DNA of 59,669 bases from IMG/VR virus record IMGVR_UViG_3300030389_003133, positions 1 through 59,669 of that record, one strand, 5' to 3'. Of this stretch, positions 1 through 59,669 are shown piece after piece; the first letter of the stretch is position 1; each line of letters starts with the position of its first letter. The notes beneath the pieces are model-generated. The model had not been told where the DNA came from, searched no databases, and saw nothing but the letters and a program-made list of their open reading frames with translations. The position numbers and the translations under genes were made by a program. The stretch comes from a virus. Taxonomy: Duplodnaviria; Caudoviricetes.

Positions 1-99
1 TCTTTTAAAGTACCATCTTCATTGAATAAATTACTGTTAGTTTCCTTAATTTGATTTGTTACTTCTTCTGCTCTTGCTTCTGCTTCAGCAGCTTTTTTT
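1..99. repeat. Terminal direct repeat (assembly circularity overlap), copy 1
   Basis: Bases 1-98 identical to 59571-59668; position 99 is T versus C at 59669. Confidence 0.95.
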
Positions 100-3000
100 A
101 ATCTACGCTCATTAAAACGCAGTATACCTTCTTTCTTTTGTTGTTTTAAATCTTCTAAGATACCTTGTGCTTGTTCTAAAGACGCTTCAGGTAGGTCTAT
201 AAATTGGTCATAAGCTAATTGAAGTTGTAGTAAATTTTGCTCGAAGTAATCTATCTCTTCGTTCCTTACTACCTTTTGTGAAGCCTCAAATATTTTTTGT
301 TCATTCTTTAATAAGTAATCAGAAATCTTTCTTACCGCTTCAGCTCTTAGCTCAGGGTCTTTAATTAAAACTGCATCCAACACTTCTTTTATGTTAGCAA
401 AAGTGACCTGTGCAATACCATCGACTCCTTTTAATCTTCTCTTTTTTGACTGTAATCTAAATGAGGATTTGTCTTTTACTATTTTGTATATCTCTGCAAG
501 AGTGTCTCTTTTCATAATAGCACGTTGCTCATCTACTATCTTCATTACTTTTTCTTGAGCTGCGATATACTGCTCAGGTTTTCTTAGATTAGTTACAGAT
601 GCAATAAGTCTATTAATTTTTGCTTGACTATATTTTTTTGATGGAGGTAAACTAGCTCTAATAAAATTCTTTAACTGTATTTTTAAGTTATTAAGATTAG
701 TTGCTCCTACGTTTTGTTGTCTGAGGTTAGCTCGTATATTACTTATCTCTTGTTGAACTTCAGGATTACCTCTATATCCAAGGCTTCTGTCAAACCCTAT
801 TTGTAATTCTTGTTGTACTTGTTCATTCTGTTCTTGGAAGATAGGATTGGCTTTTAATAATTCCTGTGCCTTTTGTCTTATCTCTGAAAAGGTTTTTATT
901 CTTTTACCTGCTTTCATTGAAAAGTCTTGGAGCTTTTGATTGACTTCATTAAAAAGTTTTGCTGCCTTCAATATACCACCCTCTACACGACTAAATTCAG
1001 TCGGCATACTTGTGGTGCCATCTACGTCATAAGTCATCGCCTCGTTGATTATATCAGCACTAAACCCTCTTCCTTTTAATACTTCACGTATAGATGCGTC
1101 TGAAAATGCGTTTTCCCTACCTATACGTACTATCTCAGAAGCAGTGTCATCAGCTCTAAACATAGTCTCAGCTAAGTTCTCAGTCAATGTATTTAGTTGT
1201 TTATCGTCAATCTTCACAGGTTTACCTGAAAGAATGTCAGCAACGGCAGTTCCTAAGAACTCATCTAGTGTGAGGTCTTGTATTTCTTGTGGTGACAAGT
1301 CCTTTGATAATTTAAAGGTCTTCTTTACAAACGTCCATACAGAGTTTATCCAATTTTTTATTTTTTCTTTTAACGATTCGTTTATTACCGTCTCTCCTTT
1401 ATTACCTATTAGAGTAGCCATAGTTTCATCTACGGCTTTGGTTACATCACCATCAAACTTTTTTAAGTTTCTTTTGTAAAGAGCAGTTTGTTTTATCAAA
1501 GCTGCACCTTTATTATATATCTCTTTGCCTTGTATTTTTAAGTTTTCTATCCATACGTGTCCCATCTCGTGTATGGCAGTATTAAATAAATCACTTTTTG
1601 ATTTATGAACTTCAGGGTTGATAAATATTTTACCCTCTTTAGTCATACCATATATTACCTGTCCGTTTTTAATGTAAGGAGTTACATCAGGACTAGCTAT
1701 CATTTTATTAAATGTTTCTTGATTTACAGAAAACTGAACAAAAGGAAAACTCTTGTTGATGAATTGTAAAAATTTACCCACATCATCCATTCCAACATAC
1801 TTGTCTATCAAGTCGTTGGTGTTCATGTTGGTATCAGTATCTTTTACCTCTGTATATTCTTCTGTAGTTATTCCTTCGTTCTCGGCATCACGGTTTATTG
1901 CGAGGAGGATTTTTTCACGAAGGCTTGACCCTTCTTGTCGTTGTTGTAGGGAGCCTTGGCGACCATCTGAAAGAATCTGTTGTCGGCTCTCCTTGCCAAT
2001 ATATCTTGAGTTGATTGCTCTTTTGTCTGAGACTTCATAAGTAATGTTTTTGTCATCTAATATATCTAATAACTTTTCAAGTTTGGCATCCTTTTGGGGG
2101 TCACTAAAATCAAAAATGTCCAACAAAGTTAATGAATTATTTGTTTCGCTCAAAGTAAATTCATCAATACCTGCTTCTTGCAGGGCTTGGAAGGTGCCTT
2201 CCGTATCTGAAACCTTGATAGTAATTTCGTCACCATTATGATTTATCGCACCGTCTGTAGTATATTCAGCAGCAATGCTAGACTCTTGTACTTCAGGTGC
2301 TAATGCAGCAGCGATAGCCGCAAACTCAGAGGCTTGTTCTAGTGTAGCGTCTTTTAAATTTACAACTGTACTTATCTCTCTTATCTTTGTACCGGCATCA
2401 TTTACATAACCTCCGATAGCTTCTTCAATTTCTACTTCTAAACCTAAGTCTTTACCTAAGTCTATTAGGCTTTGCTTATACTGTTCATATTCATTTGATG
2501 TTCTTAAATTACCTGCTTCTGTTGTAGATTCAACTGAAGTGTCAAAGAACGGTGCTACATTTACTGTTGCTCCTCTTTCTTTAGTTCTAAAATCTACTTT
2601 ACCCTCTTGTATGTTTTTCTTTCTTTGGTTTAACTCTTGTATTAAAGCAGACTTAGTAGGTCTGTTTCTTTTGGATGCTCGAATCTTTTTTATTTCTGCA
2701 TCAATCTTTTTTATTTCAGCAGCAATCTTTGCTTTACTTGGTCGTCTTTTTCGTTTTACCTCTTCTTCTGTTTCTCTTACATTAGTCCCTGCTTGAGCGT
2801 TTGCAGTTTTAGGTAGGGTCTTTACCTGTATCCTTTTCTTTGTCTTTTTCTGTGTCTTTGAAGACACTCTTCTTCTTTTTGGAGGTTTGACTCCTTTTTC
2901 TTTGAGAACCTGTTCTAAGTCTTTCGTTTCTTCTGTTATTGCTTCTCGAGTATCAGTATCAACTACTTCTTTTACAGGTAATCCGGCAGCTTTACGTTGT

Positions 3001-6000
3001 CTGTTAGACATTTTGTTTTCTGTCTTAGGATTTCTTACAGTTGTAATGTCTACCTCTTCAGTGGTTTGTATATCTCCTGCAGCATTGGTCAAATATTCTT
3101 CATTAGACAAGGTGTTGTCTTTAGAAATTTTCTGAGTAGTGAAAGTAGTTCCCTCATTATCCGTTAGTCTCATCTCTCTACTACCATCAAGATTTGTGGT
3201 GATAGTAGCATTTTTAGTTTCCCCATTAGCGTCTGTATATGTAAACGCCTGTTGTTTAACAGGGATTTGACTATCCTTTAATGTTTCTACCTCACTCTCC
3301 TGAGTGGTCTCAGGTCCTGCGGTTTGTTCGGATGATACCTCCTCATCCACCTTTTGTATATTTCCGGCTTGTTGAGCTTCATCCACGTTTTCTGCTTTTC
3401 GCTCTTGAATGGCATCTTGTTTAAATTTATCGTTAATAATATCTGTTACTTCTTGGTCATTATCTACCTGAACATTAGAGTCGTTAAACATTTCTAATGT
3501 CATGTTACCAATCTTATCTAACATTTGTTTACGTGTTAGATTCTCTCCATCTATTTTATAAGATGCAGTCACATCACTACGTATATCTGTTTCAGTTTGT
3601 TGAGACGTAGATATACCGCCAATGTTTAGATTAGTTTGTTGGTCTGTTGGTCTTAATTTTTTAGTCTCTGCTAACTCTGCCAACTCTACTTTTACTTCGC
3701 TTATCTTATTACTAAAGACGGCTTTTCTGTTTTGCGTGGCTTCTAATTCATTCTTAGCTGCCATCAACTCCATAGTCCTGTTTAAAACTTCAGGAGTTAT
3801 ATTGCCTTCTGTAGCATTCAACACATTAAGTGCATCTTGTCTCAAACCTAAGTTCAACTGTATACGCTGATTTTGTTCTTTACTTATCTGACCAAGTCTT
3901 TGCATATTATTAGCCCAATTAGAAACTCTCTTAGGACTAACACTTAATTTGTTTTTTAACTCGTTATTTAAGCCTTGTATACTGCTTAAATCGTTGGCTA
4001 TTTCTACGTTATTGTTTGCTCTCATATCAAGAGCCATATTCAATGCAGCAAATGGTGCGTTGTTACCTAAACCACCAAGTCCTTCTGCAAATATTTCCTT
4101 CCAATCAATCTTCTCTCCTGCACTAACTTGAGCCAAATACTCTCCTGTTGCTTCTGCAAGAGGGTCGTACAATACTCTTTCACCTAAAGATAAAGCGGTT
4201 CTCCTACCGTATGATGCAGTTTTACCAACCTGAAACAATCTACCTGCTAAACCGGCTGAAAGAATATCAACAATAGCAATAGGTATACCACGTTGTGCTC
4301 CTCTTTTTGCACCAAAAGCCCACACTCTATCATCTTGCAATGCAGCTTTCATCTGTTCGGGGTCCATTATATCATAATCATACTCTTTTGCTGCATCCAT
4401 TACTGCATTGGTATATTCCAATGCATATCCCGTTGCTGCAAACCCTGTTCTTAACCCCCAACTCAAACCTGTCATAGCACCTCCCGCAGTTGTTACTACA
4501 CCACCGGGACCTGTAACAAAACCTGTAGCACCGACCCCTGCACCTATTGCAGTACCTGTAGCCGCAGTCCCTGAAATAATTTTCCATCCATAAGGTAACA
4601 TTTGAGAGATACTATTTCCGGCAAAACTTAATGCAAGTTCTGCAGGATTATCACTAAATGCATCCCAAGCCTCTCTGAAACCACGGGAAGAATGCCAACG
4701 TGCCATTGCACGGCTTGTTTTACCTGTGTTTCCTGCTTCCATATAATCTACAATTGCTTGTGCTATCTGAGCAGTAGAAGCGTCATCGTCCACGTCTTCT
4801 AGTCCTAGAGCTAGTTTTAATATTTCATTACCTGCTTTTCCACGAAACCAACCTTGCTTGATTTCATTAGACATACCGCTCCAATTTTGGACTATTTCAC
4901 CTCTTAAATTTTTGTCAAATTTTGAATCTAAGTATGTTTCTGCCACTTGATAAGTGTCTGCTGCAGCTTGTTGCACATCTTTTGTTGCTTTATATGATGT
5001 TAATATAGCATCTTTAAGTTCTGCTGCTTCTGCGTTTTGGGGAGTATAATTAGGTAACTGTTCTATGTTAACACCAAACTCAGATAATGATTTAGTAAGT
5101 AATTCGTTTTGAATATACTTAGATGACATATTTTGACGCACTGATTCTTGTGCAATCTTCTGATATTTTTTGTCTATGTAAACATCAAAGTCTTCTCGTA
5201 TCTCTTGTATTTGGTCATCAGTATAGATGGGAGACAAATCGGCTTCGACTTTTTTTTCTTCTTCAAGAATATCTAGTATATCGTTTCTTAAAAAACCATC
5301 GCTTCCGTACAAATCACTATAAAGTTCTTTCTCCTCATCAGTTAAAAATTTTAATTCTCTTGCTCGAGTATCAGAACCACTACGTGCTGCTTCAATAAAA
5401 TCTATCTTGTCTCTTACTCTTTCATACTCTGTGAACTGTTCTTTTATTGCTAAATAGTCTTGACCTCTATCTTTAAAAAACCTATCTGCTTCGACTTCAA
5501 CGTTGTTTATTTCTTTCCAAGAACCTTCAGCAAACAACTCTGCTTGTTCACGGTCTTTAAAACCACTAAACACCTCGCCTCTTTTTTTAGCTTCTTCATA
5601 GGCTTCCATACCATCAAGCTCTACCCAATAATCCGGGTCATTAGTTTGTATGTTTGGGTTTATAGGGAATAACGTGGGATAAACTACTTCTTTTCCGTCA
5701 ATGTTTGCAGATTGAAATAATACAGTAGACTCTTCTCCATTAAGTATACGTGGTGTTGAACGAAGATTTTGAGCTCTTACAACATTTTGCATATAATCGC
5801 TATCAACAAGCTCTCTTTGTTCTTGTGGGGTTTGTGCATATTTAGCAACAAAGTTTCTTAATTTTTCTGCTTCTGATTCATCACCTGCATCAGTAAAGGC
5901 ATCTAGGTCTATGTATTCGGTCTTTACTCCATCCTCTGTATTTATAGAAACTTCTACACCATCAAACTCTTTGTCTATATCTTTTTGGTCAACACCGCCT

Positions 6001-6770
6001 ATATAACTAAAAAACCTCTTCAGTTTGCCTCCCGATTGTCTGACGGTAAAACCATACTTACCAAGTAAGCCACTTAAATATTTCGCACTTACATCCTCGT
6101 CATCATTAGCAAGAACATCACTTGTAATAGTTGCTAAATCGTTTTGAAAAGTTGGGGACTTGTTTATATCAAGATTGTCCTGTCTTTCTTTCAGATATAG
6201 CTCCTTCTTAATTTCATCCTCCTCTGCAGTCATTACATCTAAGTCTGCTTGTGCAGCAGCTACTTGCTCTTTTGTGTATGCTATATCGGCATCTCTTTGT
6301 AACAAAGCATTCTGATACAAAGGGTCTTTTTCAATCAGACTTTGTTTAATCATCATCTCCGAACCCTTTTCAGTATAGTTGCCACTAAACTCTTGGTTTA
6401 ATTTTCTTAATGCCAAACTAGCAGGGTCAATATATCCTGCAGCTCGAGTGTCTCTGCCTTGAATATTGTTGGGGTCTATTGTTTCTAAATAAGCGAAGTC
6501 ATCAACTTTGAATGATTCCGATGAAGTATCCTCTGATGGTAACTCCCCATCGTCTTTTTTTTTTACCGTTCCCACGGCTTGTAAAAAGTCAACCACACTT
6601 ACCTCGTTTTTGTAAGAAGGGTCTATTGAACCCATGTATTCATATATCTGAGCAGCAAATTGTTGTTGCCCCATATTTTCCACAAAAGAATCAAAGGTAA
6701 CGTCAGTCGAGTAAGTCTCGTCTTGTGATACCATATAATCATATAACTGTCTTAAATATTCTTCGTTCAT
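1..6770 (-). CDS. Giant virion/DNA-ejection-type protein, 5' part (~3,081 aa in total, continues across the junction to 57095); contains a zincin-like HExxH motif
   Basis: ATG at 6770 (MNEEYLRQLY...). Frame was open wherever I spot-checked it and is in frame with the 57095..59428 ORF through the overlap (6770+2476 nt = 3082 codons). TAIHEMGHVW with HEMGH at 1557-1571. Lies at the end of the structural operon. Confidence 0.8.
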   Translation of the reverse strand, partial: MNEEYLRQLYDYMVSQDETYSTDVTFDSFVENMGQQQFAAQIYEYMGSIDPSYKNEVSVVDFLQAVGTVKKKDDGELPSEDTSSESFKVDDFAYLETIDPNNIQGRDTRAAGYIDPASLALRKLNQEFSGNYTEKGSEMMIKQSLIEKDPLYQNALLQRDADIAYTKEQVAAAQADLDVMTAEEDEIKKELYLKERQDNLDINKSPTFQNDLATITSDVLANDDEDVSAKYLSGLLGKYGFTVRQSGGKLKRFFSYIGGVDQKDIDKEFDGVEVSINTEDGVKTEYIDLDAFTDAGDESEAEKLRNFVAKYAQTPQEQRELVDSDYMQNVVRAQNLRSTPRILNGEESTVLFQSANIDGKEVVYPTLFPINPNIQTNDPDYWVELDGMEAYEEAKKRGEVFSGFKDREQAELFAEGSWKEINNVEVEADRFFKDRGQDYLAIKEQFTEYERVRDKIDFIEAARSGSDTRARELKFLTDEEKELYSDLYGSDGFLRNDILDILEEEKKVEADLSPIYTDDQIQEIREDFDVYIDKKYQKIAQESVRQNMSSKYIQNELLTKSLSEFGVNIEQLPNYTPQNAEAAELKDAILTSYKATKDVQQAAADTYQVAETYLDSKFDKNLRGEIVQNWSGMSNEIKQGWFRGKAGNEILKLALGLEDVDDDASTAQIAQAIVDYMEAGNTGKTSRAMARWHSSRGFREAWDAFSDNPAELALSFAGNSISQMLPYGWKIISGTAATGTAIGAGVGATGFVTGPGGVVTTAGGAMTGLSWGLRTGFAATGYALEYTNAVMDAAKEYDYDIMDPEQMKAALQDDRVWAFGAKRGAQRGIPIAIVDILSAGLAGRLFQVGKTASYGRRTALSLGERVLYDPLAEATGEYLAQVSAGEKIDWKEIFAEGLGGLGNNAPFAALNMALDMRANNNVEIANDLSSIQGLNNELKNKLSVSPKRVSNWANNMQRLGQISKEQNQRIQLNLGLRQDALNVLNATEGNITPEVLNRTMELMAAKNELEATQNRKAVFSNKISEVKVELAELAETKKLRPTDQQTNLNIGGISTSQQTETDIRSDVTASYKIDGENLTRKQMLDKIGNMTLEMFNDSNVQVDNDQEVTDIINDKFKQDAIQERKAENVDEAQQAGNIQKVDEEVSSEQTAGPETTQESEVETLKDSQIPVKQQAFTYTDANGETKNATITTNLDGSREMRLTDNEGTTFTTQKISKDNTLSNEEYLTNAAGDIQTTEEVDITTVRNPKTENKMSNRQRKAAGLPVKEVVDTDTREAITEETKDLEQVLKEKGVKPPKRRRVSSKTQKKTKKRIQVKTLPKTANAQAGTNVRETEEEVKRKRRPSKAKIAAEIKKIDAEIKKIRASKRNRPTKSALIQELNQRKKNIQEGKVDFRTKERGATVNVAPFFDTSVESTTEAGNLRTSNEYEQYKQSLIDLGKDLGLEVEIEEAIGGYVNDAGTKIREISTVVNLKDATLEQASEFAAIAAALAPEVQESSIAAEYTTDGAINHNGDEITIKVSDTEGTFQALQEAGIDEFTLSETNNSLTLLDIFDFSDPQKDAKLEKLLDILDDKNITYEVSDKRAINSRYIGKESRQQILSDGRQGSLQQRQEGSSLREKILLAINRDAENEGITTEEYTEVKDTDTNMNTNDLIDKYVGMDDVGKFLQFINKSFPFVQFSVNQETFNKMIASPDVTPYIKNGQVIYGMTKEGKIFINPEVHKSKSDLFNTAIHEMGHVWIENLKIQGKEIYNKGAALIKQTALYKRNLKKFDGDVTKAVDETMATLIGNKGETVINESLKEKIKNWINSVWTFVKKTFKLSKDLSPQEIQDLTLDEFLGTAVADILSGKPVKIDDKQLNTLTENLAETMFRADDTASEIVRIGRENAFSDASIREVLKGRGFSADIINEAMTYDVDGTTSMPTEFSRVEGGILKAAKLFNEVNQKLQDFSMKAGKRIKTFSEIRQKAQELLKANPIFQEQNEQVQQELQIGFDRSLGYRGNPEVQQEISNIRANLRQQNVGATNLNNLKIQLKNFIRASLPPSKKYSQAKINRLIASVTNLRKPEQYIAAQEKVMKIVDEQRAIMKRDTLAEIYKIVKDKSSFRLQSKKRRLKGVDGIAQVTFANIKEVLDAVLIKDPELRAEAVRKISDYLLKNEQKIFEASQKVVRNEEIDYFEQNLLQLQLAYDQFIDLPEASLEQAQGILEDLKQQKKEGILRFNERRLKKAAEAEARAEEVTNQIKETNSNLFNEDGTLK
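2852..2867. repeat. 16-bp palindrome copy (GTGTCTTTGAAGACAC), intragenic
   Basis: One central mismatch to consensus; reads VSSKT in the giant protein. Confidence 0.9.
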
Positions 6771-6780
6771 AAGACTTTAT

Positions 6781-8733
6781 TTATTGTGGTCTAGGTGGTG
6801 GATTATTTGGTGGGGGTGTGTTTTGATTTGTTTGATTTGTTTGAGCTTCTTTACGTCTACCAAAATCATCTGTATACCTGTTTTTTGCATCTTCATCTAA
6901 TAAAAAGTTTTGTTGGTTGAATGACAGATTGACCAAGAACTCTTTAACTTTTTCTAACTCCTCTTTTGCTTTAGTTGCATTTGATAAATCAATATCAAAT
7001 CTCTTTCTCGGAGTACCTGTTTCGTTATTAGCAGGAACCGTAACAACCAATCCCATTCCTACATTAAAGTCTCTAACTGAAACTTTTTCTAATCCCGGTA
7101 ACGCAGAAATTTGTTTTTTCAATTCTGACTCAGCCGCTTCTTCTTGCTCTTCGCTAATGGCAGCACCCGCATTTTTTGTAAGTGTTACTAGGTCAAACTT
7201 AGCACCTTCGTTTTGCTTAAAGGCTTCTTCAAATGGTAGTTTAACTTCTCCTTGACCTTTGGATGAGAAGGCATAATCTGTTCCTTTCAACAATGGTTTA
7301 TCGAAATTGACATTACCTCTACTAATTACTTCGTTAATATCAGCAATTTTATTTTTATCAGGCAACGCAAAGTTCATACCCGACTCAACAAAGGCTCTTT
7401 GGTCTTGTCCGAACAATATAGTTTCAGAATCTCTTCCGTCGTTGAAATCAATTATTATTCCTTCACCATCATCTGACAACCTTATCTCTCCCACGTTTGG
7501 ATTAAATCCTCGTAAAGCATTTGCTGCTGCTAATTTTTCTTCTTTAGTTCCATAGTATAATTTAGCAAAATTGTTAACTACACTTACTTGTAGGTCTTCA
7601 GAATCTCCTCTCGCTTGATTTGACGTTGGTTCAAATGGTGTAGAACCTGCAGATTTAGTAGTTCTCTTTTGGTCTATTCTTGCACGAATAGCCATTTTTA
7701 CAGTATTTTTTACATCTTCTTCTTGTTGTTTTGTAAACACAGGAGTACCTGCTATAACACCCTCTACAATTGTACCGTCTTTCAATTTTACTTCTTCCCT
7801 TGCTAGAAATATTAAATTACCGTCCGCAGGTTGATTTTCAAATTCTTCTTGATTATAAGTAAATGTATAGGCTTTTCCGTTGGGTGCTTTTTTACCTCTA
7901 TCAGTCAAAACAGAAGATACTTTATTTTTGTTGCCTAAAACAATATCTGCTTCAGCATCTTCCCATTCATTATAAGTTGCTACAAATGCTTTTTCCTCAT
8001 CGGTATAATTACCCTTCATGGCATTTACCTCTGTAACAATAGTATTAAGTTGACCTTCATTAGCTCTAAAAACTGTAGAGTTTTCTATTTCACCTAAACT
8101 ATCCGCAGAAGCGTCTGCAAAGCCATTAAGGTCAAACCTGTCATATTTTTGTTTTAGCCTACTTCTAAGCTCCGGCACTGTAGCAAAATCGCTTGGGTTA
8201 CTAGATATATCACCGGTGCTGCTATCTCTTTTTCCAATACTTACCACACCATTAGTAGGATTTATATATGCACCTACGTTTCTTAAATTAGCAAGACCTT
8301 CAGTTTGTTCCATTTCCCAAACTTCTCTAAACGAAGACTCATCCCCATCCCATCTCTTCATTTTTTCTGTATATTCTGCTTGGTATTCTTTGGCAAGGTC
8401 AAACATTTGAGTTGTTCCACTTGTATTGTTTTGACGATTACGAGTGTAATCACGTAAAGATAACTCACCTGTTTGAAGTAGTCTATCTTGCAAAAGCCTA
8501 TACTCCTGCATTCCGTTACTATAATCACCTATGAAAGTATTACCTGCATCGTAGTCTCCGGTTGGAGCATTTGAAAGTTGTTCACCAAACTTTCTTGAGC
8601 GTTCAGCGATTGCTGCTTTTTCGTTTTCACGAGCAATAGTCTCTGCCTTGAGCATATCGGTAACTCCCTTACCAACTTCTGCCCAATTGATTTGGTCTTT
8701 AACGTCTCTTTCTACATACTTAAAATAAGTCAT
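6781..8733 (-). CDS. Putative internal virion protein (650 aa)
   Basis: Long ORF between the pilot-like protein and the giant protein; function from position only. Confidence 0.55.
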   Translation of the reverse strand: MTYFKYVERDVKDQINWAEVGKGVTDMLKAETIARENEKAAIAERSRKFGEQLSNAPTGDYDAGNTFIGDYSNGMQEYRLLQDRLLQTGELSLRDYTRNRQNNTSGTTQMFDLAKEYQAEYTEKMKRWDGDESSFREVWEMEQTEGLANLRNVGAYINPTNGVVSIGKRDSSTGDISSNPSDFATVPELRSRLKQKYDRFDLNGFADASADSLGEIENSTVFRANEGQLNTIVTEVNAMKGNYTDEEKAFVATYNEWEDAEADIVLGNKNKVSSVLTDRGKKAPNGKAYTFTYNQEEFENQPADGNLIFLAREEVKLKDGTIVEGVIAGTPVFTKQQEEDVKNTVKMAIRARIDQKRTTKSAGSTPFEPTSNQARGDSEDLQVSVVNNFAKLYYGTKEEKLAAANALRGFNPNVGEIRLSDDGEGIIIDFNDGRDSETILFGQDQRAFVESGMNFALPDKNKIADINEVISRGNVNFDKPLLKGTDYAFSSKGQGEVKLPFEEAFKQNEGAKFDLVTLTKNAGAAISEEQEEAAESELKKQISALPGLEKVSVRDFNVGMGLVVTVPANNETGTPRKRFDIDLSNATKAKEELEKVKEFLVNLSFNQQNFLLDEDAKNRYTDDFGRRKEAQTNQTNQNTPPPNNPPPRPQ

Positions 8734-8736
8734 AGA

Positions 8737-9651
8737 TTATTGATTTGGTTGATTCATCATTTGTTGAAACATCATGAATTGTTTCATCATTTCAGGGTCC
8801 ATAGGTGCTGAACCATATTGCATACCAAAAGGATTTGCGACTCCTTGTGGCTTCAATCTATCATAAGCAGTTTTAAATTGTTCACTGCCAAAAGTCTTAT
8901 TAAATTGGTCTGTAGTTAATCCTCTTTTAAATGCTTTAAATTCTTTCCTACTAAGGTCCTGTACTGCTTTGGGATTAAAGTTTGAAGTTGCCCCTTCAGG
9001 AACTGCCCCAAGACCATCAAAGGGACCCATTTCTTTCAATTGCTCATCAGTAAATTGTAACTCACCAAATGCTTTTCGTTGTGCACCAATATTTTGTGAA
9101 AAGAGAGGTACCAATGACAAACCTTGTTGAACTGCTGCACCGGCACTTTGTATACCTTGTTGAATGGCTTGTTGTCGTTGTTTCTCGGCATCGGCTGCTG
9201 CCTGTTGTGCTCCTGCTACTTCCTGTAAGTCTAACTGAACACCTAAATCTCTAAGCCTAGATTCTTCCTTAGCCACTAACTCTTCTATTCTGTTTAACTC
9301 TTGCTCTTGTGCCGCTCTTACTTGTCTTTGACCTGCTTGAGTTGCTAATTGTATTCTACCTGCAGTTGCTGCAGCACCTCTAGCATCACCCTCAACACCT
9401 GCTTGAGTAGCACCTTTAGCTTGAACTAAAACGTTTTCACGTTCAATATCATATATTTCTTTGTTAATACCTAAATCTTCCATAGTATTAACTTCAAGTT
9501 TTCTACGAGCTTCTGCCATTTTTCTTCTAGCCTCTCGTTCCGCTTGTTCTTGTTTTCGTTTTGCTGCACCTGCTTGTGCAAAAGAAGCACCTGCAGTTCC
9601 CGCAGAAATAGCTAAACTTGCACCTACCGCTATAGTTGTGAACGCTGCCAT
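8737..9651 (-). CDS. Putative internal virion/DNA pilot-like protein (304 aa)
   Basis: Ala/Gly-rich hydrophobic N-terminus followed by Ala/Gln-rich coiled coil, typical of podovirus ejection proteins. Confidence 0.55.
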   Translation of the reverse strand: MAAFTTIAVGASLAISAGTAGASFAQAGAAKRKQEQAEREARRKMAEARRKLEVNTMEDLGINKEIYDIERENVLVQAKGATQAGVEGDARGAAATAGRIQLATQAGQRQVRAAQEQELNRIEELVAKEESRLRDLGVQLDLQEVAGAQQAAADAEKQRQQAIQQGIQSAGAAVQQGLSLVPLFSQNIGAQRKAFGELQFTDEQLKEMGPFDGLGAVPEGATSNFNPKAVQDLSRKEFKAFKRGLTTDQFNKTFGSEQFKTAYDRLKPQGVANPFGMQYGSAPMDPEMMKQFMMFQQMMNQPNQ

Positions 9652-9652
9652 A

Positions 9653-10063
9653 TTATAATTTTTTTATTAGTTCAGAGTTATAAACATCACCTTTTATAAA
9701 CCCGAGTGTTTGGTATAGTTCTATCAAAGATTTACTTTTTATCAGTGCATATAAATATTTATGCCCTGTGTTCCTTGCTAATTTTTCTAAACTATCTATA
9801 AGCCATTTTAACGCATTTTGTCGATGAGGTTTTTTGCGATATGTCTTTGAAGACACAATCCAATCTACCCAAGCAACACCTGAATTGGTTGTATAAATGA
9901 AACCTGCACATATTGGTTCGTCTCCATCTAATATCATATACCCACCTGTACCGTTCTCCGGTAAAAAATCTTTTTGCGGTGGATTCCAATTCCAATCATT
10001 CCACCATCCAACGAGGATGGTATCATAATCATCGTCTTTTAATGGTCTTATATTTAATTCCAT
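9653..10063 (-). CDS. GNAT-like acetyltransferase-fold protein (136 aa)
   Basis: IRPL N-terminus, ICAGFIY strand, LYQTLGF C-terminal motif; position before internal virion genes. Confidence 0.6.
   Translation of the reverse strand: MELNIRPLKDDDYDTILVGWWNDWNWNPPQKDFLPENGTGGYMILDGDEPICAGFIYTTNSGVAWVDWIVSSKTYRKKPHRQNALKWLIDSLEKLARNTGHKYLYALIKSKSLIELYQTLGFIKGDVYNSELIKKL
9841..9856. repeat. 16-bp palindrome copy (ATGTCTTTGAAGACAC), intragenic
   Basis: Two mismatches to consensus; reads VSSKT. Confidence 0.75.
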
Positions 10064-10070
10064 TTATCTA

Positions 10071-10078
10071 CAAAGATA
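10071..10078 (-). promoter_or_regulatory. Bacteroidota-type -7 box TATCTTTG
   Basis: Intergenic, 7 nt before the ATG at 10063. Confidence 0.6.
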
Positions 10079-10085
10079 ATAAAAT

Positions 10086-10919
10086 TTAAGGGAAAGATTT
10101 CATCACTTCAGATTCTACTGCAAAAAGCTCAGATGCATTTATTGCGGTAGTAGCCGGTAATGTAAGTTTAAACTCGCAGTAATGCCCGAGTAAACCATGT
10201 GATTCTGCTATAGGGTTTTTAATTGCTAAAAAATATGCGTCTTGGATAGGAATAGGAACGGCACCTACTACTGTTGGGTCAACAGTAATTTGATTTATAG
10301 GGTTAGGATAACCACCACCTACATATCCGTCCACTAAAATTTCAGTAATGACACCACAAAATTGTGGAGTATCGTACGGTGGTAGTGAAAAATATAAATT
10401 ATCACCAATACTTACTAATGAATTTAAACCTCCTACACTAAAAGGGAAATCTATTGTTGTGCCTAAAGGGTCATTAACAACAACATTACTTTTACCGATT
10501 CCTTGTAAAGAACGCAATTCAAACTGACCTTGAGTAACTTGAGCACCTGTATCACTGTTATTTCTTATAAAACCAAACCAATCACCTTCTTTTTTCTCAT
10601 ACCAATCAGCAGTAATATAACCATTGTTTTGTATGTCTGTATTGCCTTCAAACGTCCAAGCGTCATCACCTTCTAAGTTTATGGTCTTAAATATTTTATT
10701 TTCTACAGGAGCTTCGTTAAAAACGCTTGATATTGTAGATTCATAAGTTGTCCCATAAAAAGTATTGTAATTAGTGTTGACATTATGACGAAACAAATTA
10801 CCGCCTTTAAATGTGTAAAAGAATTGATTCATTCCAATCATATAGTCAGGGAAGAATGAATAAAATGATGGAAAGCCTTTTGAAGTTTCGCTATATGTTA
10901 AAGTATAATTTTGTGACAT
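10086..10919 (-). CDS. Tail stabilisation protein C-terminal-like subunit (277 aa)
   Basis: TLTYSE..GFPSFYSFFP..FYTFKGGNLFRHN..FYG..KIFKTINLEG resembles, from recollection, the C-terminal part of crAss-like stabilisation proteins. Confidence 0.55.
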   Translation of the reverse strand: MSQNYTLTYSETSKGFPSFYSFFPDYMIGMNQFFYTFKGGNLFRHNVNTNYNTFYGTTYESTISSVFNEAPVENKIFKTINLEGDDAWTFEGNTDIQNNGYITADWYEKKEGDWFGFIRNNSDTGAQVTQGQFELRSLQGIGKSNVVVNDPLGTTIDFPFSVGGLNSLVSIGDNLYFSLPPYDTPQFCGVITEILVDGYVGGGYPNPINQITVDPTVVGAVPIPIQDAYFLAIKNPIAESHGLLGHYCEFKLTLPATTAINASELFAVESEVMKSFP

Positions 10920-10929
10920 AATTTTAATT

Positions 10930-11862
10930 TTAAGTGCAAACAGTCATTGCGGTTATTATTCCATCTGTGCTTACTGTAATTTGTCTTCTTTGGCTTCCAA
11001 CTTCAATTACATATTGACCCGCAGGAACTTTAGTATTCCCTTGAGGGTCTTGAACAAAAAACTCATTTATCTGTGGGTCTCCTGCAGTACCACCTCTATT
11101 TGGTATGTTGTAGTAATCATTTGGTAAATTCTCTGTCAAACAAGGACCCGGTGCTAAACCTGAAGTATGAACACTTGTGAGGTCGATAGGACAATTAACT
11201 TCTAGATTCCATAGCGTTCCCGTGCAAGGACCAAAAATTTGTACTGTTACATTTTCGGGTACATTAAATGGTTTGGGTATATACAAGGTTGAATATCCCG
11301 GACTAGCAGCAGTTAATTTTACATCTCCTGAATCACCTGTTACAATTCCTTGACTTCCTGTATTTGTAAACCCGCTTCCATTAAACTCAAAAGTATTAAG
11401 ACCGCTATATCCTCCTCCATTTAAAGTAGCCCCAATACTACAGTCACTACCCTGAGCACCAATAAAAGTATAATGGTCAGAGTTGGGAGTATCAGAAGCT
11501 AAGTAACCAAATGAAGCACTTGTTAATTCATTATAAAATTGATTATTATATAAAACCCTAATACCATCCGGAACCGATTGAGCGTTAAAATAAATAATTA
11601 TACATCCGGTAGAGCTACCTGCAGAAAAAGTCACATCATATATTCCTTGACCACCATTTGCAAAAATAGCTTGACCACAAGGGAAAACGCAAGATGGGCA
11701 AACCACTGTGTTTGTTAGAAGTCCATTTACTTGTTCTCGTACAACTACACCATCAGAATAGAAACCATCGGGTGCGGCAGTAGTCATCTCGTCTGTAGTA
11801 AAGACCGCAGTTGCAACTTGTAAAGTTGAACCGTCTATAAAGTAATTTCCTAATGCAGCCAT
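10930..11862 (-). CDS. Tail-associated beta-rich structural protein (310 aa)
   Basis: G/S/T-rich beta composition, AAPDGFYSDG motif, located in the tail operon. Confidence 0.5.
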   Translation of the reverse strand: MAALGNYFIDGSTLQVATAVFTTDEMTTAAPDGFYSDGVVVREQVNGLLTNTVVCPSCVFPCGQAIFANGGQGIYDVTFSAGSSTGCIIIYFNAQSVPDGIRVLYNNQFYNELTSASFGYLASDTPNSDHYTFIGAQGSDCSIGATLNGGGYSGLNTFEFNGSGFTNTGSQGIVTGDSGDVKLTAASPGYSTLYIPKPFNVPENVTVQIFGPCTGTLWNLEVNCPIDLTSVHTSGLAPGPCLTENLPNDYYNIPNRGGTAGDPQINEFFVQDPQGNTKVPAGQYVIEVGSQRRQITVSTDGIITAMTVCT

Positions 11863-11866
11863 ATTA

Positions 11867-14800
11867 TTATTCTTGACATTGACAATCTGTTTTTACTATA
11901 GTTATACCCGGTGGTAGACTTACAAACTCTCTTACACAAAGGTCAAGACTTCCGTTCGCAGGTATATTATCTGTTATTATTCTAGCCCCAAAGCATCCTA
12001 CATAATCAACCTGTATCAAAAGTGAAGTAGTGTTTGTTACGGTATATTGTTGACAAACCTCAAAACACTCAGTAACAGTAGAAATGGACGCAATAACCTC
12101 TGTTGCGGATTGACTACTAACTGCCAATACTTCCCACACACAATTTGGACTACCCTGTAAATTTACAAAATCTCCAACATTGACTGTAATGCCGCCTAAA
12201 TTATTTGCAGCAATCACTGTTTGTGGGTTAGATTCTTCAGAACATTCTCTTAATGCGTAATTAGTTGCAGGTGGAGTAACATTACAATCGCAATCAGTCA
12301 ACAATAAATCTATATCTTGTGGTTGTTGAAGAGATGCACTTACACATATTATTTCTGTTTGACCTGCTTCAATAGTTATACTTTGCTGATTTCCGTCACA
12401 GTCTTGATATAAATATGTTTCAGATGAATTTCCAATATTTGATGCTTCATAAGTTTGACAAACTTGGTCACAATTAGTTAAAGGTGTACCTTTTGGTGTT
12501 GTGGCTATACCTGTAATCGTTACTCCGGTTACGTTAGCATTAACTCTATCTGTAACCTCCCACACACAATTAGGGTTGTTACTTAGATGAACAAAATCAC
12601 CAACTTGATAAGTCTCTGCAGGAACTACCTCGGTAACTCCACCGGGAGTGTCTAATCTGCACTGAGTAACTTCTAAATTATTTACCACACAATCAACTAA
12701 AGTCAATACCACTCCTGTAGCGGTGGTCAAAGCCGTAGCTGCAACAGTTATGGTGCCACCTGCCGGTATTGAAACGTTAACGGTTTGTCCCGCACAATTT
12801 GTGTATCCATATACTAGAGGACTCGCAGTGCTATTAAATACTGTGTACTCTTGACAAACTTGAGAACAGTCTGTAATATTATCTTCAAGTGTATTGAAGG
12901 TCGCCGTAGGTAATTGAGATGTTGTGCTTATAACTTCCCATATACAATCAGGTAAACCAATAATGGTTACAAAATCTCCTATTTTCAAAGTGTTAGAAGC
13001 AATAATCTTTGTAGCAGTTACTCCATCAGCTCTACATTGTCTAATTTCAAAATTATCAGGCACGTTACAACCGCATCCTGTAAGTTGAACCTCAATGTTG
13101 TCTGAAATCTGTGAAACAATATCTACTTGAGTACAAACATCTACACTTGAATTTGCAGGTACAACTAAACTTATATTTGTTCCACTACAATCCACATAAC
13201 CTACATTTCTGTCAGAATTGTTATTGTTAGTAATTGTATATGTGTTACATTGTTGATTACAATTAAATGAAGTTGAGAAAGAATCAAAACTAACCGGGCT
13301 ATCTGTTCCTGTATAAACTTTAGTAATTTGATAAGCACAACCACCAATAAATATATGGTCGCCAATAGATAATTGATTTAAAGTGTCTTGAATAACCACT
13401 GTCGCAGTCAAGCTCGTTGGTTTATTAGTGCTTTGAATCTCACATATATCTGCCTCATATAGAGTCAGGGCACAAACACAATCAGTTTGTGTTATGGTAT
13501 GAGAACCTCCTGAAATAGCAAACGGCGAACTTGTAGCACAGAAATTAAATGTTTCTCCAATACCAACAATTTCTTGAGTATTTTCACCATTACAATTTTC
13601 ATAATCAATAGTAGTAGGAGTATCAGGACTCGTATTAATTAATTGATAAGTTTGACAAAGGTCTGAGCAATCACTTATAGATGTTACAACAGTTTGAACA
13701 TCATATACCGCAGTAGCACTTGAGTTTATGTTTGTAACTTTCCACACACAAGCAGGACTTGTACCGTCATTTACTGTTACAAAGTCTCCTACACTTAGTT
13801 GGAATTTATCCTCATTTGCATGAGAGGTTACTGCAGGGGTTATAGCACTACATTTTTCAATATCAACCACACTGCTAGGAGGTAATACAGAACAAATACA
13901 ATCAGTTTTTGTAACGGTGAAATCTAAAACTGAATAAGTGGAGATTGATGTAGCACAGATAGTTTCGGTTGAACCTGCGTCTACAACAATGGATTGTAAG
14001 GCTCCTTCACAGTCTCCATAATTTAATGTTTGTTGCGAACCTGAAATGTTAGCAACAGTATAAGTTTGACAAACTTGATTACAGTTTGTTATATCGCTTC
14101 TAACCGTCGTAACACTTGCGTTTGCAGCGTCCGTTGAGTTTTGTATAACTTCATATACACATCCTGCTCCGCCTAAATTAATTTCTACAAAAGAACCTAC
14201 TACTAAACCTTGTGTCTGAGTTATTACATATTCTTGTGGAGTAGTATTTAAACTAGCAGTACATTCTCTTACTAACAACTGAGTTGCTGAACAATCACAA
14301 CAAGCATCAAACTGACTCGTTCCTAAACATAGTTCTATTGCAGTTGGTCTTCTATAATTATATAATAAATATAAAAAGTCCTCACCTGTATTTGGCATAG
14401 CAAAGTCTGCTTGATAAGCATTAGGTCCACCTAAAATTGGAGTGGCTCTTGTAGCTGCCGCTAGTAAAGCAGCCATATCATTTGGTGTGTTTGCATAAAA
14501 AGTATTTGTTCTTAAATACAATAACTCATCTATACTAGGGTCAAACACATAATCATCAACCGGTTGTATTCTGTTGGATGTGATAGTAACTGTAGCAGTA
14601 TCTGAAGGAATGAAGCCTCCTCCTTGTGGACCGGACAATTGTTCGTATTGAGATATTAAAGGGTTTTGATTGCCACTAGCTAACTCTACTTGAGAACTAT
14701 GTAATGGGGAAACAAAAGCTCCATCTATCCAACTATATTCATTATGAATGAATTTACCTGCATCAGCATCTAAAGAATAACAAACTTGTATAATAGTAAT

Positions 14801-17800
14801 TTCTTTTTTTGAAGGACAATTTACAGTAACCTCTAAATCTACAGAACCTGCAGCTATTACTACAATGTCAATAGTATCTTCTGAAACTGTATCTTTATCT
14901 ACAATAAAAGAGCCTGAAGTAGTTGTAGAACCTGAACCAAATGAAACACCGTTGTATTCAGCCGCAACACTAAAACTTCCTGAGTTGTTAATCACCTTGT
15001 AATCCACAACAACATTACCTACAAGACTACCAACATCTACACAAAAAGTGCTAGAGTTTTGAGATGTCACTGACAATGTTCTTGTTATACCACACTCAAT
15101 ACATGGTATGTCTATAGGTAACGGTTCTTCATTTGCACTTAATACAAACTCATTCATATAAGGGTCGTACCCTCCTAATTTTTGAGTATTGAAAGAATTT
15201 AAAAATAAATCTCTAAACCAAGAACGCATACCTGATTCTGAAATAACTGCTAACGCTTCGCTTTGTCCTGAGTTACCTTTTAGTTGAATAACTGCTCCTC
15301 GTTTTGCGTCTGTAAAAAATTTATTGGGACCCCATTTAGCATAACTTTCAGGGTTATGACTAATACCATATTCTTCGATTCTAGCTATCTGAGTACCTAA
15401 AACTTCAGGAACAGAAGCTACTTGACCTCCTCCTGCAGAATCTGATAATAAGTTTTTACCGGCAAGAACATAAGATATTTTATCTTCTTGTAATGTAAGA
15501 ATATCTGTTTCTCTTGCGTCTAGTTTCTGTACGGGACCAAAACTTTCTTCAAGAGGTTTGAAGTTTAATAAACCAAGATTAAACTCGTTTAATTTATTTA
15601 CGTTTGACTCATCATTAAACACACCACTGTATGTTAAATCGGCAAATCTAAACATTTGTTGATAGTCTTGATTGTTGGTAGAAAAAACTCGATTTCCTAA
15701 CTCAAGAGGTTTGCCTTTTATTGAATCTAATACTTGAAAACTTTCAACCCCATTACCCATAGAATAGCAGTTGAAAAACTCTGTATCTATTATTGCAGGA
15801 AGACTTGAACTTTGATTTTGAACATTTCCTGTGTGAGTACCTTCAGCTAATGGAAAACTATCTATTGTTATATTTGCAGTATCAACAGGTGGAGTGGAAG
15901 GGTTTGTTGCCATACTTCCACAAATACCACTTATACCTGTAATTGTTTGGCTTGGTTGAACAATAACTGAAGCTGCAGCATTGTTTAAATCTAAGTAATC
16001 AAATTGAATAGGTTGAGGTTCGTCTGTATCAACTTGTAAACTAAACTCACACTTATCAGTTCCTTGTATTATTGGGTATGAAATAGCACTCTCATACCAA
16101 ACATCAGGTAAAGCATCTTGAGGTTTCGTCTCAAAAGCAATTAAGTTTGCAGTTCTAATAACTTCAATCTGAATTGTTAAACGAGTATTTTTTCTGCTTC
16201 CTGAATAACCTTTTGTACTTTTAAACGTTAAGACAGTACATCCATTTATATCCCTAAACCCTGCATAAAATCTACCTACACTACAACTACCTAAGTTGTT
16301 ACCGCCATTAGGACCTGATATATATTCAAACTCTACATTTGTTCCACTGTCATCTCCGTTACCGGTTATTGCTTGTGCAATGTTGTCACCATTAAACCAA
16401 TCTTGAAAATTATCATAATCTTGAGAAGCGACATAAGTACCCTCTGAAATAAAACTTCTTCTCGATACATTGTTTTTACCATTTCTAAAGTTTTCAATAA
16501 AAATTCTAACACGTGAACCTGCAGGTATAGTATAATCTATACAGGTACCCGGATTAGCAGGGTCATCTATTGTTACGGGATAATTAATAATTCTACAACC
16601 GCTTCCTTTACTTGATTTTCTACCGGGGTTTACTACAGGTGTTTCGTCCTGAGTAATAGAAAACTCATTAGCTCTCATTTTCATATATACTCCTGAAACT
16701 AAGGGTATCTCTACACCACCTGCATCTGTTGGAGGGGGTTGAATAAATTCTCTTGGTTGAGATTTTTTTTCTAAGACAGTAGCGAATGCACATCTATTCA
16801 AAGGACCGGTTGTGTCAGTTTTTACTTGCAATATATCTCCTTCATCAATTTTTTGAGCATTTTCCCCTTCAAGTAAAAAGTAATCAAACCCCGAAGATTG
16901 GTCTCTAAAAAAGAAATTACTATATACGTTAAACCCTCCTTCTTTATCAGCTTTTATGCAAAACTTATATCGTGTTGCCCAAGATGGTGCAATTTGTTGT
17001 GTTGGTATATTAACTCTAATTTGGTTTTGAAGGTCTGATTTTGCACATGGAACACTTACGGTATTGTTTTCGCTAACTTGAACTGTAGTTGCTCTATTAA
17101 AATCATCCATATATACAATACCCACTTCATAACTTCTGTTGGAATGTAAACTTCTTGGATTACCTATTTGTTGGTAAACCACATCTCCTGCCGATATTTT
17201 ATAATATTCAAAAACTCTTTGAGTAATCGCAGCACCTGTAGGGTCGTCAACAAATTCTGCGGCTAATAATTGTATATTTAATATTTGACTTCCTGCAACG
17301 TGATATATCAATAAAGGTTGACCTCCACTTGTAATACCACTATCAAATTTAGTAAGAGCGTCTAAAGTTTGAGGTATAATACAATTAAATTCATCAGTAA
17401 AAGTTCCACCATCACAAGCGTCTGCCATGGGTTGAATTGTAGTAACAGTTCCTATTCTATCTTGGAATTGTTGGCTATTGACTAACTCGGTTAGATTTGC
17501 ATAATCTTGTTGTAAAATAAAATCAAAAGATATTTCACTGTTTTGTGTTGTTTCTGTAGGAAAAGGTTGTTGACCGGTAAATTGTGAGTGGTCAAAATTT
17601 AGTTGAATACTAAACGAAGAGTCTTTTGTAAACTGTATCGGTGATAAAGGAGTTCCTATGTCCCCAAAGTCAATGGATAAAACAGACTCAGCTATAGTTA
17701 CAGTTCCATTTATTTGATAGGTTCCTGATATACTTTCATCTTCTAATGCAGCAAGACCAATTTCGTCTGACACAAGTTCCGTTGTATATCTTAATTGAGT

Positions 17801-18934
17801 TGGCTGACCACCTGCAGTAGTTAAGTCTCTCTGCTCTATATAATTTCCGTAAACAAGTCTATTGCCCATAAGAGTTTGTGCTTGAGCAAATAAAGGAACA
17901 TTGTCATACAATCTTAGTATTTCACTTGTGGGTAGTATCGTAAAGATTTTACTGTTGCTAAATGTATAATCGTATTCGGTATCATTAAATAAACCTAAAT
18001 CTTCTTTATTAAGTTTTTCAATAACTTTAATAACTCCCGTATCCATGTCTTTCCACAATAAATCTACACCGATAACTAAAGGACCTCCTGAATTATAAGT
18101 AATTACACATTGATTTGCCGTATTTTCCATACCATCATTCAATCCTGTTGCTGAATTATAATTAAATGGACCGGGTAAAAATGCCGGACTAGAGAATTGA
18201 GATGTAGCTGAATATTCATTATCAGCATACTTATACCTATAAGCAAAACAACAAAACCTGTCTTCAATAAAATTATTTTGTGAAGCAGTTGCTTGAGGAG
18301 TAACGATTGGTGAATTTAACGGCGGTTTTTTTATAACAAGAATAGCTTCTTGTAATATTTGTGGGAAACCATTATTATCCGTTAAGGATACAGTATTGTT
18401 TGTAGAGGGGTCGGCATATCCGCTAGTTTCATCACCACCTCTCAAAACATTTATAAACCTTGGTGGGTTATAATTATCAGTAAAAAATAACAAAGTTGAA
18501 TCTACAAAATTAACTCCGGTTATTAAATAATCCTCGTTAAAATTCAAAGTTGTGTTTACACCCCCTCCATCATTAACACTTATAATGTGATACGTTAAAA
18601 CATTTTGTTCAACATTTAATGAAACAATTAAGTCTAACTTACCTGTTGGGCTTGAAGAAAATTGTGGGTCGTGAACAAACCAATAGATAGTTTCGTTTGC
18701 TCCATCTTCCAAAGCACCTATACATTTGGCTTCACTTGACAAAGGGTTTCCATCATATTCAAGAGCAGTCAAAGCTACGTTACCTTTGGCATTCTCTACC
18801 GAACCAATCTCGGTTTCTTCTGTAGAACCTAATCTAACGTTTAAAGCATCGACATATTGACCATTAGGAATAAGTCTCTCGTCGAGACCTTTGTTCATTA
18901 TACCCGCTATAAAATTTCTTTGAGTTGTAGGCAT
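11867..18934 (-). CDS. Tail stabilisation/tubular B-like protein with C-terminal Cys-rich repeats (2355 aa)
   Basis: N-terminal NFIAGIMNKGLDERLIPNGQYVDALNVR; FAYRYKY, GNRLVYGNY, YGISHNPES and GGYDPY motifs; six ~130-aa Cys repeats at the C-terminus. Confidence 0.7.
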   Translation of the reverse strand: MPTTQRNFIAGIMNKGLDERLIPNGQYVDALNVRLGSTEETEIGSVENAKGNVALTALEYDGNPLSSEAKCIGALEDGANETIYWFVHDPQFSSSPTGKLDLIVSLNVEQNVLTYHIISVNDGGGVNTTLNFNEDYLITGVNFVDSTLLFFTDNYNPPRFINVLRGGDETSGYADPSTNNTVSLTDNNGFPQILQEAILVIKKPPLNSPIVTPQATASQNNFIEDRFCCFAYRYKYADNEYSATSQFSSPAFLPGPFNYNSATGLNDGMENTANQCVITYNSGGPLVIGVDLLWKDMDTGVIKVIEKLNKEDLGLFNDTEYDYTFSNSKIFTILPTSEILRLYDNVPLFAQAQTLMGNRLVYGNYIEQRDLTTAGGQPTQLRYTTELVSDEIGLAALEDESISGTYQINGTVTIAESVLSIDFGDIGTPLSPIQFTKDSSFSIQLNFDHSQFTGQQPFPTETTQNSEISFDFILQQDYANLTELVNSQQFQDRIGTVTTIQPMADACDGGTFTDEFNCIIPQTLDALTKFDSGITSGGQPLLIYHVAGSQILNIQLLAAEFVDDPTGAAITQRVFEYYKISAGDVVYQQIGNPRSLHSNRSYEVGIVYMDDFNRATTVQVSENNTVSVPCAKSDLQNQIRVNIPTQQIAPSWATRYKFCIKADKEGGFNVYSNFFFRDQSSGFDYFLLEGENAQKIDEGDILQVKTDTTGPLNRCAFATVLEKKSQPREFIQPPPTDAGGVEIPLVSGVYMKMRANEFSITQDETPVVNPGRKSSKGSGCRIINYPVTIDDPANPGTCIDYTIPAGSRVRIFIENFRNGKNNVSRRSFISEGTYVASQDYDNFQDWFNGDNIAQAITGNGDDSGTNVEFEYISGPNGGNNLGSCSVGRFYAGFRDINGCTVLTFKSTKGYSGSRKNTRLTIQIEVIRTANLIAFETKPQDALPDVWYESAISYPIIQGTDKCEFSLQVDTDEPQPIQFDYLDLNNAAASVIVQPSQTITGISGICGSMATNPSTPPVDTANITIDSFPLAEGTHTGNVQNQSSSLPAIIDTEFFNCYSMGNGVESFQVLDSIKGKPLELGNRVFSTNNQDYQQMFRFADLTYSGVFNDESNVNKLNEFNLGLLNFKPLEESFGPVQKLDARETDILTLQEDKISYVLAGKNLLSDSAGGGQVASVPEVLGTQIARIEEYGISHNPESYAKWGPNKFFTDAKRGAVIQLKGNSGQSEALAVISESGMRSWFRDLFLNSFNTQKLGGYDPYMNEFVLSANEEPLPIDIPCIECGITRTLSVTSQNSSTFCVDVGSLVGNVVVDYKVINNSGSFSVAAEYNGVSFGSGSTTTSGSFIVDKDTVSEDTIDIVVIAAGSVDLEVTVNCPSKKEITIIQVCYSLDADAGKFIHNEYSWIDGAFVSPLHSSQVELASGNQNPLISQYEQLSGPQGGGFIPSDTATVTITSNRIQPVDDYVFDPSIDELLYLRTNTFYANTPNDMAALLAAATRATPILGGPNAYQADFAMPNTGEDFLYLLYNYRRPTAIELCLGTSQFDACCDCSATQLLVRECTASLNTTPQEYVITQTQGLVVGSFVEINLGGAGCVYEVIQNSTDAANASVTTVRSDITNCNQVCQTYTVANISGSQQTLNYGDCEGALQSIVVDAGSTETICATSISTYSVLDFTVTKTDCICSVLPPSSVVDIEKCSAITPAVTSHANEDKFQLSVGDFVTVNDGTSPACVWKVTNINSSATAVYDVQTVVTSISDCSDLCQTYQLINTSPDTPTTIDYENCNGENTQEIVGIGETFNFCATSSPFAISGGSHTITQTDCVCALTLYEADICEIQSTNKPTSLTATVVIQDTLNQLSIGDHIFIGGCAYQITKVYTGTDSPVSFDSFSTSFNCNQQCNTYTITNNNNSDRNVGYVDCSGTNISLVVPANSSVDVCTQVDIVSQISDNIEVQLTGCGCNVPDNFEIRQCRADGVTATKIIASNTLKIGDFVTIIGLPDCIWEVISTTSQLPTATFNTLEDNITDCSQVCQEYTVFNSTASPLVYGYTNCAGQTVNVSIPAGGTITVAATALTTATGVVLTLVDCVVNNLEVTQCRLDTPGGVTEVVPAETYQVGDFVHLSNNPNCVWEVTDRVNANVTGVTITGIATTPKGTPLTNCDQVCQTYEASNIGNSSETYLYQDCDGNQQSITIEAGQTEIICVSASLQQPQDIDLLLTDCDCNVTPPATNYALRECSEESNPQTVIAANNLGGITVNVGDFVNLQGSPNCVWEVLAVSSQSATEVIASISTVTECFEVCQQYTVTNTTSLLIQVDYVGCFGARIITDNIPANGSLDLCVREFVSLPPGITIVKTDCQCQE

Positions 18935-18935
18935 A

Positions 18936-19859
18936 TTACTTTATCCATTTATTTATTCCTCTTATGTTCATCAATAAACGACCCGGATGTATATTACTTA
19001 TTCTTATCTTAGCGTTTCTTAATAATGCACTTTTTCTTTTTTGTGCTCTAGCTATTACATACTGTTGAACTCCTTGTTTAGAACCAAGGATAGCATATTC
19101 AATGTAAGCGTATATATAATCTTCAAACAACTTGTTTACAGTTATTTCTGTATTATCACCATTCTCCATCCCATCTGAAACATATTCTAATACAATGCTA
19201 TGGTTTGCCAAATCTGAACTAAAATTAATAACTCCTCCTTTTTTGTCAATACTAAAAGTAGGGTTGGCATTAGCCGTTTCTGTGTTCAAACCATATCTTG
19301 CTCCTATCTCATAATCGAAGTACCACATCCCGTCACAACAATATCCTTCAAATCCATGAAAGGGATTGTTAGAGTTTAAATAAATTGATTTTTTACCACC
19401 CTTGATTCTGTCTATATCTATTTCAGAAAACTGTGGGCTTAGTGCATTACCATCTTGGTCAAAAAGTATATTACAATTATTGTCTTGTAAATATGCACTA
19501 CTCCAATTAGTTTGAATGTTTTCTGTCAAAGGATACAGTAAACCATTTTTATAACAAGATATTCTAACCCAATTGACGTAGTCTGAAGGTAAAACATATC
19601 TTAATGTGTTACAAACCGTAAGTTGTAAAATCTTAATCTCTTTGAATGCATCGTAATTCAGTTCTTGTATTCCCCTTTTTGCATGAAACAACACCTTATA
19701 TCTTTCTTCGTTATTTACCAAAGAGTGATTACCGGCATACATTAACATAAAATTGTTTACAATATCATACAATGAGACATATTGATATGAACCCCAATTT
19801 TTATTTTCAGGTTGATTACCGTTGTTTTCATAATATTCATATTGTGATATATAAGCCAT
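18936..19859 (-). CDS. Tail ring/connector structural protein (307 aa)
   Basis: LPSDYVNWVRI and VLEYVSDG motifs; position between capsid and stabilisation genes. Confidence 0.55.
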   Translation of the reverse strand: MAYISQYEYYENNGNQPENKNWGSYQYVSLYDIVNNFMLMYAGNHSLVNNEERYKVLFHAKRGIQELNYDAFKEIKILQLTVCNTLRYVLPSDYVNWVRISCYKNGLLYPLTENIQTNWSSAYLQDNNCNILFDQDGNALSPQFSEIDIDRIKGGKKSIYLNSNNPFHGFEGYCCDGMWYFDYEIGARYGLNTETANANPTFSIDKKGGVINFSSDLANHSIVLEYVSDGMENGDNTEITVNKLFEDYIYAYIEYAILGSKQGVQQYVIARAQKRKSALLRNAKIRISNIHPGRLLMNIRGINKWIK

Positions 19860-19864
19860 AGTTA

Positions 19865-20809
19865 TTATTTTTCAGAGGTTGCTTCTTGTTGTTCTAATCC
19901 TTGTCCAAACTGCACTGCTGCCACTTCTCTGATTGACATTCCTGCATATTGTAAAATCTTTATAACCAAAGTTGGCTCGTCAGATATACTTAATTCAAAA
20001 TCTTGATAATCATTTTGTGATGGGTCAAAAGATGGTTCGCCACCGACGAGGTTTACAAAGGTCCATTTAGGGTCTTTAGGGTATCTTATATACTGACATA
20101 AAACCGCTCCTATGGTATTTATGCTTACCGGAAACAAAGATAAGGTTGGTTCTTGTTGGGTGTAAGCGGGGAACATAGTGGATGGAGCAGTGAGCAAAGA
20201 GTTATTAAGCATCGTTATTTTGCTTTGTGTAACCTTTTCAGCTTCATTTACCACACTATCATCATATATAACATATCCTTCAGGAAAAGTCAAAAATATG
20301 TCAGCATCAAGTTGTAATGTTGTAGCGTTGATTACGCTTGTTACTTTTGCGGTTTGATTGGTAAGAATGTTACCAACTATATCTCCTGCAGAAACACCTG
20401 ATGCAATAAAATCAACAGTTCCATCAATCAATTGATTTGCTACTACTTGGTCGTTAACACCATTTGCTAGTTGTCTTGTGTATGCTAGAACCTTATTTAA
20501 CAAATAATAATTATCATTTGTGGTGGTTGGGCTTGGAGTAAAAAATTTATTCGCACCATTATGTATTAAAAAGTTTTCTACTGAAAAAATATTTATTACT
20601 TCTTCATATCCCTTTGTAATATCCGCATAGCCGGTTCCGGATGCACGAGCATTTTCTTTATTAAGTTGATAGTTATACTGATAAAAATAATCTTCAAAAA
20701 TATCTAATTGAGCTTGTTTAGCAAAAAGATTAAAGTCTGACGGGGAGATGTACCCATAATTATTTTTATTAAGTATAGACAATACTGTATTTCTAACCGA
20801 GTTTATCAT
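19865..20809 (-). CDS. Head-tail ring/adaptor protein (314 aa)
   Basis: ILNKNNYGYISPSDFNLFAKQAQ and YIRYPKDPKW motifs; gene position. Confidence 0.6.
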   Translation of the reverse strand: MINSVRNTVLSILNKNNYGYISPSDFNLFAKQAQLDIFEDYFYQYNYQLNKENARASGTGYADITKGYEEVINIFSVENFLIHNGANKFFTPSPTTTNDNYYLLNKVLAYTRQLANGVNDQVVANQLIDGTVDFIASGVSAGDIVGNILTNQTAKVTSVINATTLQLDADIFLTFPEGYVIYDDSVVNEAEKVTQSKITMLNNSLLTAPSTMFPAYTQQEPTLSLFPVSINTIGAVLCQYIRYPKDPKWTFVNLVGGEPSFDPSQNDYQDFELSISDEPTLVIKILQYAGMSIREVAAVQFGQGLEQQEATSEK

Positions 20810-20825
20810 CTATAAATCTTTTATA

Positions 20826-20833
20826 CAAAGATA
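20826..20833 (-). promoter_or_regulatory. -7 box TATCTTTG
   Basis: Intergenic, upstream of the 20809 start. Confidence 0.6.
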
Positions 20834-20836
20834 AAC

Positions 20837-20869
20837 AAAAAAAAAGAGGACTTCTTAAAAGACCTCTTT
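20837..20869 (-). terminator. Rho-independent terminator candidate
   Basis: AAAGAGG/CCTCTTT inverted repeat followed by a U-tract on the minus strand, after the 244-aa gene. Confidence 0.55.
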
Positions 20870-20896
20870 CTTAACAAACAATCAAAACAACACTAA

Positions 20897-21631
20897 TTAT
20901 TGTGTTTCTAGAAATTTTAAAACTTCTATTCCTTCATCTGAAGCAAACCAATCTGCTAAATATTCATTAGGGTTTACACCAAAAGGTATAGTTGTCATTC
21001 TTTTTTTGTTTCCTTCTAAGTTGAAATAAACATCTCTCTTTTTGTTTCTAAATGCGATAATTTTATTGTCAAAAAAACTTTGAACTTGTGCTTGTAATTT
21101 TAACTTAGGGTCACTTAAAAGGTTTAAAAACCCTGAAGGGTTCCTTTTAGCAAAAACCAAAATGTCTCTTTTAAGTTCTGATGTAGTAATCATAGATACA
21201 TCTTTGTTAAAAAGAACTCTTCCTATGTTTTCCATTTGTTCTATGCTTAAAGACTTTGCTTCAACCAATGCATCTACTTCAGCACTTAGTTGAGCTACTT
21301 CTTCTGCCGCATCTTTACCGTAATCTACTTCAACAAACTTTCTTCCATTTAAAGGATGGTAATGTAAAAACTCTTGTAGAACAGGGTTTTTCTTAGAAAC
21401 CCTAAGCATACCATCTTCAAAAATAATAGGTGTAACAACAGGATTAGCGTCTTGTTCGTCTTTAAAAGGGCTCTTTTGGTTTATGGAATATCTTAGTTCT
21501 CTATTTATTCCTTTGTCTTCGTCAAAATATAACAAAGTACCTCCACGAGAACTTCTTGAGGGGATTATGCACGACAATGGTGCTTTATCTCTTGTGAGTT
21601 TATAAACTCTATCTTTTATTTCTAATTTCAT
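20897..21631 (-). CDS. Protein downstream of the capsid gene (244 aa)
   Basis: Clean ORF in the structural operon; function unknown. Confidence 0.6.
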   Translation of the reverse strand: MKLEIKDRVYKLTRDKAPLSCIIPSRSSRGGTLLYFDEDKGINRELRYSINQKSPFKDEQDANPVVTPIIFEDGMLRVSKKNPVLQEFLHYHPLNGRKFVEVDYGKDAAEEVAQLSAEVDALVEAKSLSIEQMENIGRVLFNKDVSMITTSELKRDILVFAKRNPSGFLNLLSDPKLKLQAQVQSFFDNKIIAFRNKKRDVYFNLEGNKKRMTTIPFGVNPNEYLADWFASDEGIEVLKFLETQ

Positions 21632-21663
21632 TTTAATATAATTTAATTTTAATAATTGTATTT

Positions 21664-21705
21664 AAAAAAAAGGAGGTGGTGTCTTTAAAGACACCACTCC
21701 TCTTT
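21664..21705 (-). terminator. Terminator after the capsid gene, built around a perfect 16-bp palindrome (21679-21694)
   Basis: AGGAG-GTGGTGTCTTT/AAAGACACCAC-TCCT inverted repeat followed by U8 on the minus strand. Confidence 0.8.
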
Positions 21706-21714
21706 TAGATAATA

Positions 21715-23208
21715 TTAATCTTCAAACAGTACGAAGTTGTTTGCACCCATAGTACAAACACATCTTTCTGACAAGAAGTGAACTTCCATAGCATCTAAGC
21801 TAGTAGTAGCTGCACCACCGGCAGAACCTGTTATCCAAGTTTTATATCTTCTGTCTTCTGTTTCTGAAGCTCTATATCTTACGTGTAGATATGGTCTCTT
21901 AGCATTTTTGCCAAGAACTTGGTCATACACAGATGTTGAACCTGCAGGGACAAGAAGCCCATTGATTGAACCCGAACCACTTCCCGGAGGGTTAGGTGCG
22001 GTAGCTAAACCACCACGCATTGTTGGGTCGTTTAGGTATTTCCAATCAGTTTTATAGAAGTCATATCCTCTTCTGAATCCTGAGAATCCTAAGTTAAGAG
22101 CCATTTCCTCGTCGTTGTCAAATAGTCCGTAAGACGTACCACCTGCACCGTATGAGTTTTGTGCTGCTAACATATCATCAATAGCGAATCCGAAATCTCT
22201 GTTTAAGAAGATTACATTTTCTTCAATTGCACCTTGAGCGTCAAGTCTTCCGATAATTGTATCAAAATCTGCTAATGCATCCGGCACACCGCCTGTCCAT
22301 AAGTTACCTCTATCTTGTACTGTATAGAAGATACCTTCTGAACCTTTATTACCATAGTTAGGGTTACTTGCTGCAGTAGCTGCACCTGAACCTGCTTCTG
22401 CAGGAACTGCTTCTACCATTGCAGTTTCTAAGTAGTCATCAAATCTTAGCCTTGTTTCATGCTCAGACTTCATATACCATAAATATCCTGAAGCTCCGTT
22501 TTCAGATGTAATTTCAATCCATCCGATTTGAGCCATATCAGAACCTGATACTGCATATTTATCCTTGATAATAATTGGAGAATTTTCAAAGATGAAGTCA
22601 TCAGATTCTAGTGAACCTTCCATTCCGACTGTACCTTTTTTAAATTCTGAACCATAAATAAATATTGTAACATCAGAGTTTCCTACACCTGTACCTGCCG
22701 TTACAAGACCTGCTGCTTCATAGAAAGCAACTGTAGCCGTGATTGGAGACACAGTTAAGTCAACATCTGTTACAATACCTTTATTTTCACCTGAACCATC
22801 GTTTTGGTGAACTACAACAGTTTGTCCTTCTCTTAAAGCGATACCGCCTTGTGCTGAATAAGGATTTTCACCTGTTATTACTTGACCTGCAGGACCTGCG
22901 GGGTCATTGATTTGAAAAACGGCTTCATCAGCACCTTGTGCTGCTGCTGAACCAACTTGAGTATACTTCACGTGAAGTCTACCTTGTTCTGCCCATTTAA
23001 CTAAATCTGAATTAGACGGAAGCTCTGCTCCAACTAATCTTAAAAATGAACTAATTGTTCTGTTACCATACCTCTCAAATTCCTTTTCATACGTATCAGG
23101 TAGATACTGATTCAAGAAATCAAAGTTCTGTATGTAGTTTGTGCTCAATGGCACTTGTTGTGCCGATGGCTGAAGGTCAAAACCGGGACCTGTAAAATTA
23201 CCTGCCAT
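21715..23208 (-). CDS. Major capsid protein (497 aa)
   Basis: QYLPDTYEKEFERYGNRT, WAEQGRLH, LNLGFSGFRRGYDFYK motifs; follows the scaffold gene and precedes a strong terminator. Confidence 0.8.
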   Translation of the reverse strand: MAGNFTGPGFDLQPSAQQVPLSTNYIQNFDFLNQYLPDTYEKEFERYGNRTISSFLRLVGAELPSNSDLVKWAEQGRLHVKYTQVGSAAAQGADEAVFQINDPAGPAGQVITGENPYSAQGGIALREGQTVVVHQNDGSGENKGIVTDVDLTVSPITATVAFYEAAGLVTAGTGVGNSDVTIFIYGSEFKKGTVGMEGSLESDDFIFENSPIIIKDKYAVSGSDMAQIGWIEITSENGASGYLWYMKSEHETRLRFDDYLETAMVEAVPAEAGSGAATAASNPNYGNKGSEGIFYTVQDRGNLWTGGVPDALADFDTIIGRLDAQGAIEENVIFLNRDFGFAIDDMLAAQNSYGAGGTSYGLFDNDEEMALNLGFSGFRRGYDFYKTDWKYLNDPTMRGGLATAPNPPGSGSGSINGLLVPAGSTSVYDQVLGKNAKRPYLHVRYRASETEDRRYKTWITGSAGGAATTSLDAMEVHFLSERCVCTMGANNFVLFED

Positions 23209-23234
23209 AACTTTTATTTTTTAAAATTGTTAAT

Positions 23235-24371
23235 TTACTTTTTATTACTTCTAATCTTCAAGCCCCTACTACTTGGCGTAGATATTGACTTGATTTGCAA
23301 TCCATCTTTTCTGCTTCCTACTTGTACTGCTTTACGTTCTGTCATATCGACATTTTTCATTTTACGTACAGTGTTTTCAGTAGCATCAGCTTTACCTTGT
23401 TCATACATGAACTCAGCAAACTTTTGCGGATGCATTGCTACGGCTAACGCCTTATGGTAACCGGAAATATCATTAAACATACCCGTCTCTTGGTCTACAT
23501 ACTTTTTTATAAAAGAGTTAGAATCCAACTGAGCTTGTTTTATTTTATCGCCGTCACCCGGATTGAAAGTCAAAGTAGTATCTCCAATTTTGAAATCAAA
23601 ACCTTTGAAATCTTGAAATACTTCATTGGTTTTATCAACAAACCAATTTCTTTTTCTTTTTAATTCCTCTTGACTATTTTTAGCCTCTGCTAAATATTGC
23701 TTATAACTATCAATTTCTTTTTGTTGCTCTTCAGAAATTCCAACCGTGCTTGACTCAAGTGGTTGTTTATACATTTCTTTTTGCTCATTAAGAAACTTTT
23801 TAGCTTTAGCAATAGCTTTCTTTTTTGCCAACTTAATTTTCTTAATATCTTTTTCATCGTCAAGCTCCTCATCAAAAGTATAGTCATCCATTAAGATGTC
23901 TATATCTTCTTCATCTGTGGCTTCTCCTGAAGAAATAAAATACTCAGACAAAAGTTGGTCTTCAGACAAAGTAGAGTAATCTTTGTTTAGTTTTACATAA
24001 TCTTCAATTCCTCTACCTGTTTTCTTTTTATACTCAAAATAACTTTTTACATCTTCAGGCAACTCTTCGTTTTCGTTTTTAGCGTCGAAGATTTGGTCTA
24101 CAGATGTAAAATCTTTTTCATATCTGTTTTTAATAAATGAAAGAACGTCTTCTTCCTTTAACTCGGAAGATTGAGTTGATTCTTTTTGTGTTTCGTCTTC
24201 CGACGGTACACTTTCTTGCTTTTGTGAGGTGGTGGAACTCTCGTTGCCATCTTCCACTCTTGCCACGTTAGCTGCGTCATTTTTAGATTCCGCATCTTTT
24301 AATAGTTTTTCCTCTATTTCTTGTTGGGATTTTTGTTCAGCTCCCTCAACTGCTCTTACTTTAAATTCCAT
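23235..24371 (-). CDS. Capsid scaffolding-like protein (378 aa)
   Basis: Acidic coiled-coil protein between portal and capsid genes; FMYEQGKADA. Confidence 0.65.
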   Translation of the reverse strand: MEFKVRAVEGAEQKSQQEIEEKLLKDAESKNDAANVARVEDGNESSTTSQKQESVPSEDETQKESTQSSELKEEDVLSFIKNRYEKDFTSVDQIFDAKNENEELPEDVKSYFEYKKKTGRGIEDYVKLNKDYSTLSEDQLLSEYFISSGEATDEEDIDILMDDYTFDEELDDEKDIKKIKLAKKKAIAKAKKFLNEQKEMYKQPLESSTVGISEEQQKEIDSYKQYLAEAKNSQEELKRKRNWFVDKTNEVFQDFKGFDFKIGDTTLTFNPGDGDKIKQAQLDSNSFIKKYVDQETGMFNDISGYHKALAVAMHPQKFAEFMYEQGKADATENTVRKMKNVDMTERKAVQVGSRKDGLQIKSISTPSSRGLKIRSNKK

Positions 24372-24387
24372 TTGATTTTAATTTATA

Positions 24388-24395
24388 CAAAGTTA
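24388..24395 (-). promoter_or_regulatory. -7 box TAACTTTG
   Basis: Intergenic, upstream of scaffold/capsid genes. Confidence 0.6.
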
Positions 24396-24422
24396 ATAAA
24401 TGTTTTTAATACAATTTATTCA

Positions 24423-26858
24423 CTATCTAGGTCCAAATTCAGCTAAATCAAAGCCATCTAAGCTATCCTCATTTGATTCAAACTTTTGAGGTGGTAAATT
24501 GTTTTTTCGTTGGTTTATTAATTGAGATTGTTCAGTATTCTGTTGCGATATTCTTTTTTCTTTCGCAATCTCTCTTTGAGTCTCTCGTTGTTGTAAAGCG
24601 TTTTCTGAAATCTGTCTTAACTGCTGATTGTAATTAAATTCTTGTTCCATCAGTTGAGATTTCAATTGAGCCTCATTTTTCATCTTCTCAATATCAAATG
24701 CAATCTCAGCTTGTTTCAATTGCATTTTACCTTGTAGTTCTGCTTGTTGTTTTTGCATTGCCATTTGAGCAGCCATCTGTTGTGACTTCTGATTGTTTAT
24801 AGCAACCATTTGTTGTTTTTGAGCTTCGTCGGCAAGTTCTTTTTCTGCTTTTTGTTTACGTTTTAACTTGAGTAATTGATTAGCAAGTTTTATGTTTTTA
24901 AGTTCTCTAATGTCAATTGCATCTTCTAAGTTTATATCATTCTTAGATAAAGCCATTTGTATATTGGCTTCTAGTTTAGCTTTTTCTTCTTCATCAGGTG
25001 CCACTTCAATAAAAATTCCAAAGTCATATATGTATAAATCTGATATTTCATTTAAAATAGAAACATTGTATTTGCCAATCTTGTTTGCAAAATCATCTTT
25101 GAAATCTGAATATTCTAAAATATCAGCTATCCTATAAGTAAGTGCTTCACCCAATGTGCGGTATATATATAAACTTCCATCAAGAATATGTCGAGTTGCA
25201 ACGTTTGAATTTAAAGCGGCAAGTTTCTGCAAACCAACTAAAGAGTTCGGGTCAGGTATTGAAGCATCTCGAGCTTCATTCAAGCCTGTTACAGTTCTAA
25301 TCATATTTAAGTAATGATTGTAGTTTGTAATTAACATTTGTGTTTTAGCTGCTCCTGAGTTGCTATTAAGTTGTTGTATAGGGACCTTCCCTTGATTCAT
25401 GTCTCCATCTTGAGTATAAGACCTACCAATAACGGAACCTGTTTGAAAATACAATCGTAATGCATCTTCAGGATTATAAGCATTTCCCGTTCCTAAGTCC
25501 ACTTCGTTTAAGCCATCAGCATCTATATAGACTCCGTCAGGAACAGTACGAGCAATAACTTGTTGTAATTTTAAATGCGTTAACTGTATTAAATCAGCAA
25601 ATGGAATCATTCTTCTAACTAAAGATTCCAATATGCCTTTATACATTCTTGGTGCTACTGCTACATAATTTGGTAAAGCGTGTTGGCTTGAAGACTTAGG
25701 TCTAACCATATTGGTAGCCAACTCCCACTTGAGTAATATATTAGTTCCCATAACCATAACACCGTCATACCAAACGTCAATGGTTTTTTCAAACTTTTCA
25801 AACTTACCATCTTCCATGCTTTCAGGTGGTGGATTGAATTGGTCATCTTTTTCAATAACCTTGTTATTTCCTGTAGCCATAACTTTTTTCTTATAAACCA
25901 TCTTTTGAGTGGTTTTATAATTGAAGTACAACAAAGTTACAGTGTCTCTGTAGAAAATATCGTTTTCATAAAACTGAGCAACATTATAATAATCATACCA
26001 AGATTGACTGTACTTAGATATTTCCTCTAAATCTGTATTAGTTAGAGTTGGGTCAATTTTTATTAACTCTGTTATTGGAAGAGTTTTGACTTCTCCCCAA
26101 TAAAAACAATCTTTAAAATGTGGGTCTTCTGTATAACTATAAACTATATTTGCAGGGTCTACATAAGATATTTTTACTCCTGAACCTTTTAAGAACTCAT
26201 GTTTTGCTACGCCGATTCCTAATACAGTCAAATCGTAATCAAATCTTTTTCTTAAATCTATATAATGATTTTCTTCAAACAAAGTGTTGATAGCTTCTTC
26301 TTCTGCTATCTCAATTGAAGGTTTGTAATTTAGTTGCATATATAAGGACAACTCTTCATCCGTTTCCGGCAATTCACCTTTATTTACAACAAAGGGGTCA
26401 AATCCCGCTTTCTGTTCTATTATTTCTAGTTGAGGTTTGGCTGCCATTTGTCCTTCAATCATATCTTGATACTTAGACCTTTTGGCTTGTGACATTGCAT
26501 CTTGAGCGTATGCTTTTACTCGGAATAATCTATCTGACATTCCATTTACAACTATGTCTACAAATTTGGGAATAATTGGCACCGGAGTCCAATCAAGGTT
26601 TAAATAAGATAAATCACCGTCTATGGCAAGTTCATTCTTATATTTTCTAATTGACTGTTCTCCTCTTGCGTATAACTTCAACCTATGGAACTCTCTCCAT
26701 TGGTCATAGAATCTGCAACCATTTCCATCTTTACGAAACCATTCATATTGAATGGCTTGTCCAATCATTAATCCGTATTCATCTGTTGCTTTTTCTGCAT
26801 CCGAAACGAATTGACTAGGGAAACCTGCAGATGAAATATTTATCTTTACGTCTTTCAT
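24423..26858 (-). CDS. Portal protein (811 aa)
   Basis: LDWTPVPIIPKFVDIVVNG and TGLNEARD motifs, Gln-rich coiled-coil tail; follows terminase. Confidence 0.8.
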   Translation of the reverse strand: MKDVKINISSAGFPSQFVSDAEKATDEYGLMIGQAIQYEWFRKDGNGCRFYDQWREFHRLKLYARGEQSIRKYKNELAIDGDLSYLNLDWTPVPIIPKFVDIVVNGMSDRLFRVKAYAQDAMSQAKRSKYQDMIEGQMAAKPQLEIIEQKAGFDPFVVNKGELPETDEELSLYMQLNYKPSIEIAEEEAINTLFEENHYIDLRKRFDYDLTVLGIGVAKHEFLKGSGVKISYVDPANIVYSYTEDPHFKDCFYWGEVKTLPITELIKIDPTLTNTDLEEISKYSQSWYDYYNVAQFYENDIFYRDTVTLLYFNYKTTQKMVYKKKVMATGNNKVIEKDDQFNPPPESMEDGKFEKFEKTIDVWYDGVMVMGTNILLKWELATNMVRPKSSSQHALPNYVAVAPRMYKGILESLVRRMIPFADLIQLTHLKLQQVIARTVPDGVYIDADGLNEVDLGTGNAYNPEDALRLYFQTGSVIGRSYTQDGDMNQGKVPIQQLNSNSGAAKTQMLITNYNHYLNMIRTVTGLNEARDASIPDPNSLVGLQKLAALNSNVATRHILDGSLYIYRTLGEALTYRIADILEYSDFKDDFANKIGKYNVSILNEISDLYIYDFGIFIEVAPDEEEKAKLEANIQMALSKNDINLEDAIDIRELKNIKLANQLLKLKRKQKAEKELADEAQKQQMVAINNQKSQQMAAQMAMQKQQAELQGKMQLKQAEIAFDIEKMKNEAQLKSQLMEQEFNYNQQLRQISENALQQRETQREIAKEKRISQQNTEQSQLINQRKNNLPPQKFESNEDSLDGFDLAEFGPR

Positions 26859-29101
26859 CTAATAATTTGACTTATATTGCCTTTATTGCTATACCTTGCA
26901 AAGTTAATCATAATTCTTGACTCTTTTCGTTCGGGTTGATAAAGGTGTTTTTGACAAGCCATTATAGCCAATCCGGAGCTAATTGATGCGTCAAACTTAG
27001 TTCTATTGCTTATATCAAACCGTGCCCAATCTTCTAAAGTTCTATTAAAATACATCTGTCCCATATCTCCTGAATCTTGCATACCAACGAAACTTTCAAT
27101 ATAAGATTCGATAGCAGCAGCGTGAGCTTGTTTTACATCTTCACTTGAGTTAGGTATACCGCCTAGTTCTTTTTCAGTTTTAGACAACTTTATAAACGTT
27201 TTATCAGGTCTATTCATGCAAAACCCTCTATATCCTCTATTTTTAAAATGATAAAGCAATCGAGGTTTGTTGTTTTCTATAAGAATCGGCATACCATAAA
27301 ACACACAAGCCATTAGTACATCTTCGAAAAAAATCTCTGCAGTTTGTGGTCTTGCTATGTATTCTAAAAAAAATTCATTTGTTGGAGCTTCTTCCATACT
27401 AAACTTGGTTAGTCCGTGTAAAGCTCCGTTAGACCCCACGCCTCCAACCGTTCCGCTTATATCATAGGAATCACAACCAAATGCTCCAATATGTTCATTA
27501 CCGGGATATAAAATGCCGTTCTTTTTTATTACATTATTTTGTATATTACGATTTGGGACCCAAGTAATGTTGAACCTTCCTCTTTTATCGGGGAAAAATT
27601 TGACCTTAGAATCTTTGATTCCATTCTCCCACGAAAATGTTCCTTGAGTTATATAATGCTCTGATAACATTGAATCGTTGTAATCAATTTGTTGATAGAG
27701 TCTAGTAAGGTTAAACAAAGACTGTTTGCTTTCATCACGAAAAGCGTGTGACTCAGTTCTTGGAAACTGTCTGTAATATTCATTCAAAGCATCGGGGTCT
27801 TTTTTTAAAGACTCTACTTCATTTTCCCAATAATCAATAGCACCCATTTGTATATCCTCATCATCTATACCTCTTACTATTGTTTTGGTTGAAAAAACCG
27901 GATTACCATATCTATCTATGAAACCCTCCATATTCCATTCCATAGGTATAAACAAACTATAAAGTCCTGTTTTTGTTTGACCATTTGCATTTCTTTGGGT
28001 TACATCTGAATCATAATAAAGTTGTTTGAAATTATTACCTCCTTTATTCAAAGCATTAGAAGTAGAGCCCATCATACATTTTCCGATTATCTTACTACCT
28101 AATCGTAAACAAGTTTTTGTTACTCTCCAATTGTTTAATATGTTATTTGGTTTTAACCATTTGCCACTTTCATCGTGAACTAACAACAAAAGTTTTTCAC
28201 CATCATAAGAGTTATCGTCAGTATTTTTCCAATCAATAGTTGTATCTAAGCCTTGTATTTCATCTTGTTCAATGTCATACATATTCTTTTTAGTAATCTT
28301 AGCTGCAGGAACTCTGTATGCTAATTCTGTTTTTGGTTTATCCATACCATCCATTATGGGTCTAAAAAAGAAAGGTAAACGACTGTTTATAGGTACCACT
28401 TTATCTGTAAACATTTTTTTTGCATCCGAACCTGTTTTAGATAATATACCTACCCTTGAATCTTTAGCTAACGTTCCTGTATGCACACATTCAGATGAAG
28501 ACATAAAAGAAAATCCTGAACGTCTAATTTTTAAATAAATCATTCCAAAACTTCTTTTATCAGCTTTACACGCTTCCCAAAAAATATATAACAATCTATT
28601 CGCTTCTCTAAAATCAGGATAGCCTACATCTATTTGAGTCCATTGTAAATACATATAGTGAGCTCCTGTAATGTATGTTGGTATGCCATTGTTTTTAAAC
28701 CAATAACCATACTCTCTATAATCAAATTCTTGTTCAATATAATCCACCCAAAGATTCTTAAATGTCTTTGGCATTTCGTTCCATTGAAAAATAGAATTAA
28801 TTCTACTTAAACTTTTTGGTAATTCTTTTCGTTCCCAATATTGTTCTTCTTTGCTTTTGTGTCTTTGAAGACACTTTTTAGGTGCAAGAGGTAAAGCAAT
28901 AGTTAGGTTGTTGATTCTGATAACATCTCCAATTAAACCTGTCTTTGATATAACTATAACATCATATTTAGAGTTATAACCATACAACCAAGACCTGTTT
29001 CTGTTCTTATTAGTAACTACATTCTTAGGAATATAATCAATAAGAACTTTGTATAAATCGCTATTTTGACCTTCTTTCAGCAAACCCTTGTTTTGTTTCA
29101 A
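26855..29101 (-). CDS. terL: Terminase large subunit (~748 aa; start uncertain, TTG)
   Basis: Walker A-like KIRRSGFS, Walker B LLVHDESGK, GST motif III, nuclease GCDSYD, IENN and FDASISSG. Confidence 0.85.
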   Translation of the reverse strand: MKQNKGLLKEGQNSDLYKVLIDYIPKNVVTNKNRNRSWLYGYNSKYDVIVISKTGLIGDVIRINNLTIALPLAPKKCLQRHKSKEEQYWERKELPKSLSRINSIFQWNEMPKTFKNLWVDYIEQEFDYREYGYWFKNNGIPTYITGAHYMYLQWTQIDVGYPDFREANRLLYIFWEACKADKRSFGMIYLKIRRSGFSFMSSSECVHTGTLAKDSRVGILSKTGSDAKKMFTDKVVPINSRLPFFFRPIMDGMDKPKTELAYRVPAAKITKKNMYDIEQDEIQGLDTTIDWKNTDDNSYDGEKLLLLVHDESGKWLKPNNILNNWRVTKTCLRLGSKIIGKCMMGSTSNALNKGGNNFKQLYYDSDVTQRNANGQTKTGLYSLFIPMEWNMEGFIDRYGNPVFSTKTIVRGIDDEDIQMGAIDYWENEVESLKKDPDALNEYYRQFPRTESHAFRDESKQSLFNLTRLYQQIDYNDSMLSEHYITQGTFSWENGIKDSKVKFFPDKRGRFNITWVPNRNIQNNVIKKNGILYPGNEHIGAFGCDSYDISGTVGGVGSNGALHGLTKFSMEEAPTNEFFLEYIARPQTAEIFFEDVLMACVFYGMPILIENNKPRLLYHFKNRGYRGFCMNRPDKTFIKLSKTEKELGGIPNSSEDVKQAHAAAIESYIESFVGMQDSGDMGQMYFNRTLEDWARFDISNRTKFDASISSGLAIMACQKHLYQPERKESRIMINFARYSNKGNISQIIR
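28859..28874. repeat. 16-bp palindrome copy (GTGTCTTTGAAGACAC), intragenic
   Basis: Reads CLQRH in TerL. Confidence 0.9.
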
Positions 29102-29333
29102 CTTTATTACTACTACCCAACTCTATATTTTCTTTTTCTTCTTCAATCTTTTTTAAAATCTCAAACGCATCAAAGATGCAAAGTTTTTTTGTTGCAGCAG
29201 CATTTTTTAATCTATCTGCTGCTAAATCATCTTCAGGGTCAGGTTTTATTATTTTCTCTTTAGCAACCTTTATAAGTTGCTCTACCGCTTGATGACCTGC
29301 TTCAATTATTTTTAACTTAGTTTCTTTACTCAT
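29061..29333 (-). CDS. Putative terminase small subunit (90 aa)
   Basis: Small helical protein directly upstream of and overlapping terL. Confidence 0.5.
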   Translation of the reverse strand: MSKETKLKIIEAGHQAVEQLIKVAKEKIIKPDPEDDLAADRLKNAAATKKLCIFDAFEILKKIEEEKENIELGSSNKVETKQGFAERRSK

Positions 29334-29896
29334 AATACTAAAGTTATACAGTGGTCAAACATCCTCCAAAGTTTTTCACCATCTATGTTAAACTCATATT
29401 CTTGGTTCGGTTTATAACAAACCTTATCACCTATTTTTAAACCTTCTTCTTTTAAGGTTTTATTTATTATTACCATTTCTGCCATTAATGGTTCGTTGCT
29501 GAAAGGTTTATAAATATAACTCTCTTCAGTTGGTATAGGTTTTACAAAACAATACCTATCATATCCATGCCATTTATTATTTTTTTTAAATGCATAGAAT
29601 TGTTCTGAATCTACAAAAAATATATCATCTCTAAAAAAACTTTTTCCACTCTGTCTCCTTCCATACATATCATTATAAAATTTAAAAACGTTATGATGAA
29701 CCAAAAGCGTATCACCCTTTTCAATAGGTCCACAGTAGTTAATAGGAGTTTCTAAAACTATTGCTTGTCTATTAGATGCAGACACATCTTCTTCTGAAGT
29801 GCTGATAATTAAATCAACACCTTCTATTTCTTTGGTATTATTGTAGCGATTTTTATTTAAGGGTTCAACTATAAATTGATATATAGATTTCATCAA
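29330..29896 (-). CDS. Tandem GroES-like fold protein (188 aa)
   Basis: Two halves with GroES-like patterns: FIVEP...IEKGDTLLV and FVKP...LKIGDKVCY...EFNIDGEKLWRM. Confidence 0.5.
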   Translation of the reverse strand: MMKSIYQFIVEPLNKNRYNNTKEIEGVDLIISTSEEDVSASNRQAIVLETPINYCGPIEKGDTLLVHHNVFKFYNDMYGRRQSGKSFFRDDIFFVDSEQFYAFKKNNKWHGYDRYCFVKPIPTEESYIYKPFSNEPLMAEMVIINKTLKEEGLKIGDKVCYKPNQEYEFNIDGEKLWRMFDHCITLVL

Positions 29897-30120
29897 AAGT
29901 TTATATTAAATTCTACGGACACAGGAACAGTGGAAGAAAATTCCTTCCAACATACTATAGCTCCACTTTCTTCTTCAATCCATATCTTATATGAATCAGT
30001 TTCTTCGTAGTGTTTAATAAGATGAATTTTGTAAGAACCGTTTAGAACAGACTGTCCTACTATGTAGTGCATGGCTCCTGACTTGTAGTCAGGACCTATA
30101 GATATTTTTCTAATGTCCAT
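29893..30120 (-). CDS. Hypothetical protein (75 aa)
   Basis: ORF track; coupled to neighbouring genes. Confidence 0.65.
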   Translation of the reverse strand: MDIRKISIGPDYKSGAMHYIVGQSVLNGSYKIHLIKHYEETDSYKIWIEEESGAIVCWKEFSSTVPVSVEFNINF

Positions 30121-30135
30121 TTAATTAAAATTAAA

Positions 30136-32346
30136 TTACGGTGTAATATTTATTTTTACTACTCCGTTAGTGTGATATAATCCTCCTAGTCCAATTCCTG
30201 CTGCTTTTGCGTCTACATCATTTGCGTAGTTTTGATTAACCAATTGGTCCATGTATATAACTCCAAATAAAGGACCGCCTTCTCTAACCACGTTAAAAGC
30301 ATTTTTCCTGTTCGCTGCACCACTTCCTACACCTACTTGGAAACTTGTTTTACCTTGAGTCGTGTTTACAGTTTCGTCATTGTTTTGTCCAACCACAACA
30401 CTATTTGATGTTGCGTCGGAAACTAAATTACTTCCAAGAAGATTATTGTTTGCCCCTGCCGTTATTTTGTTATTGTTACCCGCTACGAATGAATTATTAA
30501 CAGTTCCTGCGGTACCTAACTCATGACCAAACCCAAATGCTAATGCTCGTTGAGTGCTATTGCCAACTGCTACATTTTGACCAAACACTACGTTTTTATT
30601 TCCTGTAACTGAAAGTCCACCACCATTTAAAAATACGTTATCGTCTCCCGCTATTGTTCCTGCGGCTCCGAATACTGTATTACCGTTTCCTGTTAAATCA
30701 ATAGAAGGGGTGTTAAATAAAAAGTTTTCATCAGACCCATCCGTAATGGTTGCGGTAAGGTTATTACTTCCGATACCCCATAAGAAGTTTTTATCAACGT
30801 TTGATAATTGATATACTGCACTTGGAGTAGTTGCAAAAACAAAATTATCATCTGAATCTACAAGAGAAACAAACGTAGAACCTAAAATATAGTTGTTATT
30901 AGCACCTTGACTTGCAGTTCCGGTTATTGCGTTACTGTCACCATGGATTACTACGTTGCCTTCCAATTCTGCATTGTTGTTTGCAAACATTGTTGTGTTA
31001 GCCGAGTTTACAATAAAACTACCCGTGATACTACCTACACTTACTGCAAGTCCTTGTGGGTCTTCAAACTGTAATTTGTTATTAGAAGCAACACTCGCTC
31101 CACTGCTAAATTTGTCTCCCAATATTATATTATTAGTAACCGCACTTGTAGCGTTAGGGTTTGCTATGTTTGGTGTACCAAGAGTATTAGGACTTACATT
31201 GTTTTGGTATCTGTTTGGGTTTATTACAATATTTTTATCAGTATATACCGCAGTTCTACTACCTACCAAAAAGTTATTTTGTATAGGACCCGGAGCAGTA
31301 AAATTACCTAAGTTATTATCTGAACCGCCTGTGTTAAAAATAACATTACCTCTATAAACATATTTGGTACTGTTGCTTGTTGCACCAAGTATAATATTGT
31401 CTTCTATCGTTAGACCTCTTAAATTGTTTCCTGCATTTTTACCAATAAACACATTCTCTTTAAGAGTAAGGTTGTTTTGGCTGCCCTGTCCGGGATTAAC
31501 GGAATCAGGACCTGCTTTAATACCTAAACCTGCAGATGCTCCAATAACTACGTTTCCATTAAGAGTAGCACCATAACCGCTCACACCTACATTTCTTAAT
31601 GCTCTCATACCTAGTACGGTATTTTGTACCGGTGCGGCACCCGCACTATAAAAAATGTCTGCCATTGCTTGATGACCTACAATTGTATCATTGACATGAC
31701 CACTCGGTAATTCTGAACCTGAGTTTGGATTACCTGCAGAAAAACCTATACCTATACTCCCTTGGTTGTTAGTCATTCCTTGGGTAGTTGCGTCTACTGA
31801 AGAGCCTAGTGCGTTTTTAGATATAGCAACGTTATTAAAACCTACTGTATTTTCTTTTAATGAATCAATACCAATACCAACGTTATTTGTTGATTGTACT
31901 GATTTTGCTAAAGCTCCTACACCCAAAGCAATATTTGCACCGGGTTCAGCAGCACCTGTAACAGGGTTTAATCCTGATGTAAATGATTCTAAAGCACCGT
32001 CTCCAACACCAATATTGAATTGAGGAACTGTTTTATCTGATAAAACTCCTGCATTTTTCCCAACAAATACTGACTCGCCTGTACCTGTAATTCCAATCAA
32101 TCCACCAATACTTATTGTAGTTGGTGCAGTTGTTGAATCTTGTGTGATTACTGAATCTACATAGTCAACTCCATTTGAAATAGGAATATGTAAATCAGTT
32201 ACTATGCTTGGAATTGGTGGTACTAATGCAATAATATCCCCTAATGTATAATTCTTTGTTATGTTAGAATCGTTTACGTCAGTTCCTATAACCTTGTCTT
32301 GCAAGGTAGGTGTTGCGTCAATTGCATAGGTGGATATTTTAGCCAT
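30136..32346 (-). CDS. Tail fibre/spike protein (736 aa)
   Basis: N-terminal anchor (DKVIGTD...TKNYT), then N/G-rich NxxIG beta-roll repeats and a C-terminal GGLYH motif. Confidence 0.7.
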   Translation of the reverse strand: MAKISTYAIDATPTLQDKVIGTDVNDSNITKNYTLGDIIALVPPIPSIVTDLHIPISNGVDYVDSVITQDSTTAPTTISIGGLIGITGTGESVFVGKNAGVLSDKTVPQFNIGVGDGALESFTSGLNPVTGAAEPGANIALGVGALAKSVQSTNNVGIGIDSLKENTVGFNNVAISKNALGSSVDATTQGMTNNQGSIGIGFSAGNPNSGSELPSGHVNDTIVGHQAMADIFYSAGAAPVQNTVLGMRALRNVGVSGYGATLNGNVVIGASAGLGIKAGPDSVNPGQGSQNNLTLKENVFIGKNAGNNLRGLTIEDNIILGATSNSTKYVYRGNVIFNTGGSDNNLGNFTAPGPIQNNFLVGSRTAVYTDKNIVINPNRYQNNVSPNTLGTPNIANPNATSAVTNNIILGDKFSSGASVASNNKLQFEDPQGLAVSVGSITGSFIVNSANTTMFANNNAELEGNVVIHGDSNAITGTASQGANNNYILGSTFVSLVDSDDNFVFATTPSAVYQLSNVDKNFLWGIGSNNLTATITDGSDENFLFNTPSIDLTGNGNTVFGAAGTIAGDDNVFLNGGGLSVTGNKNVVFGQNVAVGNSTQRALAFGFGHELGTAGTVNNSFVAGNNNKITAGANNNLLGSNLVSDATSNSVVVGQNNDETVNTTQGKTSFQVGVGSGAANRKNAFNVVREGGPLFGVIYMDQLVNQNYANDVDAKAAGIGLGGLYHTNGVVKINITP

Positions 32347-32347
32347 G

Positions 32348-32581
32348 TTATTTCTTTTTAACTTCTCCCGTCTTGATATTTATAATCGAATCTTTCCCAT
32401 ATTTTTTTATAAGAGATTGTTCCAATTTTGCAAACTCTTGAGTAAGTCCATTGACTTTACCATACATTTCGAGTTTCTGCATTTCTAACTCACCTAACGA
32501 GAGCTTTAATTTGTTTAATGAATCAGTAGCGATTTGTAGCTTTTCTAATTCTTCTTTTTCTAATTTTACGTTTTCTGCCAT
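32348..32581 (-). CDS. Small coiled-coil protein, putative fibre chaperone (77 aa)
   Basis: Heptad pattern ending KKYGKDSIINIKTGEV; adjacent to the fibre gene. Confidence 0.5.
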   Translation of the reverse strand: MAENVKLEKEELEKLQIATDSLNKLKLSLGELEMQKLEMYGKVNGLTQEFAKLEQSLIKKYGKDSIINIKTGEVKKK

Positions 32582-32601
32582 TATACTTAATTTAATTTAT
32601 A

Positions 32602-32609
32602 CAAAGATA
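32602..32609 (-). promoter_or_regulatory. -7 box TATCTTTG
   Basis: Intergenic, upstream of 32581. Confidence 0.6.
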
Positions 32610-33011
32610 CTATTTTTTATTTTTAATTTTTTCCCAAGACCTTCCTCCGAAATAGGAAGCGATGACGGTTGCAAGAATTAATTGTAAAAGGGAAATCCAT
32701 TCTTCTTTTACTTCAAATTTAATTGAACCTGCTTCTATAAATATTAAAAGCATTGTGCATACAATTAAAAAGATAAGAACCATTGGTCTTACGTTTTTAG
32801 ACAACCACGAATCGCTAGTCATATCAACTCGCCATCTTTCAGTTACATTCTTCTGCATATCAGCTTCAGCTTGAATAAAAACTTCTGTCATTTCTTTTTC
32901 AAACTTTGCTTTTTCTTCTTTACTGTAAATATGTTTGCCTATAATATCACTAATCTTTTCAGCAATACCTCCGCCTATTTTACCAAATAATTTATTTAAT
33001 ATTTCTTTCAT
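32610..33011 (-). CDS. Holin, GTA 3TM-holin-like (133 aa)
   Basis: RWxxDMxSDSWLSKNVRP, two hydrophobic helices, YFGGRSWEK; next to the endolysin. Confidence 0.75.
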   Translation of the reverse strand: MKEILNKLFGKIGGGIAEKISDIIGKHIYSKEEKAKFEKEMTEVFIQAEADMQKNVTERWRVDMTSDSWLSKNVRPMVLIFLIVCTMLLIFIEAGSIKFEVKEEWISLLQLILATVIASYFGGRSWEKIKNKK

Positions 33012-33436
33012 AATGTACCGTATTCACTTTGAACATCAAAACTCGGACAAGCCTTTGAAGAAAACTCGTTATGTCCGTGTATTGTTGCTTTAGGAAATAT
33101 TTTTTTTAATAATTTTAATAACTCTAACATAGACTCTTTTTGCTGAGGTGTTCGTGTATCTTTTGGTATCCACTTTCCTTTAGTATCTTTTTTATTTTCT
33201 ACTCCTCCGATATAACATATTCCTATGCTTGATTGATTCATGTTCTTAACGTGAGCTCCTACTTGGTCAACCATTCTTCCTAATTCAATTGTTCCGTCAA
33301 TCAAAATTACAAAATGATAACCAATTCCTTTCCAACCTCTGCTTTTGTGCCATTGGTCAATAAGAGCAGCATTTACAGAAGTATCACCTTCTTTGGTGGC
33401 TGAACAATGAATAATAATTTTGTTTATTTCTCTCAT
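33008..33436 (-). CDS. Endolysin, N-acetylmuramoyl-L-alanine amidase (T7 lysozyme-like)
   Basis: IIIHCSAT, GYHFVI, GAHV, SIGICYIGG, HGHNEF and KACP zinc-amidase motifs. Confidence 0.92.
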   Translation of the reverse strand: MREINKIIIHCSATKEGDTSVNAALIDQWHKSRGWKGIGYHFVILIDGTIELGRMVDQVGAHVKNMNQSSIGICYIGGVENKKDTKGKWIPKDTRTPQQKESMLELLKLLKKIFPKATIHGHNEFSSKACPSFDVQSEYGTL

Positions 33437-33558
33437 CTTCCTTGTCCTCTATATTTTTTTTTATATGAGTTTTGAGACCTACTCGCATTTTTTGAGTGGA
33501 CTCCGGGTCTTTTTTTATTTGGTTTATAGGAGTATTTGGCAATATGAATCTTTGCCAT
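33433..33558 (-). CDS. Small basic protein (41 aa)
   Basis: Hand translation MAKIHIAKY...KKKYRGQGR; overlaps both neighbours by stop/start coupling. Confidence 0.6.
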   Translation of the reverse strand: MAKIHIAKYSYKPNKKRPGVHSKNASRSQNSYKKKYRGQGR

Positions 33559-33716
33559 TACTTTTTATTTTGCTCTGAGTTCTTATAGATTTTTTGAACC
33601 GTGTAAACAATGGTGGCTACAAGCAAAATAATTTTAAGTGCCATTTCTATTTGTGTAAATGAGATTGCGAAAACGCTTGAGTTCAGACCGTATATTTTTA
33701 AATCTTCGAAGGACAT
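33558..33716 (-). CDS. Small membrane protein, holin/antiholin-like (52 aa)
   Basis: MSFEDLKIYGLN...LKIILLVATIVYTVQK hydrophobic stretch in the lysis cassette. Confidence 0.6.
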   Translation of the reverse strand: MSFEDLKIYGLNSSVFAISFTQIEMALKIILLVATIVYTVQKIYKNSEQNKK

Positions 33717-33784
33717 TCTACTATTTCATATATTATTTCTAAATCTTCAATCATTAATGTCGTCGTCGATGTCCAATAATTCAT
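33698..33784 (-). CDS. Very small hypothetical protein (28 aa)
   Basis: MNYWTSTTTLMIEDLEIIYEIVECPSKI fills the intergenic gap. Confidence 0.35.
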   Translation of the reverse strand: MNYWTSTTTLMIEDLEIIYEIVECPSKI

Positions 33785-33785
33785 T

Positions 33786-34274
33786 TTACCAAAGAGCTAC
33801 TAGGTTAGATGCGGTTGATGTACTTTGTACTTCACTAACTAAAAGCTGAAGAGCTTCTCCTTCTTTTGGGTTTTCAATACTCACCACATCTCCACCGGCA
33901 GTAACAATATCTAATTTAGTACCTGAACCGCCATCTCCAACATAAATCAAACATCCGTTGTTTGAATCTGTGTTATATACTACAAAGTTTTGTGAGTTCC
34001 CTTGAAAAATATCAGCGTTTAGTCTAAGAGCACTTTCAGCTATCGCAAGAACTTTTGCATACGCTCCGGTAGTCGAATTGTAAACAGTAGCCCCTAAAGT
34101 AACAACCCCTACAAACCCATTAGTTCCTGCTGCTTTAGTAAACAACAAGTGGTCTGCTAAGGTTGAAGCATCTGAAGTTCCTGAAGAAACTTTTGCTCCG
34201 GGGTTAGGTATAATAACGTCGTCGGTTGGTACCCAACTTATTGCTCGTATCGGTTGTAACTTTTGATATGCCAT
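33786..34274 (-). CDS. Putative structural protein (162 aa)
   Basis: MAYQKLQ...LVALW, beta-rich; in the late operon. Confidence 0.55.
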   Translation of the reverse strand: MAYQKLQPIRAISWVPTDDVIIPNPGAKVSSGTSDASTLADHLLFTKAAGTNGFVGVVTLGATVYNSTTGAYAKVLAIAESALRLNADIFQGNSQNFVVYNTDSNNGCLIYVGDGGSGTKLDIVTAGGDVVSIENPKEGEALQLLVSEVQSTSTASNLVALW

Positions 34275-34280
34275 AACTTT

Positions 34281-34445
34281 CTATTGGTAAGGTATAATTC
34301 GGTTGAGGGTATCTTGTCGCTTTCCGCAACCACAGTCTCGCCCTACCTTTTTCGAAACTGTATCTACCATACTTTTAATACCTGTTATCTGCGTAACTTT
34401 TGCAACGGTATCGCCAAACCCTCTTGATTTTTCACTCCATTTCAT
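34281..34445 (-). CDS. Small CGC-motif protein (54 aa)
   Basis: Hand translation ...GFGDTVAKVT..TGIK...DCGCGKRQDTLN. Confidence 0.6.
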   Translation of the reverse strand: MKWSEKSRGFGDTVAKVTQITGIKSMVDTVSKKVGRDCGCGKRQDTLNRIIPYQ

Positions 34446-34582
34446 TTTTTACAAATACATTGCGAAACAGGACATTCACTAACATCAACTATTAATTTAG
34501 ATACTGCCCAATTCCATTTACATAAAAACTTACACCAAGTCTTTTGTATCCAAAGACCCAATTTTACTAATGCTTTACCCAT
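34442..34582 (-). CDS. Small Cys/Trp-rich protein (46 aa)
   Basis: Hand translation MGKALVKLGLWIQKTWCKFLCKWNW...CPVSQCICKK; ATGA coupling to the next gene. Confidence 0.55.
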   Translation of the reverse strand: MGKALVKLGLWIQKTWCKFLCKWNWAVSKLIVDVSECPVSQCICKK

Positions 34583-34586
34583 TGGT

Positions 34587-34799
34587 TTACTTACTAATCA
34601 GTTTTGATAAGTGACCTTTCACACTTGATGGGTAATGCTTATCCATGTGTGCATCGCCACTGTAAGCGTGTCCTGTCATTGCTTTAGCCATTCCTTTAGA
34701 CTCATCACGTCTATCTTTTAATGACTGTGAATGTGGTCCTTTGTGCTTCATGCCTATGGACTCGTCTAATCTATCGTTATAACCTTGTGAATACTTCAT
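34587..34799 (-). CDS. Small basic protein (70 aa)
   Basis: ORF track; QGYNDRLDES...RRDESKGM. Confidence 0.65.
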   Translation of the reverse strand: MKYSQGYNDRLDESIGMKHKGPHSQSLKDRRDESKGMAKAMTGHAYSGDAHMDKHYPSSVKGHLSKLISK

Positions 34800-34810
34800 T
34801 TTTCTAATTT

Positions 34811-35002
34811 TTATTTTTTGCTGCAGCCAAAGTTGTTGGCGAAATTAGCCATCTTAACTACTGCGGGTTTATATTTTTTTTTATTCGCCATTACTGCAGA
34901 AGCAGCACTACATACTGATTTGCCCGGCATATTCTTTTTAACCCATGAGGTAAATTTACCTTGGTTTGCTTTTTTAATTTCTATATCTTGTTGCTTTACC
35001 AT
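34811..35002 (-). CDS. Small basic protein (63 aa)
   Basis: ORF track; IKKANQGKFT...KMANFA. Confidence 0.65.
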   Translation of the reverse strand: MVKQQDIEIKKANQGKFTSWVKKNMPGKSVCSAASAVMANKKKYKPAVVKMANFANNFGCSKK

Positions 35003-35017
35003 AACAAATCATTTTTA

Positions 35018-35025
35018 CAAAGATA
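35018..35025 (-). promoter_or_regulatory. -7 box TATCTTTG
   Basis: Intergenic, upstream of 35002. Confidence 0.6.
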
Positions 35026-35047
35026 ACAATATTTTTTTCAATAATTT

Positions 35048-35611
35048 TTAGACCTCCGGTAAGATTTGAATTATCAAATGTATTCTATCATTTAAGGCAT
35101 CTACTATTTCTACCGGCACTATTGTTGCATCGTTACCCACTCCATTGTTTTGCACTTTCATAAGTCCAACTATAATCTCATCGTTTCCATCGTTGGCATA
35201 AGCACTAGCCATAAAAAAGTTGTTTGGGTTTTCTCCTTGTGGGTTTACATAGATAGCAATTCTTCTTGCGTCAGGCATAGTTGATGAAGCAAAACTAATA
35301 GTATATTGACCAAGAGCATTGCCTGTTCCTGCAGTTGCAGTTTGAGGAAAAAATAAAGATGTATTGTTTTCGTGGTCTAATATAATAGCGTCTTGCCCTG
35401 CGATGTTTTGCACTAAAGTAATTTTAGCTTCTGTAAAGACGGGAGGGGTTGGAGGAGGTGGTGGACCACCTTGACACTCAGTGACGGTTTCACAAATGTC
35501 TTCCATTGTGTAGATTCTACGTTGTGAATTAGCATCAGCAGAACCTAAGTTCTCCGTTACTACATCTTTAGATAATGTGTGGAATTTTTGTTCATTTGGA
35601 ATTATAGCCAT
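35048..35611 (-). CDS. Putative virion decoration protein (187 aa)
   Basis: N-terminus paralogous to the neighbouring gene; poly-Pro linker. Confidence 0.55.
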   Translation of the reverse strand: MAIIPNEQKFHTLSKDVVTENLGSADANSQRRIYTMEDICETVTECQGGPPPPPTPPVFTEAKITLVQNIAGQDAIILDHENNTSLFFPQTATAGTGNALGQYTISFASSTMPDARRIAIYVNPQGENPNNFFMASAYANDGNDEIIVGLMKVQNNGVGNDATIVPVEIVDALNDRIHLIIQILPEV

Positions 35612-35612
35612 C

Positions 35613-36200
35613 TTAAACTTTTTTCATGGTCAACACCACATTAGCCTCTTCGAATGCATTAGCAAATTGTGAAGATGGTACCGCAGTAAAAGCGATTGCT
35701 TGTCCTTTATTTACTTTTATTGACGTTGAAACATCTTCAGTGAAACCGGGGTATGATGGACCTGAAGTATCAACTGTGGTACTTAATGAATAATCTGTCC
35801 AAACACTTGCATCAACCATGTTCTGTCCTAAATCTGCTACGGAAAGTTTAAAAGTTAAAGTCTTTGCGGGATTACCTGCCGCAGTTCCTATCGCTACTGT
35901 TGATGCCCATTGCCAACCTACAGATACTACTTCCATATCAAAAGTTGCAATCACAAAACCTATGTGGTCAGATGCTGCATTTTTTTCAGCACCAAAATCT
36001 GCAGAGTCTCCACCAAGGGGACCTACGTTTGTAGTTTTACCACCAACATTAACCATCGTACCTGCAAAAGCAAGTGGTAAACTAAAGTCCGCAGGAAACG
36101 TATAAACGTTTCTTTGTGCGTTTGCTTGTTTTGAGCCTAGGTTTTCTGTTTCCACATCAGGTGCGACTCCATGAAACTTTGTTCCGATAGGGATTGCCAT
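35613..36200 (-). CDS. Putative virion decoration protein (195 aa)
   Basis: N-terminus paralogous to the 187-aa gene; beta-rich C-terminal part. Confidence 0.55.
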   Translation of the reverse strand: MAIPIGTKFHGVAPDVETENLGSKQANAQRNVYTFPADFSLPLAFAGTMVNVGGKTTNVGPLGGDSADFGAEKNAASDHIGFVIATFDMEVVSVGWQWASTVAIGTAAGNPAKTLTFKLSVADLGQNMVDASVWTDYSLSTTVDTSGPSYPGFTEDVSTSIKVNKGQAIAFTAVPSSQFANAFEEANVVLTMKKV

Positions 36201-36222
36201 AACTTTTATTTTTTATATTTTA

Positions 36223-36230
36223 CAAAGATA
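36223..36230 (-). promoter_or_regulatory. -7 box TATCTTTG
   Basis: Intergenic, upstream of 36200. Confidence 0.6.
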
Positions 36231-36521
36231 CTAATATTTTCCTTGTCGATTTTTTGGACTTGACTTTGTAGAACCACCCTTACCTGCCCATAAATGTTTA
36301 CACGCCCAATACCTTGCGGTCATTTTAGATTTGGCTTGTCCACACTTGTGTCTCGCTCTGAAGGAGGACCTTGCAGCTCTTGAATAATTATGTCCATATC
36401 CTTTTGCTCCAAAGTGAATAAGTTTTTCTTTTCCGCCTTCACAGGCTTTAACCATTTTTTTCTTACCCGCTCTATCGCTTCGAACAACAACATTACATTT
36501 CATTTTTGATTTGTCCGCCAT
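36231..36521 (-). CDS. Basic protein (96 aa)
   Basis: KLIHFG...SFRARHKC...ARYWACKHLW. Confidence 0.7.
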   Translation of the reverse strand: MADKSKMKCNVVVRSDRAGKKKMVKACEGGKEKLIHFGAKGYGHNYSRAARSSFRARHKCGQAKSKMTARYWACKHLWAGKGGSTKSSPKNRQGKY

Positions 36522-36651
36522 CTCTTTTACTTATTGCTACCATCAGGGCTTTGAACTCTGCATAATTTTTTATCCAATCGTCTTTATCTCGATTGCGATT
36601 GTATTGGTCTACATACCAATCATTGCTATGCGTTTCTAACTCTTCCGGCAC
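36493..36651 (-). CDS. Possible small protein (52 aa, GTG start)
   Basis: Open frame ...NDWYVDQYNRNRDKDDWIKNY... spanning the gap between two genes. Confidence 0.35.
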   Translation of the reverse strand: MPEELETHSNDWYVDQYNRNRDKDDWIKNYAEFKALMVAISKRDGGQIKNEM

Positions 36652-36868
36652 TTGTGTTACTTACAAATTGTTTTCTTCTTCCGCCTTCTCGTTTTTTCTT
36701 ACGAGCAGTAGCTGCACGTTCAGACTTAGACATTGACCTTGCTTTTGCCAAAGGCAAACATCTATCAGGATTCTTTTTATTCTTGCTTGTTCCACAAGCT
36801 CCAAGAATAGAACCATCAGTTCCTATACGAACCCATTTCTGTTCTCTCCACTTTTTTAGTTCACCCAT
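36626..36868 (-). CDS. Basic protein (80 aa)
   Basis: LKKWREQKWVRIG...CG...RCLP...RKKKR. Confidence 0.7.
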   Translation of the reverse strand: MGELKKWREQKWVRIGTDGSILGACGTSKNKKNPDRCLPLAKARSMSKSERAATARKKKREGGRRKQFVSNTSAGRVRNA

Positions 36869-37029
36869 TAGTATCCGTATTCTGTTTTTTGCTTATCGGG
36901 ATTGTTTTTTAATTTACCTCCCATTGTTTTTGCAAATTCAAATGCTTGAGCTTTACCCATAGCATTATATGGAAACTTAACGGTTTTCATTTTACCTGTG
37001 TCTTTACATTTATAACTTACTGTTGGCAT
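36868..37029 (-). CDS. Small basic protein (53 aa)
   Basis: Hand translation MPTVSYKC...KFPYNAMGKAQA; TAATG coupling. Confidence 0.6.
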   Translation of the reverse strand: MPTVSYKCKDTGKMKTVKFPYNAMGKAQAFEFAKTMGGKLKNNPDKQKTEYGY

Positions 37030-37034
37030 AACTT

Positions 37035-37151
37035 TTACTTTTTACTTTTTTTCTTTTTCTTTTTTAATGCAATAAAATCAGCAGCCGTTATTTTATCAAA
37101 CGGCATTGCTGCTCTTGCAATCATACGCTGCTTCTTACTTAACTTGCTCAT
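37035..37151 (-). CDS. Small very basic protein (38 aa)
   Basis: MSKLSKKQRMIARAAMPFDKITAADFIALKKKKKKSKK. Confidence 0.6.
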   Translation of the reverse strand: MSKLSKKQRMIARAAMPFDKITAADFIALKKKKKKSKK

Positions 37152-37273
37152 CTTTTTTTCTTTGACATTTTCTGCATATCCTTGATATGCTTTTCAATTA
37201 TTTTTGATTGTGCCAAATGCATCTTTGATGCTTTCTTTAATTGAGACACTACTGACCTTAAACTTTTATCCAT
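37148..37273 (-). CDS. Small basic protein (41 aa)
   Basis: MDKSLRSVVSQLKKASKMHLAQSK...; ATGA coupling. Confidence 0.6.
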   Translation of the reverse strand: MDKSLRSVVSQLKKASKMHLAQSKIIEKHIKDMQKMSKKKR

Positions 37274-37277
37274 GACT

Positions 37278-37649
37278 TTATTTATTTTTACCTATAGTTA
37301 TTTTTCGTTTACCATTCTCATTAGTGACTTTAATAAATTTTGCGTTAGGGTTTGCTTTTTGAACACTGTCAGTAACTCTTTTCATTTCTTCATATTTTAA
37401 TAACCCAAACCTTCCCTCTTTTTTAAGTTTCTCTAACCTTTCGTCATCCTTGCTCCTCTCACGTTTTTTATTTCCTTCAAGTTTAGATTTTACATTAAAG
37501 ATTGTTTTATCTACTTTTTCTTTAACATCGTCTTTAACCTTAGTCTTTTTTTCTTTTCTACAAGCCCTAAGTTTTTGTAGTTCACTTAACGTAAGCTGAT
37601 TACTTCTTTTATTTTCTAACCCTAATTTAGTTTTACAATTATCCGGCAT
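37278..37649 (-). CDS. Lys-rich hypothetical protein (123 aa)
   Basis: ORF track. Confidence 0.6.
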   Translation of the reverse strand: MPDNCKTKLGLENKRSNQLTLSELQKLRACRKEKKTKVKDDVKEKVDKTIFNVKSKLEGNKKRERSKDDERLEKLKKEGRFGLLKYEEMKRVTDSVQKANPNAKFIKVTNENGKRKITIGKNK

Positions 37650-37651
37650 CT

Positions 37652-37813
37652 TTATTTCTTTTTAGATTTCTTGGCATAGTTAGGGTCTTTACAATATTTA
37701 CTTGCAGCCATATTTGCATAAGCTGAAGGGTATCTATCAAAAGTTCGTTTTGCCCATGCAATTCCTGCAGGACATATCTTATTACCTTTTTTCTTTGCTC
37801 TACCTTTTGCCAT
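37652..37813 (-). CDS. Small basic protein (53 aa)
   Basis: MAKGRAKKKGNKICPAGIAWAKRTFDRYPSAYANMAASKYC... Confidence 0.65.
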   Translation of the reverse strand: MAKGRAKKKGNKICPAGIAWAKRTFDRYPSAYANMAASKYCKDPNYAKKSKKK

Positions 37814-37818
37814 TTCTT

Positions 37819-37980
37819 TTATTTTCCAAATTCACCCATGCGTGGGTTTAATACTGATAAACCTTTGAGTATAGATTTAGGACCTTTTAGTTTAGAGGGT
37901 TCTTTACTATAGCTTGGTCGTTTAGGTAACGCCAATCTTTTCTTTACATTCTCTTTAAAAGTGTCACTAACGTAGCTCAT
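37819..37980 (-). CDS. Small basic protein (53 aa)
   Basis: ATG at 37980 lies downstream of the -7 box at 38002-38009. Confidence 0.5.
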   Translation of the reverse strand: MSYVSDTFKENVKKRLALPKRPSYSKEPSKLKGPKSILKGLSVLNPRMGEFGK

Positions 37981-38001
37981 TATTTTTGTTGTATCTTTAC
38001 A

Positions 38002-38009
38002 CAAAGTTA
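38002..38009 (-). promoter_or_regulatory. -7 box TAACTTTG (opposite-strand TATCTTTA at 37992-37999)
   Basis: Short divergent intergenic region. Confidence 0.5.
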
Positions 38010-38030
38010 CTAAATAAAATTTACTATAAT

Positions 38031-38465
38031 TTGAACTCAGACTATTTAAAGTATTGGAGAGTAATACGTCAATATATAAAAGTAAAATACGAGATTAGTC
38101 AATCAGAGCTTGACGTGTTACTCTTTTTAAAATCTGAAAAGTATTTTTCTAAAGACAAGTTTAAAGAGTTCGATAGAATATTGTCTTGGGATGAAAACAG
38201 GTTCGACAAGTTACTTCGTGATGGTTGGATAGAAGTGTTCAGAAAACGAAAAGGTAAAACAAAAGGACTGTACTCATTATCATATAAGTCAGTAAGGCTA
38301 TTAACATCACTCTATAAAAAATTAAATGGAGAAGAACTACCCACATCTCCTTCTCAAAACCCCATGTTTTTAAAAAATGTTTCATACACGGATAGAAGAT
38401 ATAGAGAAGCTATCATGAAGATGAATGAATTTATTCGACAACAACGACATCACGCTCCTGAATGA
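38031..38465 (+). CDS. Putative winged-HTH (MarR-like) regulator (~144 aa, TTG start)
   Basis: ISQSELDVLLFL...FDKLLRDGWIEVFRKR...LYSLSYK pattern; the only credible plus-strand gene in the late region. Confidence 0.55.
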   Translation: MNSDYLKYWRVIRQYIKVKYEISQSELDVLLFLKSEKYFSKDKFKEFDRILSWDENRFDKLLRDGWIEVFRKRKGKTKGLYSLSYKSVRLLTSLYKKLNGEELPTSPSQNPMFLKNVSYTDRRYREAIMKMNEFIRQQRHHAPE

Positions 38466-38688
38466 TTGTCACCATCTCACCTTTAATTACAAGCGTATAA
38501 GAGTTTCTAGTATCGTAGTATATAATATCATTTTCTTTTAAATGTATTACATCGGAACCGGGTATTTTTATTTTTCCTTTTTGATACCTAAATGATTTAG
38601 CGTCATTATTTGAAAGAAGTAGTCCGCTCTCAGTGGTTATTTGTTCCTCTATTTTTTCAATGACTATGTTCTTCCCTATTGCTTTCAT
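38431..38688 (-). CDS. groES: Co-chaperonin GroES (85 aa)
   Basis: MKAIGKNIVI, TESGLLL mobile loop, IIQERDVVVV; near groEL. Confidence 0.85.
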   Translation of the reverse strand: MKAIGKNIVIEKIEEQITTESGLLLSNNDAKSFRYQKGKIKIPGSDVIHLKENDIIYYDTRNSYTLVIKGEMVTIIQERDVVVVE

Positions 38689-38929
38689 CGTCTGCTTTAC
38701 TTAACCAATTACCTTCTAAGTCTCTTATGCCATAGCCTTGTCTTAATAATAATTTAATACATTGAGTTTGTTGTTTGACTCTTTCTTTTATTTTATGTGA
38801 ATAAAACAACTCTCCCTTTATAGGGTTTTCAATAACTATAAAGTTATTATCCTCTAATAGTTTTTGAGCGGCTTCTATCTCTTTTTGTTTAGTTCTAAAT
38901 GCTTCGAATATTTGATTACTTATTACCAT
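38657..38929 (-). CDS. Hypothetical protein (90 aa)
   Basis: ORF track; between groEL and groES. Confidence 0.6.
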   Translation of the reverse strand: MVISNQIFEAFRTKQKEIEAAQKLLEDNNFIVIENPIKGELFYSHKIKERVKQQTQCIKLLLRQGYGIRDLEGNWLSKADDESNREEHSH

Positions 38930-39038
38930 CTTTATTTAATTTTTCGTTTTTAAGTTTTGTTTTTTCTCGTACAGATTTATTTGGAAATATTTTATCTATA
39001 TATTTTTTCATTCCGTCTGTATGTTCTCTTTGTCTCAT
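38916..39038 (-). CDS. Small hypothetical protein (40 aa)
   Basis: TAATG-coupled to the groEL stop; MRQREHTDGMKKY... Confidence 0.45.
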   Translation of the reverse strand: MRQREHTDGMKKYIDKIFPNKSVREKTKLKNEKLNKDGNK

Positions 39039-40648
39039 TATGCTGAGGTTTCATAACTACGTGCCATAGTAACTATAGCATTAGTTGATAAAATAGTAAC
39101 GGCTACCGATACTGCATTTTGTAAAGCCTGTCTTGTAACTTTTACAGGGTCTATTACTCCAAGAGTCATTAGATAACCATACTTTTCTTTTTTTACATCA
39201 TAACCATAATTAGCACCTTTGCTATTTTTATAAATCTCTTTTAGTTCTAATCCTGCGTTTACTAATATCTGATTCATTGGTGCTGACAATGATTCAGCTA
39301 AAATTGCATAAGCAATTTTTTTTGAAAAATTTTCTTCACTGTTTTCCTGAACCGCACAAGACTTGGCATGATTATATAACGCTAGTCCTCCGCCCGGTAG
39401 TATGCCTTCTTCAAGAGCACTACGTACGGCACACACCGCATCGTCTACTCTATCAAACAATTCTTTTTGTTCTAAGTCTGTATTACCACCAACATATACA
39501 ACACCTATACCTCCGGTTAGCGAAGCTATCCTTTGGTTTATAAAATCTTTATCTTGTTTCTTTGTGGCTTCTTCATACGCCTCATGTAGTTGTGCAACTC
39601 TTTCTTCAACTTCTTCATTGGATGAATCTTCATCTTTCACGATGACTGTTGAGTCACGGCTAACTATCACCTTAGCACAATGACCCAAATCGTTGAAACT
39701 AATCAAACTCAAATCATCGCCTGTCTTTTCGCTAAAGTAAGTTGCACCTATGCTTATTGCAATATCCTGCATTAACTCGTGTTGTCTGTATCCAAAGTCC
39801 GGCGGGACTATGTTACATATCTTTAAACCATTCTTTATTACATTAGCTGCTAAAGTATTTATAACGTTTGTAGAGCACGGAGCTATAATCAAAAGTTTCT
39901 TGCCTTCTGATATTATTGGTTTTAATATATTTTCTATTTGGAGTATGTTGCTTATCTCTCCATCACAAACTAATACGTATGTGTCTTCAAAGACACACTC
40001 ATCTCTCTTTTGGTCATTGATAAATAAGCCTGAAGAATATCCTCTTTTAATTTTTATTCCTTTAGTAGTTTCATAATATGTAGATGAGGTTTTACTTTTT
40101 TCTACTGTGACTACTCCATCCTTACCTACGCTTTCGTAAACGTCCGCAATAATTCCACCAACTTTTTTATCGTTGTTGGCTGATATAATGGCAACGTCCC
40201 GTAATCTTTTTTCGTCTAGCTTCTTGCCTTTTACTTTGAGAGACTTTGAAATTAATTTCGTAATCTCTACCAAATGTCGCAAGACCTCCGTTCGATTTAC
40301 TTTCGAATCTATTAATTTTGTACCTGCATCTACTAATGCTTCTGCTAATACAATAGCAGTTGTCGTTCCATCACCTGCTGAGGTAGCAGTTCTATCTGCA
40401 GCTTCTTTCATCATTCTAACCGCAAGGTTTTCAACCGGGTCTAATAATGAAATTGACTTTGCTACAGTAACACCATCTTTAGTTACTGTTATACCATGTA
40501 AGTGTTCAGGGGATTCTATTAACACAGTGTTTCCTCGAGGACCGAGGGTCGACTTCACTGCGTTAGCGATTTGCTTAATTCCTTTGATTAGTTTTTCTCT
40601 GCCTTCATTATTGAAATGAAGTTCTTTAGGATTGAAACCTTTCTGCAT
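39038..40648 (-). CDS. groEL: Phage chaperonin GroEL (536 aa)
   Basis: TLGPRG, TKDGVTVAK, AGDGTTTA, GILPGGG and GVIDPVKV motifs; lacks the GGM tail. Confidence 0.95.
   Translation of the reverse strand: MQKGFNPKELHFNNEGREKLIKGIKQIANAVKSTLGPRGNTVLIESPEHLHGITVTKDGVTVAKSISLLDPVENLAVRMMKEAADRTATSAGDGTTTAIVLAEALVDAGTKLIDSKVNRTEVLRHLVEITKLISKSLKVKGKKLDEKRLRDVAIISANNDKKVGGIIADVYESVGKDGVVTVEKSKTSSTYYETTKGIKIKRGYSSGLFINDQKRDECVFEDTYVLVCDGEISNILQIENILKPIISEGKKLLIIAPCSTNVINTLAANVIKNGLKICNIVPPDFGYRQHELMQDIAISIGATYFSEKTGDDLSLISFNDLGHCAKVIVSRDSTVIVKDEDSSNEEVEERVAQLHEAYEEATKKQDKDFINQRIASLTGGIGVVYVGGNTDLEQKELFDRVDDAVCAVRSALEEGILPGGGLALYNHAKSCAVQENSEENFSKKIAYAILAESLSAPMNQILVNAGLELKEIYKNSKGANYGYDVKKEKYGYLMTLGVIDPVKVTRQALQNAVSVAVTILSTNAIVTMARSYETSA
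39981..39996. repeat. 16-bp palindrome copy (GTGTCTTCAAAGACAC), intragenic
   Basis: Reads VFEDT in GroEL. Confidence 0.9.
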
Positions 40649-40672
40649 ACTAAATTGAATTTAATTGTTATG

Positions 40673-40680
40673 CAAAGGTA
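40673..40680 (-). promoter_or_regulatory. -7 box TACCTTTG upstream of groEL
   Basis: Matches TAnnTTTG. Confidence 0.6.
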
Positions 40681-40775
40681 CTAAAATAAATTTAGAAATA
40701 AATGCTTTCTTTTTATGCTGCTATACTACTACTACTCTTATTGCCGATATTCTTTTTTTTTAAATGCGAGGCTTT

Positions 40776-40879
40776 AAACTAAGCATTTTAAGCATTTTAT
40801 AATTAAGTAGTTGATAGTCAATAAGTTATGAAAAAAAAGTAAGCACAAACTGAACACAAACTAAGCACAGAGTTAACAT
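40776..40879 (+). repeat. 11-bp iteron-like array A (AAAGTAAGCAC-like x4 at 40836-40879, plus one at 40776)
   Basis: AAAGTAAGCAC AAACTGAACAC AAACTAAGCAC AGAGTTAACAT; AT-rich flank and an IHF-consensus match near 40804-40816. Confidence 0.65.
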
Positions 40880-40888
40880 AAGGGCATA

Positions 40889-40924
40889 AAAAAAAGGGAC
40901 CTTCCTCTTCCAAAAGCCCCTTTT
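40889..40924 (-). terminator. Possible terminator after the 65-aa gene
   Basis: GGGGCUUUU/GAAGGUCCC stem with wobble pairs followed by U7. Confidence 0.4.
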
Positions 40925-40968
40925 CAATCAAACATCAATCACTATAATTTACGACACTTATAGTATTT

Positions 40969-41166
40969 TTATTTTTTAAATAAGTCTATGTTAGCCTTAG
41001 CAAGTTCATTACCTTCGGCAATCATTTGTACTTTTTTATAACGCTTCATTGAGTTCTTCATATCAATCATTGCAGTGATACCCATTTGAGGTGTGGGTGC
41101 GTTATTGATAAGCCTTCCGTCTTTTACTTCATAGCCCATCATTGAAGGTGGTATTTTAAAATGCAT
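40969..41166 (-). CDS. Hypothetical protein (65 aa), first gene of the minus-strand block
   Basis: ORF track; GYEVKDGRLIN. Confidence 0.65.
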   Translation of the reverse strand: MHFKIPPSMMGYEVKDGRLINNAPTPQMGITAMIDMKNSMKRYKKVQMIAEGNELAKANIDLFKK

Positions 41167-41188
41167 AACTTATAATTTTTTGTTTCTA

Positions 41189-41196
41189 CAAAGATA
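41189..41196 (-). promoter_or_regulatory. -7 box TATCTTTG
   Basis: Upstream of 41166. Confidence 0.6.
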
Positions 41197-41228
41197 GTAA
41201 AATTTTATTTAGGTGTATGTAGTATTTA

Positions 41229-41445
41229 GGTCCCCCCACCCCACCGGCACCGCACCCTGCTGCGGAAGTCCGTTTTTTTTCTTGGGGGGGGTCGTCGTTT
41301 TTGTGCTGCGGTTCTGATTTTTTTGGCTTTTTCTGTGGTCCCTTTGTCCCTGTGACCTGTAACCTGTTGACGTTCCCCCGTTCCCCCGTTCCTTTGCCCC
41401 CGTTTGGACCGTTAACGTTCCCCCGTTAACGTTCTCCGCCCTCTG
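41229..41445. other. GC-rich, A-poor non-coding segment with C/G runs and CGTTCCCC repeats; candidate genome end/packaging region
   Basis: Composition unlike the rest of the genome; sits at the late/early divergence point. Confidence 0.45.
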
Positions 41446-41467
41446 ATTACGTTTTGAAAGTATGTTT

Positions 41468-41483
41468 GTGTCTTTAAAGACAC
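41468..41483. repeat. Perfect 16-bp palindrome, intergenic
   Basis: GTGTCTTTAAAGACAC upstream of the early promoter. Confidence 0.95.
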
Positions 41484-41617
41484 GAAGTTTAAAGGGAACC
41501 GCAAAGCCCCGAAAATTAGAGCATAATAAAACTTAGGGAATTAACAGAGGTCAAAGCCTTGATTTTCAGAGAGAACAAAAGAAAATTAAAAAAAATGTCA
41601 AAAAACACCGTTCAACC

Positions 41618-41648
41618 TTTGGTAGTTTACAGAAAAGAACTATATTTG
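41618..41648 (+). promoter_or_regulatory. Early promoter, Bacteroidota primary-sigma consensus
   Basis: TTTG (41618)-19 nt-TATATTTG (41641); followed by hairpin GATGAACG/CGTTCATC (41653-41673). Confidence 0.8.
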
Positions 41649-41692
41649 AACAGATGAACGACGAACGTTCATCGTAATTTAAACTTAAATAA

Positions 41693-42325
41693 TTGAAAAT
41701 GAATAATTTAATGCAAATCGAGGCAGATTTTTTAGCCTCACAAAGTGAAGTAAATTTCAGAACTGTTTGGAATTTACAGAATCAAGTAAGCGATGCTAAG
41801 AAATCGAAATTTGATAAGTCGCTAAAGTTAGCGAAGTTAGTGAGCCAATCTTTAGAGTGGTTCAAAAAGCCTGAGACGAAAGGCGAATTACTTGAAGCAG
41901 GTATCGAATGGACCAATGCTGAAGTATTTTTTAACAGAGTGTACGGGTGGCAAAAGTCGTTCGGTCACAAAATGGTTAAAGCAGGTAATCTTGAAACGTC
42001 TTTAGTAACTAAATTCAAGAGAAAATGTACTCAATTAGAGAACAACGGCGAGGATGCAACAAGAAGCATCGAAGCACTTTTGAAATTTGCGAAAGCAGAG
42101 CAAAACGGCGACGAAGCCGAAGTACCAACAAGAGTAAAAACTTTATTCAATTTATCGTTTGCGAAAGACGGTATCAACGGAGAAAGGGGCTATACTTTGA
42201 GAGTAACGGAAACGGGCGAAATCATCGACAACGGCGACGTTGAAAATGATTTAATTGCTAACTACGTTGCGAAACTAGCATCAAGAGTATCAATCGAAAT
42301 TCAAAACTTAAATAATAATCAATAA
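41693..42325 (+). CDS. First early gene, hypothetical (~210 aa; ATG at 41699 is an alternative start)
   Basis: ORF track; directly after the promoter. Confidence 0.75.
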   Translation: MKMNNLMQIEADFLASQSEVNFRTVWNLQNQVSDAKKSKFDKSLKLAKLVSQSLEWFKKPETKGELLEAGIEWTNAEVFFNRVYGWQKSFGHKMVKAGNLETSLVTKFKRKCTQLENNGEDATRSIEALLKFAKAEQNGDEAEVPTRVKTLFNLSFAKDGINGERGYTLRVTETGEIIDNGDVENDLIANYVAKLASRVSIEIQNLNNNQ

Positions 42326-42329
42326 TTCT

Positions 42330-42345
42330 GTGTCTTTAAAGACAC
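42330..42345. repeat. Perfect 16-bp palindrome, intergenic
   Basis: Between the 42325 stop and the 42362 start. Confidence 0.95.
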
Positions 42346-42361
42346 CAAAAAACGTAACACA

Positions 42362-43393
42362 ATGAGAAATTTATTAAACAACGGGGTTAAATTCGAAACT
42401 CTAAACGATAACACAAGACGTGGCGAAATTGTCAGTTATCACTGTAAGCCAAACCCCATTGACCGCTCAAAAGCGGAACAAGTCGACATCAACGGTTTAA
42501 AACCCGTCGACCGTCAGAACGTCAAAATTGACGGGGACGAGTTCGAGAGCCGTTTCAAAATTGGTATGGAGTTCGAAAAGAACCGTTTGAATCGTGGTGC
42601 CGTCCAAGAGTACCCGTTATTCTGTGGGTTCGAGAGAGACAGTTCCTGCGGTTTTAGGTCAGGTCAGGGGGGCTATGAAGCGGTAACCCATATAATACCG
42701 CTTATCGGTCCTAGTATGTGGCGAACAAAGGTCTTTAATATGTTCCACGAAGCACGAAAAATAATCGATGATAATTACAGTCCGTCAAACAGTCGTTGCG
42801 GTGGTCATATTACTTTATCGGTTGACGGTATGAGCGGTGCGGACCTGATGCAAAAAGTGAGAAAATTTTCTCCCGTTATACTTGCTATCTTTAGACACCG
42901 CCTGAATAACGGTTATTGTATGGGTAACCCTCAAATGTTGCCTAGTGTATACGACGGGGTCAATTCAAGCCGTTACGACGGCTCCCGTAAGTACGTCGTT
43001 TGTAAGGATACGGGGTTCGGTATCGAGTTCCGTTTGCCGTCCCGTTTCACGTCTGTGAAGCAAACAATAAGACGATACGAGATAATGTATCACCTCTTAG
43101 ATTTTTCGGTCAACAAACCTAATGCGACCTTGCACAAGTTCCATAACACGTTGAAACCTATTTTAATTTCAATGTACGACGGGAATATTGACAAAGTTGA
43201 TGCGGTCATAGATTTGGCGAAGCACTTCGCCAAGTTTATGGAAACGGGCAAAGTGAATCAACACACCGCCCCATGGCTAGAGGGTTGGTGGTCACGACGT
43301 AACCGAGCCTTTGGGTCTTATAGAAGTTGCTATCAAAGAAACTTCAGACCCGACCAAGACACCGTTTTAGAATGGTTGAGGGTTAACGGTTGA
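42362..43393 (+). CDS. Putative amidoligase (COOH-NH2 ligase, glutamine-synthetase-like fold; 343 aa)
   Basis: IGMEFE, ERDSS, GYEAVT, CGGHIT and IEFRLP motifs in the expected order. Confidence 0.7.
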   Translation: MRNLLNNGVKFETLNDNTRRGEIVSYHCKPNPIDRSKAEQVDINGLKPVDRQNVKIDGDEFESRFKIGMEFEKNRLNRGAVQEYPLFCGFERDSSCGFRSGQGGYEAVTHIIPLIGPSMWRTKVFNMFHEARKIIDDNYSPSNSRCGGHITLSVDGMSGADLMQKVRKFSPVILAIFRHRLNNGYCMGNPQMLPSVYDGVNSSRYDGSRKYVVCKDTGFGIEFRLPSRFTSVKQTIRRYEIMYHLLDFSVNKPNATLHKFHNTLKPILISMYDGNIDKVDAVIDLAKHFAKFMETGKVNQHTAPWLEGWWSRRNRAFGSYRSCYQRNFRPDQDTVLEWLRVNG

Positions 43394-43406
43394 CACCGAC
43401 ACCAAC

Positions 43407-43433
43407 GGACCTTAGCACGTCCCTAAACTGCTA
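43407..43433 (+). ncRNA. H-type pseudoknot candidate upstream of hammerhead 1
   Basis: Stem 1 GGAC(43407-10)/GUCC(43419-22); stem 2 UAGCA(43413-17)/UGCUA(43429-33). Confidence 0.6.
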
Positions 43434-43484
43434 CCGTCGGCGGATGTGTATTCGCCCTGATGAGTTCGAAAGAACGAAACGGTA
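43432..43484 (+). ncRNA. Type III hammerhead ribozyme 1 (cleavage after GUC, C43438)
   Basis: Stem III UACCGU/ACGGUA; stem I GGCGGA/UUCGCC with loop UGUGUA; core CUGAUGA; stem II GUUC-GAAA-GAAC; core GAAA. Confidence 0.93.
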
Positions 43485-43507
43485 ATTTTAATTTAATACT
43501 TATAAAA

Positions 43508-43729
43508 ATGAAAACTTTAAACATTATTCAAAATTCAATCTTAACAATCGTTACACTGTTTGTAATTTCTACATCAATGCGTATACTTTGGCACGTCATC
43601 ACAACCGACGGGGTCGGGGTATCGTGGGCATCTGTAGGGGTCGGGTTATTGTTGGGGTCGTTCCTTGCCTTTCTATGTGGAATGGTCATCACGTTGGTGG
43701 TCAACCTATGGAAAGAAACAATAGCATAG
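43508..43729 (+). CDS. Small two-TM membrane protein (73 aa) flanked by two hammerheads
   Basis: ATG at 43508 after an AU-rich leader; two hydrophobic helices. Confidence 0.7.
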   Translation: MKTLNIIQNSILTIVTLFVISTSMRILWHVITTDGVGVSWASVGVGLLLGSFLAFLCGMVITLVVNLWKETIA

Positions 43730-43746
43730 GCAGAGTCTAAGGGGTT

Positions 43747-43762
43747 GTGTCTTTAAAGACAC
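43747..43762. repeat. Perfect 16-bp palindrome in an extended hairpin, directly 5' of hammerhead 2
   Basis: GGGGTT-GTGTCTTTAAAGACAC-CGCCCC. Confidence 0.95.
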
Positions 43763-43768
43763 CGCCCC

Positions 43769-43817
43769 CCGTAACGGGATGAGTGTCCCGTCTGATGATT
43801 CCAAAAGGATGAAACGG
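43769..43817 (+). ncRNA. Type III hammerhead ribozyme 2 (cleavage after GUA, A43773)
   Basis: Stem III CCGU/ACGG; stem I ACGGGA/UCCCGU with loop UGAGUG; CUGAUGA; stem II U-UCC-AAAA-GGA-U; GAAA. Confidence 0.87.
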
Positions 43818-43836
43818 TAACTTAAAATTTAATAAA

Positions 43837-43974
43837 ATGAAACTAGAAAACTTTAAATGGACAGACGAACTTGTAATGCGATTTGATGGTACATTATTTA
43901 CCTTCGGTCAAAGTAAAGAAAGTAAGATAAAAGAGTTCAAAGAAATGATAATTAATGAATTAAACAATCAATAA
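43837..43974 (+). CDS. Small hypothetical protein (45 aa)
   Basis: Hand translation MKLENFKWTDELVMRF...; 19 nt after hammerhead 2. Confidence 0.65.
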   Translation: MKLENFKWTDELVMRFDGTLFTFGQSKESKIKEFKEMIINELNNQ

Positions 43975-43975
43975 T

Positions 43976-44161
43976 ATGTATACAGTAGTAGGACCGTGGT
44001 CCAATGAAAAAACCACACAATGTGTAATTGAAAAGATACACAGTTGGAGTTATGAAACCAACAAAGGATACATTAACAAGAATTATTGTTATTGTAATGA
44101 AGCGACCGCAAAGGTTGGCGACACAATAAAAGTAAAGGAAAGATTTTTACAAAACTTTTAA
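43976..44161 (+). CDS. Hypothetical protein (61 aa)
   Basis: ORF track; tight packing. Confidence 0.6.
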   Translation: MYTVVGPWSNEKTTQCVIEKIHSWSYETNKGYINKNYCYCNEATAKVGDTIKVKERFLQNF

Positions 44162-44162
44162 T

Positions 44163-44336
44163 ATGGAAGCACTAAAGTCTTATACAATTTACTACAAAGG
44201 AAAGCCCGTCTCACGAGAGGCGGGTTATACCAAGTACCACGCCCTAGACAAGGCGTATACAAATTTGTCTCAAAAATACAAAGGTATCGAGAGAAAAAAC
44301 CTAGACACCAAAAAAAATAAATTTGGTTATGTCTAA
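44163..44336 (+). CDS. Small hypothetical protein (57 aa)
   Basis: Hand translation MEALKSYTIYYKGK...KFGYV. Confidence 0.6.
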   Translation: MEALKSYTIYYKGKPVSREAGYTKYHALDKAYTNLSQKYKGIERKNLDTKKNKFGYV

Positions 44337-44353
44337 ATTTTGTCGTATCTTTG
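44322..44353 (+). promoter_or_regulatory. Second early promoter, Bacteroidota consensus
   Basis: TTTG (44322)-20 nt-TATCTTTG (44346). Confidence 0.75.
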
Positions 44354-44373
44354 TTTAATATTAATCGAGTTCT

Positions 44374-44389
44374 GTGTCTTTTTAGGCAC
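44374..44389. repeat. Degenerate palindrome copy GTGTCTTTTTAGGCAC in a 5' leader
   Basis: Three mismatches; still pairs as GUGUCU/AGGCAC with a G-U wobble. Confidence 0.6.
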
Positions 44390-44408
44390 CGCTCACAAAT
44401 TTAATTTT

Positions 44409-45497
44409 ATGTGTATTATAATAATCAAACAGAAAAACAAAGTAGTACCACGTGAGGTACTCAAAACAAGTTCACGAATCAATCCACACGGGTTGGGTAT
44501 TGTTTGGCTTGACACGTTCGAGACTACATACCACAAGTCAAGAGAATACAAAGTATTGTATACCGACAGACCGTACATCGCTCACTTTAGATATGCTACA
44601 GTTGGGAAAGTTTGCAGAGCAAACACACACCCGTTTGTATGCGGACACAACAAACACGAGTTGCTTATGATGAACGGTACAGTTCACGGGTACGGCAACA
44701 AGAATATGACCGACACCGAGGACCTAGCAATCAAGTTAGGCAGGACACCACGTCACACGTGGAAACAATCCCTAGCCAAGTTTGATGCTCGATTCGTAGC
44801 AATTAACACACGCACACGGTCGTTTCAAATCTTTAACAAGCACCTCTATACATTGAGAGACGGGGTTTGGTATTCAAAGACCAACGTCCTACAAGATAAC
44901 CTCATTGCGGTCTATGGCACATTGCGTAAGGGTAACGGTAACTATTACCGTTACTTGCGTAATGCAAAGCACTTAGGAACGGGAAAGACCAAGTACAAAT
45001 ACCCTATGGTTTCAAACGGTATACCGTACGTCATTCCCGAAAAGGGAAAGGGTCACAACGTAGTTGTTGACGTGTTCAAAGTCAGCGACACCACGTTGCA
45101 GAGAGTGGACAGTTTGGAAGGTCATCCCAAGTGGTACAAGCGAAAGCAGATACTTGTCAAAGTCAATGGCAAGGAGTACCCTTGTTGGTTGTATTTCAAC
45201 GAGGGAGCGAAAACTCAGTGGAACGGGTCAAACCACATCGCCGACTTTAACAACAGACCCAAGCCCAAGTTTACATTTACGAGGCACCCCGAGGCAGATG
45301 CTGAGGACGTGTTCAAGTTTGAGGACTCGCCTGAGTGTACTCAAATAGATATGTATAACGAGTTCGACCGCAGTAAAGAAAAACCGATTTGTATTGACTG
45401 TTATCACGACCTTGAGTTCGACGGGTTTGCTAACTATCATTGCAACGGTTGTGACGGTTGGTTCACGGAAGAAGAAGTGTTACGGTTCCAAGACTAA
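44409..45497 (+). CDS. Class II glutamine amidotransferase + gamma-glutamylcyclotransferase (AIG2-like) + Zn-ribbon fusion (362 aa)
   Basis: Met-Cys N-terminal nucleophile, NPHGLG, HFRYATVG, NTHPF, NG; then AVYGTLRKG and LEGHPKWYKR; C-terminal CxxC...CxxC. Confidence 0.82.
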   Translation: MCIIIIKQKNKVVPREVLKTSSRINPHGLGIVWLDTFETTYHKSREYKVLYTDRPYIAHFRYATVGKVCRANTHPFVCGHNKHELLMMNGTVHGYGNKNMTDTEDLAIKLGRTPRHTWKQSLAKFDARFVAINTRTRSFQIFNKHLYTLRDGVWYSKTNVLQDNLIAVYGTLRKGNGNYYRYLRNAKHLGTGKTKYKYPMVSNGIPYVIPEKGKGHNVVVDVFKVSDTTLQRVDSLEGHPKWYKRKQILVKVNGKEYPCWLYFNEGAKTQWNGSNHIADFNNRPKPKFTFTRHPEADAEDVFKFEDSPECTQIDMYNEFDRSKEKPICIDCYHDLEFDGFANYHCNGCDGWFTEEEVLRFQD

Positions 45498-45510
45498 CCT
45501 AAGTAAGCTC

Positions 45511-45526
45511 GTGTCTTCAAAGACAC
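45511..45526. repeat. 16-bp palindrome copy in an extended hairpin, directly 5' of hammerhead 3
   Basis: AGCTC-GTGTCTTCAAAGACAC-GGGCT. Confidence 0.92.
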
Positions 45527-45530
45527 GGGC

Positions 45531-45583
45531 TACTGTTCAGGAATGTGTGTTCCTGCTGATGAAGTCAAAAGACAGAAACAGTA
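45531..45583 (+). ncRNA. Type III hammerhead ribozyme 3 (cleavage after GUU, U45537)
   Basis: Stem III UACUGU/ACAGUA; stem I CAGGAA/UUCCUG with loop UGUGUG; CUGAUGA; stem II A-GUC-AAAA-GAC-A; GAAA. Confidence 0.87.
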
Positions 45584-45600
45584 ACTTTAAATTTAATAAA

Positions 45601-45942
45601 ATGAATATAGACTTAACACATTTGTCAGAACGAAAGGTCGGACAAAGACAAACAGAAAAAACTATATACCACAATCCACGAACTAACTTGTTTGGATTTA
45701 GCGGAGACGGTATTGGTTTTGTGAAGTACGTAAAGAGCCGTGGCGAAATTCAAAAACGTCAGAACGGATTTACGAAATGGTACCACGGGTCGAGCAATAC
45801 TTTAGTGGAAGCGGTCCGCAACATACGTAAGTGGTACGGCTTGAACGTATCGCCAAGTGGTTGGAACAAGTACCGAGTGAAGTACAGAAACTTAGAGACC
45901 AACGAATTAATTAAAACTTTGTATAACGAAATAAATAAATAA
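45601..45942 (+). CDS. Hypothetical early protein (113 aa)
   Basis: ATG at 45601 after an AU-rich leader, 17 nt past hammerhead 3. Confidence 0.7.
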   Translation: MNIDLTHLSERKVGQRQTEKTIYHNPRTNLFGFSGDGIGFVKYVKSRGEIQKRQNGFTKWYHGSSNTLVEAVRNIRKWYGLNVSPSGWNKYRVKYRNLETNELIKTLYNEINK

Positions 45943-45946
45943 TCAA

Positions 45947-46261
45947 ATGGAAATCGACAGAATAAAATTAGACTTAATGCACGAAGTATTAGACGAGTGC
46001 GAGAATCTACTAAAAACAGAATATAAAGATTCAGACTTCGAAATTTACGGGCTACCTTATGTGAAGCAAGTTATAGGCTTAGTGAGACAAGGAGAGATGA
46101 TACCCCTAGAGCGAATCAAAAGAATCGCAGAGGACATCAAACAAGACGACGAATGGGTAAACGATAGCCACACGTGGAGAGAACATCACGGAATAAACGT
46201 AGGACTTAATACGTTACTCAGACATTTAGAGCAAACAAAAAACATTAACTTAATAAAATAG
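45947..46261 (+). CDS. Hypothetical protein (104 aa)
   Basis: ORF track. Confidence 0.7.
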   Translation: MEIDRIKLDLMHEVLDECENLLKTEYKDSDFEIYGLPYVKQVIGLVRQGEMIPLERIKRIAEDIKQDDEWVNDSHTWREHHGINVGLNTLLRHLEQTKNINLIK

Positions 46262-46263
46262 AT

Positions 46264-46578
46264 ATGGCAATTTATATAACAAAAAAAGATAAGTTCGTTT
46301 GGTTGGACGTTACCGACGCAATGAAATACGGAAAAAAGAAACGTGATGAGATATGGTTAGGTCACGAACTTTATGCAATACACGACGACGACTCAGACAG
46401 TTTGATTGAGTCACACGAGGAGATAGATGAAGCCCTAGAGTTGGGGCTTCGTATCTGTATTGAAGGCGGATACTTGCCGAAGCAATATCACCCACGTAAT
46501 AGTTGGGATGGCACAAGTAAAAAATTGATAGACGGATATTGGTACGTAAAATTAGCAGACCTAAAACTTGCAAAGTAA
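46264..46578 (+). CDS. Hypothetical protein (104 aa)
   Basis: ORF track. Confidence 0.7.
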   Translation: MAIYITKKDKFVWLDVTDAMKYGKKKRDEIWLGHELYAIHDDDSDSLIESHEEIDEALELGLRICIEGGYLPKQYHPRNSWDGTSKKLIDGYWYVKLADLKLAK

Positions 46579-46621
46579 AATAAATTACACTATCTTTAGA
46601 CAAACTTTAAACTTAAATAAA

Positions 46622-46783
46622 ATGGAAATCGAATACACCAACGTAAGATACCGCTCCCTTGACACGGGACACAGAGTAATTCAAAACAAAAGCACGGGCG
46701 AATGGACCGACGTAGTAACGAACCGTAAAGTGCCGTCGTATCGTGTGCATAAATACATTTCACTAACATCAAAACCTATATAA
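46622..46783 (+). CDS. Hypothetical protein (53 aa)
   Basis: ATG after an AU-rich leader inside the track ORF. Confidence 0.6.
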   Translation: MEIEYTNVRYRSLDTGHRVIQNKSTGEWTDVVTNRKVPSYRVHKYISLTSKPI

Positions 46784-46784
46784 C

Positions 46785-47003
46785 ATGGAGAATACATTTA
46801 ACTTTATGAAATCATTTTTGGCAATGGGAGAATTGACCCAAGACAAAAACACGACACTTGCAGACAAAGTAAAATACAAGGAGCGAATTGTTTTTGCTAC
46901 AATGCGAAGTTTAATACCACATTGGGAAGCACCAAGTGATTGGGATAAAATTTCTGATGAGGCTAAATTAGAAAGATTAACTAAAATCGAAAAAGTAATT
47001 TAA
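46785..47003 (+). CDS. Hypothetical protein (72 aa)
   Basis: ORF track. Confidence 0.65.
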   Translation: MENTFNFMKSFLAMGELTQDKNTTLADKVKYKERIVFATMRSLIPHWEAPSDWDKISDEAKLERLTKIEKVI

Positions 47004-47005
47004 TT

Positions 47006-47365
47006 ATGAAAGCAATATATTTAAAAGAAGCATCGGCAGAAAAGATGCGACCAAACCCACACAAGGGATACATACAAAGACTACAAGTAATGGCAGACAA
47101 AGACAAGCCGTTAACGTTTAGTGTCTTTAAAGACACGGGAACTATTTATCATAGAAAAGATTACGAGAAAGATAATGGTAACTTTTGCGGTCATCAATTA
47201 TTAGACGACACTGAAACTGTTATTGTTTACATTGGTTGCACGATAATAGAATGCAACAAAGACAATGAGTGGTCAGTGCAGATTGGTCAAGACGTTCACA
47301 AAAGTAAAGACGTGGAGGAAGTAGAGAAAAAGTTATATGAATTTTATTTATCAGAAATACAATAA
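47006..47365 (+). CDS. Hypothetical protein (119 aa)
   Basis: ORF track. Confidence 0.65.
   Translation: MKAIYLKEASAEKMRPNPHKGYIQRLQVMADKDKPLTFSVFKDTGTIYHRKDYEKDNGNFCGHQLLDDTETVIVYIGCTIIECNKDNEWSVQIGQDVHKSKDVEEVEKKLYEFYLSEIQ
47121..47136. repeat. Perfect 16-bp palindrome, intragenic
   Basis: Reads VFKDT. Confidence 0.95.
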
Positions 47366-47700
47366 TGGATACTACAGAACTCATTAAAGACGAAGCAAAT
47401 AAGATAATAAATCTTTTGCTTGAAAAGAACAAGGCTTATGGCGACACTGCTAACAACCCCCCGCAAATCTTCAGCAAACTAGAGGCAGTCGAGGGATTGT
47501 GTGCAAGGATAGACGACAAACTATCTAGAATAAAAACCAAAGGCATAACAGACCTAACAGAGGATACGGTATCCGACTTGATTGGATACCTTATCTTGTT
47601 GAAAGTGCAATTAAGAAAACAAGACGAGGTTATAAAAGAAAAACTCATTGCCAAAAAGAATGAGAAAAAAACAGATAATTTTCCCGTCTTCTTTTTCTAA
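47365..47700 (+). CDS. Nucleotide-modification-associated domain 1 (DUF1599-like, all-alpha NTP-PPase-like) protein (111 aa)
   Basis: KNKAYG...RIDDKLSRI...EDTVSDLIGY pattern. Confidence 0.65.
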   Translation: MDTTELIKDEANKIINLLLEKNKAYGDTANNPPQIFSKLEAVEGLCARIDDKLSRIKTKGITDLTEDTVSDLIGYLILLKVQLRKQDEVIKEKLIAKKNEKKTDNFPVFFF

Positions 47701-47705
47701 AAAAA

Positions 47706-47737
47706 TTTGCACAAGAAATAGACAATCATTATATTTA
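47706..47737 (+). promoter_or_regulatory. Promoter candidate for the replication block
   Basis: TTTG-20 nt-TATATTTA (near consensus), intergenic. Confidence 0.55.
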
Positions 47738-47757
47738 CCTAATTAAAATTTAATCAA

Positions 47758-47958
47758 ATGTCAATATCAAAAAAAATGTTTCACGAAACTCGTGAACAAA
47801 ATCAAGACCACATCGACGACGGATATTTATACGAGCAGTGGATGAGTCAACTAAATAATAAAAGTAAAATCAATAGTGTAAAATCACCCAAGGAGCAACT
47901 CGATGATTTGTTTGAAACGTACGGTAAAATCTTTGGGAACATAAATAAAATTAAATGA
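47758..47958 (+). CDS. Hypothetical protein (66 aa)
   Basis: ORF track. Confidence 0.6.
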   Translation: MSISKKMFHETREQNQDHIDDGYLYEQWMSQLNNKSKINSVKSPKEQLDDLFETYGKIFGNINKIK

Positions 47959-48242
47959 AAGAAAAAGCCTTCGACGAATACGTAGCAAAAGTTTGCGACC
48001 TATTTAACTTAACTCCATCAGAGTTATTTACGAAATCAAAACGAAGAGATATAGTAGATGCAAGGCATCTGTTATATTTTTTATGTTATAAAAGACCTAT
48101 GCAAATTCGTTACATCCAAGAGTATATGGGGTATAACGGTTATGAAGTAGGTCACTCAACTATTATCCACGGGATAGAAACAGTGAAAGAAAAAGTAACT
48201 GCGGACAATGATTATGAACTCACCTTTAATCAACTTGCCTAA
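47955..48242 (+). CDS. DnaA C-terminal (domain IV) HTH-like protein (95 aa)
   Basis: LFTKSKRRDIVDARHLLYFL...HSTIIHG. Confidence 0.75.
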   Translation: MKEKAFDEYVAKVCDLFNLTPSELFTKSKRRDIVDARHLLYFLCYKRPMQIRYIQEYMGYNGYEVGHSTIIHGIETVKEKVTADNDYELTFNQLA

Positions 48243-48672
48243 CTATTCGCCCCAAGATATAATGCAACAAGCAATAGAAGATAACTATGCAGTCGACGTA
48301 AGCGGAGACGGATACATTGGTAAAATTTTATACGGTTGTAAAATATCTATGGACAATGAAAGCAAGGAGGTTGTTATACAATCGACAACAATGGGTGGAG
48401 AATATTACAAAGAAGTCCCGTCAGATATACACGAAATTTTTTTAAAAAAAGGTTGGAGAATTGGTGTCTATGAATTATCTTTGTCTAACTATCGTACAAA
48501 ACTCGATAGGATTGGTCAGAGTATAAAGGCAGAAGTTAACGGTAGAAAAAACCCGAAACAAATTCAGTCACTCAAAGCATCAAGAGAAAGTATCTTAAAG
48601 AGATACAGTAAAATTAAAAGTAAATTAAATCAAATATCAAATGAAACTCAAGACAGTAAACATCAAAGGTAA
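48208..48672 (+). CDS. Hypothetical protein (up to 154 aa; start uncertain)
   Basis: ORF track. Confidence 0.6.
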   Translation: MIMNSPLINLPNYSPQDIMQQAIEDNYAVDVSGDGYIGKILYGCKISMDNESKEVVIQSTTMGGEYYKEVPSDIHEIFLKKGWRIGVYELSLSNYRTKLDRIGQSIKAEVNGRKNPKQIQSLKASRESILKRYSKIKSKLNQISNETQDSKHQR

Positions 48673-49168
48673 AGAGTATGTTGAGGTAAATGAAAGACTT
48701 ATTTATTTCAGAAAACACTTTCCAAAGCACTCACTAATTACAGAAGTCATAGAGAAAACAGAAAACTCTATTTTAATTATGGCTTATGTTATAGACGAGA
48801 ATGACAACACCATCGCTACGGGGTTGGCAGAAGAAATCAAAGGCAGCACCTTTATTAATAAGACATCATACGTGGAGAACTGCGAAACCTCAGCGTGGGG
48901 TAGAGCGTTAGCAAACTTTGGAATTGGATTAGACACATCAGTCGCATCAGCAGACGAGGTATCTAATGCTATTGCTAATTCAGAAGTGTCTTCAAAGACA
49001 CCAAAGAAACCATTACTTAAATTGGGAACTGCTAATTGGGTCAAGGCACAGAAGTGGATTGATGCTAATAAAAGCAAAGGCATGGATAGTTTGGTCAACA
49101 CATTAGAGACCAAGTATTCTTTGTCAGCAAATGCTAAATCAGAAATCAAAAAAATTCTAGCACAATGA
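48641..49168 (+). CDS. Single-strand annealing protein, Rad52/Sak-like (175 aa)
   Basis: IKGKEYVEVNERL...ATGLAEE...ENCETSAWGRALANFGIG; next to exonuclease and SSB-like genes. Confidence 0.6.
   Translation: MKLKTVNIKGKEYVEVNERLIYFRKHFPKHSLITEVIEKTENSILIMAYVIDENDNTIATGLAEEIKGSTFINKTSYVENCETSAWGRALANFGIGLDTSVASADEVSNAIANSEVSSKTPKKPLLKLGTANWVKAQKWIDANKSKGMDSLVNTLETKYSLSANAKSEIKKILAQ
48986..49001. repeat. 16-bp palindrome copy (GTGTCTTCAAAGACAC), intragenic
   Basis: Reads VSSKT. Confidence 0.9.
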
Positions 49169-49917
49169 CACAAGAGATAATCAATCAACTTAAAGACGAC
49201 AACGAATACTATAATGGAGTAGGAAGACAATACCTTTCTAATTCAGATATAGGAACATTACTTAATAATCCCAAAGAGTTTGGAGCAAAGAGAGAAGATT
49301 CTAAACAATTTGCTATGGGCAGATACTTCCATCAACTTTTTTTAGAACCAAACAAAGCAAAAGATTGGGACTTTATTGATGTTGCATCCCGTAACACAAA
49401 GAAGTATAAAGAGTATGTGGCAGAGTTATCTGCAAACAGTTCAAGACCAAGAGACTTTGCTTTGCTTTTAAAAGAAAAGAATGAAGTAGAGTTTTGGGTT
49501 GAAGCAATGAAAACAAATCTTGATTTTTTTGATTGGATATATGCAGAAGATAACAAGTTTGAAGTACCCGCAGTAAAAGAAATATGCGGGGAAATGTGGA
49601 AAGGAAAGGCAGACATTGTAGGCAAGGATTATCTTTACGATTTGAAGACATCAAGTTCGATTTCAGATTTTAAGTGGAACGCACGTAAGTATAACTACGA
49701 TAGTCAAGCCTACATATATCAAGAATTGTTTGGAAAGCCGATGGTGTTCCTCGTTATAGACAAAACAAGTCTAATGATGGGGGCTTTCACCGTCGGTCAA
49801 GAAAGTTTAGACCGTGGTAAACGTAAGGTAGAAAAAGCGGTTGAAGTTTACCGAACATTTTTTGGCGACAATCCAACAGAAGACATTAATCAATTTTACT
49901 TTAATGAAGAAATTTAA
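49165..49917 (+). CDS. PD-(D/E)XK exonuclease, RecE/DUF3799-like (250 aa)
   Basis: LSNSDI, GRYFH, KGKADI, YDLKT and YDSQAYIY motifs. Confidence 0.78.
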   Translation: MTQEIINQLKDDNEYYNGVGRQYLSNSDIGTLLNNPKEFGAKREDSKQFAMGRYFHQLFLEPNKAKDWDFIDVASRNTKKYKEYVAELSANSSRPRDFALLLKEKNEVEFWVEAMKTNLDFFDWIYAEDNKFEVPAVKEICGEMWKGKADIVGKDYLYDLKTSSSISDFKWNARKYNYDSQAYIYQELFGKPMVFLVIDKTSLMMGAFTVGQESLDRGKRKVEKAVEVYRTFFGDNPTEDINQFYFNEEI

Positions 49918-50068
49918 ACTATGGCTTGTGTCTTTAAAGACACGGCTATTTAAAAAGAAACGTGTCCATATAGTCGAAGTTCCAATGACTTGTGAGACTC
50001 GTGCCGAGAAAAGAAAAATTATCTCCGCAACTAGAAAACTTTTGGAACAGAACATAATAATTATATAA
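49904..50068 (+). CDS. Small hypothetical protein (54 aa)
   Basis: Internal ATG of the track ORF; fills the gap. Confidence 0.5.
   Translation: MKKFKLWLVSLKTRLFKKKRVHIVEVPMTCETRAEKRKIISATRKLLEQNIIII
49928..49943. repeat. Perfect 16-bp palindrome
   Basis: Reads VSLKT; also 10 nt after the exonuclease stop. Confidence 0.95.
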
Positions 50069-50343
50069 TGGCACAAGCTAATAATAATGAAGAGAAAATA
50101 TTTGCCGACGGTTTCTCTTTTAAAAGACAAGAAAATGCTCCCGACTTTGTTGTCGGTAGAGTGTCGGTTAAATGCGACGATGCAGTTTCATTTATGAAGA
50201 AGCATCAAAAAAATGGGTGGATTAATATGAACATCAAGTATGCCAAGAGTGGTAATCCATACATGGAACTAGATACATGGACACCCGAAAAGAAAGAGGC
50301 AGAGACAGTAGCAACCCCAACGGGAGGCGACTTGCCTTTTTAA
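50068..50343 (+). CDS. Putative single-stranded DNA-binding protein (91 aa)
   Basis: C-terminal DLPF tail; recombination cluster. Confidence 0.6.
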   Translation: MAQANNNEEKIFADGFSFKRQENAPDFVVGRVSVKCDDAVSFMKKHQKNGWINMNIKYAKSGNPYMELDTWTPEKKEAETVATPTGGDLPF

Positions 50344-50364
50344 TTTAGAGTTATTCATTTTCAG

Positions 50365-50389
50365 GGGGGATGAAAGTCCCCCTTTTTTT
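50365..50389 (+). terminator. Rho-independent terminator
   Basis: GGGGGAU-GAAA-GUCCCCC followed by U7. Confidence 0.85.
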
Positions 50390-50472
50390 GGACCTGCTCT
50401 GCTGACTTTTGTCTGCGAAATCTTATAATTATATTTATTATTTATTATTTTATTTTTTTAATACAAGGGAAA

Positions 50473-50544
50473 AAAGTTAACAAAGTGAGCAACTCATTGA
50501 AAATCAGACAGAAAGAAAGCACAAAGTAAGCACAAAGTAAGCAC
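50473..50544 (+). repeat. 11-bp iteron-like array B (AAAGTAAGCAC-like x3 at 50512-50544); candidate origin
   Basis: AAAGAAAGCAC AAAGTAAGCAC AAAGTAAGCAC plus degenerate copies at 50473-50492; AT-only tract upstream; directly before the primase gene. Confidence 0.7.
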
Positions 50545-50557
50545 AAACATTAAAATT

Positions 50558-52972
50558 ATGACATCAGACATCACTATATTCAGAAACATTAAATCAACAG
50601 ACACACCATTTTATAGAAAAGTAGAGCATATATTAGACCGCATCAAAGACGGAGCGTCTAAGGAACTTGTAAAGCGTATCAGGCTAGAGCAACGCAAAGC
50701 AGAACGCAATGAACTAAAAAAGAATTTACCCGCTATTTGTTTTTCAGGAAAGTTTATAAAAAGAAACGACAACTCCATCCAAGAACATTCAGGACTTATC
50801 TGTTTAGACTTTGACGGTTACGAGAAAAGCAAAGAATTATTACAAGACAAAGAAAACATAACCAAGTCTCCCTATACTTTTTCAGTTTTTATTTCTCCAA
50901 GCGGTAAGGGATTGAAAGTATTAGTGAAGATACCACAAGACATAGACAATCACGTAAATTATTTTAATTCTTTAAATAAACATTTTAATAATGATAAGTT
51001 TGATGTCACGTGTAAAAACTTATCAAGAGTATGTTATGAAAGTTATGACCCACTAATCTATCACAACCCTAACTCATCTGTATGGGACAAGATAGAAGAG
51101 AAAGAATACCAAGAGAAGCACCAATACAGAGATGCTCCTACCATTCCTATAACAGACGAAAACAAAATCGTTGAAATACTTCTACATTGGTGGAACAAAA
51201 AATATCCAATGGTTGAAGGACAAAGAAATCATAACTGTTATGTACTAGCCTCAGCTTTTAATGACTTTGGAATAAACAAATCGTTAGCAGGATATATTTT
51301 ATCCAACTATCAAACTTCAGATTTTAACGAGACTGAAATAAATAGAACTATTGACAGTGCGTATGCTAACACTCAAAACTTTGGAAGCAAATACTATGAA
51401 GACGAAGACCGAGTTAACAATTTAAAAATAAAACTCAAAAGAGGCACGTCAAAAAAAGAGATTCGCTCCCAACTAGAGGACAGTCAATTGGAGAGCGAGG
51501 TAATAGATGCCGTCCTCACACGTATAGACGAAGAAGCACAAGAGACACAGTTTTGGACCAAGAACGATAAAGGAACTATAAAGATTGTTCACGTTTTATT
51601 TAAACAGTTTTTAGAAGACAACGGCTTTTACAAATACTGCCCCGAGGGAGGAAAGAATTATGTGTTTGTTAAAGTGACTAACAACTTGATAGACCACACT
51701 GACGAAAAAAGTATCAAAGATTTTATTCTAAACTACCTCCTTGATATTGATGACCTAAGTATATACAACTACTTTGCAGACCAAACAAGATTCTTTAGAG
51801 AAGAGTTTTTGACATTGCTTTCTACAATAGATATTTATTTTATTGCTGACAACAAGGATACTTCTTATTTGTATTTCAGAAATTGTGCAGTTAAAGTTAC
51901 ACCCAAAGAAAAAACCATCATTGATTACATAGACTTAGGTGGATACGTTTGGAAAGACCACGTAATAAATAGAAACTTCACTTCTTGTGAAGACAACACA
52001 GACTACAAGACCTTTATTAAAAACATCTGTAAAGGAGAAGAAGACAGAGTAAAGTCAATGGAGAGTACAATAGGTTTTATGATGCATGGACACAAAAACC
52101 TATCTTATTGTCCTGCAGTAATATTAAATGATGAGGTAATATCAGACAATCCTGAAGGCGGCACGGGTAAAGGAATATTTATGAACGCACTAAGCCAAAT
52201 GAAAAAGGTTGTAACCATAGACGGAAAAGCATTTGCATTTGAAAGGTCCTTTGCTTATCAGCTTGTATCAGCAGACACACAGATACTTGTCTTTGATGAT
52301 GTGAAAAAGCATTTTGACTTTGAAAGATTATTTTCTGTTGTCACTGAAGGTTTGACATTAGAAAAGAAAAACAAGGACGCAATTAAAATACCTTTCAGCA
52401 AGTCTCCCAAGATAGCGATTACAACTAACTACGCAATCAAAGGCAGTGGTAATTCTTTTGCGAGACGTAAATGGGAACTAGAACTCCATCAACATTATAA
52501 TAAAAACCATACACCTTTGGACGAGTTTAAAAAACTTCTGTTTGGCGATTGGAACGATGACGAATGGTGTGCGTTTGACAACTATATGATTAACTGTTTA
52601 CAGGGATACCTCAACACAGGATTGGTCCAAAGCAAATTTGTAAACCTTAAAAAGAGACAACTATCTGCAGAAACTTGTCACGACTTTATTGAATGGTGTG
52701 GACTTATAAACGGTAGTGAGCCAAGTGATATGCTTCGAACAGACGTAAGAATTAGTTTGCAAAACGCATACATAGACTTTATCGAACACTATCCTGACTA
52801 TGGACCTAAAGCCAAATTAACCATAAGTAGGATTAGATTCAATAAATGGATGGTTGCCTATGCCGTTTTTAAAACGGGAGCTTCACCCGAGGAAGGTAGA
52901 GACCACTCAGGTAAATGGATGAGATTAAAAAGAGCCGATGAAATTAACCCACAATCAAGATTAAATGTGTGA
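50558..52972 (+). CDS. Primase-helicase (VirE-N/BT4734-like N-terminus, PriCT, P-loop helicase; 804 aa)
   Basis: KKNLPAICFSG, SGLICLDFD, FISPSGKGLKV, SRVCYESYDP; GQRNH; GGTGKG Walker A, VFDD, ITTN. Confidence 0.82.
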   Translation: MTSDITIFRNIKSTDTPFYRKVEHILDRIKDGASKELVKRIRLEQRKAERNELKKNLPAICFSGKFIKRNDNSIQEHSGLICLDFDGYEKSKELLQDKENITKSPYTFSVFISPSGKGLKVLVKIPQDIDNHVNYFNSLNKHFNNDKFDVTCKNLSRVCYESYDPLIYHNPNSSVWDKIEEKEYQEKHQYRDAPTIPITDENKIVEILLHWWNKKYPMVEGQRNHNCYVLASAFNDFGINKSLAGYILSNYQTSDFNETEINRTIDSAYANTQNFGSKYYEDEDRVNNLKIKLKRGTSKKEIRSQLEDSQLESEVIDAVLTRIDEEAQETQFWTKNDKGTIKIVHVLFKQFLEDNGFYKYCPEGGKNYVFVKVTNNLIDHTDEKSIKDFILNYLLDIDDLSIYNYFADQTRFFREEFLTLLSTIDIYFIADNKDTSYLYFRNCAVKVTPKEKTIIDYIDLGGYVWKDHVINRNFTSCEDNTDYKTFIKNICKGEEDRVKSMESTIGFMMHGHKNLSYCPAVILNDEVISDNPEGGTGKGIFMNALSQMKKVVTIDGKAFAFERSFAYQLVSADTQILVFDDVKKHFDFERLFSVVTEGLTLEKKNKDAIKIPFSKSPKIAITTNYAIKGSGNSFARRKWELELHQHYNKNHTPLDEFKKLLFGDWNDDEWCAFDNYMINCLQGYLNTGLVQSKFVNLKKRQLSAETCHDFIEWCGLINGSEPSDMLRTDVRISLQNAYIDFIEHYPDYGPKAKLTISRIRFNKWMVAYAVFKTGASPEEGRDHSGKWMRLKRADEINPQSRLNV

Positions 52973-53210
52973 TATAAACCAAGCAATGATAAATAGTTTG
53001 AATGTATTAAATGGTGATGTCACCATAGAAGAACTAATTATGCAAGGCGAGGGATGGTTTGTTTTTAATCCGGAGAAGACTGTGTCTTTAAAGACACTTG
53101 AACAGATGCTTCAATATTTTACAGACGTAGAAGATTATGAAAGATGTAGACAAGTATATAATTTAATTAACGATGGCAAAACTATTGGGAAGGACTTCAG
53201 GTTGGAGTGA
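52965..53210 (+). CDS. Hypothetical protein (81 aa)
   Basis: ORF track; EDYERC motif. Confidence 0.65.
   Translation: MCDINQAMINSLNVLNGDVTIEELIMQGEGWFVFNPEKTVSLKTLEQMLQYFTDVEDYERCRQVYNLINDGKTIGKDFRLE
53082..53097. repeat. Perfect 16-bp palindrome, intragenic
   Basis: Reads VSLKT. Confidence 0.95.
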
Positions 53211-53418
53211 CTGCGAACAACTAAAGCAAATGGAAATATTGTTCAGGGTTATGAACAAAACAAAAACAGTGAAGATAGGCAGAGGAAAGAAAGCCTACAC
53301 CAAGGAAGAGTTTGTTTATCAGTCAGAATCAGACGATGAGGTAAGAGACAATATTAATTTTTCAATTGAACATTATAAAAAACTATGTTTAAATTCAGAG
53401 AATACCAATCAACAATAA
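53173..53418 (+). CDS. Hypothetical protein (81 aa)
   Basis: ORF track. Confidence 0.6.
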   Translation: MAKLLGRTSGWSDCEQLKQMEILFRVMNKTKTVKIGRGKKAYTKEEFVYQSESDDEVRDNINFSIEHYKKLCLNSENTNQQ

Positions 53419-54629
53419 TAGAAAAGGGTGCTGAGATATGTGCGAAATATAAATTCGTATACTTATCTATGGAGGTCAGAACGGGAAAAACACTCACAAG
53501 CATGGGCATAGCCACAAGACTTCAGTGTAATAATGTTTTGTTTGTTACAAAAAAGAAAGCCATCAGTTCGATTGAAAACGATTATAAACTTCTCAACCCC
53601 GACTTTGAGATAACTGTTATCAACTATGAGTCACTACACAAAGTAAAGAGCAGAGCAAGTAATAGGTTTGATTTTATTGTAGTAGACGAGGCACACTCAT
53701 TAGGTGCATTCCCAAAGCCAAGTAAAAGAGCAAAGGATATAAAAAATTTAATTAATAAAAACAGAAGCCCCTATGTTTGTTTGATGTCGGGAACACCAAC
53801 ACCTGAAAGCTACAGTCAGATGTATCATCAGGTGTTTGGTATCCCAACAAACCCGTTTAAAAAATACGTGAGCTTTTACAAGTTCGCTAAGGATTATGTT
53901 AAGGTTACTCAGAAAATTATTAACTCTGTTTACATAAACGATTACTCAAAAGGAACCTTAAATATTTTGTATGAAATGAAACCATACACTATAAGTTTTA
54001 CACAACAAGAGGCGGGGTTTACCAATACAATAGATGAAGAGGTGCTGAGTGTAAAGATGAAACCTATAACGTATGAACTAACAAAACAGTTAACAAAAGA
54101 TAAAGTAATAAACGGCGTAGGAGATACTATACTTGCAGACACACCTGCTAAAATGATGCAGAAGTTACATCAACTGTATTCCGGAACTATTATATGCGAG
54201 AGCGGTAACGGAATTATTCTCGACGATTCAAAAGCATTATTCATCAAAGAGCATTTTAAAAATAAAAAAATTGCAATCTTTTATAAGTTTAGACAAGAAT
54301 ACAAAGCATTGAAGAGTGTCTTTGAAGACACGCTTTGTAACACTGTTGAAGAGTTTTGTAACACTGATAAATGTATAGCATTGCAAATAGTAAGCGGTAG
54401 AGAAGGCATTAGTTTGAAAGAAGCTGAGGCTATTATTTATTACAACATAGACTTTAGTGCTACAAGTTATTGGCAGAGCAGAGACAGAATGACAACTAAA
54501 GATAGACGACACAGTAAAATTTATTGGGTCTTTTCTGAAAAGGGAATTGAGAAAGATATTTACAAGACAGTGATAAAGAAGAAAGATTACACGGTACAAC
54601 ATTTTAAAAGAGATTTATTAACTTTGTAA
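53385..54629 (+). CDS. SF2 (SNF2-like) helicase (414 aa)
   Basis: FREYQ, RTGKT, VVDEAH, SGTP, EGISL and QSRDR motifs. Confidence 0.85.
   Translation: MFKFREYQSTIIEKGAEICAKYKFVYLSMEVRTGKTLTSMGIATRLQCNNVLFVTKKKAISSIENDYKLLNPDFEITVINYESLHKVKSRASNRFDFIVVDEAHSLGAFPKPSKRAKDIKNLINKNRSPYVCLMSGTPTPESYSQMYHQVFGIPTNPFKKYVSFYKFAKDYVKVTQKIINSVYINDYSKGTLNILYEMKPYTISFTQQEAGFTNTIDEEVLSVKMKPITYELTKQLTKDKVINGVGDTILADTPAKMMQKLHQLYSGTIICESGNGIILDDSKALFIKEHFKNKKIAIFYKFRQEYKALKSVFEDTLCNTVEEFCNTDKCIALQIVSGREGISLKEAEAIIYYNIDFSATSYWQSRDRMTTKDRRHSKIYWVFSEKGIEKDIYKTVIKKKDYTVQHFKRDLLTL
54316..54331. repeat. 16-bp palindrome copy (GTGTCTTTGAAGACAC), intragenic
   Basis: Reads VFEDT. Confidence 0.9.
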
Positions 54630-54631
54630 AG

Positions 54632-54853
54632 ATGAAAAAGTTTATTATCTTTTTTGTCATTTGGGTGAGTCAGAACCTCGCTATACCCTTTTGGATTGTT
54701 GGACATATACATTTGACAATGAATGTTTATGCTGACATAAAGGAAATCTTTGCGTCTGTAGGGATGAACTTAATAGTAATAGTAGGTTTTATTTTAGATT
54801 ACAGAAACAGTTTAAAAGATGACCGAACAAGAGATACAGAAAAAAAGAATTAA
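54632..54853 (+). CDS. Small membrane protein (73 aa)
   Basis: Two hydrophobic segments. Confidence 0.6.
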   Translation: MKKFIIFFVIWVSQNLAIPFWIVGHIHLTMNVYADIKEIFASVGMNLIVIVGFILDYRNSLKDDRTRDTEKKN

Positions 54854-55061
54854 GCAGCTTGAAAGTGAAGGTTACTATGTTATCAAGTTAATCAACACAA
54901 ACAAGAATGGAATACCGGACTTAATAGCAATTCCACCAAACGCTAATGTTCTTTTTAGTGAGATTAAAAAACCCAAAGGAAAAACTTCTAAACTACAGGA
55001 GTTTAGAATAAGTGAACTAAAACAATATGGCTTTAAAACAGAGATATATAAAGGCGATTGA
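54819..55061 (+). CDS. VRR-NUC domain nuclease (80 aa)
   Basis: EQEIQ...GIPDL...EIKKPKG...LQ. Confidence 0.8.
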   Translation: MTEQEIQKKRIKQLESEGYYVIKLINTNKNGIPDLIAIPPNANVLFSEIKKPKGKTSKLQEFRISELKQYGFKTEIYKGD

Positions 55062-55401
55062 CTTGTACTATGAAGTAGATGATTGGTTTGTAACTCAATT
55101 AAAAGAGTTCCCAAGACTTGTAGGCATTGAAATAGCGGCACAAGTAAACTCATCCTACGACTCTTTACCACAAAAAAACGGTTGGTCCCAAATGGTTGGT
55201 GGAGTATGTAAGGACTTCAATCCTCCTATATATTTTGAAGTAGAATACCTTAATCAAGAAGACGAACCCCCTTTCTTTCTTGATGTTCAAACCATCGAGG
55301 TAGACGACTACCTAGATTATATAATAGAAAATAAAACTCTAAAAGCAAAATCAAATGGAATCACTAATAAAAACAAACAGAACCTTTCGTGTCCTCGCTG
55401 A
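55027..55401 (+). CDS. Hypothetical protein (up to 124 aa; start uncertain)
   Basis: ORF track. Confidence 0.55.
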   Translation: MALKQRYIKAIDLYYEVDDWFVTQLKEFPRLVGIEIAAQVNSSYDSLPQKNGWSQMVGGVCKDFNPPIYFEVEYLNQEDEPPFFLDVQTIEVDDYLDYIIENKTLKAKSNGITNKNKQNLSCPR

Positions 55402-55879
55402 TATAATAGACCAATCTCTAAACGTCTCTATAAAAACTTCTTGTAGAAAAAGAGAAACAGTTAACGGTCGAATGATATATTATAAAATACTTAATGAACT
55501 CAAGTTTGGATGCAGTGCTATTGGAAAAAGTATAGGTAAAAACCACGCCACTGTACTCCACGGATTGAAACAATTTAAAGATTTATGGATAACAGATAAG
55601 AACTTGAGAGAGGAATACCACCTTATAAGAGAACTGTTTTTTAATCACGACGGTGTAAATGCACACGACTCATACAGTAGGAAAGAATTATTTAAAACGG
55701 TTAAATATTTGGAAAACGAAAATAAAAGTTTAACTTTGGAATTAGAACGGTTGAATAATCGTCTAAATTCAAGGAATAAATATAGCGACACTTTAGAAAT
55801 TCTTGAAAGAAGACACCTCAACTCAGAACAACTAAGTAAAATTAACTCAAAGATAATACACATCATAAATGGCGTATAG
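55355..55879 (+). CDS. Second DnaA domain IV-like HTH protein with coiled coil (174 aa)
   Basis: RKRETVNGRMIYY...IGKSIGKNHATVLHG. Confidence 0.7.
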   Translation: MESLIKTNRTFRVLADIIDQSLNVSIKTSCRKRETVNGRMIYYKILNELKFGCSAIGKSIGKNHATVLHGLKQFKDLWITDKNLREEYHLIRELFFNHDGVNAHDSYSRKELFKTVKYLENENKSLTLELERLNNRLNSRNKYSDTLEILERRHLNSEQLSKINSKIIHIINGV

Positions 55880-56117
55880 TATTCAAGACATAGATAAGAT
55901 TGTTGAATTTTCTACTTGGAATGGAAAGAAAAAAATCGACGAGCTTCTACGTATTGATTGCAGTATGTATGCTAATTTAGGAATCGACTCAAGCAAAAAG
56001 GACCGGGAGACGGTTAAAATCAATTCACGAAAAATTTACAGATATATAAAAAAAATTAATCCACGCATGGGAAGAGAGTTTCTTAATGCAATGGATAAGG
56101 AAGAACACATAGAATAA
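55869..56117 (+). CDS. Hypothetical protein (82 aa)
   Basis: ORF track. Confidence 0.65.
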   Translation: MAYSIQDIDKIVEFSTWNGKKKIDELLRIDCSMYANLGIDSSKKDRETVKINSRKIYRYIKKINPRMGREFLNAMDKEEHIE

Positions 56118-56119
56118 AA

Positions 56120-56311
56120 ATGGTAGGCATATCGTCCATAGATGCAGAACGCATAAAGCACATCAACTATCTTATGGATGGACTACATAACCGACTTACA
56201 AACTTATATGAAGAACTTGCGGATAAAGAAATAGATAAAGCAAAAATAGAGGTTAAGTCATTAATAGAAGAATTAAAAAGTCTTCAAGACTCTCTCGACG
56301 ATGACCTATAG
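56120..56311 (+). CDS. Hypothetical protein (63 aa)
   Basis: ORF track. Confidence 0.6.
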   Translation: MVGISSIDAERIKHINYLMDGLHNRLTNLYEELADKEIDKAKIEVKSLIEELKSLQDSLDDDL

Positions 56312-56687
56312 AACCTGTTCACACTGCAATCAAAGAAAACATATATCCGACTTTTATCTTTCAGGTAAGTTTACAAAAGCAGGGAAAAACATCCCTAGCA
56401 GAAAATGTAAAAAGTGTGTCAATGAAATTAAAAAAAACAGAAGACACAATATTAGAGCATGGCTCAAACAATATAAAAGAAATAGTAAATGTTCAATATG
56501 TGGATACTCAAAGGAAACACATCCAAATTTTTCTATACACGCTTTGGAGTTTCATCACCCACAAAACAATAAAGAATTTGCAATAGGAGAAGCAGCAGCA
56601 AGAGGTTTGGCTATAAAAAAAATTAAAAAAGAAATTGATAAATGTGTTATCTTGTGCTCACGTTGTCATACAGAAATTCATCATTAA
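56301..56687 (+). CDS. HNH-like endonuclease with Zn fingers (128 aa)
   Basis: Several CxxC pairs, LEFHH, LCSRCHTEIH. Confidence 0.75.
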   Translation: MTYRTCSHCNQRKHISDFYLSGKFTKAGKNIPSRKCKKCVNEIKKNRRHNIRAWLKQYKRNSKCSICGYSKETHPNFSIHALEFHHPQNNKEFAIGEAAARGLAIKKIKKEIDKCVILCSRCHTEIHH

Positions 56688-57098
56688 ATGAGGTTCGAAT
56701 CTAATAAAGATTTAAAAAGAGAAAGAAAAGCAATAGAAAAGTTTGTAAGCAGGTTCAAAGGAACCTATAAGAAACTTGGAGAAAACGACGTAGACTACAG
56801 AGTCTTTGATGAGAACGGCAAACTTATATCCTACGCAGAAGTAAAAGGAAGATACAAAAATATAGCAGACGCATATCCACTTCCTGTGGCAGCAAGAAAA
56901 ATAGTTAAGTTGTGTGATAAAAGACTTAACCCGGTAATTATATGGGCTTGTGATGACGGCATCATATACGGACTTCCGTCAGAAATCAAAGGCGAAGTAC
57001 GTTGGGGAGGAAGAAAACCCCGTAAAGGAGCTTTTAATGACGAAGAGCTTATGTTATATTATCCTAAACAAAAGACTTTTAGGTATTTTAAATATTAA
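56688..57098 (+). CDS. PD-(D/E)XK-like nuclease (136 aa)
   Basis: E...VDY...YAEVKGR. Confidence 0.6.
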   Translation: MRFESNKDLKRERKAIEKFVSRFKGTYKKLGENDVDYRVFDENGKLISYAEVKGRYKNIADAYPLPVAARKIVKLCDKRLNPVIIWACDDGIIYGLPSEIKGEVRWGGRKPRKGAFNDEELMLYYPKQKTFRYFKY

Positions 57099-59669
57099 TT
57101 TATTGGATACAACTTACCGTTGATTTCTTTAAAACCCATGTCTTTGAGCATTCGTTTTCTTCGCTCTCGTTGTTCTTTTCTAATTCTGTCTTTCTGTCCA
57201 TACTTTAATTCATACAATTCAGGGCTATATCTTTTCAAATCAGACTTTGTTCTGATACCCCCTTGCGGTATAATACCTTTTACTGAAGAGCCTCTTTGTC
57301 CGTAACCCGGTCTATAAGATGGAGTAATACCTAAGAAATCATAGATGGCTTCATAAAATTCTTCTGAATTAACATCCCCAAACACTCCTTTTTGAATTGC
57401 ATTGTATAACCCTACAAATGGGTCTGTCTGTGCTCCTAGTGCTAATTCAATAAGCGGCTCAACTCCTGCAGCAATCTTTTCTCCAAAGCTACCACCTTTT
57501 TCTGTTGCTTCTTCAATCTGTCTAAGAGCTTTCATTAATACGCTTGTTAAGGGGTTTACTATATCATCAACAGGCTTACGTCTATCATCACTAAAATAGT
57601 TGATTCCTTGCTCTGCCGTTGCACCTATGATTGGTATTTGATATAAAAGATTCAGACCCATCATAGCCTTTTTTAGTTTATCAAAAAACGCATCCCTATC
57701 TTCGTTGTCACCTCTTGTTAATAATGCTATGTTTGACACTGCGGTAAACAATACGTTGGCTACTGCAAAGTTTAAATAAAAACTTCTTACTGCTTGTTTA
57801 TTTTCTAAGACTTTTTTCGCTCCGTATACTGTTTTGGTTACTTTGTTGTTACCTTCAACCTTCCCGAGCTGATAGCTTTTAGATAAGTTGTCTAAACTTT
57901 GTCTTACTTTATTTATTTGTAAAAACAATGTACTTCCAAACATCGTAAAGAACCTACTTAACCCGTCTCCTTTTAGTTGTAAAGGAATTTTGTCAGTTGC
58001 TCTACGAGATTGCTGAGTGGAGTTGTAGTCATTAAATGCTTCAAGGGCTTGTGCTTCGCTCATTCCATTCGCTATATTACGTTTGTAGTTTATGTAATAA
58101 CCCATAACACCTAATATATCTCCTATTATTGTAGGACTACCTGAAAGTCTCTTGAAGTTTCTTACGAGCTTTGGAAACACGCCGGTTCCTTTACCGACTT
58201 GTTTTAAAGTGTTAGACCCTGTTTCAAGACCATATACATCTCCTTCCAATCCCTCTGTAACCCTTTGGTCAAAAGTTGCAGACATTTTTCTTGCTTTTGC
58301 AATGGCTCCTTCTTTACCAAAGAAATCAGGCACCATGCTAAAAAGAACTCCTACGGCATCTACTGCAAACATAGCCGCCTCGATTGGTGCTTGGAATACT
58401 TTTGGAATTGTACTATCAGGTTTAAAATAATTGTACTGTGAAAAGGCGTTAACAAATGATGTAGCTTGTTTAGCAATTTGAATTAATTTAAACGCTAATG
58501 CAAACCCTGTAAACTTATTTGCCAAATTACTAATAAACTTACCACCACCGGTTTCTGCAGTTACTGATGCAGATTGTGGATTGACTGCAGCATTGACTGT
58601 AGTCTTTAATAATTTTTTCATTCCTGAAACATCAAGAAGTAAATCAACTGCAGGTATATTAAAGAACTCGTTTAGTTGCTGAACGGGTATTGCAAGAGCT
58701 TTATATCGCTCCATAGTTTCCACATGGTTTTGCATAACGTCTATAAAGCCACCTGTTTTTAAATCAATACCACTTCTTGTGTCGGTTCTTTCTTTAAATG
58801 CAGGAGCGGTTTCTGAAGAAAAGATTCCATTAAAGTTGCCGTCTAACAACATACTTGCATCTACTTTTTGTTTTATTGTTTTAGTTGGGAAATAGTTTTC
58901 GACAAAACCTAAGTTAATACCATTGGCTTGTTTATATACATTGTTGGTTTCATTAAAATATTCGGTGCTGAAATAATTAACTATCTTATCTGCGAACGCT
59001 ATAATGTCAGGACCTAATTCTTGTTTAATGTCTTCTAATATCTCAGGTGTAATACCTTGTCTTAGTAATTTATTTCTTTGTGTTTCATTTTTACTAAGAG
59101 CATAAATACGCAATAATTGATTTGCGTTTTGAGTTATGTTAGTTTTAACGTCTGTTATGTTTCCTGACTTATCTAGTTTGTTTATAACAAGAGTTTTAGT
59201 ATTTGGTCTACCTAACCTATCGAGACCCAAGGCGGTGTTTACTTTTGATTCAAAATCATAGTAACTTTCAAAACCTACTTCCTTAGCAAAGTCATCAAGT
59301 TTTTCACGCATCTTTCTTTGGTTTTGTAAAACCACTTCTGACGCACGGTTTAACCTTCTGTAAACTTTGTCAGTAAATGAAGTAAGACCTTTTGCTTTAT
59401 TATCTAAGAAGGAAGTAACAGTTTCCATATTTGTTATAATGTTCGCTGCCGGTTCTTTAAATGGGCTTTTATTGAATGAACTTAAAATTTTATTAAAGAC
59501 CTTACCGATAATACCTTTGCCTACAAAACCGGCTTTTATATCATCTAAGTCTTGTCTTATTTGTTGTTCATCTTTTAAAGTACCATCTTCATTGAATAAA
59601 TTACTGTTAGTTTCCTTAATTTGATTTGTTACTTCTTCTGCTCTTGCTTCTGCTTCAGCAGCTTTTTTC
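57095..59669 (-). CDS. Giant virion protein, 3' part (continuation of 1..6770)
   Basis: The track ORF 57095..59428 stays open to the contig end and is in frame with the 6770 ATG. Confidence 0.8.
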   Translation of the reverse strand, partial: KKAAEAEARAEEVTNQIKETNSNLFNEDGTLKDEQQIRQDLDDIKAGFVGKGIIGKVFNKILSSFNKSPFKEPAANIITNMETVTSFLDNKAKGLTSFTDKVYRRLNRASEVVLQNQRKMREKLDDFAKEVGFESYYDFESKVNTALGLDRLGRPNTKTLVINKLDKSGNITDVKTNITQNANQLLRIYALSKNETQRNKLLRQGITPEILEDIKQELGPDIIAFADKIVNYFSTEYFNETNNVYKQANGINLGFVENYFPTKTIKQKVDASMLLDGNFNGIFSSETAPAFKERTDTRSGIDLKTGGFIDVMQNHVETMERYKALAIPVQQLNEFFNIPAVDLLLDVSGMKKLLKTTVNAAVNPQSASVTAETGGGKFISNLANKFTGFALAFKLIQIAKQATSFVNAFSQYNYFKPDSTIPKVFQAPIEAAMFAVDAVGVLFSMVPDFFGKEGAIAKARKMSATFDQRVTEGLEGDVYGLETGSNTLKQVGKGTGVFPKLVRNFKRLSGSPTIIGDILGVMGYYINYKRNIANGMSEAQALEAFNDYNSTQQSRRATDKIPLQLKGDGLSRFFTMFGSTLFLQINKVRQSLDNLSKSYQLGKVEGNNKVTKTVYGAKKVLENKQAVRSFYLNFAVANVLFTAVSNIALLTRGDNEDRDAFFDKLKKAMMGLNLLYQIPIIGATAEQGINYFSDDRRKPVDDIVNPLTSVLMKALRQIEEATEKGGSFGEKIAAGVEPLIELALGAQTDPFVGLYNAIQKGVFGDVNSEEFYEAIYDFLGITPSYRPGYGQRGSSVKGIIPQGGIRTKSDLKRYSPELYELKYGQKDRIRKEQRERRKRMLKDMGFKEINGKLYPIN
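59571..59669. repeat. Terminal direct repeat (assembly circularity overlap), copy 2
   Basis: Matches 1-99 except the last base. Confidence 0.95.

Follow-up and report, generated by a model that had tools for sequence, protein, structure and literature searches.

A genome-specific palindrome dispersed through genes and RNA hairpins of a phage genome as the candidate operator of an early dimeric protein

The window, that is the whole 59.7-kb stretch of DNA that was analysed, is a complete marine phage genome that closes circularly, a giant open reading frame (ORF) continuing in frame across the contig ends, and part of it is present in 20 DNA runs from 10 studies. Seven exact copies of a 16-nt palindrome, GTGTCTTTAAAGACAC, stand in this genome. 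A scan allowing up to 3 mismatches returned 15 sites in all, the seven included, against a mean of 0.58 and a maximum of 2 in shuffled controls, and the exact 16-mer was absent from every one of these controls (0/100). Six further copies carry a single change, one carries two and one three; the central forms TTTGAA and TTCAAA are the identical change seen from opposite strands. The coordinates and sequences of all copies in the original prediction were correct, as was its division into ten copies in the early arm (41.4-54.4 kb, + strand) and five in the late arm (- strand). According to the ORF map, eight copies lie inside genes and seven between them. The half-site GTGTCTT is not enriched away from the 15 sites (5 observed, 8.35 expected). 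The copies and the elements around them are given below; the -33/-7 consensus used for the promoter-like sites P1 and P2 is what we take to be that of Bacteroidota.

2852..2867: copy in the giant virion-type ORF (- strand), changed once at the centre
9841..9856: copy with two changes, inside ORF 9653-10063 (- strand, phrog_17252)
21666..21708, - strand: terminator that follows the major capsid gene, a longer hairpin with the exact palindrome at its apex (21679-21694)
28859..28874: copy with one change in the large terminase gene (TerL; 26855-29101, - strand), conserved in position in G002 and G003
39981..39996: copy with one change in the phage GroEL gene (39038-40648, - strand), kept in G003
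41468..41483: exact copy in the divergent intergenic region, with the E1 start codon 216 nt downstream of it
41618..41648, + strand: promoter-like site P1 of host type (Bacteroidota -33/-7), pattern TTTG-N17-22-TAnnTTTG
41653-41673, + strand: non-standard 5'UTR hairpin downstream of P1, fold -10.3 kcal/mol
41699..42325, + strand: E1, first early gene, 208 aa, candidate palindrome reader with a predicted helix-turn-helix at residues 74-96
42330..42345: exact copy beginning 5 nt past the E1 stop and ending 16 nt ahead of the next ATG (42362)
43431..43485, + strand: type III hammerhead with canonical core and no adjoining palindrome (Rfam RF00008, 46.7 bits, E 4e-7)
43739..43820, + strand: whole element, in which an extended hairpin (-17.8 kcal/mol) contains the exact palindrome 43747-43762
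43766-43820, + strand: type III-like hammerhead element, 4 nt after that palindrome hairpin (29.3 bits, E 0.035)
44322..44399, + strand: promoter-like site P2 (44322-44353), then a 5'UTR hairpin capped by the degenerate copy 44374-44389 (three changes); ATG at 44409
45504..45586, + strand: whole element with the copy 45511-45526 (one change) in an extended hairpin, -17.6 kcal/mol
about 45533-45586: hammerhead-like element directly 3' of the 45511 copy, with an A.A pair next to the core, recognised by eye and in alignment A4; no Rfam match at E up to 10
47121..47136: exact copy in ORF 47006-47365, with homologous copies in L006 (6616) and L005 (5531)
48986..49001: copy with one central change in ORF 48641-49168
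49928..49943: exact copy 11 nt past the exonuclease stop, the flanks lengthening its stem, -12.9 kcal/mol
53082..53097: exact copy in ORF 52965-53210, with homologous copies in L005 and L006
54316..54331: copy with one change in the helicase gene (53385-54629), where two alternative positions are conserved and this copy occupies one

Dozens of contigs, each assembled independently, have the same dyad or a compensated form of it at homologous positions, so the copies are not the adapter or assembly artefact for which the original prediction had allowed. The shuffled controls, none of which reached the observed count, and the in-frame closure of the giant ORF over the contig ends likewise speak against an artefact or a chance pattern; nothing was found in favour of either, and we give this explanation virtually no weight.

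The repeated unit is the dyad GTGTC-N6-GACAC, with arms that are constant within the genome, a fixed spacing and a free centre. It occurs 216 times in the loci, with 38 different central hexamers, which fits the earlier remark that the copies vary almost solely at the centre; no other spacing was seen more than twice, N4 excepted, whose 12 cases are all one conserved coding site in the primase gene. Uncultured relatives carry 6-19 copies of their own version of the dyad, with the arms GTGTC (6-19 copies in G001-G005), GTGTCG (14 copies in MW202828), GTCCG (12-15 in G006-G008), GTCTG (16 in G009), GTGTAC (7-8 in G018 and G038) or GTCTC, and between related genomes the arm differences affect both half-sites. 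At the homologous site in the helicase gene, the peptide reads SVFEDT, GLFQQT or SPFERT, in each case matching the genome's own dyad, and EEFNST in the absence of a dyad; in the window the frame was checked and gives KSVFEDT, in line with the earlier reading. Since the helicase peptide varies with the genome's own dyad, selection acts on the nucleic acid and not on the peptide, as had been proposed. The positions of the in-gene sites in TerL and GroEL are also conserved among the relatives named above. The centre is asymmetric: in both arms TCAA favours the sense strand (102 vs 44), and this preference flips with the direction of transcription, which hints at a strand-specific constraint, only partly explained by the stop codons in TTTGAA and TTTAAA.

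The intergenic copies cap stem-loops, namely the capsid-gene terminator, a 5'UTR hairpin that follows a host-type promoter-like site, a hairpin just 5' of type III hammerheads, or stem III of type I hammerheads. Their flanks lengthen the stem with copy-specific complementary bases, and the in-gene copies have no extended stem (about -6 to -7 kcal/mol). Dyad-less relatives retain these stem-loops with other sequences in place, and dyad-poor relatives have different stems and loop lengths at the homologous 5'UTR site. The 5'UTR helix covaries, with 91% of the cells paired against 73% in shuffles and compensatory change in 10 of 11 pairs; its sense strand holds 12 G.U cells and 3 A.C cells. The capsid-gene hairpin (MFE -23.6 kcal/mol) is G+C-rich, stands at a gene end and is followed by the U-run UUUUUU on the - strand, features that predict an intrinsic terminator, and the homologous terminator carries each genome's own dyad in six other records (G002, G003, G006-G009).

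Hammerhead-core candidates number 57 in the 27 dyad-bearing sources; the dyad immediately precedes 29 of them (type III) and lies in stem III of 10 (type I). In both designs the predicted cut lies a few nt beyond the hairpin on its 3' side, and the upstream RNA would end in the hairpin, as it would at the terminators. In an alignment of 28 type III elements (A4) the stems covary, with 94.7% of the cells paired against 71.6% when shuffled and 31-46% when slid, and compensatory change is seen in 6/6 pairs of stem I and 3/3 of stem II; a core CUGAUGA ... GAAA ... UH with three covarying stems identifies these elements as probable hammerheads. The best scores were 46.7 (gathering score 48.5), 40.5, 29.3, 28.8 (RF00163) and 31.6 (RF03152); no match in six loci reached the Rfam gathering score, and the 10.1-11.1 pair beside the core is G-C in 11/27 elements and mispaired in 16/27 of type III. 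In a distant clade, an intercistronic hairpin with a GAAA tetraloop is repeated at the same kind of place.

These data feed the main rival explanation, namely that the unit acts as an RNA stem-loop whose reader is a phage-specific factor, E1 or another protein, that binds or cuts RNA, or else as a standard 3'-terminal hairpin of processed early mRNAs. In the latter version, a hammerhead, a terminator or a protein nuclease would generate the RNA end just 3' of the hairpin, and the hairpin would shield or label the cistron upstream of it. The contexts of the intergenic copies, all RNA-structural, argue for it, as do the dyads beside or in hammerhead-core candidates, the covarying hammerhead stems, the covarying 5'UTR hairpin with its G.U excess, the terminators bearing each genome's own dyad, the hairpins of the distant clade and the sense-strand preference of TCAA. 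However, the stem is conserved and the loop free, the reverse of the pattern in most known hairpin-protein recognition, and the in-gene copies, besides lacking extended stems, would sit under translating ribosomes. Genome-wide, the sense strand shows neither a G.U bias (14 G.U vs 12 A.C) nor a folding advantage (0.51 kcal/mol vs 0.44 for random neighbouring segments). Moreover, no hammerhead core was found in MW202828 or L032 despite their many dyad copies, and the subthreshold scores and mispaired cores tell against this explanation as well, leaving us to regard it as somewhat unlikely.

A further explanation dispenses with a specific reader: duplication or recombination of intercistronic cassettes (stop codon, hairpin, leader) would keep the copies alike, and the hairpin would have generic roles only. 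A like origin has been proposed for the promoter-stem-loop cassettes of T4-type phages. Entire modules, flanks included, do recur, among them aatcagaggtca-dyad-tcctcacaaa in L006 and taaaccag-GGGAGCGGAAACGCTCCC-cacaat in L068, L073 and L060; turnover is rapid among the small early genes that separate copies, many of them being present in at most 5 of the 27 dyad-bearing loci; the phage encodes a RecE-like exonuclease; and in MW202828 a stop codon, always 3 nt upstream, belongs to the unit. Left unexplained are the bare in-gene copies that carry the genome's own arms at conserved positions in the helicase, TerL and GroEL genes, the strictly fixed spacing around a drifting centre, the standard apex found in ribozyme stem III, terminator and 5'UTR hairpins with unlike flanks, and the link to E1. 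Cassette duplication on its own is thus, in our estimate, quite improbable.

E1 was found in 25 of 36 records, and 22 of these 25 have at least three copies of one dyad; the other three (G017, G019 and G020) have 0-2. Among the 11 records in which E1 was not found, ten have neither GTGTC nor any other recurrent dyad in their loci, and G012, with 13 dyad copies, begins 294 nt before the first of them. In 80 further loci, picked via the neighbouring GATase gene, at least three copies were present in 77 and E1 in 69. A search of 50,697 phage records recovered E1 from MW202828 only, and the cultured relative elemo gave no E1 match and, for any arms at spacings of 2-10, at most two copies, none recurrent. 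A dyad copy begins no more than 40 nt past the E1 stop in 48 of 67 loci and lies no more than 400 nt upstream of E1 in 56 of 67 (median 216 nt). Because E1 and most dyad copies share the same mosaic early block, their co-occurrence partly reflects linkage and shared ancestry.

Residue 91 of E1 lies in the predicted helix 86-96 of the helix-turn-helix. A comparison of 83 distinct E1 sequences gave K in 71/71 sequences of GTGTC genomes, R in GTGTA genomes (2 sequences), R (2) or K (2) in GTCTC genomes, two lineages of which keep K, D in GTCCG and ATCCG genomes (2), E in the GTCTG genome (1) and L in the GTACG genome (1). A switch from Lys to Asp or Glu together with C:G to G:C at arm position 5 fits the usual major-groove contacts, and an acidic residue (Asp or Glu) at the centre of a helix that reads nucleic acid is better suited to reading DNA bases than to RNA binding, a further point against the RNA stem-loop explanation. 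On the E1 tree the arms changed five times and residue 91 three times; only three independent pairs lie on supported branches (five on all), and the sign test is not significant. E1 had no Pfam match, no PDB sequence match and no Foldseek PDB match. Compared with VIA-align, the E1 model gave, over its helical domain alone, Z 4.9 (rmsd 3.3, 82 aligned) with KorB 8qa8_A, Z 4.4 with KorB 1r71_A and Z 3.9 with SopB 3mky_P; these KorB and SopB domains rank highest among its DNA-binding matches, but all are weak matches below the Z of 5 under which the tool itself calls matches common; the modelled likeness to ParB/KorB DNA-binding domains is a weak structural lead.

Might the reader instead be a host protein (a transcription factor, or part of a restriction or uptake system), or might the dyad serve as a parS-like partition site of a plasmid-like prophage? 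A 5+6+5 palindrome is the usual site shape for dimeric bacterial regulators, and the arms differ between phages with possibly different hosts, both of which would suit a host reader. The exact 16-mer occurs in 72 stretches in ~596 billion bases of representative genomes, over many phyla and nearly always as a single copy. One of these matches, L176, is the contig of a relative that was placed in the bin of a Flavobacteriaceae genome. These mostly single occurrences tell against a host reader. The original prediction had called for a check of Bacteroidota chromosomes, and each Bacteroidota record with the motif has one copy, so that it is not a repeat in representative chromosomes. The partition role put forward in the original prediction found no footing either, as no ParA/ParB, integrase or plasmid genes were among the 53 ORFs scanned. 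With the arms tracking a phage gene, E1, we consider a host-read or partition site very improbable. A REP-like host repeat or CRISPR-repeat mimic was rejected on the finding of no arrays in Bacteroidota representatives, an indirect argument.

Taken together, these data lead us to favour, with a probability of about one half on sequence evidence, the reading that the dyad copies are operator sites, lodged in RNA hairpins that existed before them, for a DNA-binding protein that is dimeric and made early; E1 is the most likely candidate for the reader. An E1 dimer would bind the dyad on double-stranded DNA. We propose that the palindromic sites settled in hairpin-coding DNA because it was already dyad-symmetric, with an apex free to change, and that a few more settled in tolerant codons. 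Bound E1 would then be a global regulator of long host-polymerase transcripts, autoregulating through the sites around its own gene and acting as a roadblock or silencer between early genes, in a way that would resemble KorB on RK2 or the Cluster A stoperators. Several observations sit less well with an operator: the intergenic contexts are all RNA-structural, with stem-extending flanks that a pure DNA site does not need; the TCAA bias hints at a strand-specific constraint; the 5'UTR site has its G.U excess on the sense strand; a strong roadblock would make the late-arm copies in TerL, GroEL and the giant gene awkward; the independent switches of arms and residue 91 are few (3-5); and G017, G019 and G020 have E1 with hardly any copies.

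The RNA hairpins may have kept a second role. The original prediction had proposed a site for a dimeric protein and/or an RNA hairpin signal, and each part has evidence: for the first, a candidate reader in the early protein E1, whose predicted helix-turn-helix varies with the arms and which is found together with the dyad; for the second, intergenic copies in covarying stem-loops, in or by hammerheads and in a terminator. That the 16-nt element is truly dual, an operator of E1 as DNA and, as RNA, the apex of the mRNA 3'-end hairpins left by hammerheads and terminators, strikes us as distinctly unlikely. If it were, and if E1 or a partner bound RNA too, one protein-site pair would couple transcription control to ribozyme-driven mRNA processing and stability, and ribozyme stem III would have been recruited as a protein-binding platform, making a natural protein-responsive hammerhead.

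Among known systems, the PeSL (promoter-early stem-loop) cassettes of T4-type phages are near-identical intergenic stem-loop modules between fast-turning early genes; to our knowledge each includes a promoter and none has been reported within a gene, whereas here the constant part is the dyad alone, present in coding sequence too. The conserved inverted repeats (CIRs) of the Streptomyces phage phiC31 serve a temperate repressor, and Neisseria DNA uptake sequences form inverted pairs preferentially in terminator hairpins, also in genes; both resemble the present dyad in being DNA-read motifs with many conserved intergenic copies. The uptake sequences, however, are read singly by a host receptor, and half-sites are not enriched here.

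Like the hammerhead arrays of phages and prophages, as far as published excerpts describe them, the genome has several predicted hammerheads between early genes, and Perreault et al. 2011 propose that phage hammerheads cut long transcripts into gene-length mRNAs (PMC3088659). A genome-specific palindrome in or beside a hammerhead is not described in the excerpted parts of that paper (PMC3088659), and a literature search found no such link.

The available sections on Cluster A stoperators (L5 gp71-type) describe up to ~30 repressor sites over both arms, in short intergenic gaps and in genes; the motif changes from phage to phage along with the repressor, and a site next to the repressor gene serves autoregulation (PMC6550527, PMC9283540). 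Stoperators are 13-bp asymmetric, monomer-read sites with one orientation to transcription in temperate phages. The present element is a perfect dyad with an orientation bias in its centre only, and we do not assign it to the stoperators; its candidate reader is the first early gene, unlike the immunity gene that encodes the stoperator reader, and neither an integrase nor an immunity-type gene was found among the 53 ORFs scanned.

RK2 carries 12 OB sites. As with KorB and OB on that plasmid, one palindrome is dispersed over a mobile genome, KorB being a dimeric helix-turn-helix silencer. According to the sections available, the OB site is palindromic and distal OB sites exert long-range repression (PMC11790492). 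Unlike KorB, E1 shows no ParB N-terminal CTP-binding domain and no Pfam match, with fold matches of Z 3.9-4.9; the genome is that of a virulent-looking phage in which no ParA or KorA partner was found, rather than a plasmid, and its sites, unlike KorB OB, are embedded in RNA hairpins and ribozymes. The candidate for a cognate protein is E1, which co-occurs with the dyad and whose residue 91 changes with the arms, only 3-5 of the comparisons being independent (sign test not significant), and the sites themselves are many, fixed in half-site spacing and far above chance, like a KorB/OB operator set.

The window spans an entire phage genome, and its record is rated 100% complete. Relatives of its capsid protein are found in the uncultured phage MW202828 (64%), Maribacter phage Panino, Flavobacterium 'elemo' phages and Cellulophaga phages.

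Genes and gene blocks of the window
1-6770 plus 57095-59669, minus strand: giant ORF of 3114 aa, free of stop codons, running from 6770 through base 1 and on in frame from 59669 to 57095; weak match to phrog_22978 only
11867-18934, minus strand: second giant ORF, 2355 aa, matching a virion structural family
21715-23208, minus strand: capsid gene, in the late arm
From ~41.2 kb downwards, minus strand: late and structural genes, including capsid, portal, TerL, GroEL/GroES and the two giant ORFs
41.7 to 57.1 kb, plus strand: early and replication genes
42362-43393, early block: amidoligase-like protein (Atlas neighbours; PF12224 in 12% of one cluster)
44409-45497, early block: class II glutamine amidotransferase fused with gamma-glutamyl cyclotransferase (N-terminal MC...), hereafter the GATase gene

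The divergent intergenic region contains, at 41364-41436 and directly upstream of the first palindrome, four iteron-like direct repeats, GTT(G/A)ACGTTCCCCCGTT, plus C-rich tracts; comparable C-rich repeats occur in relatives (positions 90-135 of locus L006). These repeats could mark an origin or form an array bound by some other protein.

The exact 16-mer, of the form GTGTC-N6-GACAC, occurs seven times in the window and in none of the shuffled sequences. When up to three mismatches were allowed, 15 sites were found, against 0.58 on average and never more than 2 in shuffles, and the coordinates given by the original prediction, made by a model from the sequence alone, all proved correct. The 'one-change' forms TTTGAA and TTCAAA are a single change viewed from opposite strands. 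According to the ORF map, eight copies lie in genes and seven are intergenic. The original prediction had also asked whether related phages keep this palindrome or another, and we found that relatives carry their own versions of the arms. In MW202828, GTGTCGTTAACGACAC is present 14 times without variation, both half-sites being altered together, and many of the 80 loci retrieved with the primase gene, from at least 214 relatives, each contain 5-16 copies of a version of their own. Whole records contain 12, 14, 17, 19 and 6 GTGTC dyads (G001-G005), 13, 15 and 12 GTCCG dyads, 16 GTCTG dyads (one record) or 7-8 GTGTAC dyads each. GTGTC-N6-GACAC was counted 216 times over all loci and any other spacing at most twice, barring N4, whose 12 cases all represent one site conserved in the coding sequence of the primase. 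The central hexamer takes 38 forms, and half-sites alone are not enriched. This combination of a fixed N6, a drifting centre and unenriched half-sites indicates that something reads both arms and disregards the centre; that the copies are kept alike by homogenisation of a cassette that nothing reads appears quite improbable.

The exact 16-mer was found in 72 stretches of representative prokaryote genomes, spread over many phyla and nearly all as single copies. Bacteroidota chromosomes, which the original prediction had proposed to check, carry no repeats of the 16-mer among these representative genomes. A 32-kb contig (L176) from a Flavobacteriaceae metagenome-assembled genome bin is collinear with the early arm of the window and has 6 dyads in 8 kb, which points weakly to the host group unless the contig was misbinned; the host is probably a marine member of the Flavobacteriaceae. 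The 16-mer, extended to about GGTG-16mer-CACC and followed by a T-run, is also present as terminator-like hairpins in Patescibacteria (L137, L177, L196, L202 and L203 in one genome, L198 and L207 in another), recurring at least six times in an unrelated genome of this candidate phylum. The sequencing runs containing the stretch are 20 DNA runs from 10 marine studies, with no RNA run listed.

The copies located inside genes have no extended stems. The helicase gene carries its copy at either of two alternative positions ~45 nt apart, and the peptide at this site, SVFEDT, GLFQQT or SPFERT, tracks the arms of the genome, with EEFNST in dyad-free genomes. This change of peptide with the genome's own arms bears out the earlier proposal that selection on the in-gene copies acts on the nucleic acid. 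The copies that the window has in TerL and GroEL recur at the same positions in the related records G002 and G003.

Judged from their sequence, the intergenic copies are the predicted tips of RNA stem-loops. Upstream of the GATase-GGACT gene, a promoter-like site of host type, TTTG-N20-TAtcTTTG (44322-44353), is followed by a hairpin and then by an A/C-rich leader. Over 25 aligned loci, the helix of this 5'UTR is 91% paired, versus 73% in shuffles and 30-56% when slid, with compensatory change in 10 of 11 pairs; on the sense strand, G.U cells outnumber A.C cells by 12 to 3. Dyad-poor relatives keep the hairpin, but with different stems and loop lengths. At the 3' side of the capsid gene, the copy at 21679 caps a hairpin of -23.6 kcal/mol that is followed by a U-run, a predicted terminator. 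The same terminator contains the genome's own dyad in six whole related records (G002, G003, G006-G009) and no dyad in MW202828. Directly after P1, the promoter-like site at 41618-41648, lies a perfect, dyad-free 8-bp hairpin, GAUGAACG-ACGAA-CGUUCAUC (41653-41673), which would start the first early transcript and constitute a second 5'UTR hairpin. In a distant clade of the family (L068 at 901, 1189 and 1818, L073, L060), another intercistronic hairpin with a GAAA tetraloop, GGGAGCG-GAAA-CGCUCCC, is repeated in the same stop-hairpin-CACAA-ATG layout.

Hammerhead or hammerhead-like elements are also located between the early genes of the window.

Hammerhead and hammerhead-like elements of the window
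43431-43485: type III, Rfam 46.7 bits, E 4e-7, below the gathering score
43766-43820: type III or type III-like, Rfam 29.3 bits, below the gathering score
About 45533-45586: type III-like, recognized by eye, with no Rfam report

Rfam gave no hammerhead at the gathering score in six relatives, with sub-threshold matches of 40.5, 31.6 and 28.8 bits. When 28 type III elements were aligned, 94.7% of the cells were paired, versus 71.6% in shuffles, with compensatory change in 6/6 pairs of stem I and 3/3 pairs of stem II. The pair adjoining the core (10.1-11.1) is G-C in just 11 of 27 aligned elements and A.A or U.U in the other 16, which makes hammerhead activity uncertain. Among 57 core candidates from 27 dyad-bearing sources, some of them false, 29 have a dyad hairpin immediately upstream, 10 use the dyad as the outer portion of stem III in a type I design, 13 are type III without a dyad hairpin and 5 are unclear. 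In both designs, the predicted cleavage position falls a few bases 3' of the dyad hairpin. Type I forms are visible in relatives (L038 2100-2200 and L026 1160-1240, for example), and a core-motif scan detected a hammerhead-like core, CTGACGAG...CGAAA, at ~16.1 kb on the early-gene strand of the cultured elemo phage (L308/L309). Hammerhead arrays in phages are already known, as described in PMC3088659. We found no published account of a protein-type dyad, specific to each genome, that is built into terminators, 5'UTR hairpins and stem III of hammerheads and also has in-gene copies evolving along with it; the supplementary figures of PMC3088659 may show phage hammerheads with a long stem III.

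Because all intergenic contexts are RNA structures whose stems are lengthened by the flanks, the element could be read at the RNA level. In both arms the centre shows a sense-strand preference for TCAA (102 versus 44), which stop codons in TTTGAA/TTTAAA explain only in part. With composition taken into account, G.U tests over the whole genome show no effect: all copies together gave 14 G.U versus 12 A.C on the sense strand, and their sense-strand folding advantage is 0.51 kcal/mol, compared with 0.44 for random neighbouring segments. We consider an RNA-level reader less likely than a DNA operator.

On comparative sequence grounds, the candidate reader of such an operator is E1, the product of the first early gene (41699-42325, plus strand, 208 aa), which follows the arms. 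E1 was found in 25 of 36 records, with three or more copies of one dyad in 22 and 0-2 in three. Ten of the 11 records without E1 are dyad-free, the exception (G012, 13 copies) being cut 294 nt ahead of its first copy. Of 80 further loci taken through the GATase gene from at least 262 relatives, 77 have at least three dyad copies and 69 have E1. Among 50,697 phage records, MW202828 is the sole E1 carrier; no dyad recurs in the cultured elemo phage, and a locus search with a single E1 sequence returned just four close relatives. A dyad copy begins at most 40 nt downstream of the E1 stop in 48/67 loci, and one lies within 400 nt upstream of E1 in 56/67 (median 216 nt). The AlphaFold model of E1 (pLDDT 77) displays two helices, 74-82 and 86-96, separated by a turn of three residues, a predicted helix-turn-helix. 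At residue 91, compared over 83 distinct E1 sequences, GTGTC genomes have K (71/71 sequences) and GTGTA genomes R (two); two GTCTC genomes have R and two others keep K, while D is found in GTCCG and ATCCG genomes (two), E in the GTCTG genome (one) and L in the GTACG genome (one). Placed on the tree, these data amount to just 3-5 independent comparisons, none in the wrong direction and too few for a significant sign test. Foldseek against the PDB gave no match for E1 at E up to 0.001, its profile matched neither PDB sequences nor Pfam, and BFVD returned unnamed homologues only. The predicted complex of two E1 copies scored 0.40 against a mark of 0.42, which speaks neither for nor against binding.

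Unlike E1, two small core proteins with a DnaA C-terminal helix-turn-helix (PF08299; 47955-48242 and 55355-55879; 39.2 bits, and 27 bits, under the cut-off) occur in dyad-bearing and dyad-free genomes, with helices that ignore the arms, and were rejected as the specific reader. The same applies to the winged-helix-like gene at 38031-38465, core with or without the dyad, whose helix does not follow the arms. This gene, the sole plus-strand gene within the late arm, has a TTG start and is kept in 24/25 near-complete relatives; its MW202828 homologue is annotated 'repressor protein'. The amidoligase-like and GATase-GGACT genes co-occur with the dyad and E1, but are read as linked passengers of the early block. 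The idea of an N4-like or crAss-like virion RNA polymerase that uses hairpin promoters was discarded, with no DFDxD in either giant ORF and no family match; the crAss polymerase preprint, in its available part, reports no early motif. A T-loop or tRNA-like reading was likewise dropped, the centre being too variable and a tRNA search of the genome having found none.

Taken together, conserved arms around a free centre whose length is fixed, the perfect symmetry of the half-sites, in-gene copies that are bare, a helix-turn-helix candidate and the change of K to D/E alongside C:G to G:C in the arm argue for a DNA operator of the candidate reader E1, a reading to which we give a probability of about 0.5. 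The hairpins would be older than the standard apex and would function as RNA; the standard apex would be a protein site that settled within these pre-existing hairpins, since DNA that encodes a hairpin has dyad symmetry from the outset and its tip is free.

To our knowledge, almost none of the early genes of this podophage family has a known function. For these uncultured podophages of Bacteroidota type, a large marine family, E1 and GTGTC-N6-GACAC offer a concrete candidate regulator-site pair. The two would illustrate how a compact genome houses a palindromic protein site, within existing RNA hairpins, including the free stem of hammerheads, with a few further copies written into genes, the peptide paying the cost. 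The natural arm variants and the matching changes at one helix residue constitute a potential specificity code. In practice, the dyad is a sharp marker of this phage group, and the hairpin-plus-hammerhead junctions may serve as natural insulators between cistrons.

As for known systems, PMC11790492 describes dispersed palindromic OB sites for KorB, and PMC6550527 describes stoperator motifs of Cluster A mycobacteriophages that vary with the repressor. The likeness of E1 to the ParB family is weak by the tool's own standard, its model's top DNA-binding matches being KorB (Z 4.9 and 4.4) and SopB (Z 3.9), and the definition of a stoperator, asymmetric and temperate, does not cover the palindrome of this phage. 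By analogy, these two, KorB with its OB sites and the Cluster A stoperators, would be the closest systems in the way they work.

Follow-up and report, generated by a model that had tools for sequence, protein, structure and literature searches.

Three intergenic elements lying inside 2.2 kb of a viral genome are, with strong comparative support, genuine type III hammerheads on the sense strand, and they probably act as functional self-cleaving ribozymes, which would cut the operon into separate mRNAs. The window, i.e. the whole stretch of DNA that was analysed (59,669 nt, IMGVR_UViG_3300030389_003133), comes from a marine podophage of ~60 kb whose relatives include phages of Flavobacteriia. 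The elements are placed in the first 4 kb of its rightward non-structural gene block, for which the label "early" is inferred from position alone. All three are located between ORFs and on the same strand as the flanking ORFs, with elements 1 and 2 on either side of one 73-aa ORF, which is the clustered arrangement of phage hammerheads (at least two in a few kb, on the gene strand, flanking genes).

The three elements and their junctions

41619-41648, + strand: Bacteroidota-type promoter-like motif TTG-N19-TAnnTTTG (script scan, consensus match only), before the first gene of the rightward block
42362-43393, + strand: 343-aa ORF, directly 5' of element 1; marker gene in the search for relatives
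43432-43484, + strand: hammerhead 1, type III (sequence reading, 53-column ungapped alignment, fold)
43485-43507, + strand: AU-rich leader of 23 nt, from hammerhead 1 to ATG 43508; predicted unpaired in the context fold
43508-43729, + strand: small hydrophobic ORF of 73 aa, the sole gene between hammerheads 1 and 2
43741-43768, + strand: hairpin on the palindrome GTGTCTTTAAAGACAC, lengthened by GGGG/CCCC; adjoins hammerhead 2
43769-43817, + strand: hammerhead 2, type III (sequence reading, 53-column ungapped alignment, fold)
43818-43836, + strand: AU-rich leader of 19 nt, before ATG 43837
44409-45497, + strand: gamma-glutamyl cyclotransferase-like gene, 362 aa, the final gene between hammerheads 2 and 3
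45507-45530, + strand: hairpin on the palindrome GTGTCTTCAAAGACAC; adjoins hammerhead 3
45531-45583, + strand: hammerhead 3, type III (sequence reading, 53-column ungapped alignment, fold)
45584-45600, + strand: AU-rich leader of 17 nt, before ATG 45601 (113-aa ORF)

The first-pass annotation had described three intergenic sense-strand elements with the full core and a GUH triplet (GUC, GUA, GUU), a UG-N-GU-N loop 1 and a purine tetraloop 2, a type III fold, and an end 17-23 nt ahead of an ATG, and each of these points was borne out by sequence reading, the 53-column alignment and folding. All three elements read CUGAUGA at the core C3-U4-G5-A6-N7-G8-A9 between stems I and II, all have G12-A13-A14 as well as the A15.1-U16.1 pair (the final A of GAAA pairs with the U preceding H17), and the cleavage-site base H17 is C43438, A43773 and U45537, in no case G. 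Loop 1 reads UGNGUR and loop 2 RAAA in 3/3 elements, loops close stems I and II while stem III is open, as in the type III topology, and the minimum-free-energy fold of each 53-mer alone is the three-way hammerhead junction. The measured distances to the ATG are 23, 19 and 17 nt (ATGs 43508, 43837 and 45601).

The copies differ in their stems. Element 1 has a stem III of 6 bp, GUC with a predicted cut at 43438/43439, a stem I of 6 bp with loop 1 UGUGUA, and CUGAUGA followed by a stem II of 4 bp (G-C at 10.1-11.1), loop 2 GAAA and the closing GAAA. Element 2 has a stem III of 4 bp, GUA (predicted cut 43773/43774), a 6-bp stem I with loop 1 UGAGUG, and CUGAUGA, after which stem II is formed by U.U at 10.1/11.1 and 3 bp, with loop 2 AAAA and then GAAA. 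In element 3, stem III is again 6 bp, the triplet is GUU (predicted cut 45537/45538), the 6-bp stem I has loop 1 UGUGUG, and CUGAUGA is followed by A.A at 10.1/11.1 plus 3 bp, loop 2 AAAA and GAAA. The Watson-Crick pair at 10.1-11.1 is thus found in element 1 (G-C), but not in element 2 (U.U) or element 3 (A.A); it is among the two pairs that the hammerhead family conserves most. The simple motif CTGATGA-N8-30-GAAA gave 6 matches, versus 1.07 +/- 1.27 in shuffles, a count reached by 1 of 100 shuffles.

A search with Infernal and the Rfam hammerhead models, which had been proposed as a check, gave a divided answer. RF00008 (Hammerhead_3) matched element 1 at 46.7 bits (E = 1.6e-8) and element 2 at 29.3 bits (E = 0.0014), both in a 2.4-kb search, and aligned both end to end with the type III model; these scores are below the gathering cut-off of 48.5 bits, which is a curated score and not a biological feature, and at which no hammerhead was matched in the whole window. 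None of the Rfam hammerhead models matched element 3, not even when the search was confined to 121 nt with E <= 10 allowed. With all three copies missed at Rfam thresholds, the 53-nt subfamily is probably under-annotated in phage genomes.

The junctions share a modular order of stop codon, hairpin (elements 2 and 3), hammerhead, AU-rich leader of 17-23 nt, and ATG. Folded in context, elements 2 and 3 each form hairpin plus hammerhead (z = -3.59 and z = -4.24, respectively; 0/200 shuffles equally stable in either case), with the leader left open in the predicted fold. The context fold of element 1 takes an upstream ACCG in place of the proper 5' strand of stem III, so that a competing misfold is possible. 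As for the neighbouring genes, neither the 343-aa ORF nor the 73-aa ORF, whose hydrophobic stretches were judged by eye from the translation, matched a family in PHROG or Pfam. ATG 43837 opens a 45-aa ORF, followed by ORFs of 61, 57 and 362 aa, the last of which matches Pfam GGACT (8.7e-22) and PHROG 2520 (1.9e-23).

The motif TTG-N19-TAnnTTTG, which we take to be the Bacteroidota-type promoter consensus, occurs 15 times on the + strand and 3 times on the - strand of the whole window (expected 6.9 +/- 2.5). Its occurrence at 41619-41648 is a candidate start of the ribozyme-bearing transcript, and the motif scan found none inside the short hammerhead junctions. Two further promoter-like motifs are located within the gene block, at 43188-43216 and 44323-44353, so the transcripts need not all be a single long RNA.

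Covariation and the wider family

Judged by sequence and architecture, the three elements belong to a compact 53-nt phage subfamily, of which Pseudomonas phage PaP3 and its relatives have one copy each. When the three copies were aligned with one Pseudomonas phage copy, 8 of 16 pairs changed on both sides, in an alignment that, like the others behind our pair counts, was fitted to the hammerhead model; 92.2% of cells were paired versus 77.3% when shuffled (1/500 shuffles as high), the covariation score was 0.646 versus 0.283 shuffled, and stem I was 100% paired. The earlier claim that the stems differ in sequence and yet stay paired is upheld by these two-sided changes, with the exception of the first pair of stem II, which is mismatched in elements 2 and 3.

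Using the 343-aa gene as a marker, we found eight related loci with protein identities of 41-85%, and a model built from the four sequences detected 24 further copies (44.8-75.2 bits) in 8/8 of these IMG/VR loci, every one of them on the gene strand; the whole related records hold 3, 2, 2, 4, 5, 5, 1 and 3 copies. The resulting alignment comprises 28 sequences (26 distinct). Stem I is paired in 100% of its cells, 6/6 of the stem I pairs change on both sides, N7 is the sole variable core position (U, C, A), and covariation reaches 0.723, versus 0.231 shuffled (0/500 as high) and 0.065-0.108 with slid partners. The synteny that the first-pass annotation had suggested examining is also found: downstream of the 343-aa gene, the window and 7/7 related loci covering that junction all have a hammerhead with a covarying stem I, at the protein identities given above. 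The state at 10.1/11.1 is kept between counterparts of close relatives, as in locus L006, in which the counterpart of element 3 retains A.A and carries a compensatory change in stem III. Taken together, these compensatory patterns indicate that the hammerhead elements are under selection as RNA.

Copies are gained and lost at given junctions among relatives. The closest named relative, MW202828.1 (portal 76% identical), holds no hammerhead copy, and of the five cultured relatives scanned four have none, which implies that the hammerheads are dispensable for such phages; the cultured relative Flavobacterium phage vB_FspP_elemoA_13-1A has one copy. Such coming and going per junction resembles that of mobile regulatory cassettes, and the elements adjoin a 16-nt DNA palindrome found repeatedly in the genome, so one might suspect that the likeness to hammerheads arose by chance or is shown by elements acting at the DNA level (promoters, terminators, recombination cassettes). 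We consider this barely credible, as no DNA-level model explains compensatory changes that hold three helices around a fixed core, elements 1 and 3 score only ~8 bits when read on the reverse strand, and the junctions are without a promoter-like motif.

The subfamily extends well beyond these relatives. A pattern scan of IMG/VR returned at least 119 stretches, and model matches gave at least 127 further copies in at least 80 other viral loci. Among the matches listed, the wider family alignment has a covariation of 0.848 versus 0.212 shuffled (0/500), with stem I 99.9% paired. The search pattern for the 80 loci fixed the core and both loops, so that loop conservation across the family is partly its product; it left H17 free. 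Of 112 distinct 53-mers among the matches listed, H17 is A in 58, C in 43, U in 11 and G in none. G12-A13-A14 is present in 112/112 and the U-A pair in 111/112 of these members, and N7 is the only variable position of the CUGAUGA core in 111/112. At 10.1/11.1, the same 112 members carry G-C (50), U.U (55), A.A (6) and C/U (1).

These counts bear on the idea that some copies, chiefly element 3 with its A.A, are structural RNAs without significant cleavage, acting as 5'-proximal structures or protein-binding sites. Element 3 escapes detection by Rfam, and mispairs beside the core are, in the part of PMC3088659 available to us, a ground for rejection unless activity is shown. The catalytic positions are all intact in 3/3 elements, though, the exclusion of G from H17 in all 112 listed members is a constraint explained by catalysis alone, and several different phages share A.A, flanked by compensatory changes, which together make a non-cleaving role quite improbable.

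The context of the wider family resembles that in the window. Of 135 non-redundant contexts, 95 have the ATG of an ORF of 30 codons or more at a distance of 17-30 nt downstream, and another 24 have it at 31-60 nt; in 87/133 contexts there is an upstream hairpin (-8 kcal/mol or better) whose end is no more than 8 nt from the element, and 33 of the 83 loci with a match hold 2-5 copies, in each case among the matches listed.

Transcript cutting and alternative readings

In the mechanism that we propose, the gene block would be transcribed from upstream promoters, and the hairpin and hammerhead of each junction are predicted to fold on emerging from transcription. Cuts 3' of C43438, A43773 and U45537 would leave 2',3'-cyclic phosphate and 5'-OH ends, by chemistry that is established for the family. 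The upstream product would then end in a stable hairpin plus 5-7 nt, and the downstream product would begin with a folded ribozyme body of 47 nt, followed by the unstructured 17-23 nt AU-rich leader and the AUG. Four mRNA segments would be expected: one with the genes for 210 and 343 aa, one with just the 73-aa gene, one with four genes of which the cyclotransferase-like gene is last, and one with the remainder. The effect may be to insulate the stability and translation initiation of each segment from its neighbours. It is plausible that a polycistronic transcript is cut in this way, without protein, into gene-length mRNAs, since the transcript-cutting reading fits the anatomy: intergenic sites, no promoter motif in the junctions, a conserved upstream hairpin and an open leader. 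We found no RNA run containing the stretch, nor did either of two metatranscriptome contig sets, both from one sample, give a match.

Cleavage could instead serve mainly to lower downstream (or upstream) expression, as a decay trigger or attenuator that exposes ends to host RNases, with U.U and A.A tuning the cutting. The glmS ribozyme offers a precedent, in that Bacillus RNase J1 degrades its product with the 5'-OH end. The mixture of states at 10.1/11.1 among the listed members, preserved in close relatives, suggests tuned rather than maximal rates, and regulated or slower phage variants are raised in the available part of PMC3088659. Against this, the downstream product would open with two stable helices and the upstream one would end in a hairpin, so that both look protected, and the open leader, with its 17-30 nt to the ATG in most of the listed contexts, points to a translatable downstream gene. 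We therefore regard decay as an unlikely main function.

If both hammerheads 1 and 2 cut, the 73-aa ORF would be freed on a 335-nt RNA (43439-43773) with 5'-OH and cyclic-phosphate ends. This segment might refold as a nicked hammerhead and have its ends joined, whether through reversal of the cleavage or through an RtcB-type ligase, so that the 73-aa protein would be encoded on a circular mRNA. In the minimum-energy and centroid folds of the excised RNA, the 3' CCGU pairs with the 3' strand of the hammerhead 1 stem III, which would bring the ends together in a complete hammerhead junction. Stem III strands of neighbours match in 22/36 adjacent pairs versus a null of 0.61, i.e. without enrichment, so that the match is no commoner than in random pairs of family members and simply reflects how little stem III varies. 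According to the portion of PMC3088659 at hand, clustered hammerheads of phages were examined for circular or spliced products and none were found, and we consider circularization very improbable.

Returning to transcript cutting, a broader version is possible and is offered tentatively: the selected unit may be a portable cassette (protective hairpin, 53-nt hammerhead and fixed leader), gained and lost per junction and spread between phages of unrelated hosts, with U.U and A.A setting the cutting rates. If true, the cassette would be a naturally occurring counterpart to the synthetic ribozyme insulator: every cistron would receive a defined 5'-OH end of its own and a region left open for ribosome loading. 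The cassette would have spread from marine Flavobacteriia phages to the Pseudomonas Bruynoghevirus, and the U.U and A.A variants would yield differing ratios of joined to separated mRNAs per junction. Circularization of the 335-nt RNA between hammerheads 1 and 2 would be a bolder variant, unsupported by the neighbour test. The purpose of many hammerheads in phage DNA needs more work, as stated in the accessible text of a 2019 review (PMC6765202), and the window is a clean natural case for that purpose rather than its answer: one operon holds three copies of one subfamily with graded stem II pair variants (G-C, U.U, A.A), and the hairpin-ribozyme-leader-ATG module recurs in more than 100 viral contigs among the matches listed. 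Since vB_FspP_elemoA_13-1A and the PaP3 group each have one copy, the role is open to ordinary phage genetics and end-specific RNA sequencing.

Comparison with known systems

The closest known counterpart is the hammerhead of PaP3 and other Bruynoghevirus members, which shares the 53-nt architecture and loop types (UGNGUG with AAAA or UAAA), has U.U at 10.1/11.1 in PaP3, as in element 2, and is likewise on the sense strand directly ahead of an ORF. Element 2 differs from the phiIBB-PAA2 copy at 8/53 positions and shows 93.6% identity over 47 nt with Pseudomonas phage records in blastn. The Bruynoghevirus copy is single in each genome and sits ahead of the first early gene, in its leader; the ATG there overlaps stem III on its 3' strand, and stem II contains an AGGA, whereas here three copies occupy internal junctions with the ATG 17-23 nt away, and elements 2 and 3 each have a hairpin in front. 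As far as the available sections of PMC3088659 go, an intergenic PaP3 hammerhead (possibly not the 53-nt copy) is among the core variants active in vitro, and U10.1-U11.1 is the best tolerated of all mispairs; for A.A at 10.1/11.1, we found no activity data in the literature.

A processing role is not new, having been put forward for phage hammerheads in 2011: in the text of Perreault et al. 2011 that was accessible (PMC3088659), several hammerheads flank single genes in prophages, a transcript-processing role is proposed, and cleavage is shown for three tandem arrangements in vitro and for one in vivo (A. tumefaciens, in E. coli). In the same partial source, the prophage clusters (the Agrobacterium tumefaciens ardA triple, Clostridium scindens, Azorhizobium caulinodans) likewise place several hammerheads in a few kb, flanking genes or short blocks, but these are prophage regions of bacterial genomes in which types I, II and III are mixed (as we understand its Figure 3 legend). 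Here, we have a free ~60-kb virus record in which all copies belong to one type III subfamily, in a module with a hairpin and a fixed ATG distance. The 2019 review, in its accessible part (PMC6765202), repeats the transcript-processing idea as unproven.

In an early polycistronic transcript of haloviruses HF1 and HF2, HHphage precedes the start codon of the first ORF by 13 nt, and a mapped 5' end falls no more than 3 nt from its cut site, as given in the available part of PMC3088659. Unlike the elements here, it is from an archaeal virus, single-copy, and a structural variant dependent on high salt (same excerpt of PMC3088659). Its position follows the same logic as the 17-23 nt spacing of the three elements.

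In phage T7 early mRNA, RNase III cuts between cistrons and lets the upstream product terminate in a 3' hairpin, which matches the intercistronic cuts and upstream 3' hairpin proposed here. That processing differs from hammerhead cleavage in that it is carried out by a host protein enzyme, on another structure and with another chemistry, leaving 5'-phosphate and 3'-OH ends. RiboJ-type insulators are engineered type III hammerheads just 5' of the ribosome-binding region, and their cleavage gives the mRNA a uniform 5' end, whatever sequence had been transcribed ahead of it. Their layout is like that of the junctions described here; RiboJ is engineered, whereas the elements of this phage are natural and would have a comparable insulating role.

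Anatomy and genomic setting of the hammerheads

The window spans one IMG/VR virus record in full (59,669 bases) and carries three hammerhead ribozymes where the first-pass annotation had placed them; that placement is borne out by sequence reading, by a gap-free alignment of 53 columns, and by predicted folds in which each element alone forms a three-way junction.

Hammerhead elements in the window (H17, cleavage-site nucleotide; 10.1 and 11.1, first pair of stem II)
43432-43484, plus strand, hammerhead 1: H17 is C43438; 10.1-11.1 is G-C; 23 nt to ATG 43508
43769-43817, plus strand, hammerhead 2: H17 is A43773; 10.1/11.1 is U.U; 19 nt to ATG 43837
45531-45583, plus strand, hammerhead 3: H17 is U45537; 10.1/11.1 is A.A; 17 nt to ATG 45601

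In each element the stem III 5' strand, whose last two nucleotides are GU, is followed by a non-G nucleotide; next come a stem I of 6 bp with the loop UGNGUR, the core CUGAUGA, a short stem II with GAAA or AAAA as its loop, and finally GAAA and the stem III 3' strand. The claimed spacing of 17-23 nt to a downstream ATG was confirmed. Stem II pairing, also claimed for all three, holds in general and fails at the first pair, which is G-C in element 1 only. In the Rfam search that had been proposed, at gathering thresholds there were 0 matches in the whole window, and a permissive scan recovered element 1 (46.7 bits, E 1.6e-8) and element 2 (29.3 bits, E 0.0014) below the gathering cut-off of 48.5, with no match to element 3 even in a 121-nt search.

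Structural genes (portal, large terminase, virion proteins) occupy the minus strand, and a plus-strand block that includes a primase/helicase-like gene and a SNF2-type helicase starts at ~41.7 kb. Portal-protein identity is 76% to the uncultured record MW202828.1 and 45% to Flavobacterium phages of the genus Elemovirus, with remoter relatives in Maribacter, Cellulophaga and Tenacibaculum phages. Since the DNA runs containing the stretch are also marine metagenomes, the host is most likely a marine member of Flavobacteriia. A GroEL-type chaperonin is encoded at 39038-40648 on the minus strand (Cpn60_TCP1, 5.6e-57) and is annotated in MW202828.1 too. The 362-aa protein encoded at 44409-45497 has a gamma-glutamyl cyclotransferase (GGACT) domain at residues 167-266 and, towards the N-terminus, weak matches below threshold to class-II glutamine amidotransferase domains; the annotation of phage PaP3 likewise has an aminotransferase-like ORF.

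Covariation among relatives and in the wider family

Across the three copies and one Pseudomonas phage copy, both partners change in 8 of 16 pairs with pairing kept, in line with the annotated covariation within one genome. A covariance model built from these four sequences found no further copy in the window (next best 11.6 bits at 56354-56405, minus strand), and three other CTGATGA...GAAA pattern matches in the window were absent from its matches at E <= 10. Relatives were fetched through the 343-aa gene adjoining element 1, yielding eight IMG/VR loci (protein identity 41-85%) in which the model detected 24 more copies, at 44.8-75.2 bits and all on the gene strand; whole-record scans of related phages gave 3, 2, 2, 4, 5, 5, 1 and 3 copies per record. 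In the resulting 28-sequence alignment every cell of stem I is paired, with compensatory changes in 6 of 6 pairs of stem I and 3 of 4 of stem II, and the covariation score was 0.723 vs 0.231 after shuffling (0 of 500 as high) and ~0.1 for slid partners. An origin by chance or at the DNA level is ruled out by this covariation, and we regard it as excluded. The core varies among relatives only at N7, the sole position left free by the family consensus.

Synteny in related phages, another suggested check, was also favorable: each of the seven related loci that span the junction after the 343-aa gene has a hammerhead there, as the window does, and stem I is different every time. In the close relative L006, copies stand at the corresponding junctions with U.U and A.A both kept, and differ from those of the window only at loop positions, at N7, by compensatory stem changes, and by one G.U-to-G-C change in stem I. 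At the junction before the 343-aa gene, four remoter relatives (L009-L012) have a hammerhead; the window has a hairpin only. The model found no copy in MW202828.1, and Rfam reported no hammerhead at that locus at E <= 1. Copies thus come and go among relatives. Comparative analysis shows purifying selection for the sequence and structure of a catalytically competent hammerhead, in sense orientation and at gene junctions, and the identification made in the first-pass annotation is, on these comparisons, well supported as correct.

A pattern scan of IMG/VR for this architecture returned at least 119 stretches; core and loops were constants of the pattern, which leaves only the remaining positions informative. 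Among the matches listed, 80 loci hold 127 model matches, the covariation score is 0.848 vs 0.212 (0 of 500 shuffles as high), and G+C is 31-40% in most loci. The 112 distinct 53-mers among these listed matches have A (58), C (43) or U (11) at H17 and never G, and U.U (55), G-C (50), A.A (6) or C/U (1) at 10.1/11.1. The lack of any G at H17 speaks against a structural role without cutting, which we consider quite improbable.

Element 2 resembles the one copy of Pseudomonas Bruynoghevirus unusually closely (93.6% identity over 47 nt, 65 records), differing at 8 of 53 nt from the copy of phage phiIBB-PAA2; family members differ on average at 14.75 of 28 stem positions. Rfam found no hammerhead at the phiIBB-PAA2 locus at E <= 1; the custom model does find the copy (L001 1088-1140, KF856712.1). 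In this copy the stem III 3' strand shares bases with the ATG that opens the first early ORF, and stem II contains the sequence AGGA. The one copy in PaP3 (L014 45417-45469, AY078382.2) directly abuts the start of orf71. Given these positions, the folded ribozyme would cover the ribosome-binding region, which hints that cleavage or folding may be linked with translation in the Pseudomonas phages. The cultured Flavobacterium phage vB_FspP_elemoA_13-1A carries one subfamily hammerhead (41.5 bits, MT497065.1 18490-18544, minus strand), unannotated in its record and placed 14 nt ahead of the CDS that starts a leftward block beside a divergent region, and offers an experimentally tractable system.

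A hairpin-ribozyme-leader module and its proposed working

Among the matches listed, an ORF-opening ATG lies 17-30 nt downstream in 95 of 135 non-redundant contexts and 31-60 nt downstream in 24, and 87 of 133 have a stable hairpin that ends no more than 8 nt before the ribozyme; in the listed contexts the folding energy of the 40 nt upstream averages -10.8 kcal/mol vs -5.2 for a control 150 nt further up. Hairpins on the palindrome GTGTCTTYAAAGACAC stand in front of elements 2 and 3, whose contexts are predicted to fold into hairpin and hammerhead with the leader unpaired (z = -3.6 and -4.2). Element 1 is without such a hairpin, and in its predicted context fold stem III is formed with a competing strand from upstream, the ACCG at about 43395-43398, in place of the proper 5' strand; this alternative pairing, if real, could delay or modulate cleavage. 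The motif following the ribozyme (GAAACNGTAAYTT) was not enriched (25 matches vs 23.1 expected).

The 16-nt palindrome GTGTCTTYAAAGACAC occurs at 15 places in the window with up to 3 mismatches, vs 1.5 expected (both strands).

Start positions of GTGTCTTYAAAGACAC in the window
2852, 9841, 21679, 28859, 39981, 41468, 42330, 43747
44374, 45511, 47121, 48986, 49928, 53082, 54316

Many of these are gene junctions and several fall within long ORFs, among them the chaperonin gene, the SNF2-type helicase gene, ORFs 47006-47365 and 48641-49168 and, by position, the 2256-aa ORF (2852) and the terminase gene (28859). Relatives keep the GTGTC/GACAC arms beside their hammerheads and vary the loops. The hairpins were not called terminators because a U-tract is absent, and a role as promoters for a phage RNA polymerase was dropped, there being no evidence of such a polymerase in the two giant ORFs (3-6770, no PHROG family; 11867-18934, a virion structural protein family).

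Scans of 41000-47500 for sigma-70 promoters and intrinsic terminators stayed near shuffle expectation, with none at the junctions. A Bacteroidota-type promoter-like motif lies at 41619-41648 and none in the hammerhead junctions; two similar motifs, 43188-43216 and 44323-44353, might provide further starts within the block. The latter (TTG-N-TAnnTTTG) belongs to the junction 44323-44408, before the cyclotransferase-like gene, which has no hammerhead, a degenerate GTGTCTTYAAAGACAC copy (44374-44389, 3 mismatches), and, before ATG 44409, an AU-rich leader of the kind that follows the hammerheads. In the divergent intergenic region between leftward and rightward blocks, 41364-41436 holds C-rich direct repeats of about 14-17 nt in 3-4 copies, built around ACGTTCCCCCGTT, and overlapping GTTAACG palindromes; repeats and palindromes together resemble iterons or operator sites, and an origin or a regulatory region may lie here.

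We propose that the rightward block would be transcribed from upstream and cut into segments by cleavage 3' of each H17, which in this family leaves a 2',3'-cyclic phosphate and a 5'-OH. Each upstream product would end in a hairpin and each downstream product would carry at its start the ribozyme body, still folded, and then a short open leader, which would uncouple the stability and translation of neighboring cistrons. That cleavage mainly destabilizes a flanking RNA, acting as a trigger of decay, is in our judgment unlikely. Elements 1 and 2 would free a 73-aa hydrophobic ORF on its own 335-nt RNA, which is predicted to bring its ends together in a nicked hammerhead and might become circular; but selection for circularization was unsupported when tested by compatibility, neighboring ribozymes matching each other no more often than random family members do (22 of 36 pairs vs a null of 0.61), and a 2011 study reports that no circular products were seen (PMC3088659). 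We consider circular RNA very improbable. No RNA run was found to contain the stretch, and it was absent from two metatranscriptome contig sets from the sample of one DNA run that does contain it, which is uninformative on expression; DNA contigs of two runs cover it.

Comparison with known phage hammerheads

In the mostly open-access literature searched, neither hammerheads of Flavobacteriia phages nor the hairpin-hammerhead-leader module turned up in any paper. Within that literature the stereotyped module appears new, as do the marine Flavobacteriia-phage lineage and the recurrent A.A form, although the supplementary alignments of PMC3088659 may already contain sequences of the latter two kinds. 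The segmentation mechanism itself is the standard published hypothesis, not a new one. Perreault et al. 2011 described hundreds of bacterial and phage hammerheads, including prophage clusters that flank single genes, and proposed that long phage transcripts are thereby converted to gene-length mRNAs; three tandem arrangements cleaved in vitro and one in E. coli (PMC3088659). The role was still called unproven in a 2019 review (PMC6765202), and a 2026 paper treats DNA-phage hammerheads as already described (PMC13725137). The 2011 study also reported a halovirus hammerhead that precedes a start codon by 13 nt and has a mapped 5' end, an active intergenic hammerhead of PaP3, and the U10.1-U11.1 mismatch (PMC3088659); the PaP3 ribozyme assayed there may be the very copy found here.

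Follow-up and report, generated by a model that had tools for sequence, protein, structure and literature searches.

Introduction

The early mRNA of phage T7 is divided by host RNase III, which cuts inside intercistronic hairpins and leaves a hairpin at the 3′ ends of the upstream messages. Hammerhead ribozymes, which number in the thousands in bacteria and phages, may process polycistronic transcripts, according to the accessible text of a 2019 review, which adds that more work is needed (PMC6765202). Clusters of hammerheads flanking genes in prophages and phages are described in the main text of Perreault et al. 2011 (PMC3088659), where they are proposed to process long transcripts into gene-length mRNAs and where the flanked genes are reported not to be constant. 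The same text places the hammerhead of phage PaP3 among the variants that self-cleave in vitro and reports that a natural U10.1–U11.1 mismatch supports activity. Its discussion treats the HHphage element of the haloviruses HF1/HF2, which lies 13 nt upstream of the first-gene start codon on an early polycistronic transcript whose mapped 5′ end is no more than 3 nt from the point of cleavage. A stem-loop joined to an early promoter is the unit of the PeSL cassettes of T4-type phages, as presented in the accessible text of the two reports (PMC2839356, PMC4122927). No description of a module that combines a hairpin with a hammerhead in phages was found in the main texts of the largely open-access literature.

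Here we analyse such modules in a 59,669-nt stretch of viral DNA (hereafter the window), a complete 59.7-kb marine phage genome with Bacteroidota-style promoters, the host of which is probably a member of the Bacteroidota. The sequence occurs in 20 sequencing runs from 9 studies, which are DNA-type marine, seawater or sponge metagenomes; no RNA run was found among those listed. Searching by tblastn with the GGACT-domain protein encoded near the hammerheads gave no cultured close relative, the best match with a named host being 37% identical over a third of the protein, and nine of the ten proteins around the hammerheads had no family in Pfam and PHROGs.

Results

The window contains exactly three type III hammerheads, termed HH1 (43431–43485), HH2 (43766–43820) and HH3 (45530–45584), all on the + strand and positioned between early genes. 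The pattern CTGATGA-N6–30-GAAAC matches the window three times, always on the + strand, compared with 0.23 matches expected, and none of 100 shuffled sequences reached three or more. Six further matches to a relaxed pattern (CTGANGA-N8–24-GAAA) were discarded, none having a stem II hairpin. A whole-window Rfam scan at the gathering score gave no match. A permissive scan of 43300–45700 matched HH1 (46.7 bits) and HH2 (29.3 bits) to RF00008 (Hammerhead_3), and HH3 was absent from the matches listed with E≤10. All three therefore fall short of the RF00008 gathering cut-off of 48.5 bits, which counts against them as ribozymes, although this value is an annotation threshold and not a biochemical criterion. 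With our own covariance model, built from 47 relatives, HH1 (69.3 bits), HH2 (73.3 bits) and HH3 (71.4 bits) were the sole good matches in the window and the next match scored 13.5 bits; the seed included HH1–HH3, so that their own matches arise by construction.

The catalytic core is complete in each case. The C3-U4-G5-A6-N7-G8-A9 and G12-A13-A14 segments are present in register as CUGAUGA and GAAA in all three, as are the A15.1–U16.1 pair and a nucleotide other than G at N17. The cleavage triplets are GUC (43436–43438), GUA (43771–43773) and GUU (45535–45537), which predicts cuts after C43438, A43773 and U45537, respectively. Three helices surround the core, with stem I (7 bp) and stem II closed by loops and stem III open. 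The 10.1–11.1 pair is G–C in HH1, U–U in HH2 and A–A in HH3, and the departure of the latter two from the usual G10.1–C11.1 pair also weighs against function, although this pair is a usual feature of hammerheads and not an absolute one. Across 47 distinct family sequences, 87.5% of the cells in the helices are paired compared with 67.4% in shuffles, values inflated by the choice of sites, which required stem I pairing and makes the 100% for stem I partly a product of construction. Both partners have changed in 14 of 18 pairs (6 of 7 in stem I, 3 of 4 in stem II and 5 of 7 in stem III). We propose from these sequence features that HH1–HH3 are active-type type III hammerheads situated within polycistronic early transcripts.

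The modules share a layout in which a strong hairpin (P0) is followed by a stem III of 3–5 bp, the hammerhead body and an AT-rich leader of ∼20 nt, the whole spanning roughly 105–115 nt from a stop codon to the next ATG. P0 of HH2 (43741–43768, + strand) starts 11 nt past the stop codon at 43727–43729 and consists of a palindrome copy (43747–43762) flanked by GGGGUU and CGCCCC. P0 of HH3 (45506–45531, + strand) starts 8 nt past the stop of the GGACT-domain gene (44409–45497), and its palindrome copy (45511–45526) is flanked by AGCUC and GGGCU. The statement in a preliminary description of this DNA that palindrome copies with hairpin-extending flanks precede these two hammerheads is thus borne out. 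That description placed the repeated cassette at 43741–45600, a range that covers HH2 and HH3 but leaves out HH1, which its text discusses. In the minimum-free-energy folds, P0 abuts stem III with a gap of 0 nt in both modules (z=−4.19 for HH2 and −3.84 for HH3; for each, 0 of 200 shuffles folded as well). Stem III of HH2 has 3 bp plus the A15.1–U16.1 pair. Competition between the hairpin and stem III for the C-run of HH2, suggested earlier, does not arise in this fold, which forms both by placing four of the six Cs in the hairpin and two in stem III. Homologues of the GGACT gene have a type III hammerhead directly 3′ in 15 related loci.

HH1 differs in its upstream element. The region at 43407–43433 (+ strand), which overlaps stem III by 2 nt, contains crossing pairings, GGAC (43407–43410) with GUCC (43419–43422) and UAGCA (43413–43417) with UGCUA (43429–43433), and the single ortholog, in the related locus L003, has one compensatory change (AGAC:GUCU). 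The pairings of the pseudoknot described earlier are thus present, but predicted folding here is weak, with −7.5 kcal/mol for the 5′ product and a z of −1.61 for the whole module, and an H-type pseudoknot is a possibility at most. The hammerhead itself, near-canonical in its 10.1–11.1 pair, is conserved in the L003 ortholog, where N7 is A.

Each hammerhead is followed by a leader and a start codon on the + strand. The HH1 leader (43486–43510, ATG at 43508) precedes the gene of a 73-aa hydrophobic protein (43508–43729), the HH2 leader (43821–43839, ATG at 43837) a 45-aa gene that is largely or wholly unmatched in the 11 relatives compared, and the HH3 leader (45585–45603, ATG at 45601) a 113-aa gene that most relatives lack. 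The distance from hammerhead end to ATG is 17–23 nt in the window, the upper value being that from the end of stem III of HH1, and most related hammerheads end 16–28 nt before an ATG. The view that all three share a similar leader holds for HH2 and HH3, which agree in 20 of 22 positions, but HH1 matches at 13 of 22 and comparable AT-rich leaders (TTTAA/TTAAA) stand before 25 of the 77 gene starts in the window, where the mean A+T content at −22 to −1 is 79%. The leader was accordingly rejected as a cassette-specific element; it is the generic AT-rich translation leader of this phage.

Promoter and terminator signals were also sought. At 44346–44389 (+ strand), upstream of the GGACT gene, the motif TATCTTTG, which we take to be a Bacteroidota-type −7 promoter, is followed by a degenerate palindrome copy (44374–44389) and is predicted to serve as an internal promoter between HH2 and HH3. 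No TAnnTTTG motif occurs between hairpin and ATG in any of the three modules. Scanning for sigma-70-type promoters is not relevant to this type of host. The hairpins at 43741–43768 and 45506–45531 were considered as intrinsic terminators and rejected, having no T-run or U-tract; a terminator-like call in the same scan was made for a canonical site at 50363–50384 but for neither P0 hairpin.

The adjacency of hairpin and hammerhead was examined at the 57 distinct type III hammerheads found in the window together with 32 related IMG/VR loci. At 47 of them a hairpin with a folding energy of −12 kcal/mol or lower ends at most 8 nt before the cleavage site, compared with 374 of 5,318 non-hammerhead intergenic positions (7.0%) and 55 of 1,650 random positions, although counts from related sequences are not independent events. 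An independent pattern scan of IMG/VR gave an adjacent hairpin at 60 of 116 distinct sites, against the same random background. The preliminary description had suggested looking for this adjacency in relatives, and the outcome is strongly positive. As it had further proposed, cleavage would leave the upstream fragment with a structured 3′ end, and the excess over the intergenic background indicates that a hairpin-terminated end is the conserved outcome. The hairpin is not obligatory, since HH1 and ten of the 57 sites fall below the threshold, and strong hairpins also occur in 63 of 135 gaps that have no hammerhead, a point against the self-processing reading proposed below. A 12-kb stretch of one relative (MW202828) contains no match to the hammerhead core.

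Relatives also have type I hammerheads, 18 of them in 12 loci, in the equivalent gaps between stop codon and ATG. They were identified by our own parse and a covariation count, with sites selected for stem I pairing and a paired percentage inflated as a result, and were missed by Rfam at E≤0.01. In these the hairpin is itself stem III, with at least 8 bp in 15 of the 18. In both topologies the cut would therefore fall 2–8 nt 3′ of a strong hairpin. Cleavage at the 18 type I sites would give a downstream RNA that starts with just a short leader devoid of structure, and the structured 5′-OH end beside the ribosome site that was initially envisaged for the downstream message is thus not a conserved requirement.

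Discussion

The best explanation of these modules, to which we assign a probability of about 0.6, is intercistronic self-cleavage that is independent of the host and that punctuates the early operon, leaving upstream messages with hairpin-capped 3′ ends. It draws on the motif, the fold, the covariation, the conservation of adjacency and the position between genes; from these we infer cleavage in the cell, stacking and an influence on stability as well as translation, as follows. RNA polymerase would pass P0, which has no U-tract, and the ribozyme would fold with P0 stacked end-on upon the short stem III. Self-cleavage would occur 5–7 nt beyond the hairpin and the upstream mRNA would be let go. 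Because 3–5 bp alone hold it, release would be fast and re-ligation unlikely. The 3′ end of the upstream mRNA would consist of the hairpin followed by a very short tail with a 2′,3′-cyclic phosphate and should resist 3′ exonucleases, while the downstream mRNA would begin with a 5′-OH at stem I followed by the open AT-rich leader. The early operon would in this way be split into separate messages with no contribution from a host RNase. Exonuclease protection and the effects of a 5′-OH end in Bacteroidota are assumed by analogy with other bacteria.

The shortness of stem III allows a different emphasis, in which the hairpin is mainly a folding aid, a coaxial clamp for a helix that is too short, and has no role in mRNA stability. 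Stem III ranges from 3 to 6 bp across the family and the last pair of the hairpin lies 0 nt from it in 43 of 52 parsed sites, a count partly forced by folding only the sequence upstream of stem III, and the same abutment is seen in the minimum-free-energy folds. Such a clamp fits poorly with the type I hammerheads, whose stems III of 8–13 bp go far beyond catalytic need, and with HH1 and the other sites that do without a strong hairpin, and we consider it rather unlikely as the sole role. A folding aid and hairpin-capped processing are compatible and differ in emphasis alone. The module could also be chiefly a recombination linker, a repeated cassette that borders variable gene slots and promotes gene shuffling between phages, a role that has been proposed for PeSL. 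Synteny with the closest relative, L003, breaks at 43840 and 45601, the ATGs right after the HH2 and HH3 leaders, whose near identity would suit a linker, and most of 11 relatives largely or wholly lack the genes at 43837 and 45601 while the flanking genes are kept. These breakpoints come from one close pair only, however, small early genes away from hammerheads (for example, at 43976) vary too, and a conserved catalytic core with stem covariation shows selection on the RNA itself. We consider a linker quite improbable. Hammerhead cleavage produces a 5′-OH and a 2′,3′-cyclic phosphate, ends that ligases use, and a further proposal is that pairs of hammerheads excise RNA that is then circularized, either through reversal of the ribozyme reaction or with the help of an RNA ligase. 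The candidate circles between predicted cuts are 43439–43773 (335 nt, with the 73-aa gene) and 43774–45537 (1,764 nt), both on the + strand. HH1 and HH2 share the stem III core CCG/CGG, which would allow the 3′ end left after HH2 cleavage to dock onto the body of HH1 at the fragment's own 5′ end. A short stem III disfavours ligation, however, no RNA-ligase family was found among the 30 window proteins scanned, and spliced or circular products of clustered hammerheads were sought and not found in the work described in the main text of Perreault et al. 2011 (PMC3088659). Circles are accordingly an extremely remote prospect.

The palindrome raises a separate question, namely whether a phage protein binds it, in the form of either an RNA hairpin or DNA, and by gating ribozyme folding couples mRNA processing to a regulator, as the preliminary description had suggested. 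The window has 15 exact or nearly exact copies of its 16-nt core compared with 2.65 expected. Seven copies lie inside coding regions, in differing reading frames and with flanks that are not complementary, and another (41468–41483), in a divergent control region, overlaps the promoter-like motif TATGTTTG (41461–41483, + strand). Related lineages have other palindromes (GTCCGT..ACGGAC, GTGTACACATGTACAC), and in each lineage its own palindrome recurs in two settings, ahead of type III hammerheads and within type I hammerheads, where it forms stem III. These observations would suit a recognized site. The link to the ribozyme is another matter, in that 13 of the 15 copies in the window are nowhere near a hammerhead, 100 of 131 copies overall do not adjoin a type III hammerhead, 26 of 57 hammerheads have other hairpins and no palindrome beside the cut, and unrelated phages have arbitrary hairpins at their hammerheads. 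The phage encodes two DnaA-C helix-turn-helix proteins, with no link of either to the palindrome site. Gating by a palindrome-binding protein found no direct support and is very unlikely. A broader version is a two-layer device in which the stem III strand is captured after cleavage by sequence 5′ of the hairpin, giving a near-blunt, exonuclease-proof end and an irreversible cut, while the palindrome is read by a phage factor that times early transcription and RNA processing. In the released 5′ product of HH3, pairing is possible between AGUA, which lies upstream, and UACU of the stem III strand. Over all sites, pairing with the 5′ flank adds a mean of −2.45 kcal/mol compared with −1.77 (s.d. 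0.14) for permuted tails, a modest signal that was reached in 0 of 100 tail permutations with kinship uncorrected, and 30 of 57 sites have a capture of −2 kcal/mol or lower (permuted mean 18.4, maximum 25). Strand capture is for now only a lead, and the complete two-layer device is unlikely.

In this phage group the module is compact, occurs repeatedly and has sharp borders, and the RNA ends that it should yield are predicted exactly. Nature has also permuted it, in that a type III hammerhead may follow the hairpin or the hairpin may serve a type I hammerhead as stem III. The sites with no hairpin are natural controls, so that the question of stability versus folding is directly testable. If the reading is correct, the module would be a ready-made insulator part for the design of Bacteroidota operons.

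The window resembles the clusters described by Perreault et al. 2011 (PMC3088659) in having several same-strand hammerheads close together between single genes or short gene blocks. It departs from the main-text account of those clusters in the hairpin that abuts stem III, the reuse of a lineage palindrome and the spacing of ∼20 nt to the start codon. HF1/HF2 is, unlike the window, an archaeal virus system with a structurally variant, salt-dependent ribozyme, and the discussion of it in that paper mentions no upstream hairpin. The repeated short stem-loop cassettes at the borders of variable small genes are a feature shared with PeSL, as far as the accessible text of those reports describes them, but the modules in the window have no promoter motif and a ribozyme in that place.

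The closest match in sequence is found in Pseudomonas phages. Over 47 nt, HH2 has 93.6% identity to the hammerhead that precedes orf01 in 65 Bruynoghevirus records, an element also carried by PaP3, and shares with it the type III topology, the U10.1–U11.1 mismatch, the GUA cut and a stem II of UUCC-AAAA-GGAU. As in HH2, a stem closes just before stem III in these phages, in their case by 1 nt. The Pseudomonas phages have a single copy ∼400–750 nt downstream of annotated early promoters, in contrast to three copies between genes in the window, and their hammerhead ends at the ATG of orf01, so that AGGA in stem II sits where a Shine-Dalgarno site would be. The window hammerheads instead each have an AT-rich leader and no Shine-Dalgarno motif; to our knowledge, Bacteroidota lack Shine-Dalgarno-based initiation. 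With the RNase III sites of T7 the resemblance is functional only and not one of family, in that cuts between early cistrons leave a 3′ hairpin. Here a ribozyme would cut its own RNA a few nucleotides 3′ of the hairpin, leaving a 2′,3′-cyclic phosphate and a 5′-OH with no RNase III, and the module would then be a host-independent counterpart of RNase III punctuation.

Hammerheads and their conservation

The window carries three type III hammerheads, all on its plus strand: HH1 (43431-43485, predicted cut after C43438), HH2 (43766-43820, predicted cut after A43773) and HH3 (45530-45584, predicted cut after U45537). HH1 is near-canonical, and the pair at the base of stem II (10.1/11.1) is U10.1-U11.1 in HH2 and A10.1-A11.1 in HH3. 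Rfam at its curated threshold reported zero hammerheads in the window; a permissive scan returned HH1 at 46.7 bits and HH2 at 29.3 bits (cut-off 48.5) and did not return HH3. The hammerhead core pattern matched three times in the window compared with 0.23 expected, and a model of our own, built from 47 family members, picked out HH1-HH3 and nothing else in the window, with scores of 69-73 bits against 13.5 bits for the runner-up. A relaxed core pattern gave no further credible hammerhead over the window.

Relatives were gathered using as query the protein encoded directly upstream of HH3 (44409-45497; GATase-like plus gamma-glutamyl cyclotransferase-like, GGACT; PF06094, 8.7e-22), which yielded 32 IMG/VR loci of 50-91% identity. 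The family model found 57 distinct type III sites in the window and these loci, all on the gene strand, and in 15 of the 32 loci one lies right behind the GGACT gene, at the HH3 position. Covariation follows the fold, with 87.5% of cells paired versus 67.4% in shuffles and double changes in 14 of 18 pairs, percentages to be read with the caveat that the sites were pre-selected for stem I pairing. The three elements of the window are real hammerheads, and they belong to a real, conserved composite module.

A strong hairpin 5' of the predicted cut

The preliminary description placed a palindrome-based hairpin just upstream of HH2 and HH3. One copy of the 16-nt palindrome GTGTCTTNAAAGACAC precedes each and is lengthened by its flanks into hairpins at 43741-43768 and 45506-45531 on the plus strand; in minimum-free-energy folds of the modules no nucleotide separates hairpin from stem III (z=−4.19 and −3.84), which bears the adjacency out. 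A competition of the HH2 C-run between hairpin and stem III, also suggested, did not materialize, the minimum-free-energy fold forcing no choice. Structure upstream of HH1 is weak. The pseudoknot proposed there survives as pairing potential, with two crossing helices and one compensatory change in the sole ortholog, and its thermodynamic support is poor.

The adjacency extends to the relatives. At 47 of the 57 type III sites, a hairpin with a folding energy of −12 kcal/mol or lower ends no more than 8 nt before the cut, compared with 374 of 5,318 positions (7.0%) in those intergenic gaps of these loci that lack a hammerhead and 55 of 1,650 random positions. An independent IMG/VR scan by stem II/loop pattern added at least 116 distinct type III sites; among the matches listed, the phages of origin are highly diverse and many of them use GGAG ribosome sites, and 60 of 116 sites had such a hairpin. 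A GTGTC-N5-7-GACAC core ends within 16 nt of the cut at 31 of the 57 sites, or 35 when GTGTC-N4-8-GACAC is allowed anywhere in the terminal 45 nt of the 5' product; hairpins at the remaining sites are G+C-rich and unrelated to the palindrome.

A second topology has the same arrangement. Eighteen type I hammerheads (16 distinct) occupy the same stop-to-ATG slots in 12 related loci and are supported by covariation, with 93.8% of stem I and II cells paired versus 67.3% in shuffles; in the four loci tested, Rfam at E≤0.01 left them undetected. Their stem III is the long hairpin itself (at least 8 bp in 15 of 18), and 11 of the 18 build it from the palindrome of their own lineage: GTGTCTTCAAAGACAC in loci L004 and L009, GTCCGT-N4-ACGGAC in L015, L021 and L027, and GTGTACACATGTACAC in L022. 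These palindromes recur 5' of type III hammerheads in the same phages. The hairpin is stem III in type I and adjoins it in type III, and what the two topologies share is a predicted cut lying 2-8 nt 3' of a strong hairpin. The structured 5' end foreseen for the downstream RNA holds for type III; in type I that end is open. The upstream stop codon often falls inside the 5' strand of type I stem I (for example ...GGTTAA-CTGATGA), as in L015, L021 and L027 (L015:1530 and 3260), L022:1991 and 5071, and L030-L032:3839.

As a separate pattern, the cleavage-site base N17 tracks 10.1/11.1 (window 43438/43799-43810, 43773 and 45537; loci L003-L156). Among the matches listed, comprising 165 distinct type III sites, C17 occurs with G-C in 72 of 85, A17 with U-U in 48 of 60, and the 20 sites with U17 include 10 with A-A and 8 with U-U. 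The three commonest classes have N17 and N10.1 as Watson-Crick complements. For the independent broad set, the matches listed gave a 2x2 table of 45/2/12/48 (Fisher p=1.6e-16, relatedness ignored). No description of this coupling was found in the literature searched.

Gene setting and the dispersed palindrome

The window is a complete virus record, 59,669 bp long with a G+C content of ∼35%. Its genes occupy the minus strand as far as ∼41.2 kb; between 41.7 and 57.1 kb they use the plus strand. TAnnTTTG motifs and AT-rich leaders lacking a Shine-Dalgarno sequence stand in front of many minus-strand genes, a style of promoter and initiation known from Bacteroidota. Near-identical DNA occurs in marine, seawater and sponge metagenome runs (9 studies), with no RNA run among those listed. 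Recognized proteins include a Cpn60/GroEL-type chaperonin (39038-40648, minus strand; PF00118, 5.6e-57), also annotated in the related record MW202828, a primase-helicase-like protein, a PDDEXK nuclease, a SNF2/ResIII helicase and two DnaA-C helix-turn-helix proteins; except for 44409-45497, the genes around the hammerheads are orphans. A related phage carries a tRNA gene in its early region (L009 316-389, 70.2 bits). Synteny with the closest relative, L003 (82-89% DNA identity), breaks at or a few nucleotides from the ATGs behind the HH2 and HH3 leaders (window 43840-43975 and 45601-46518): L003 lacks the 45-residue gene at 43837-43974, and past HH3 its genes are different ones.

The palindrome is clearly not confined to the hammerheads. 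It occurs at 15 sites in the window compared with 2.65 expected (2852, 9841, 21679, 28859, 39981, 41468, 42330, 43747, 44374, 45511, 47121, 48986, 49928, 53082 and 54316). Seven of them fall within genes, in various reading frames and with flanks that are not complementary, and extended stems are frequent at intergenic copies; the one at 21679 resembles a genuine minus-strand terminator complete with T-run. That the sequence itself is conserved points to a dedicated binding factor or to a function at the level of DNA. Gating of ribozyme folding by a palindrome-binding protein is speculation. Of 131 copies in 314.5 kb (window plus relatives), only 31 adjoin a type III hammerhead. On the plus strand, a promoter-like TAnnTTTG overlaps the palindrome copy at 41468 (41461-41483), and another precedes a degenerate copy at 44374 by 20 nt (44346-44389). 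The conserved GAGTTC-palindrome-CGCTCACAA element, which precedes the GGACT gene, stands behind a hammerhead rather than a promoter in L005.

Probable intercistronic processing

The modules fill stop-to-start intervals of 103-114 nt. The distance from hammerhead end to ATG is 17-23 nt in the window, and most relatives have 16-28 nt here. The leaders of HH2 and HH3 agree at 20 of 22 bases. Contrary to the preliminary description, they are not specific to the cassette: leaders of the TTTAA/TTAAA type precede 25 of the window's 77 gene starts, and the closest leader without a hammerhead shares 16 of 22 bases. Candidate plus-strand promoters lie at 41461, 41641 and 44346. No TAnnTTTG motif was found between hairpin and ATG in the window's modules, so the hammerheads would be transcribed by read-through from the upstream gene. 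Termination at the HH2 and HH3 hairpins was considered and rejected: they lack a T-run and, unlike 50363-50384, are not terminator-like.

From sequence, the modules are most likely self-contained intercistronic processing elements. We infer all that lies beyond the hammerhead fold, cleavage and RNA ends included. The transcript would self-cleave at the hammerhead and the short stem III would release the upstream piece, whose 3' end would consist of the hairpin and a short tail closed by a cyclic phosphate. A 5'-OH would head the downstream piece. In HH3, HH1 and many relatives, the released stem III strand has pairing partners immediately 5' of the hairpin, and such pairing would shorten the tail to 0-3 nt. 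Enrichment over permuted controls is modest, and such capture is therefore treated as a lead.

Comparison with known systems

The hammerhead cluster itself is of a known kind. Perreault et al. 2011 (PMC3088659) describe multiple hammerheads flanking genes in prophages, weak stems III, the U10.1-U11.1 variant and an in vitro test of the PaP3 phage hammerhead, and propose that long phage transcripts are processed to mRNAs of gene length; a 2019 review (PMC6765202) treats hammerhead function as still unsettled. PaP3 carries the HH2-like element, which in 65 Pseudomonas phage records is 93.6% identical to HH2 over 47 nt. A hammerhead nearly identical to HH2 is present in Pseudomonas phage phiIBB-PAA2 (L001 1090-1140) and 70 other Pseudomonas phage records, phages of ∼52% G+C with an unrelated host. 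There it ends at the orf01 ATG and a stem closes 1 nt before stem III; the stem II AGGA lies 8 nt before the ATG, placed like a ribosome-binding site. Either horizontal transfer or a strong preference for one stem I/II solution may account for the likeness; its stem I recurs in L075 and L095.

Hairpin-abutting architecture and palindrome reuse were undescribed in the literature searched, which took in main-text passages of PMC3088659. What looks new is an obligate-looking hairpin partner that directly precedes the predicted cut, occurs in both topologies and draws on lineage-specific palindromes, and the hairpin-hammerhead module is worth a bench test. T7 early mRNA is punctuated by RNase III, and this is the closest functional analogue of the modules; the closest architectural analogue is probably the T4 PeSL cassettes.
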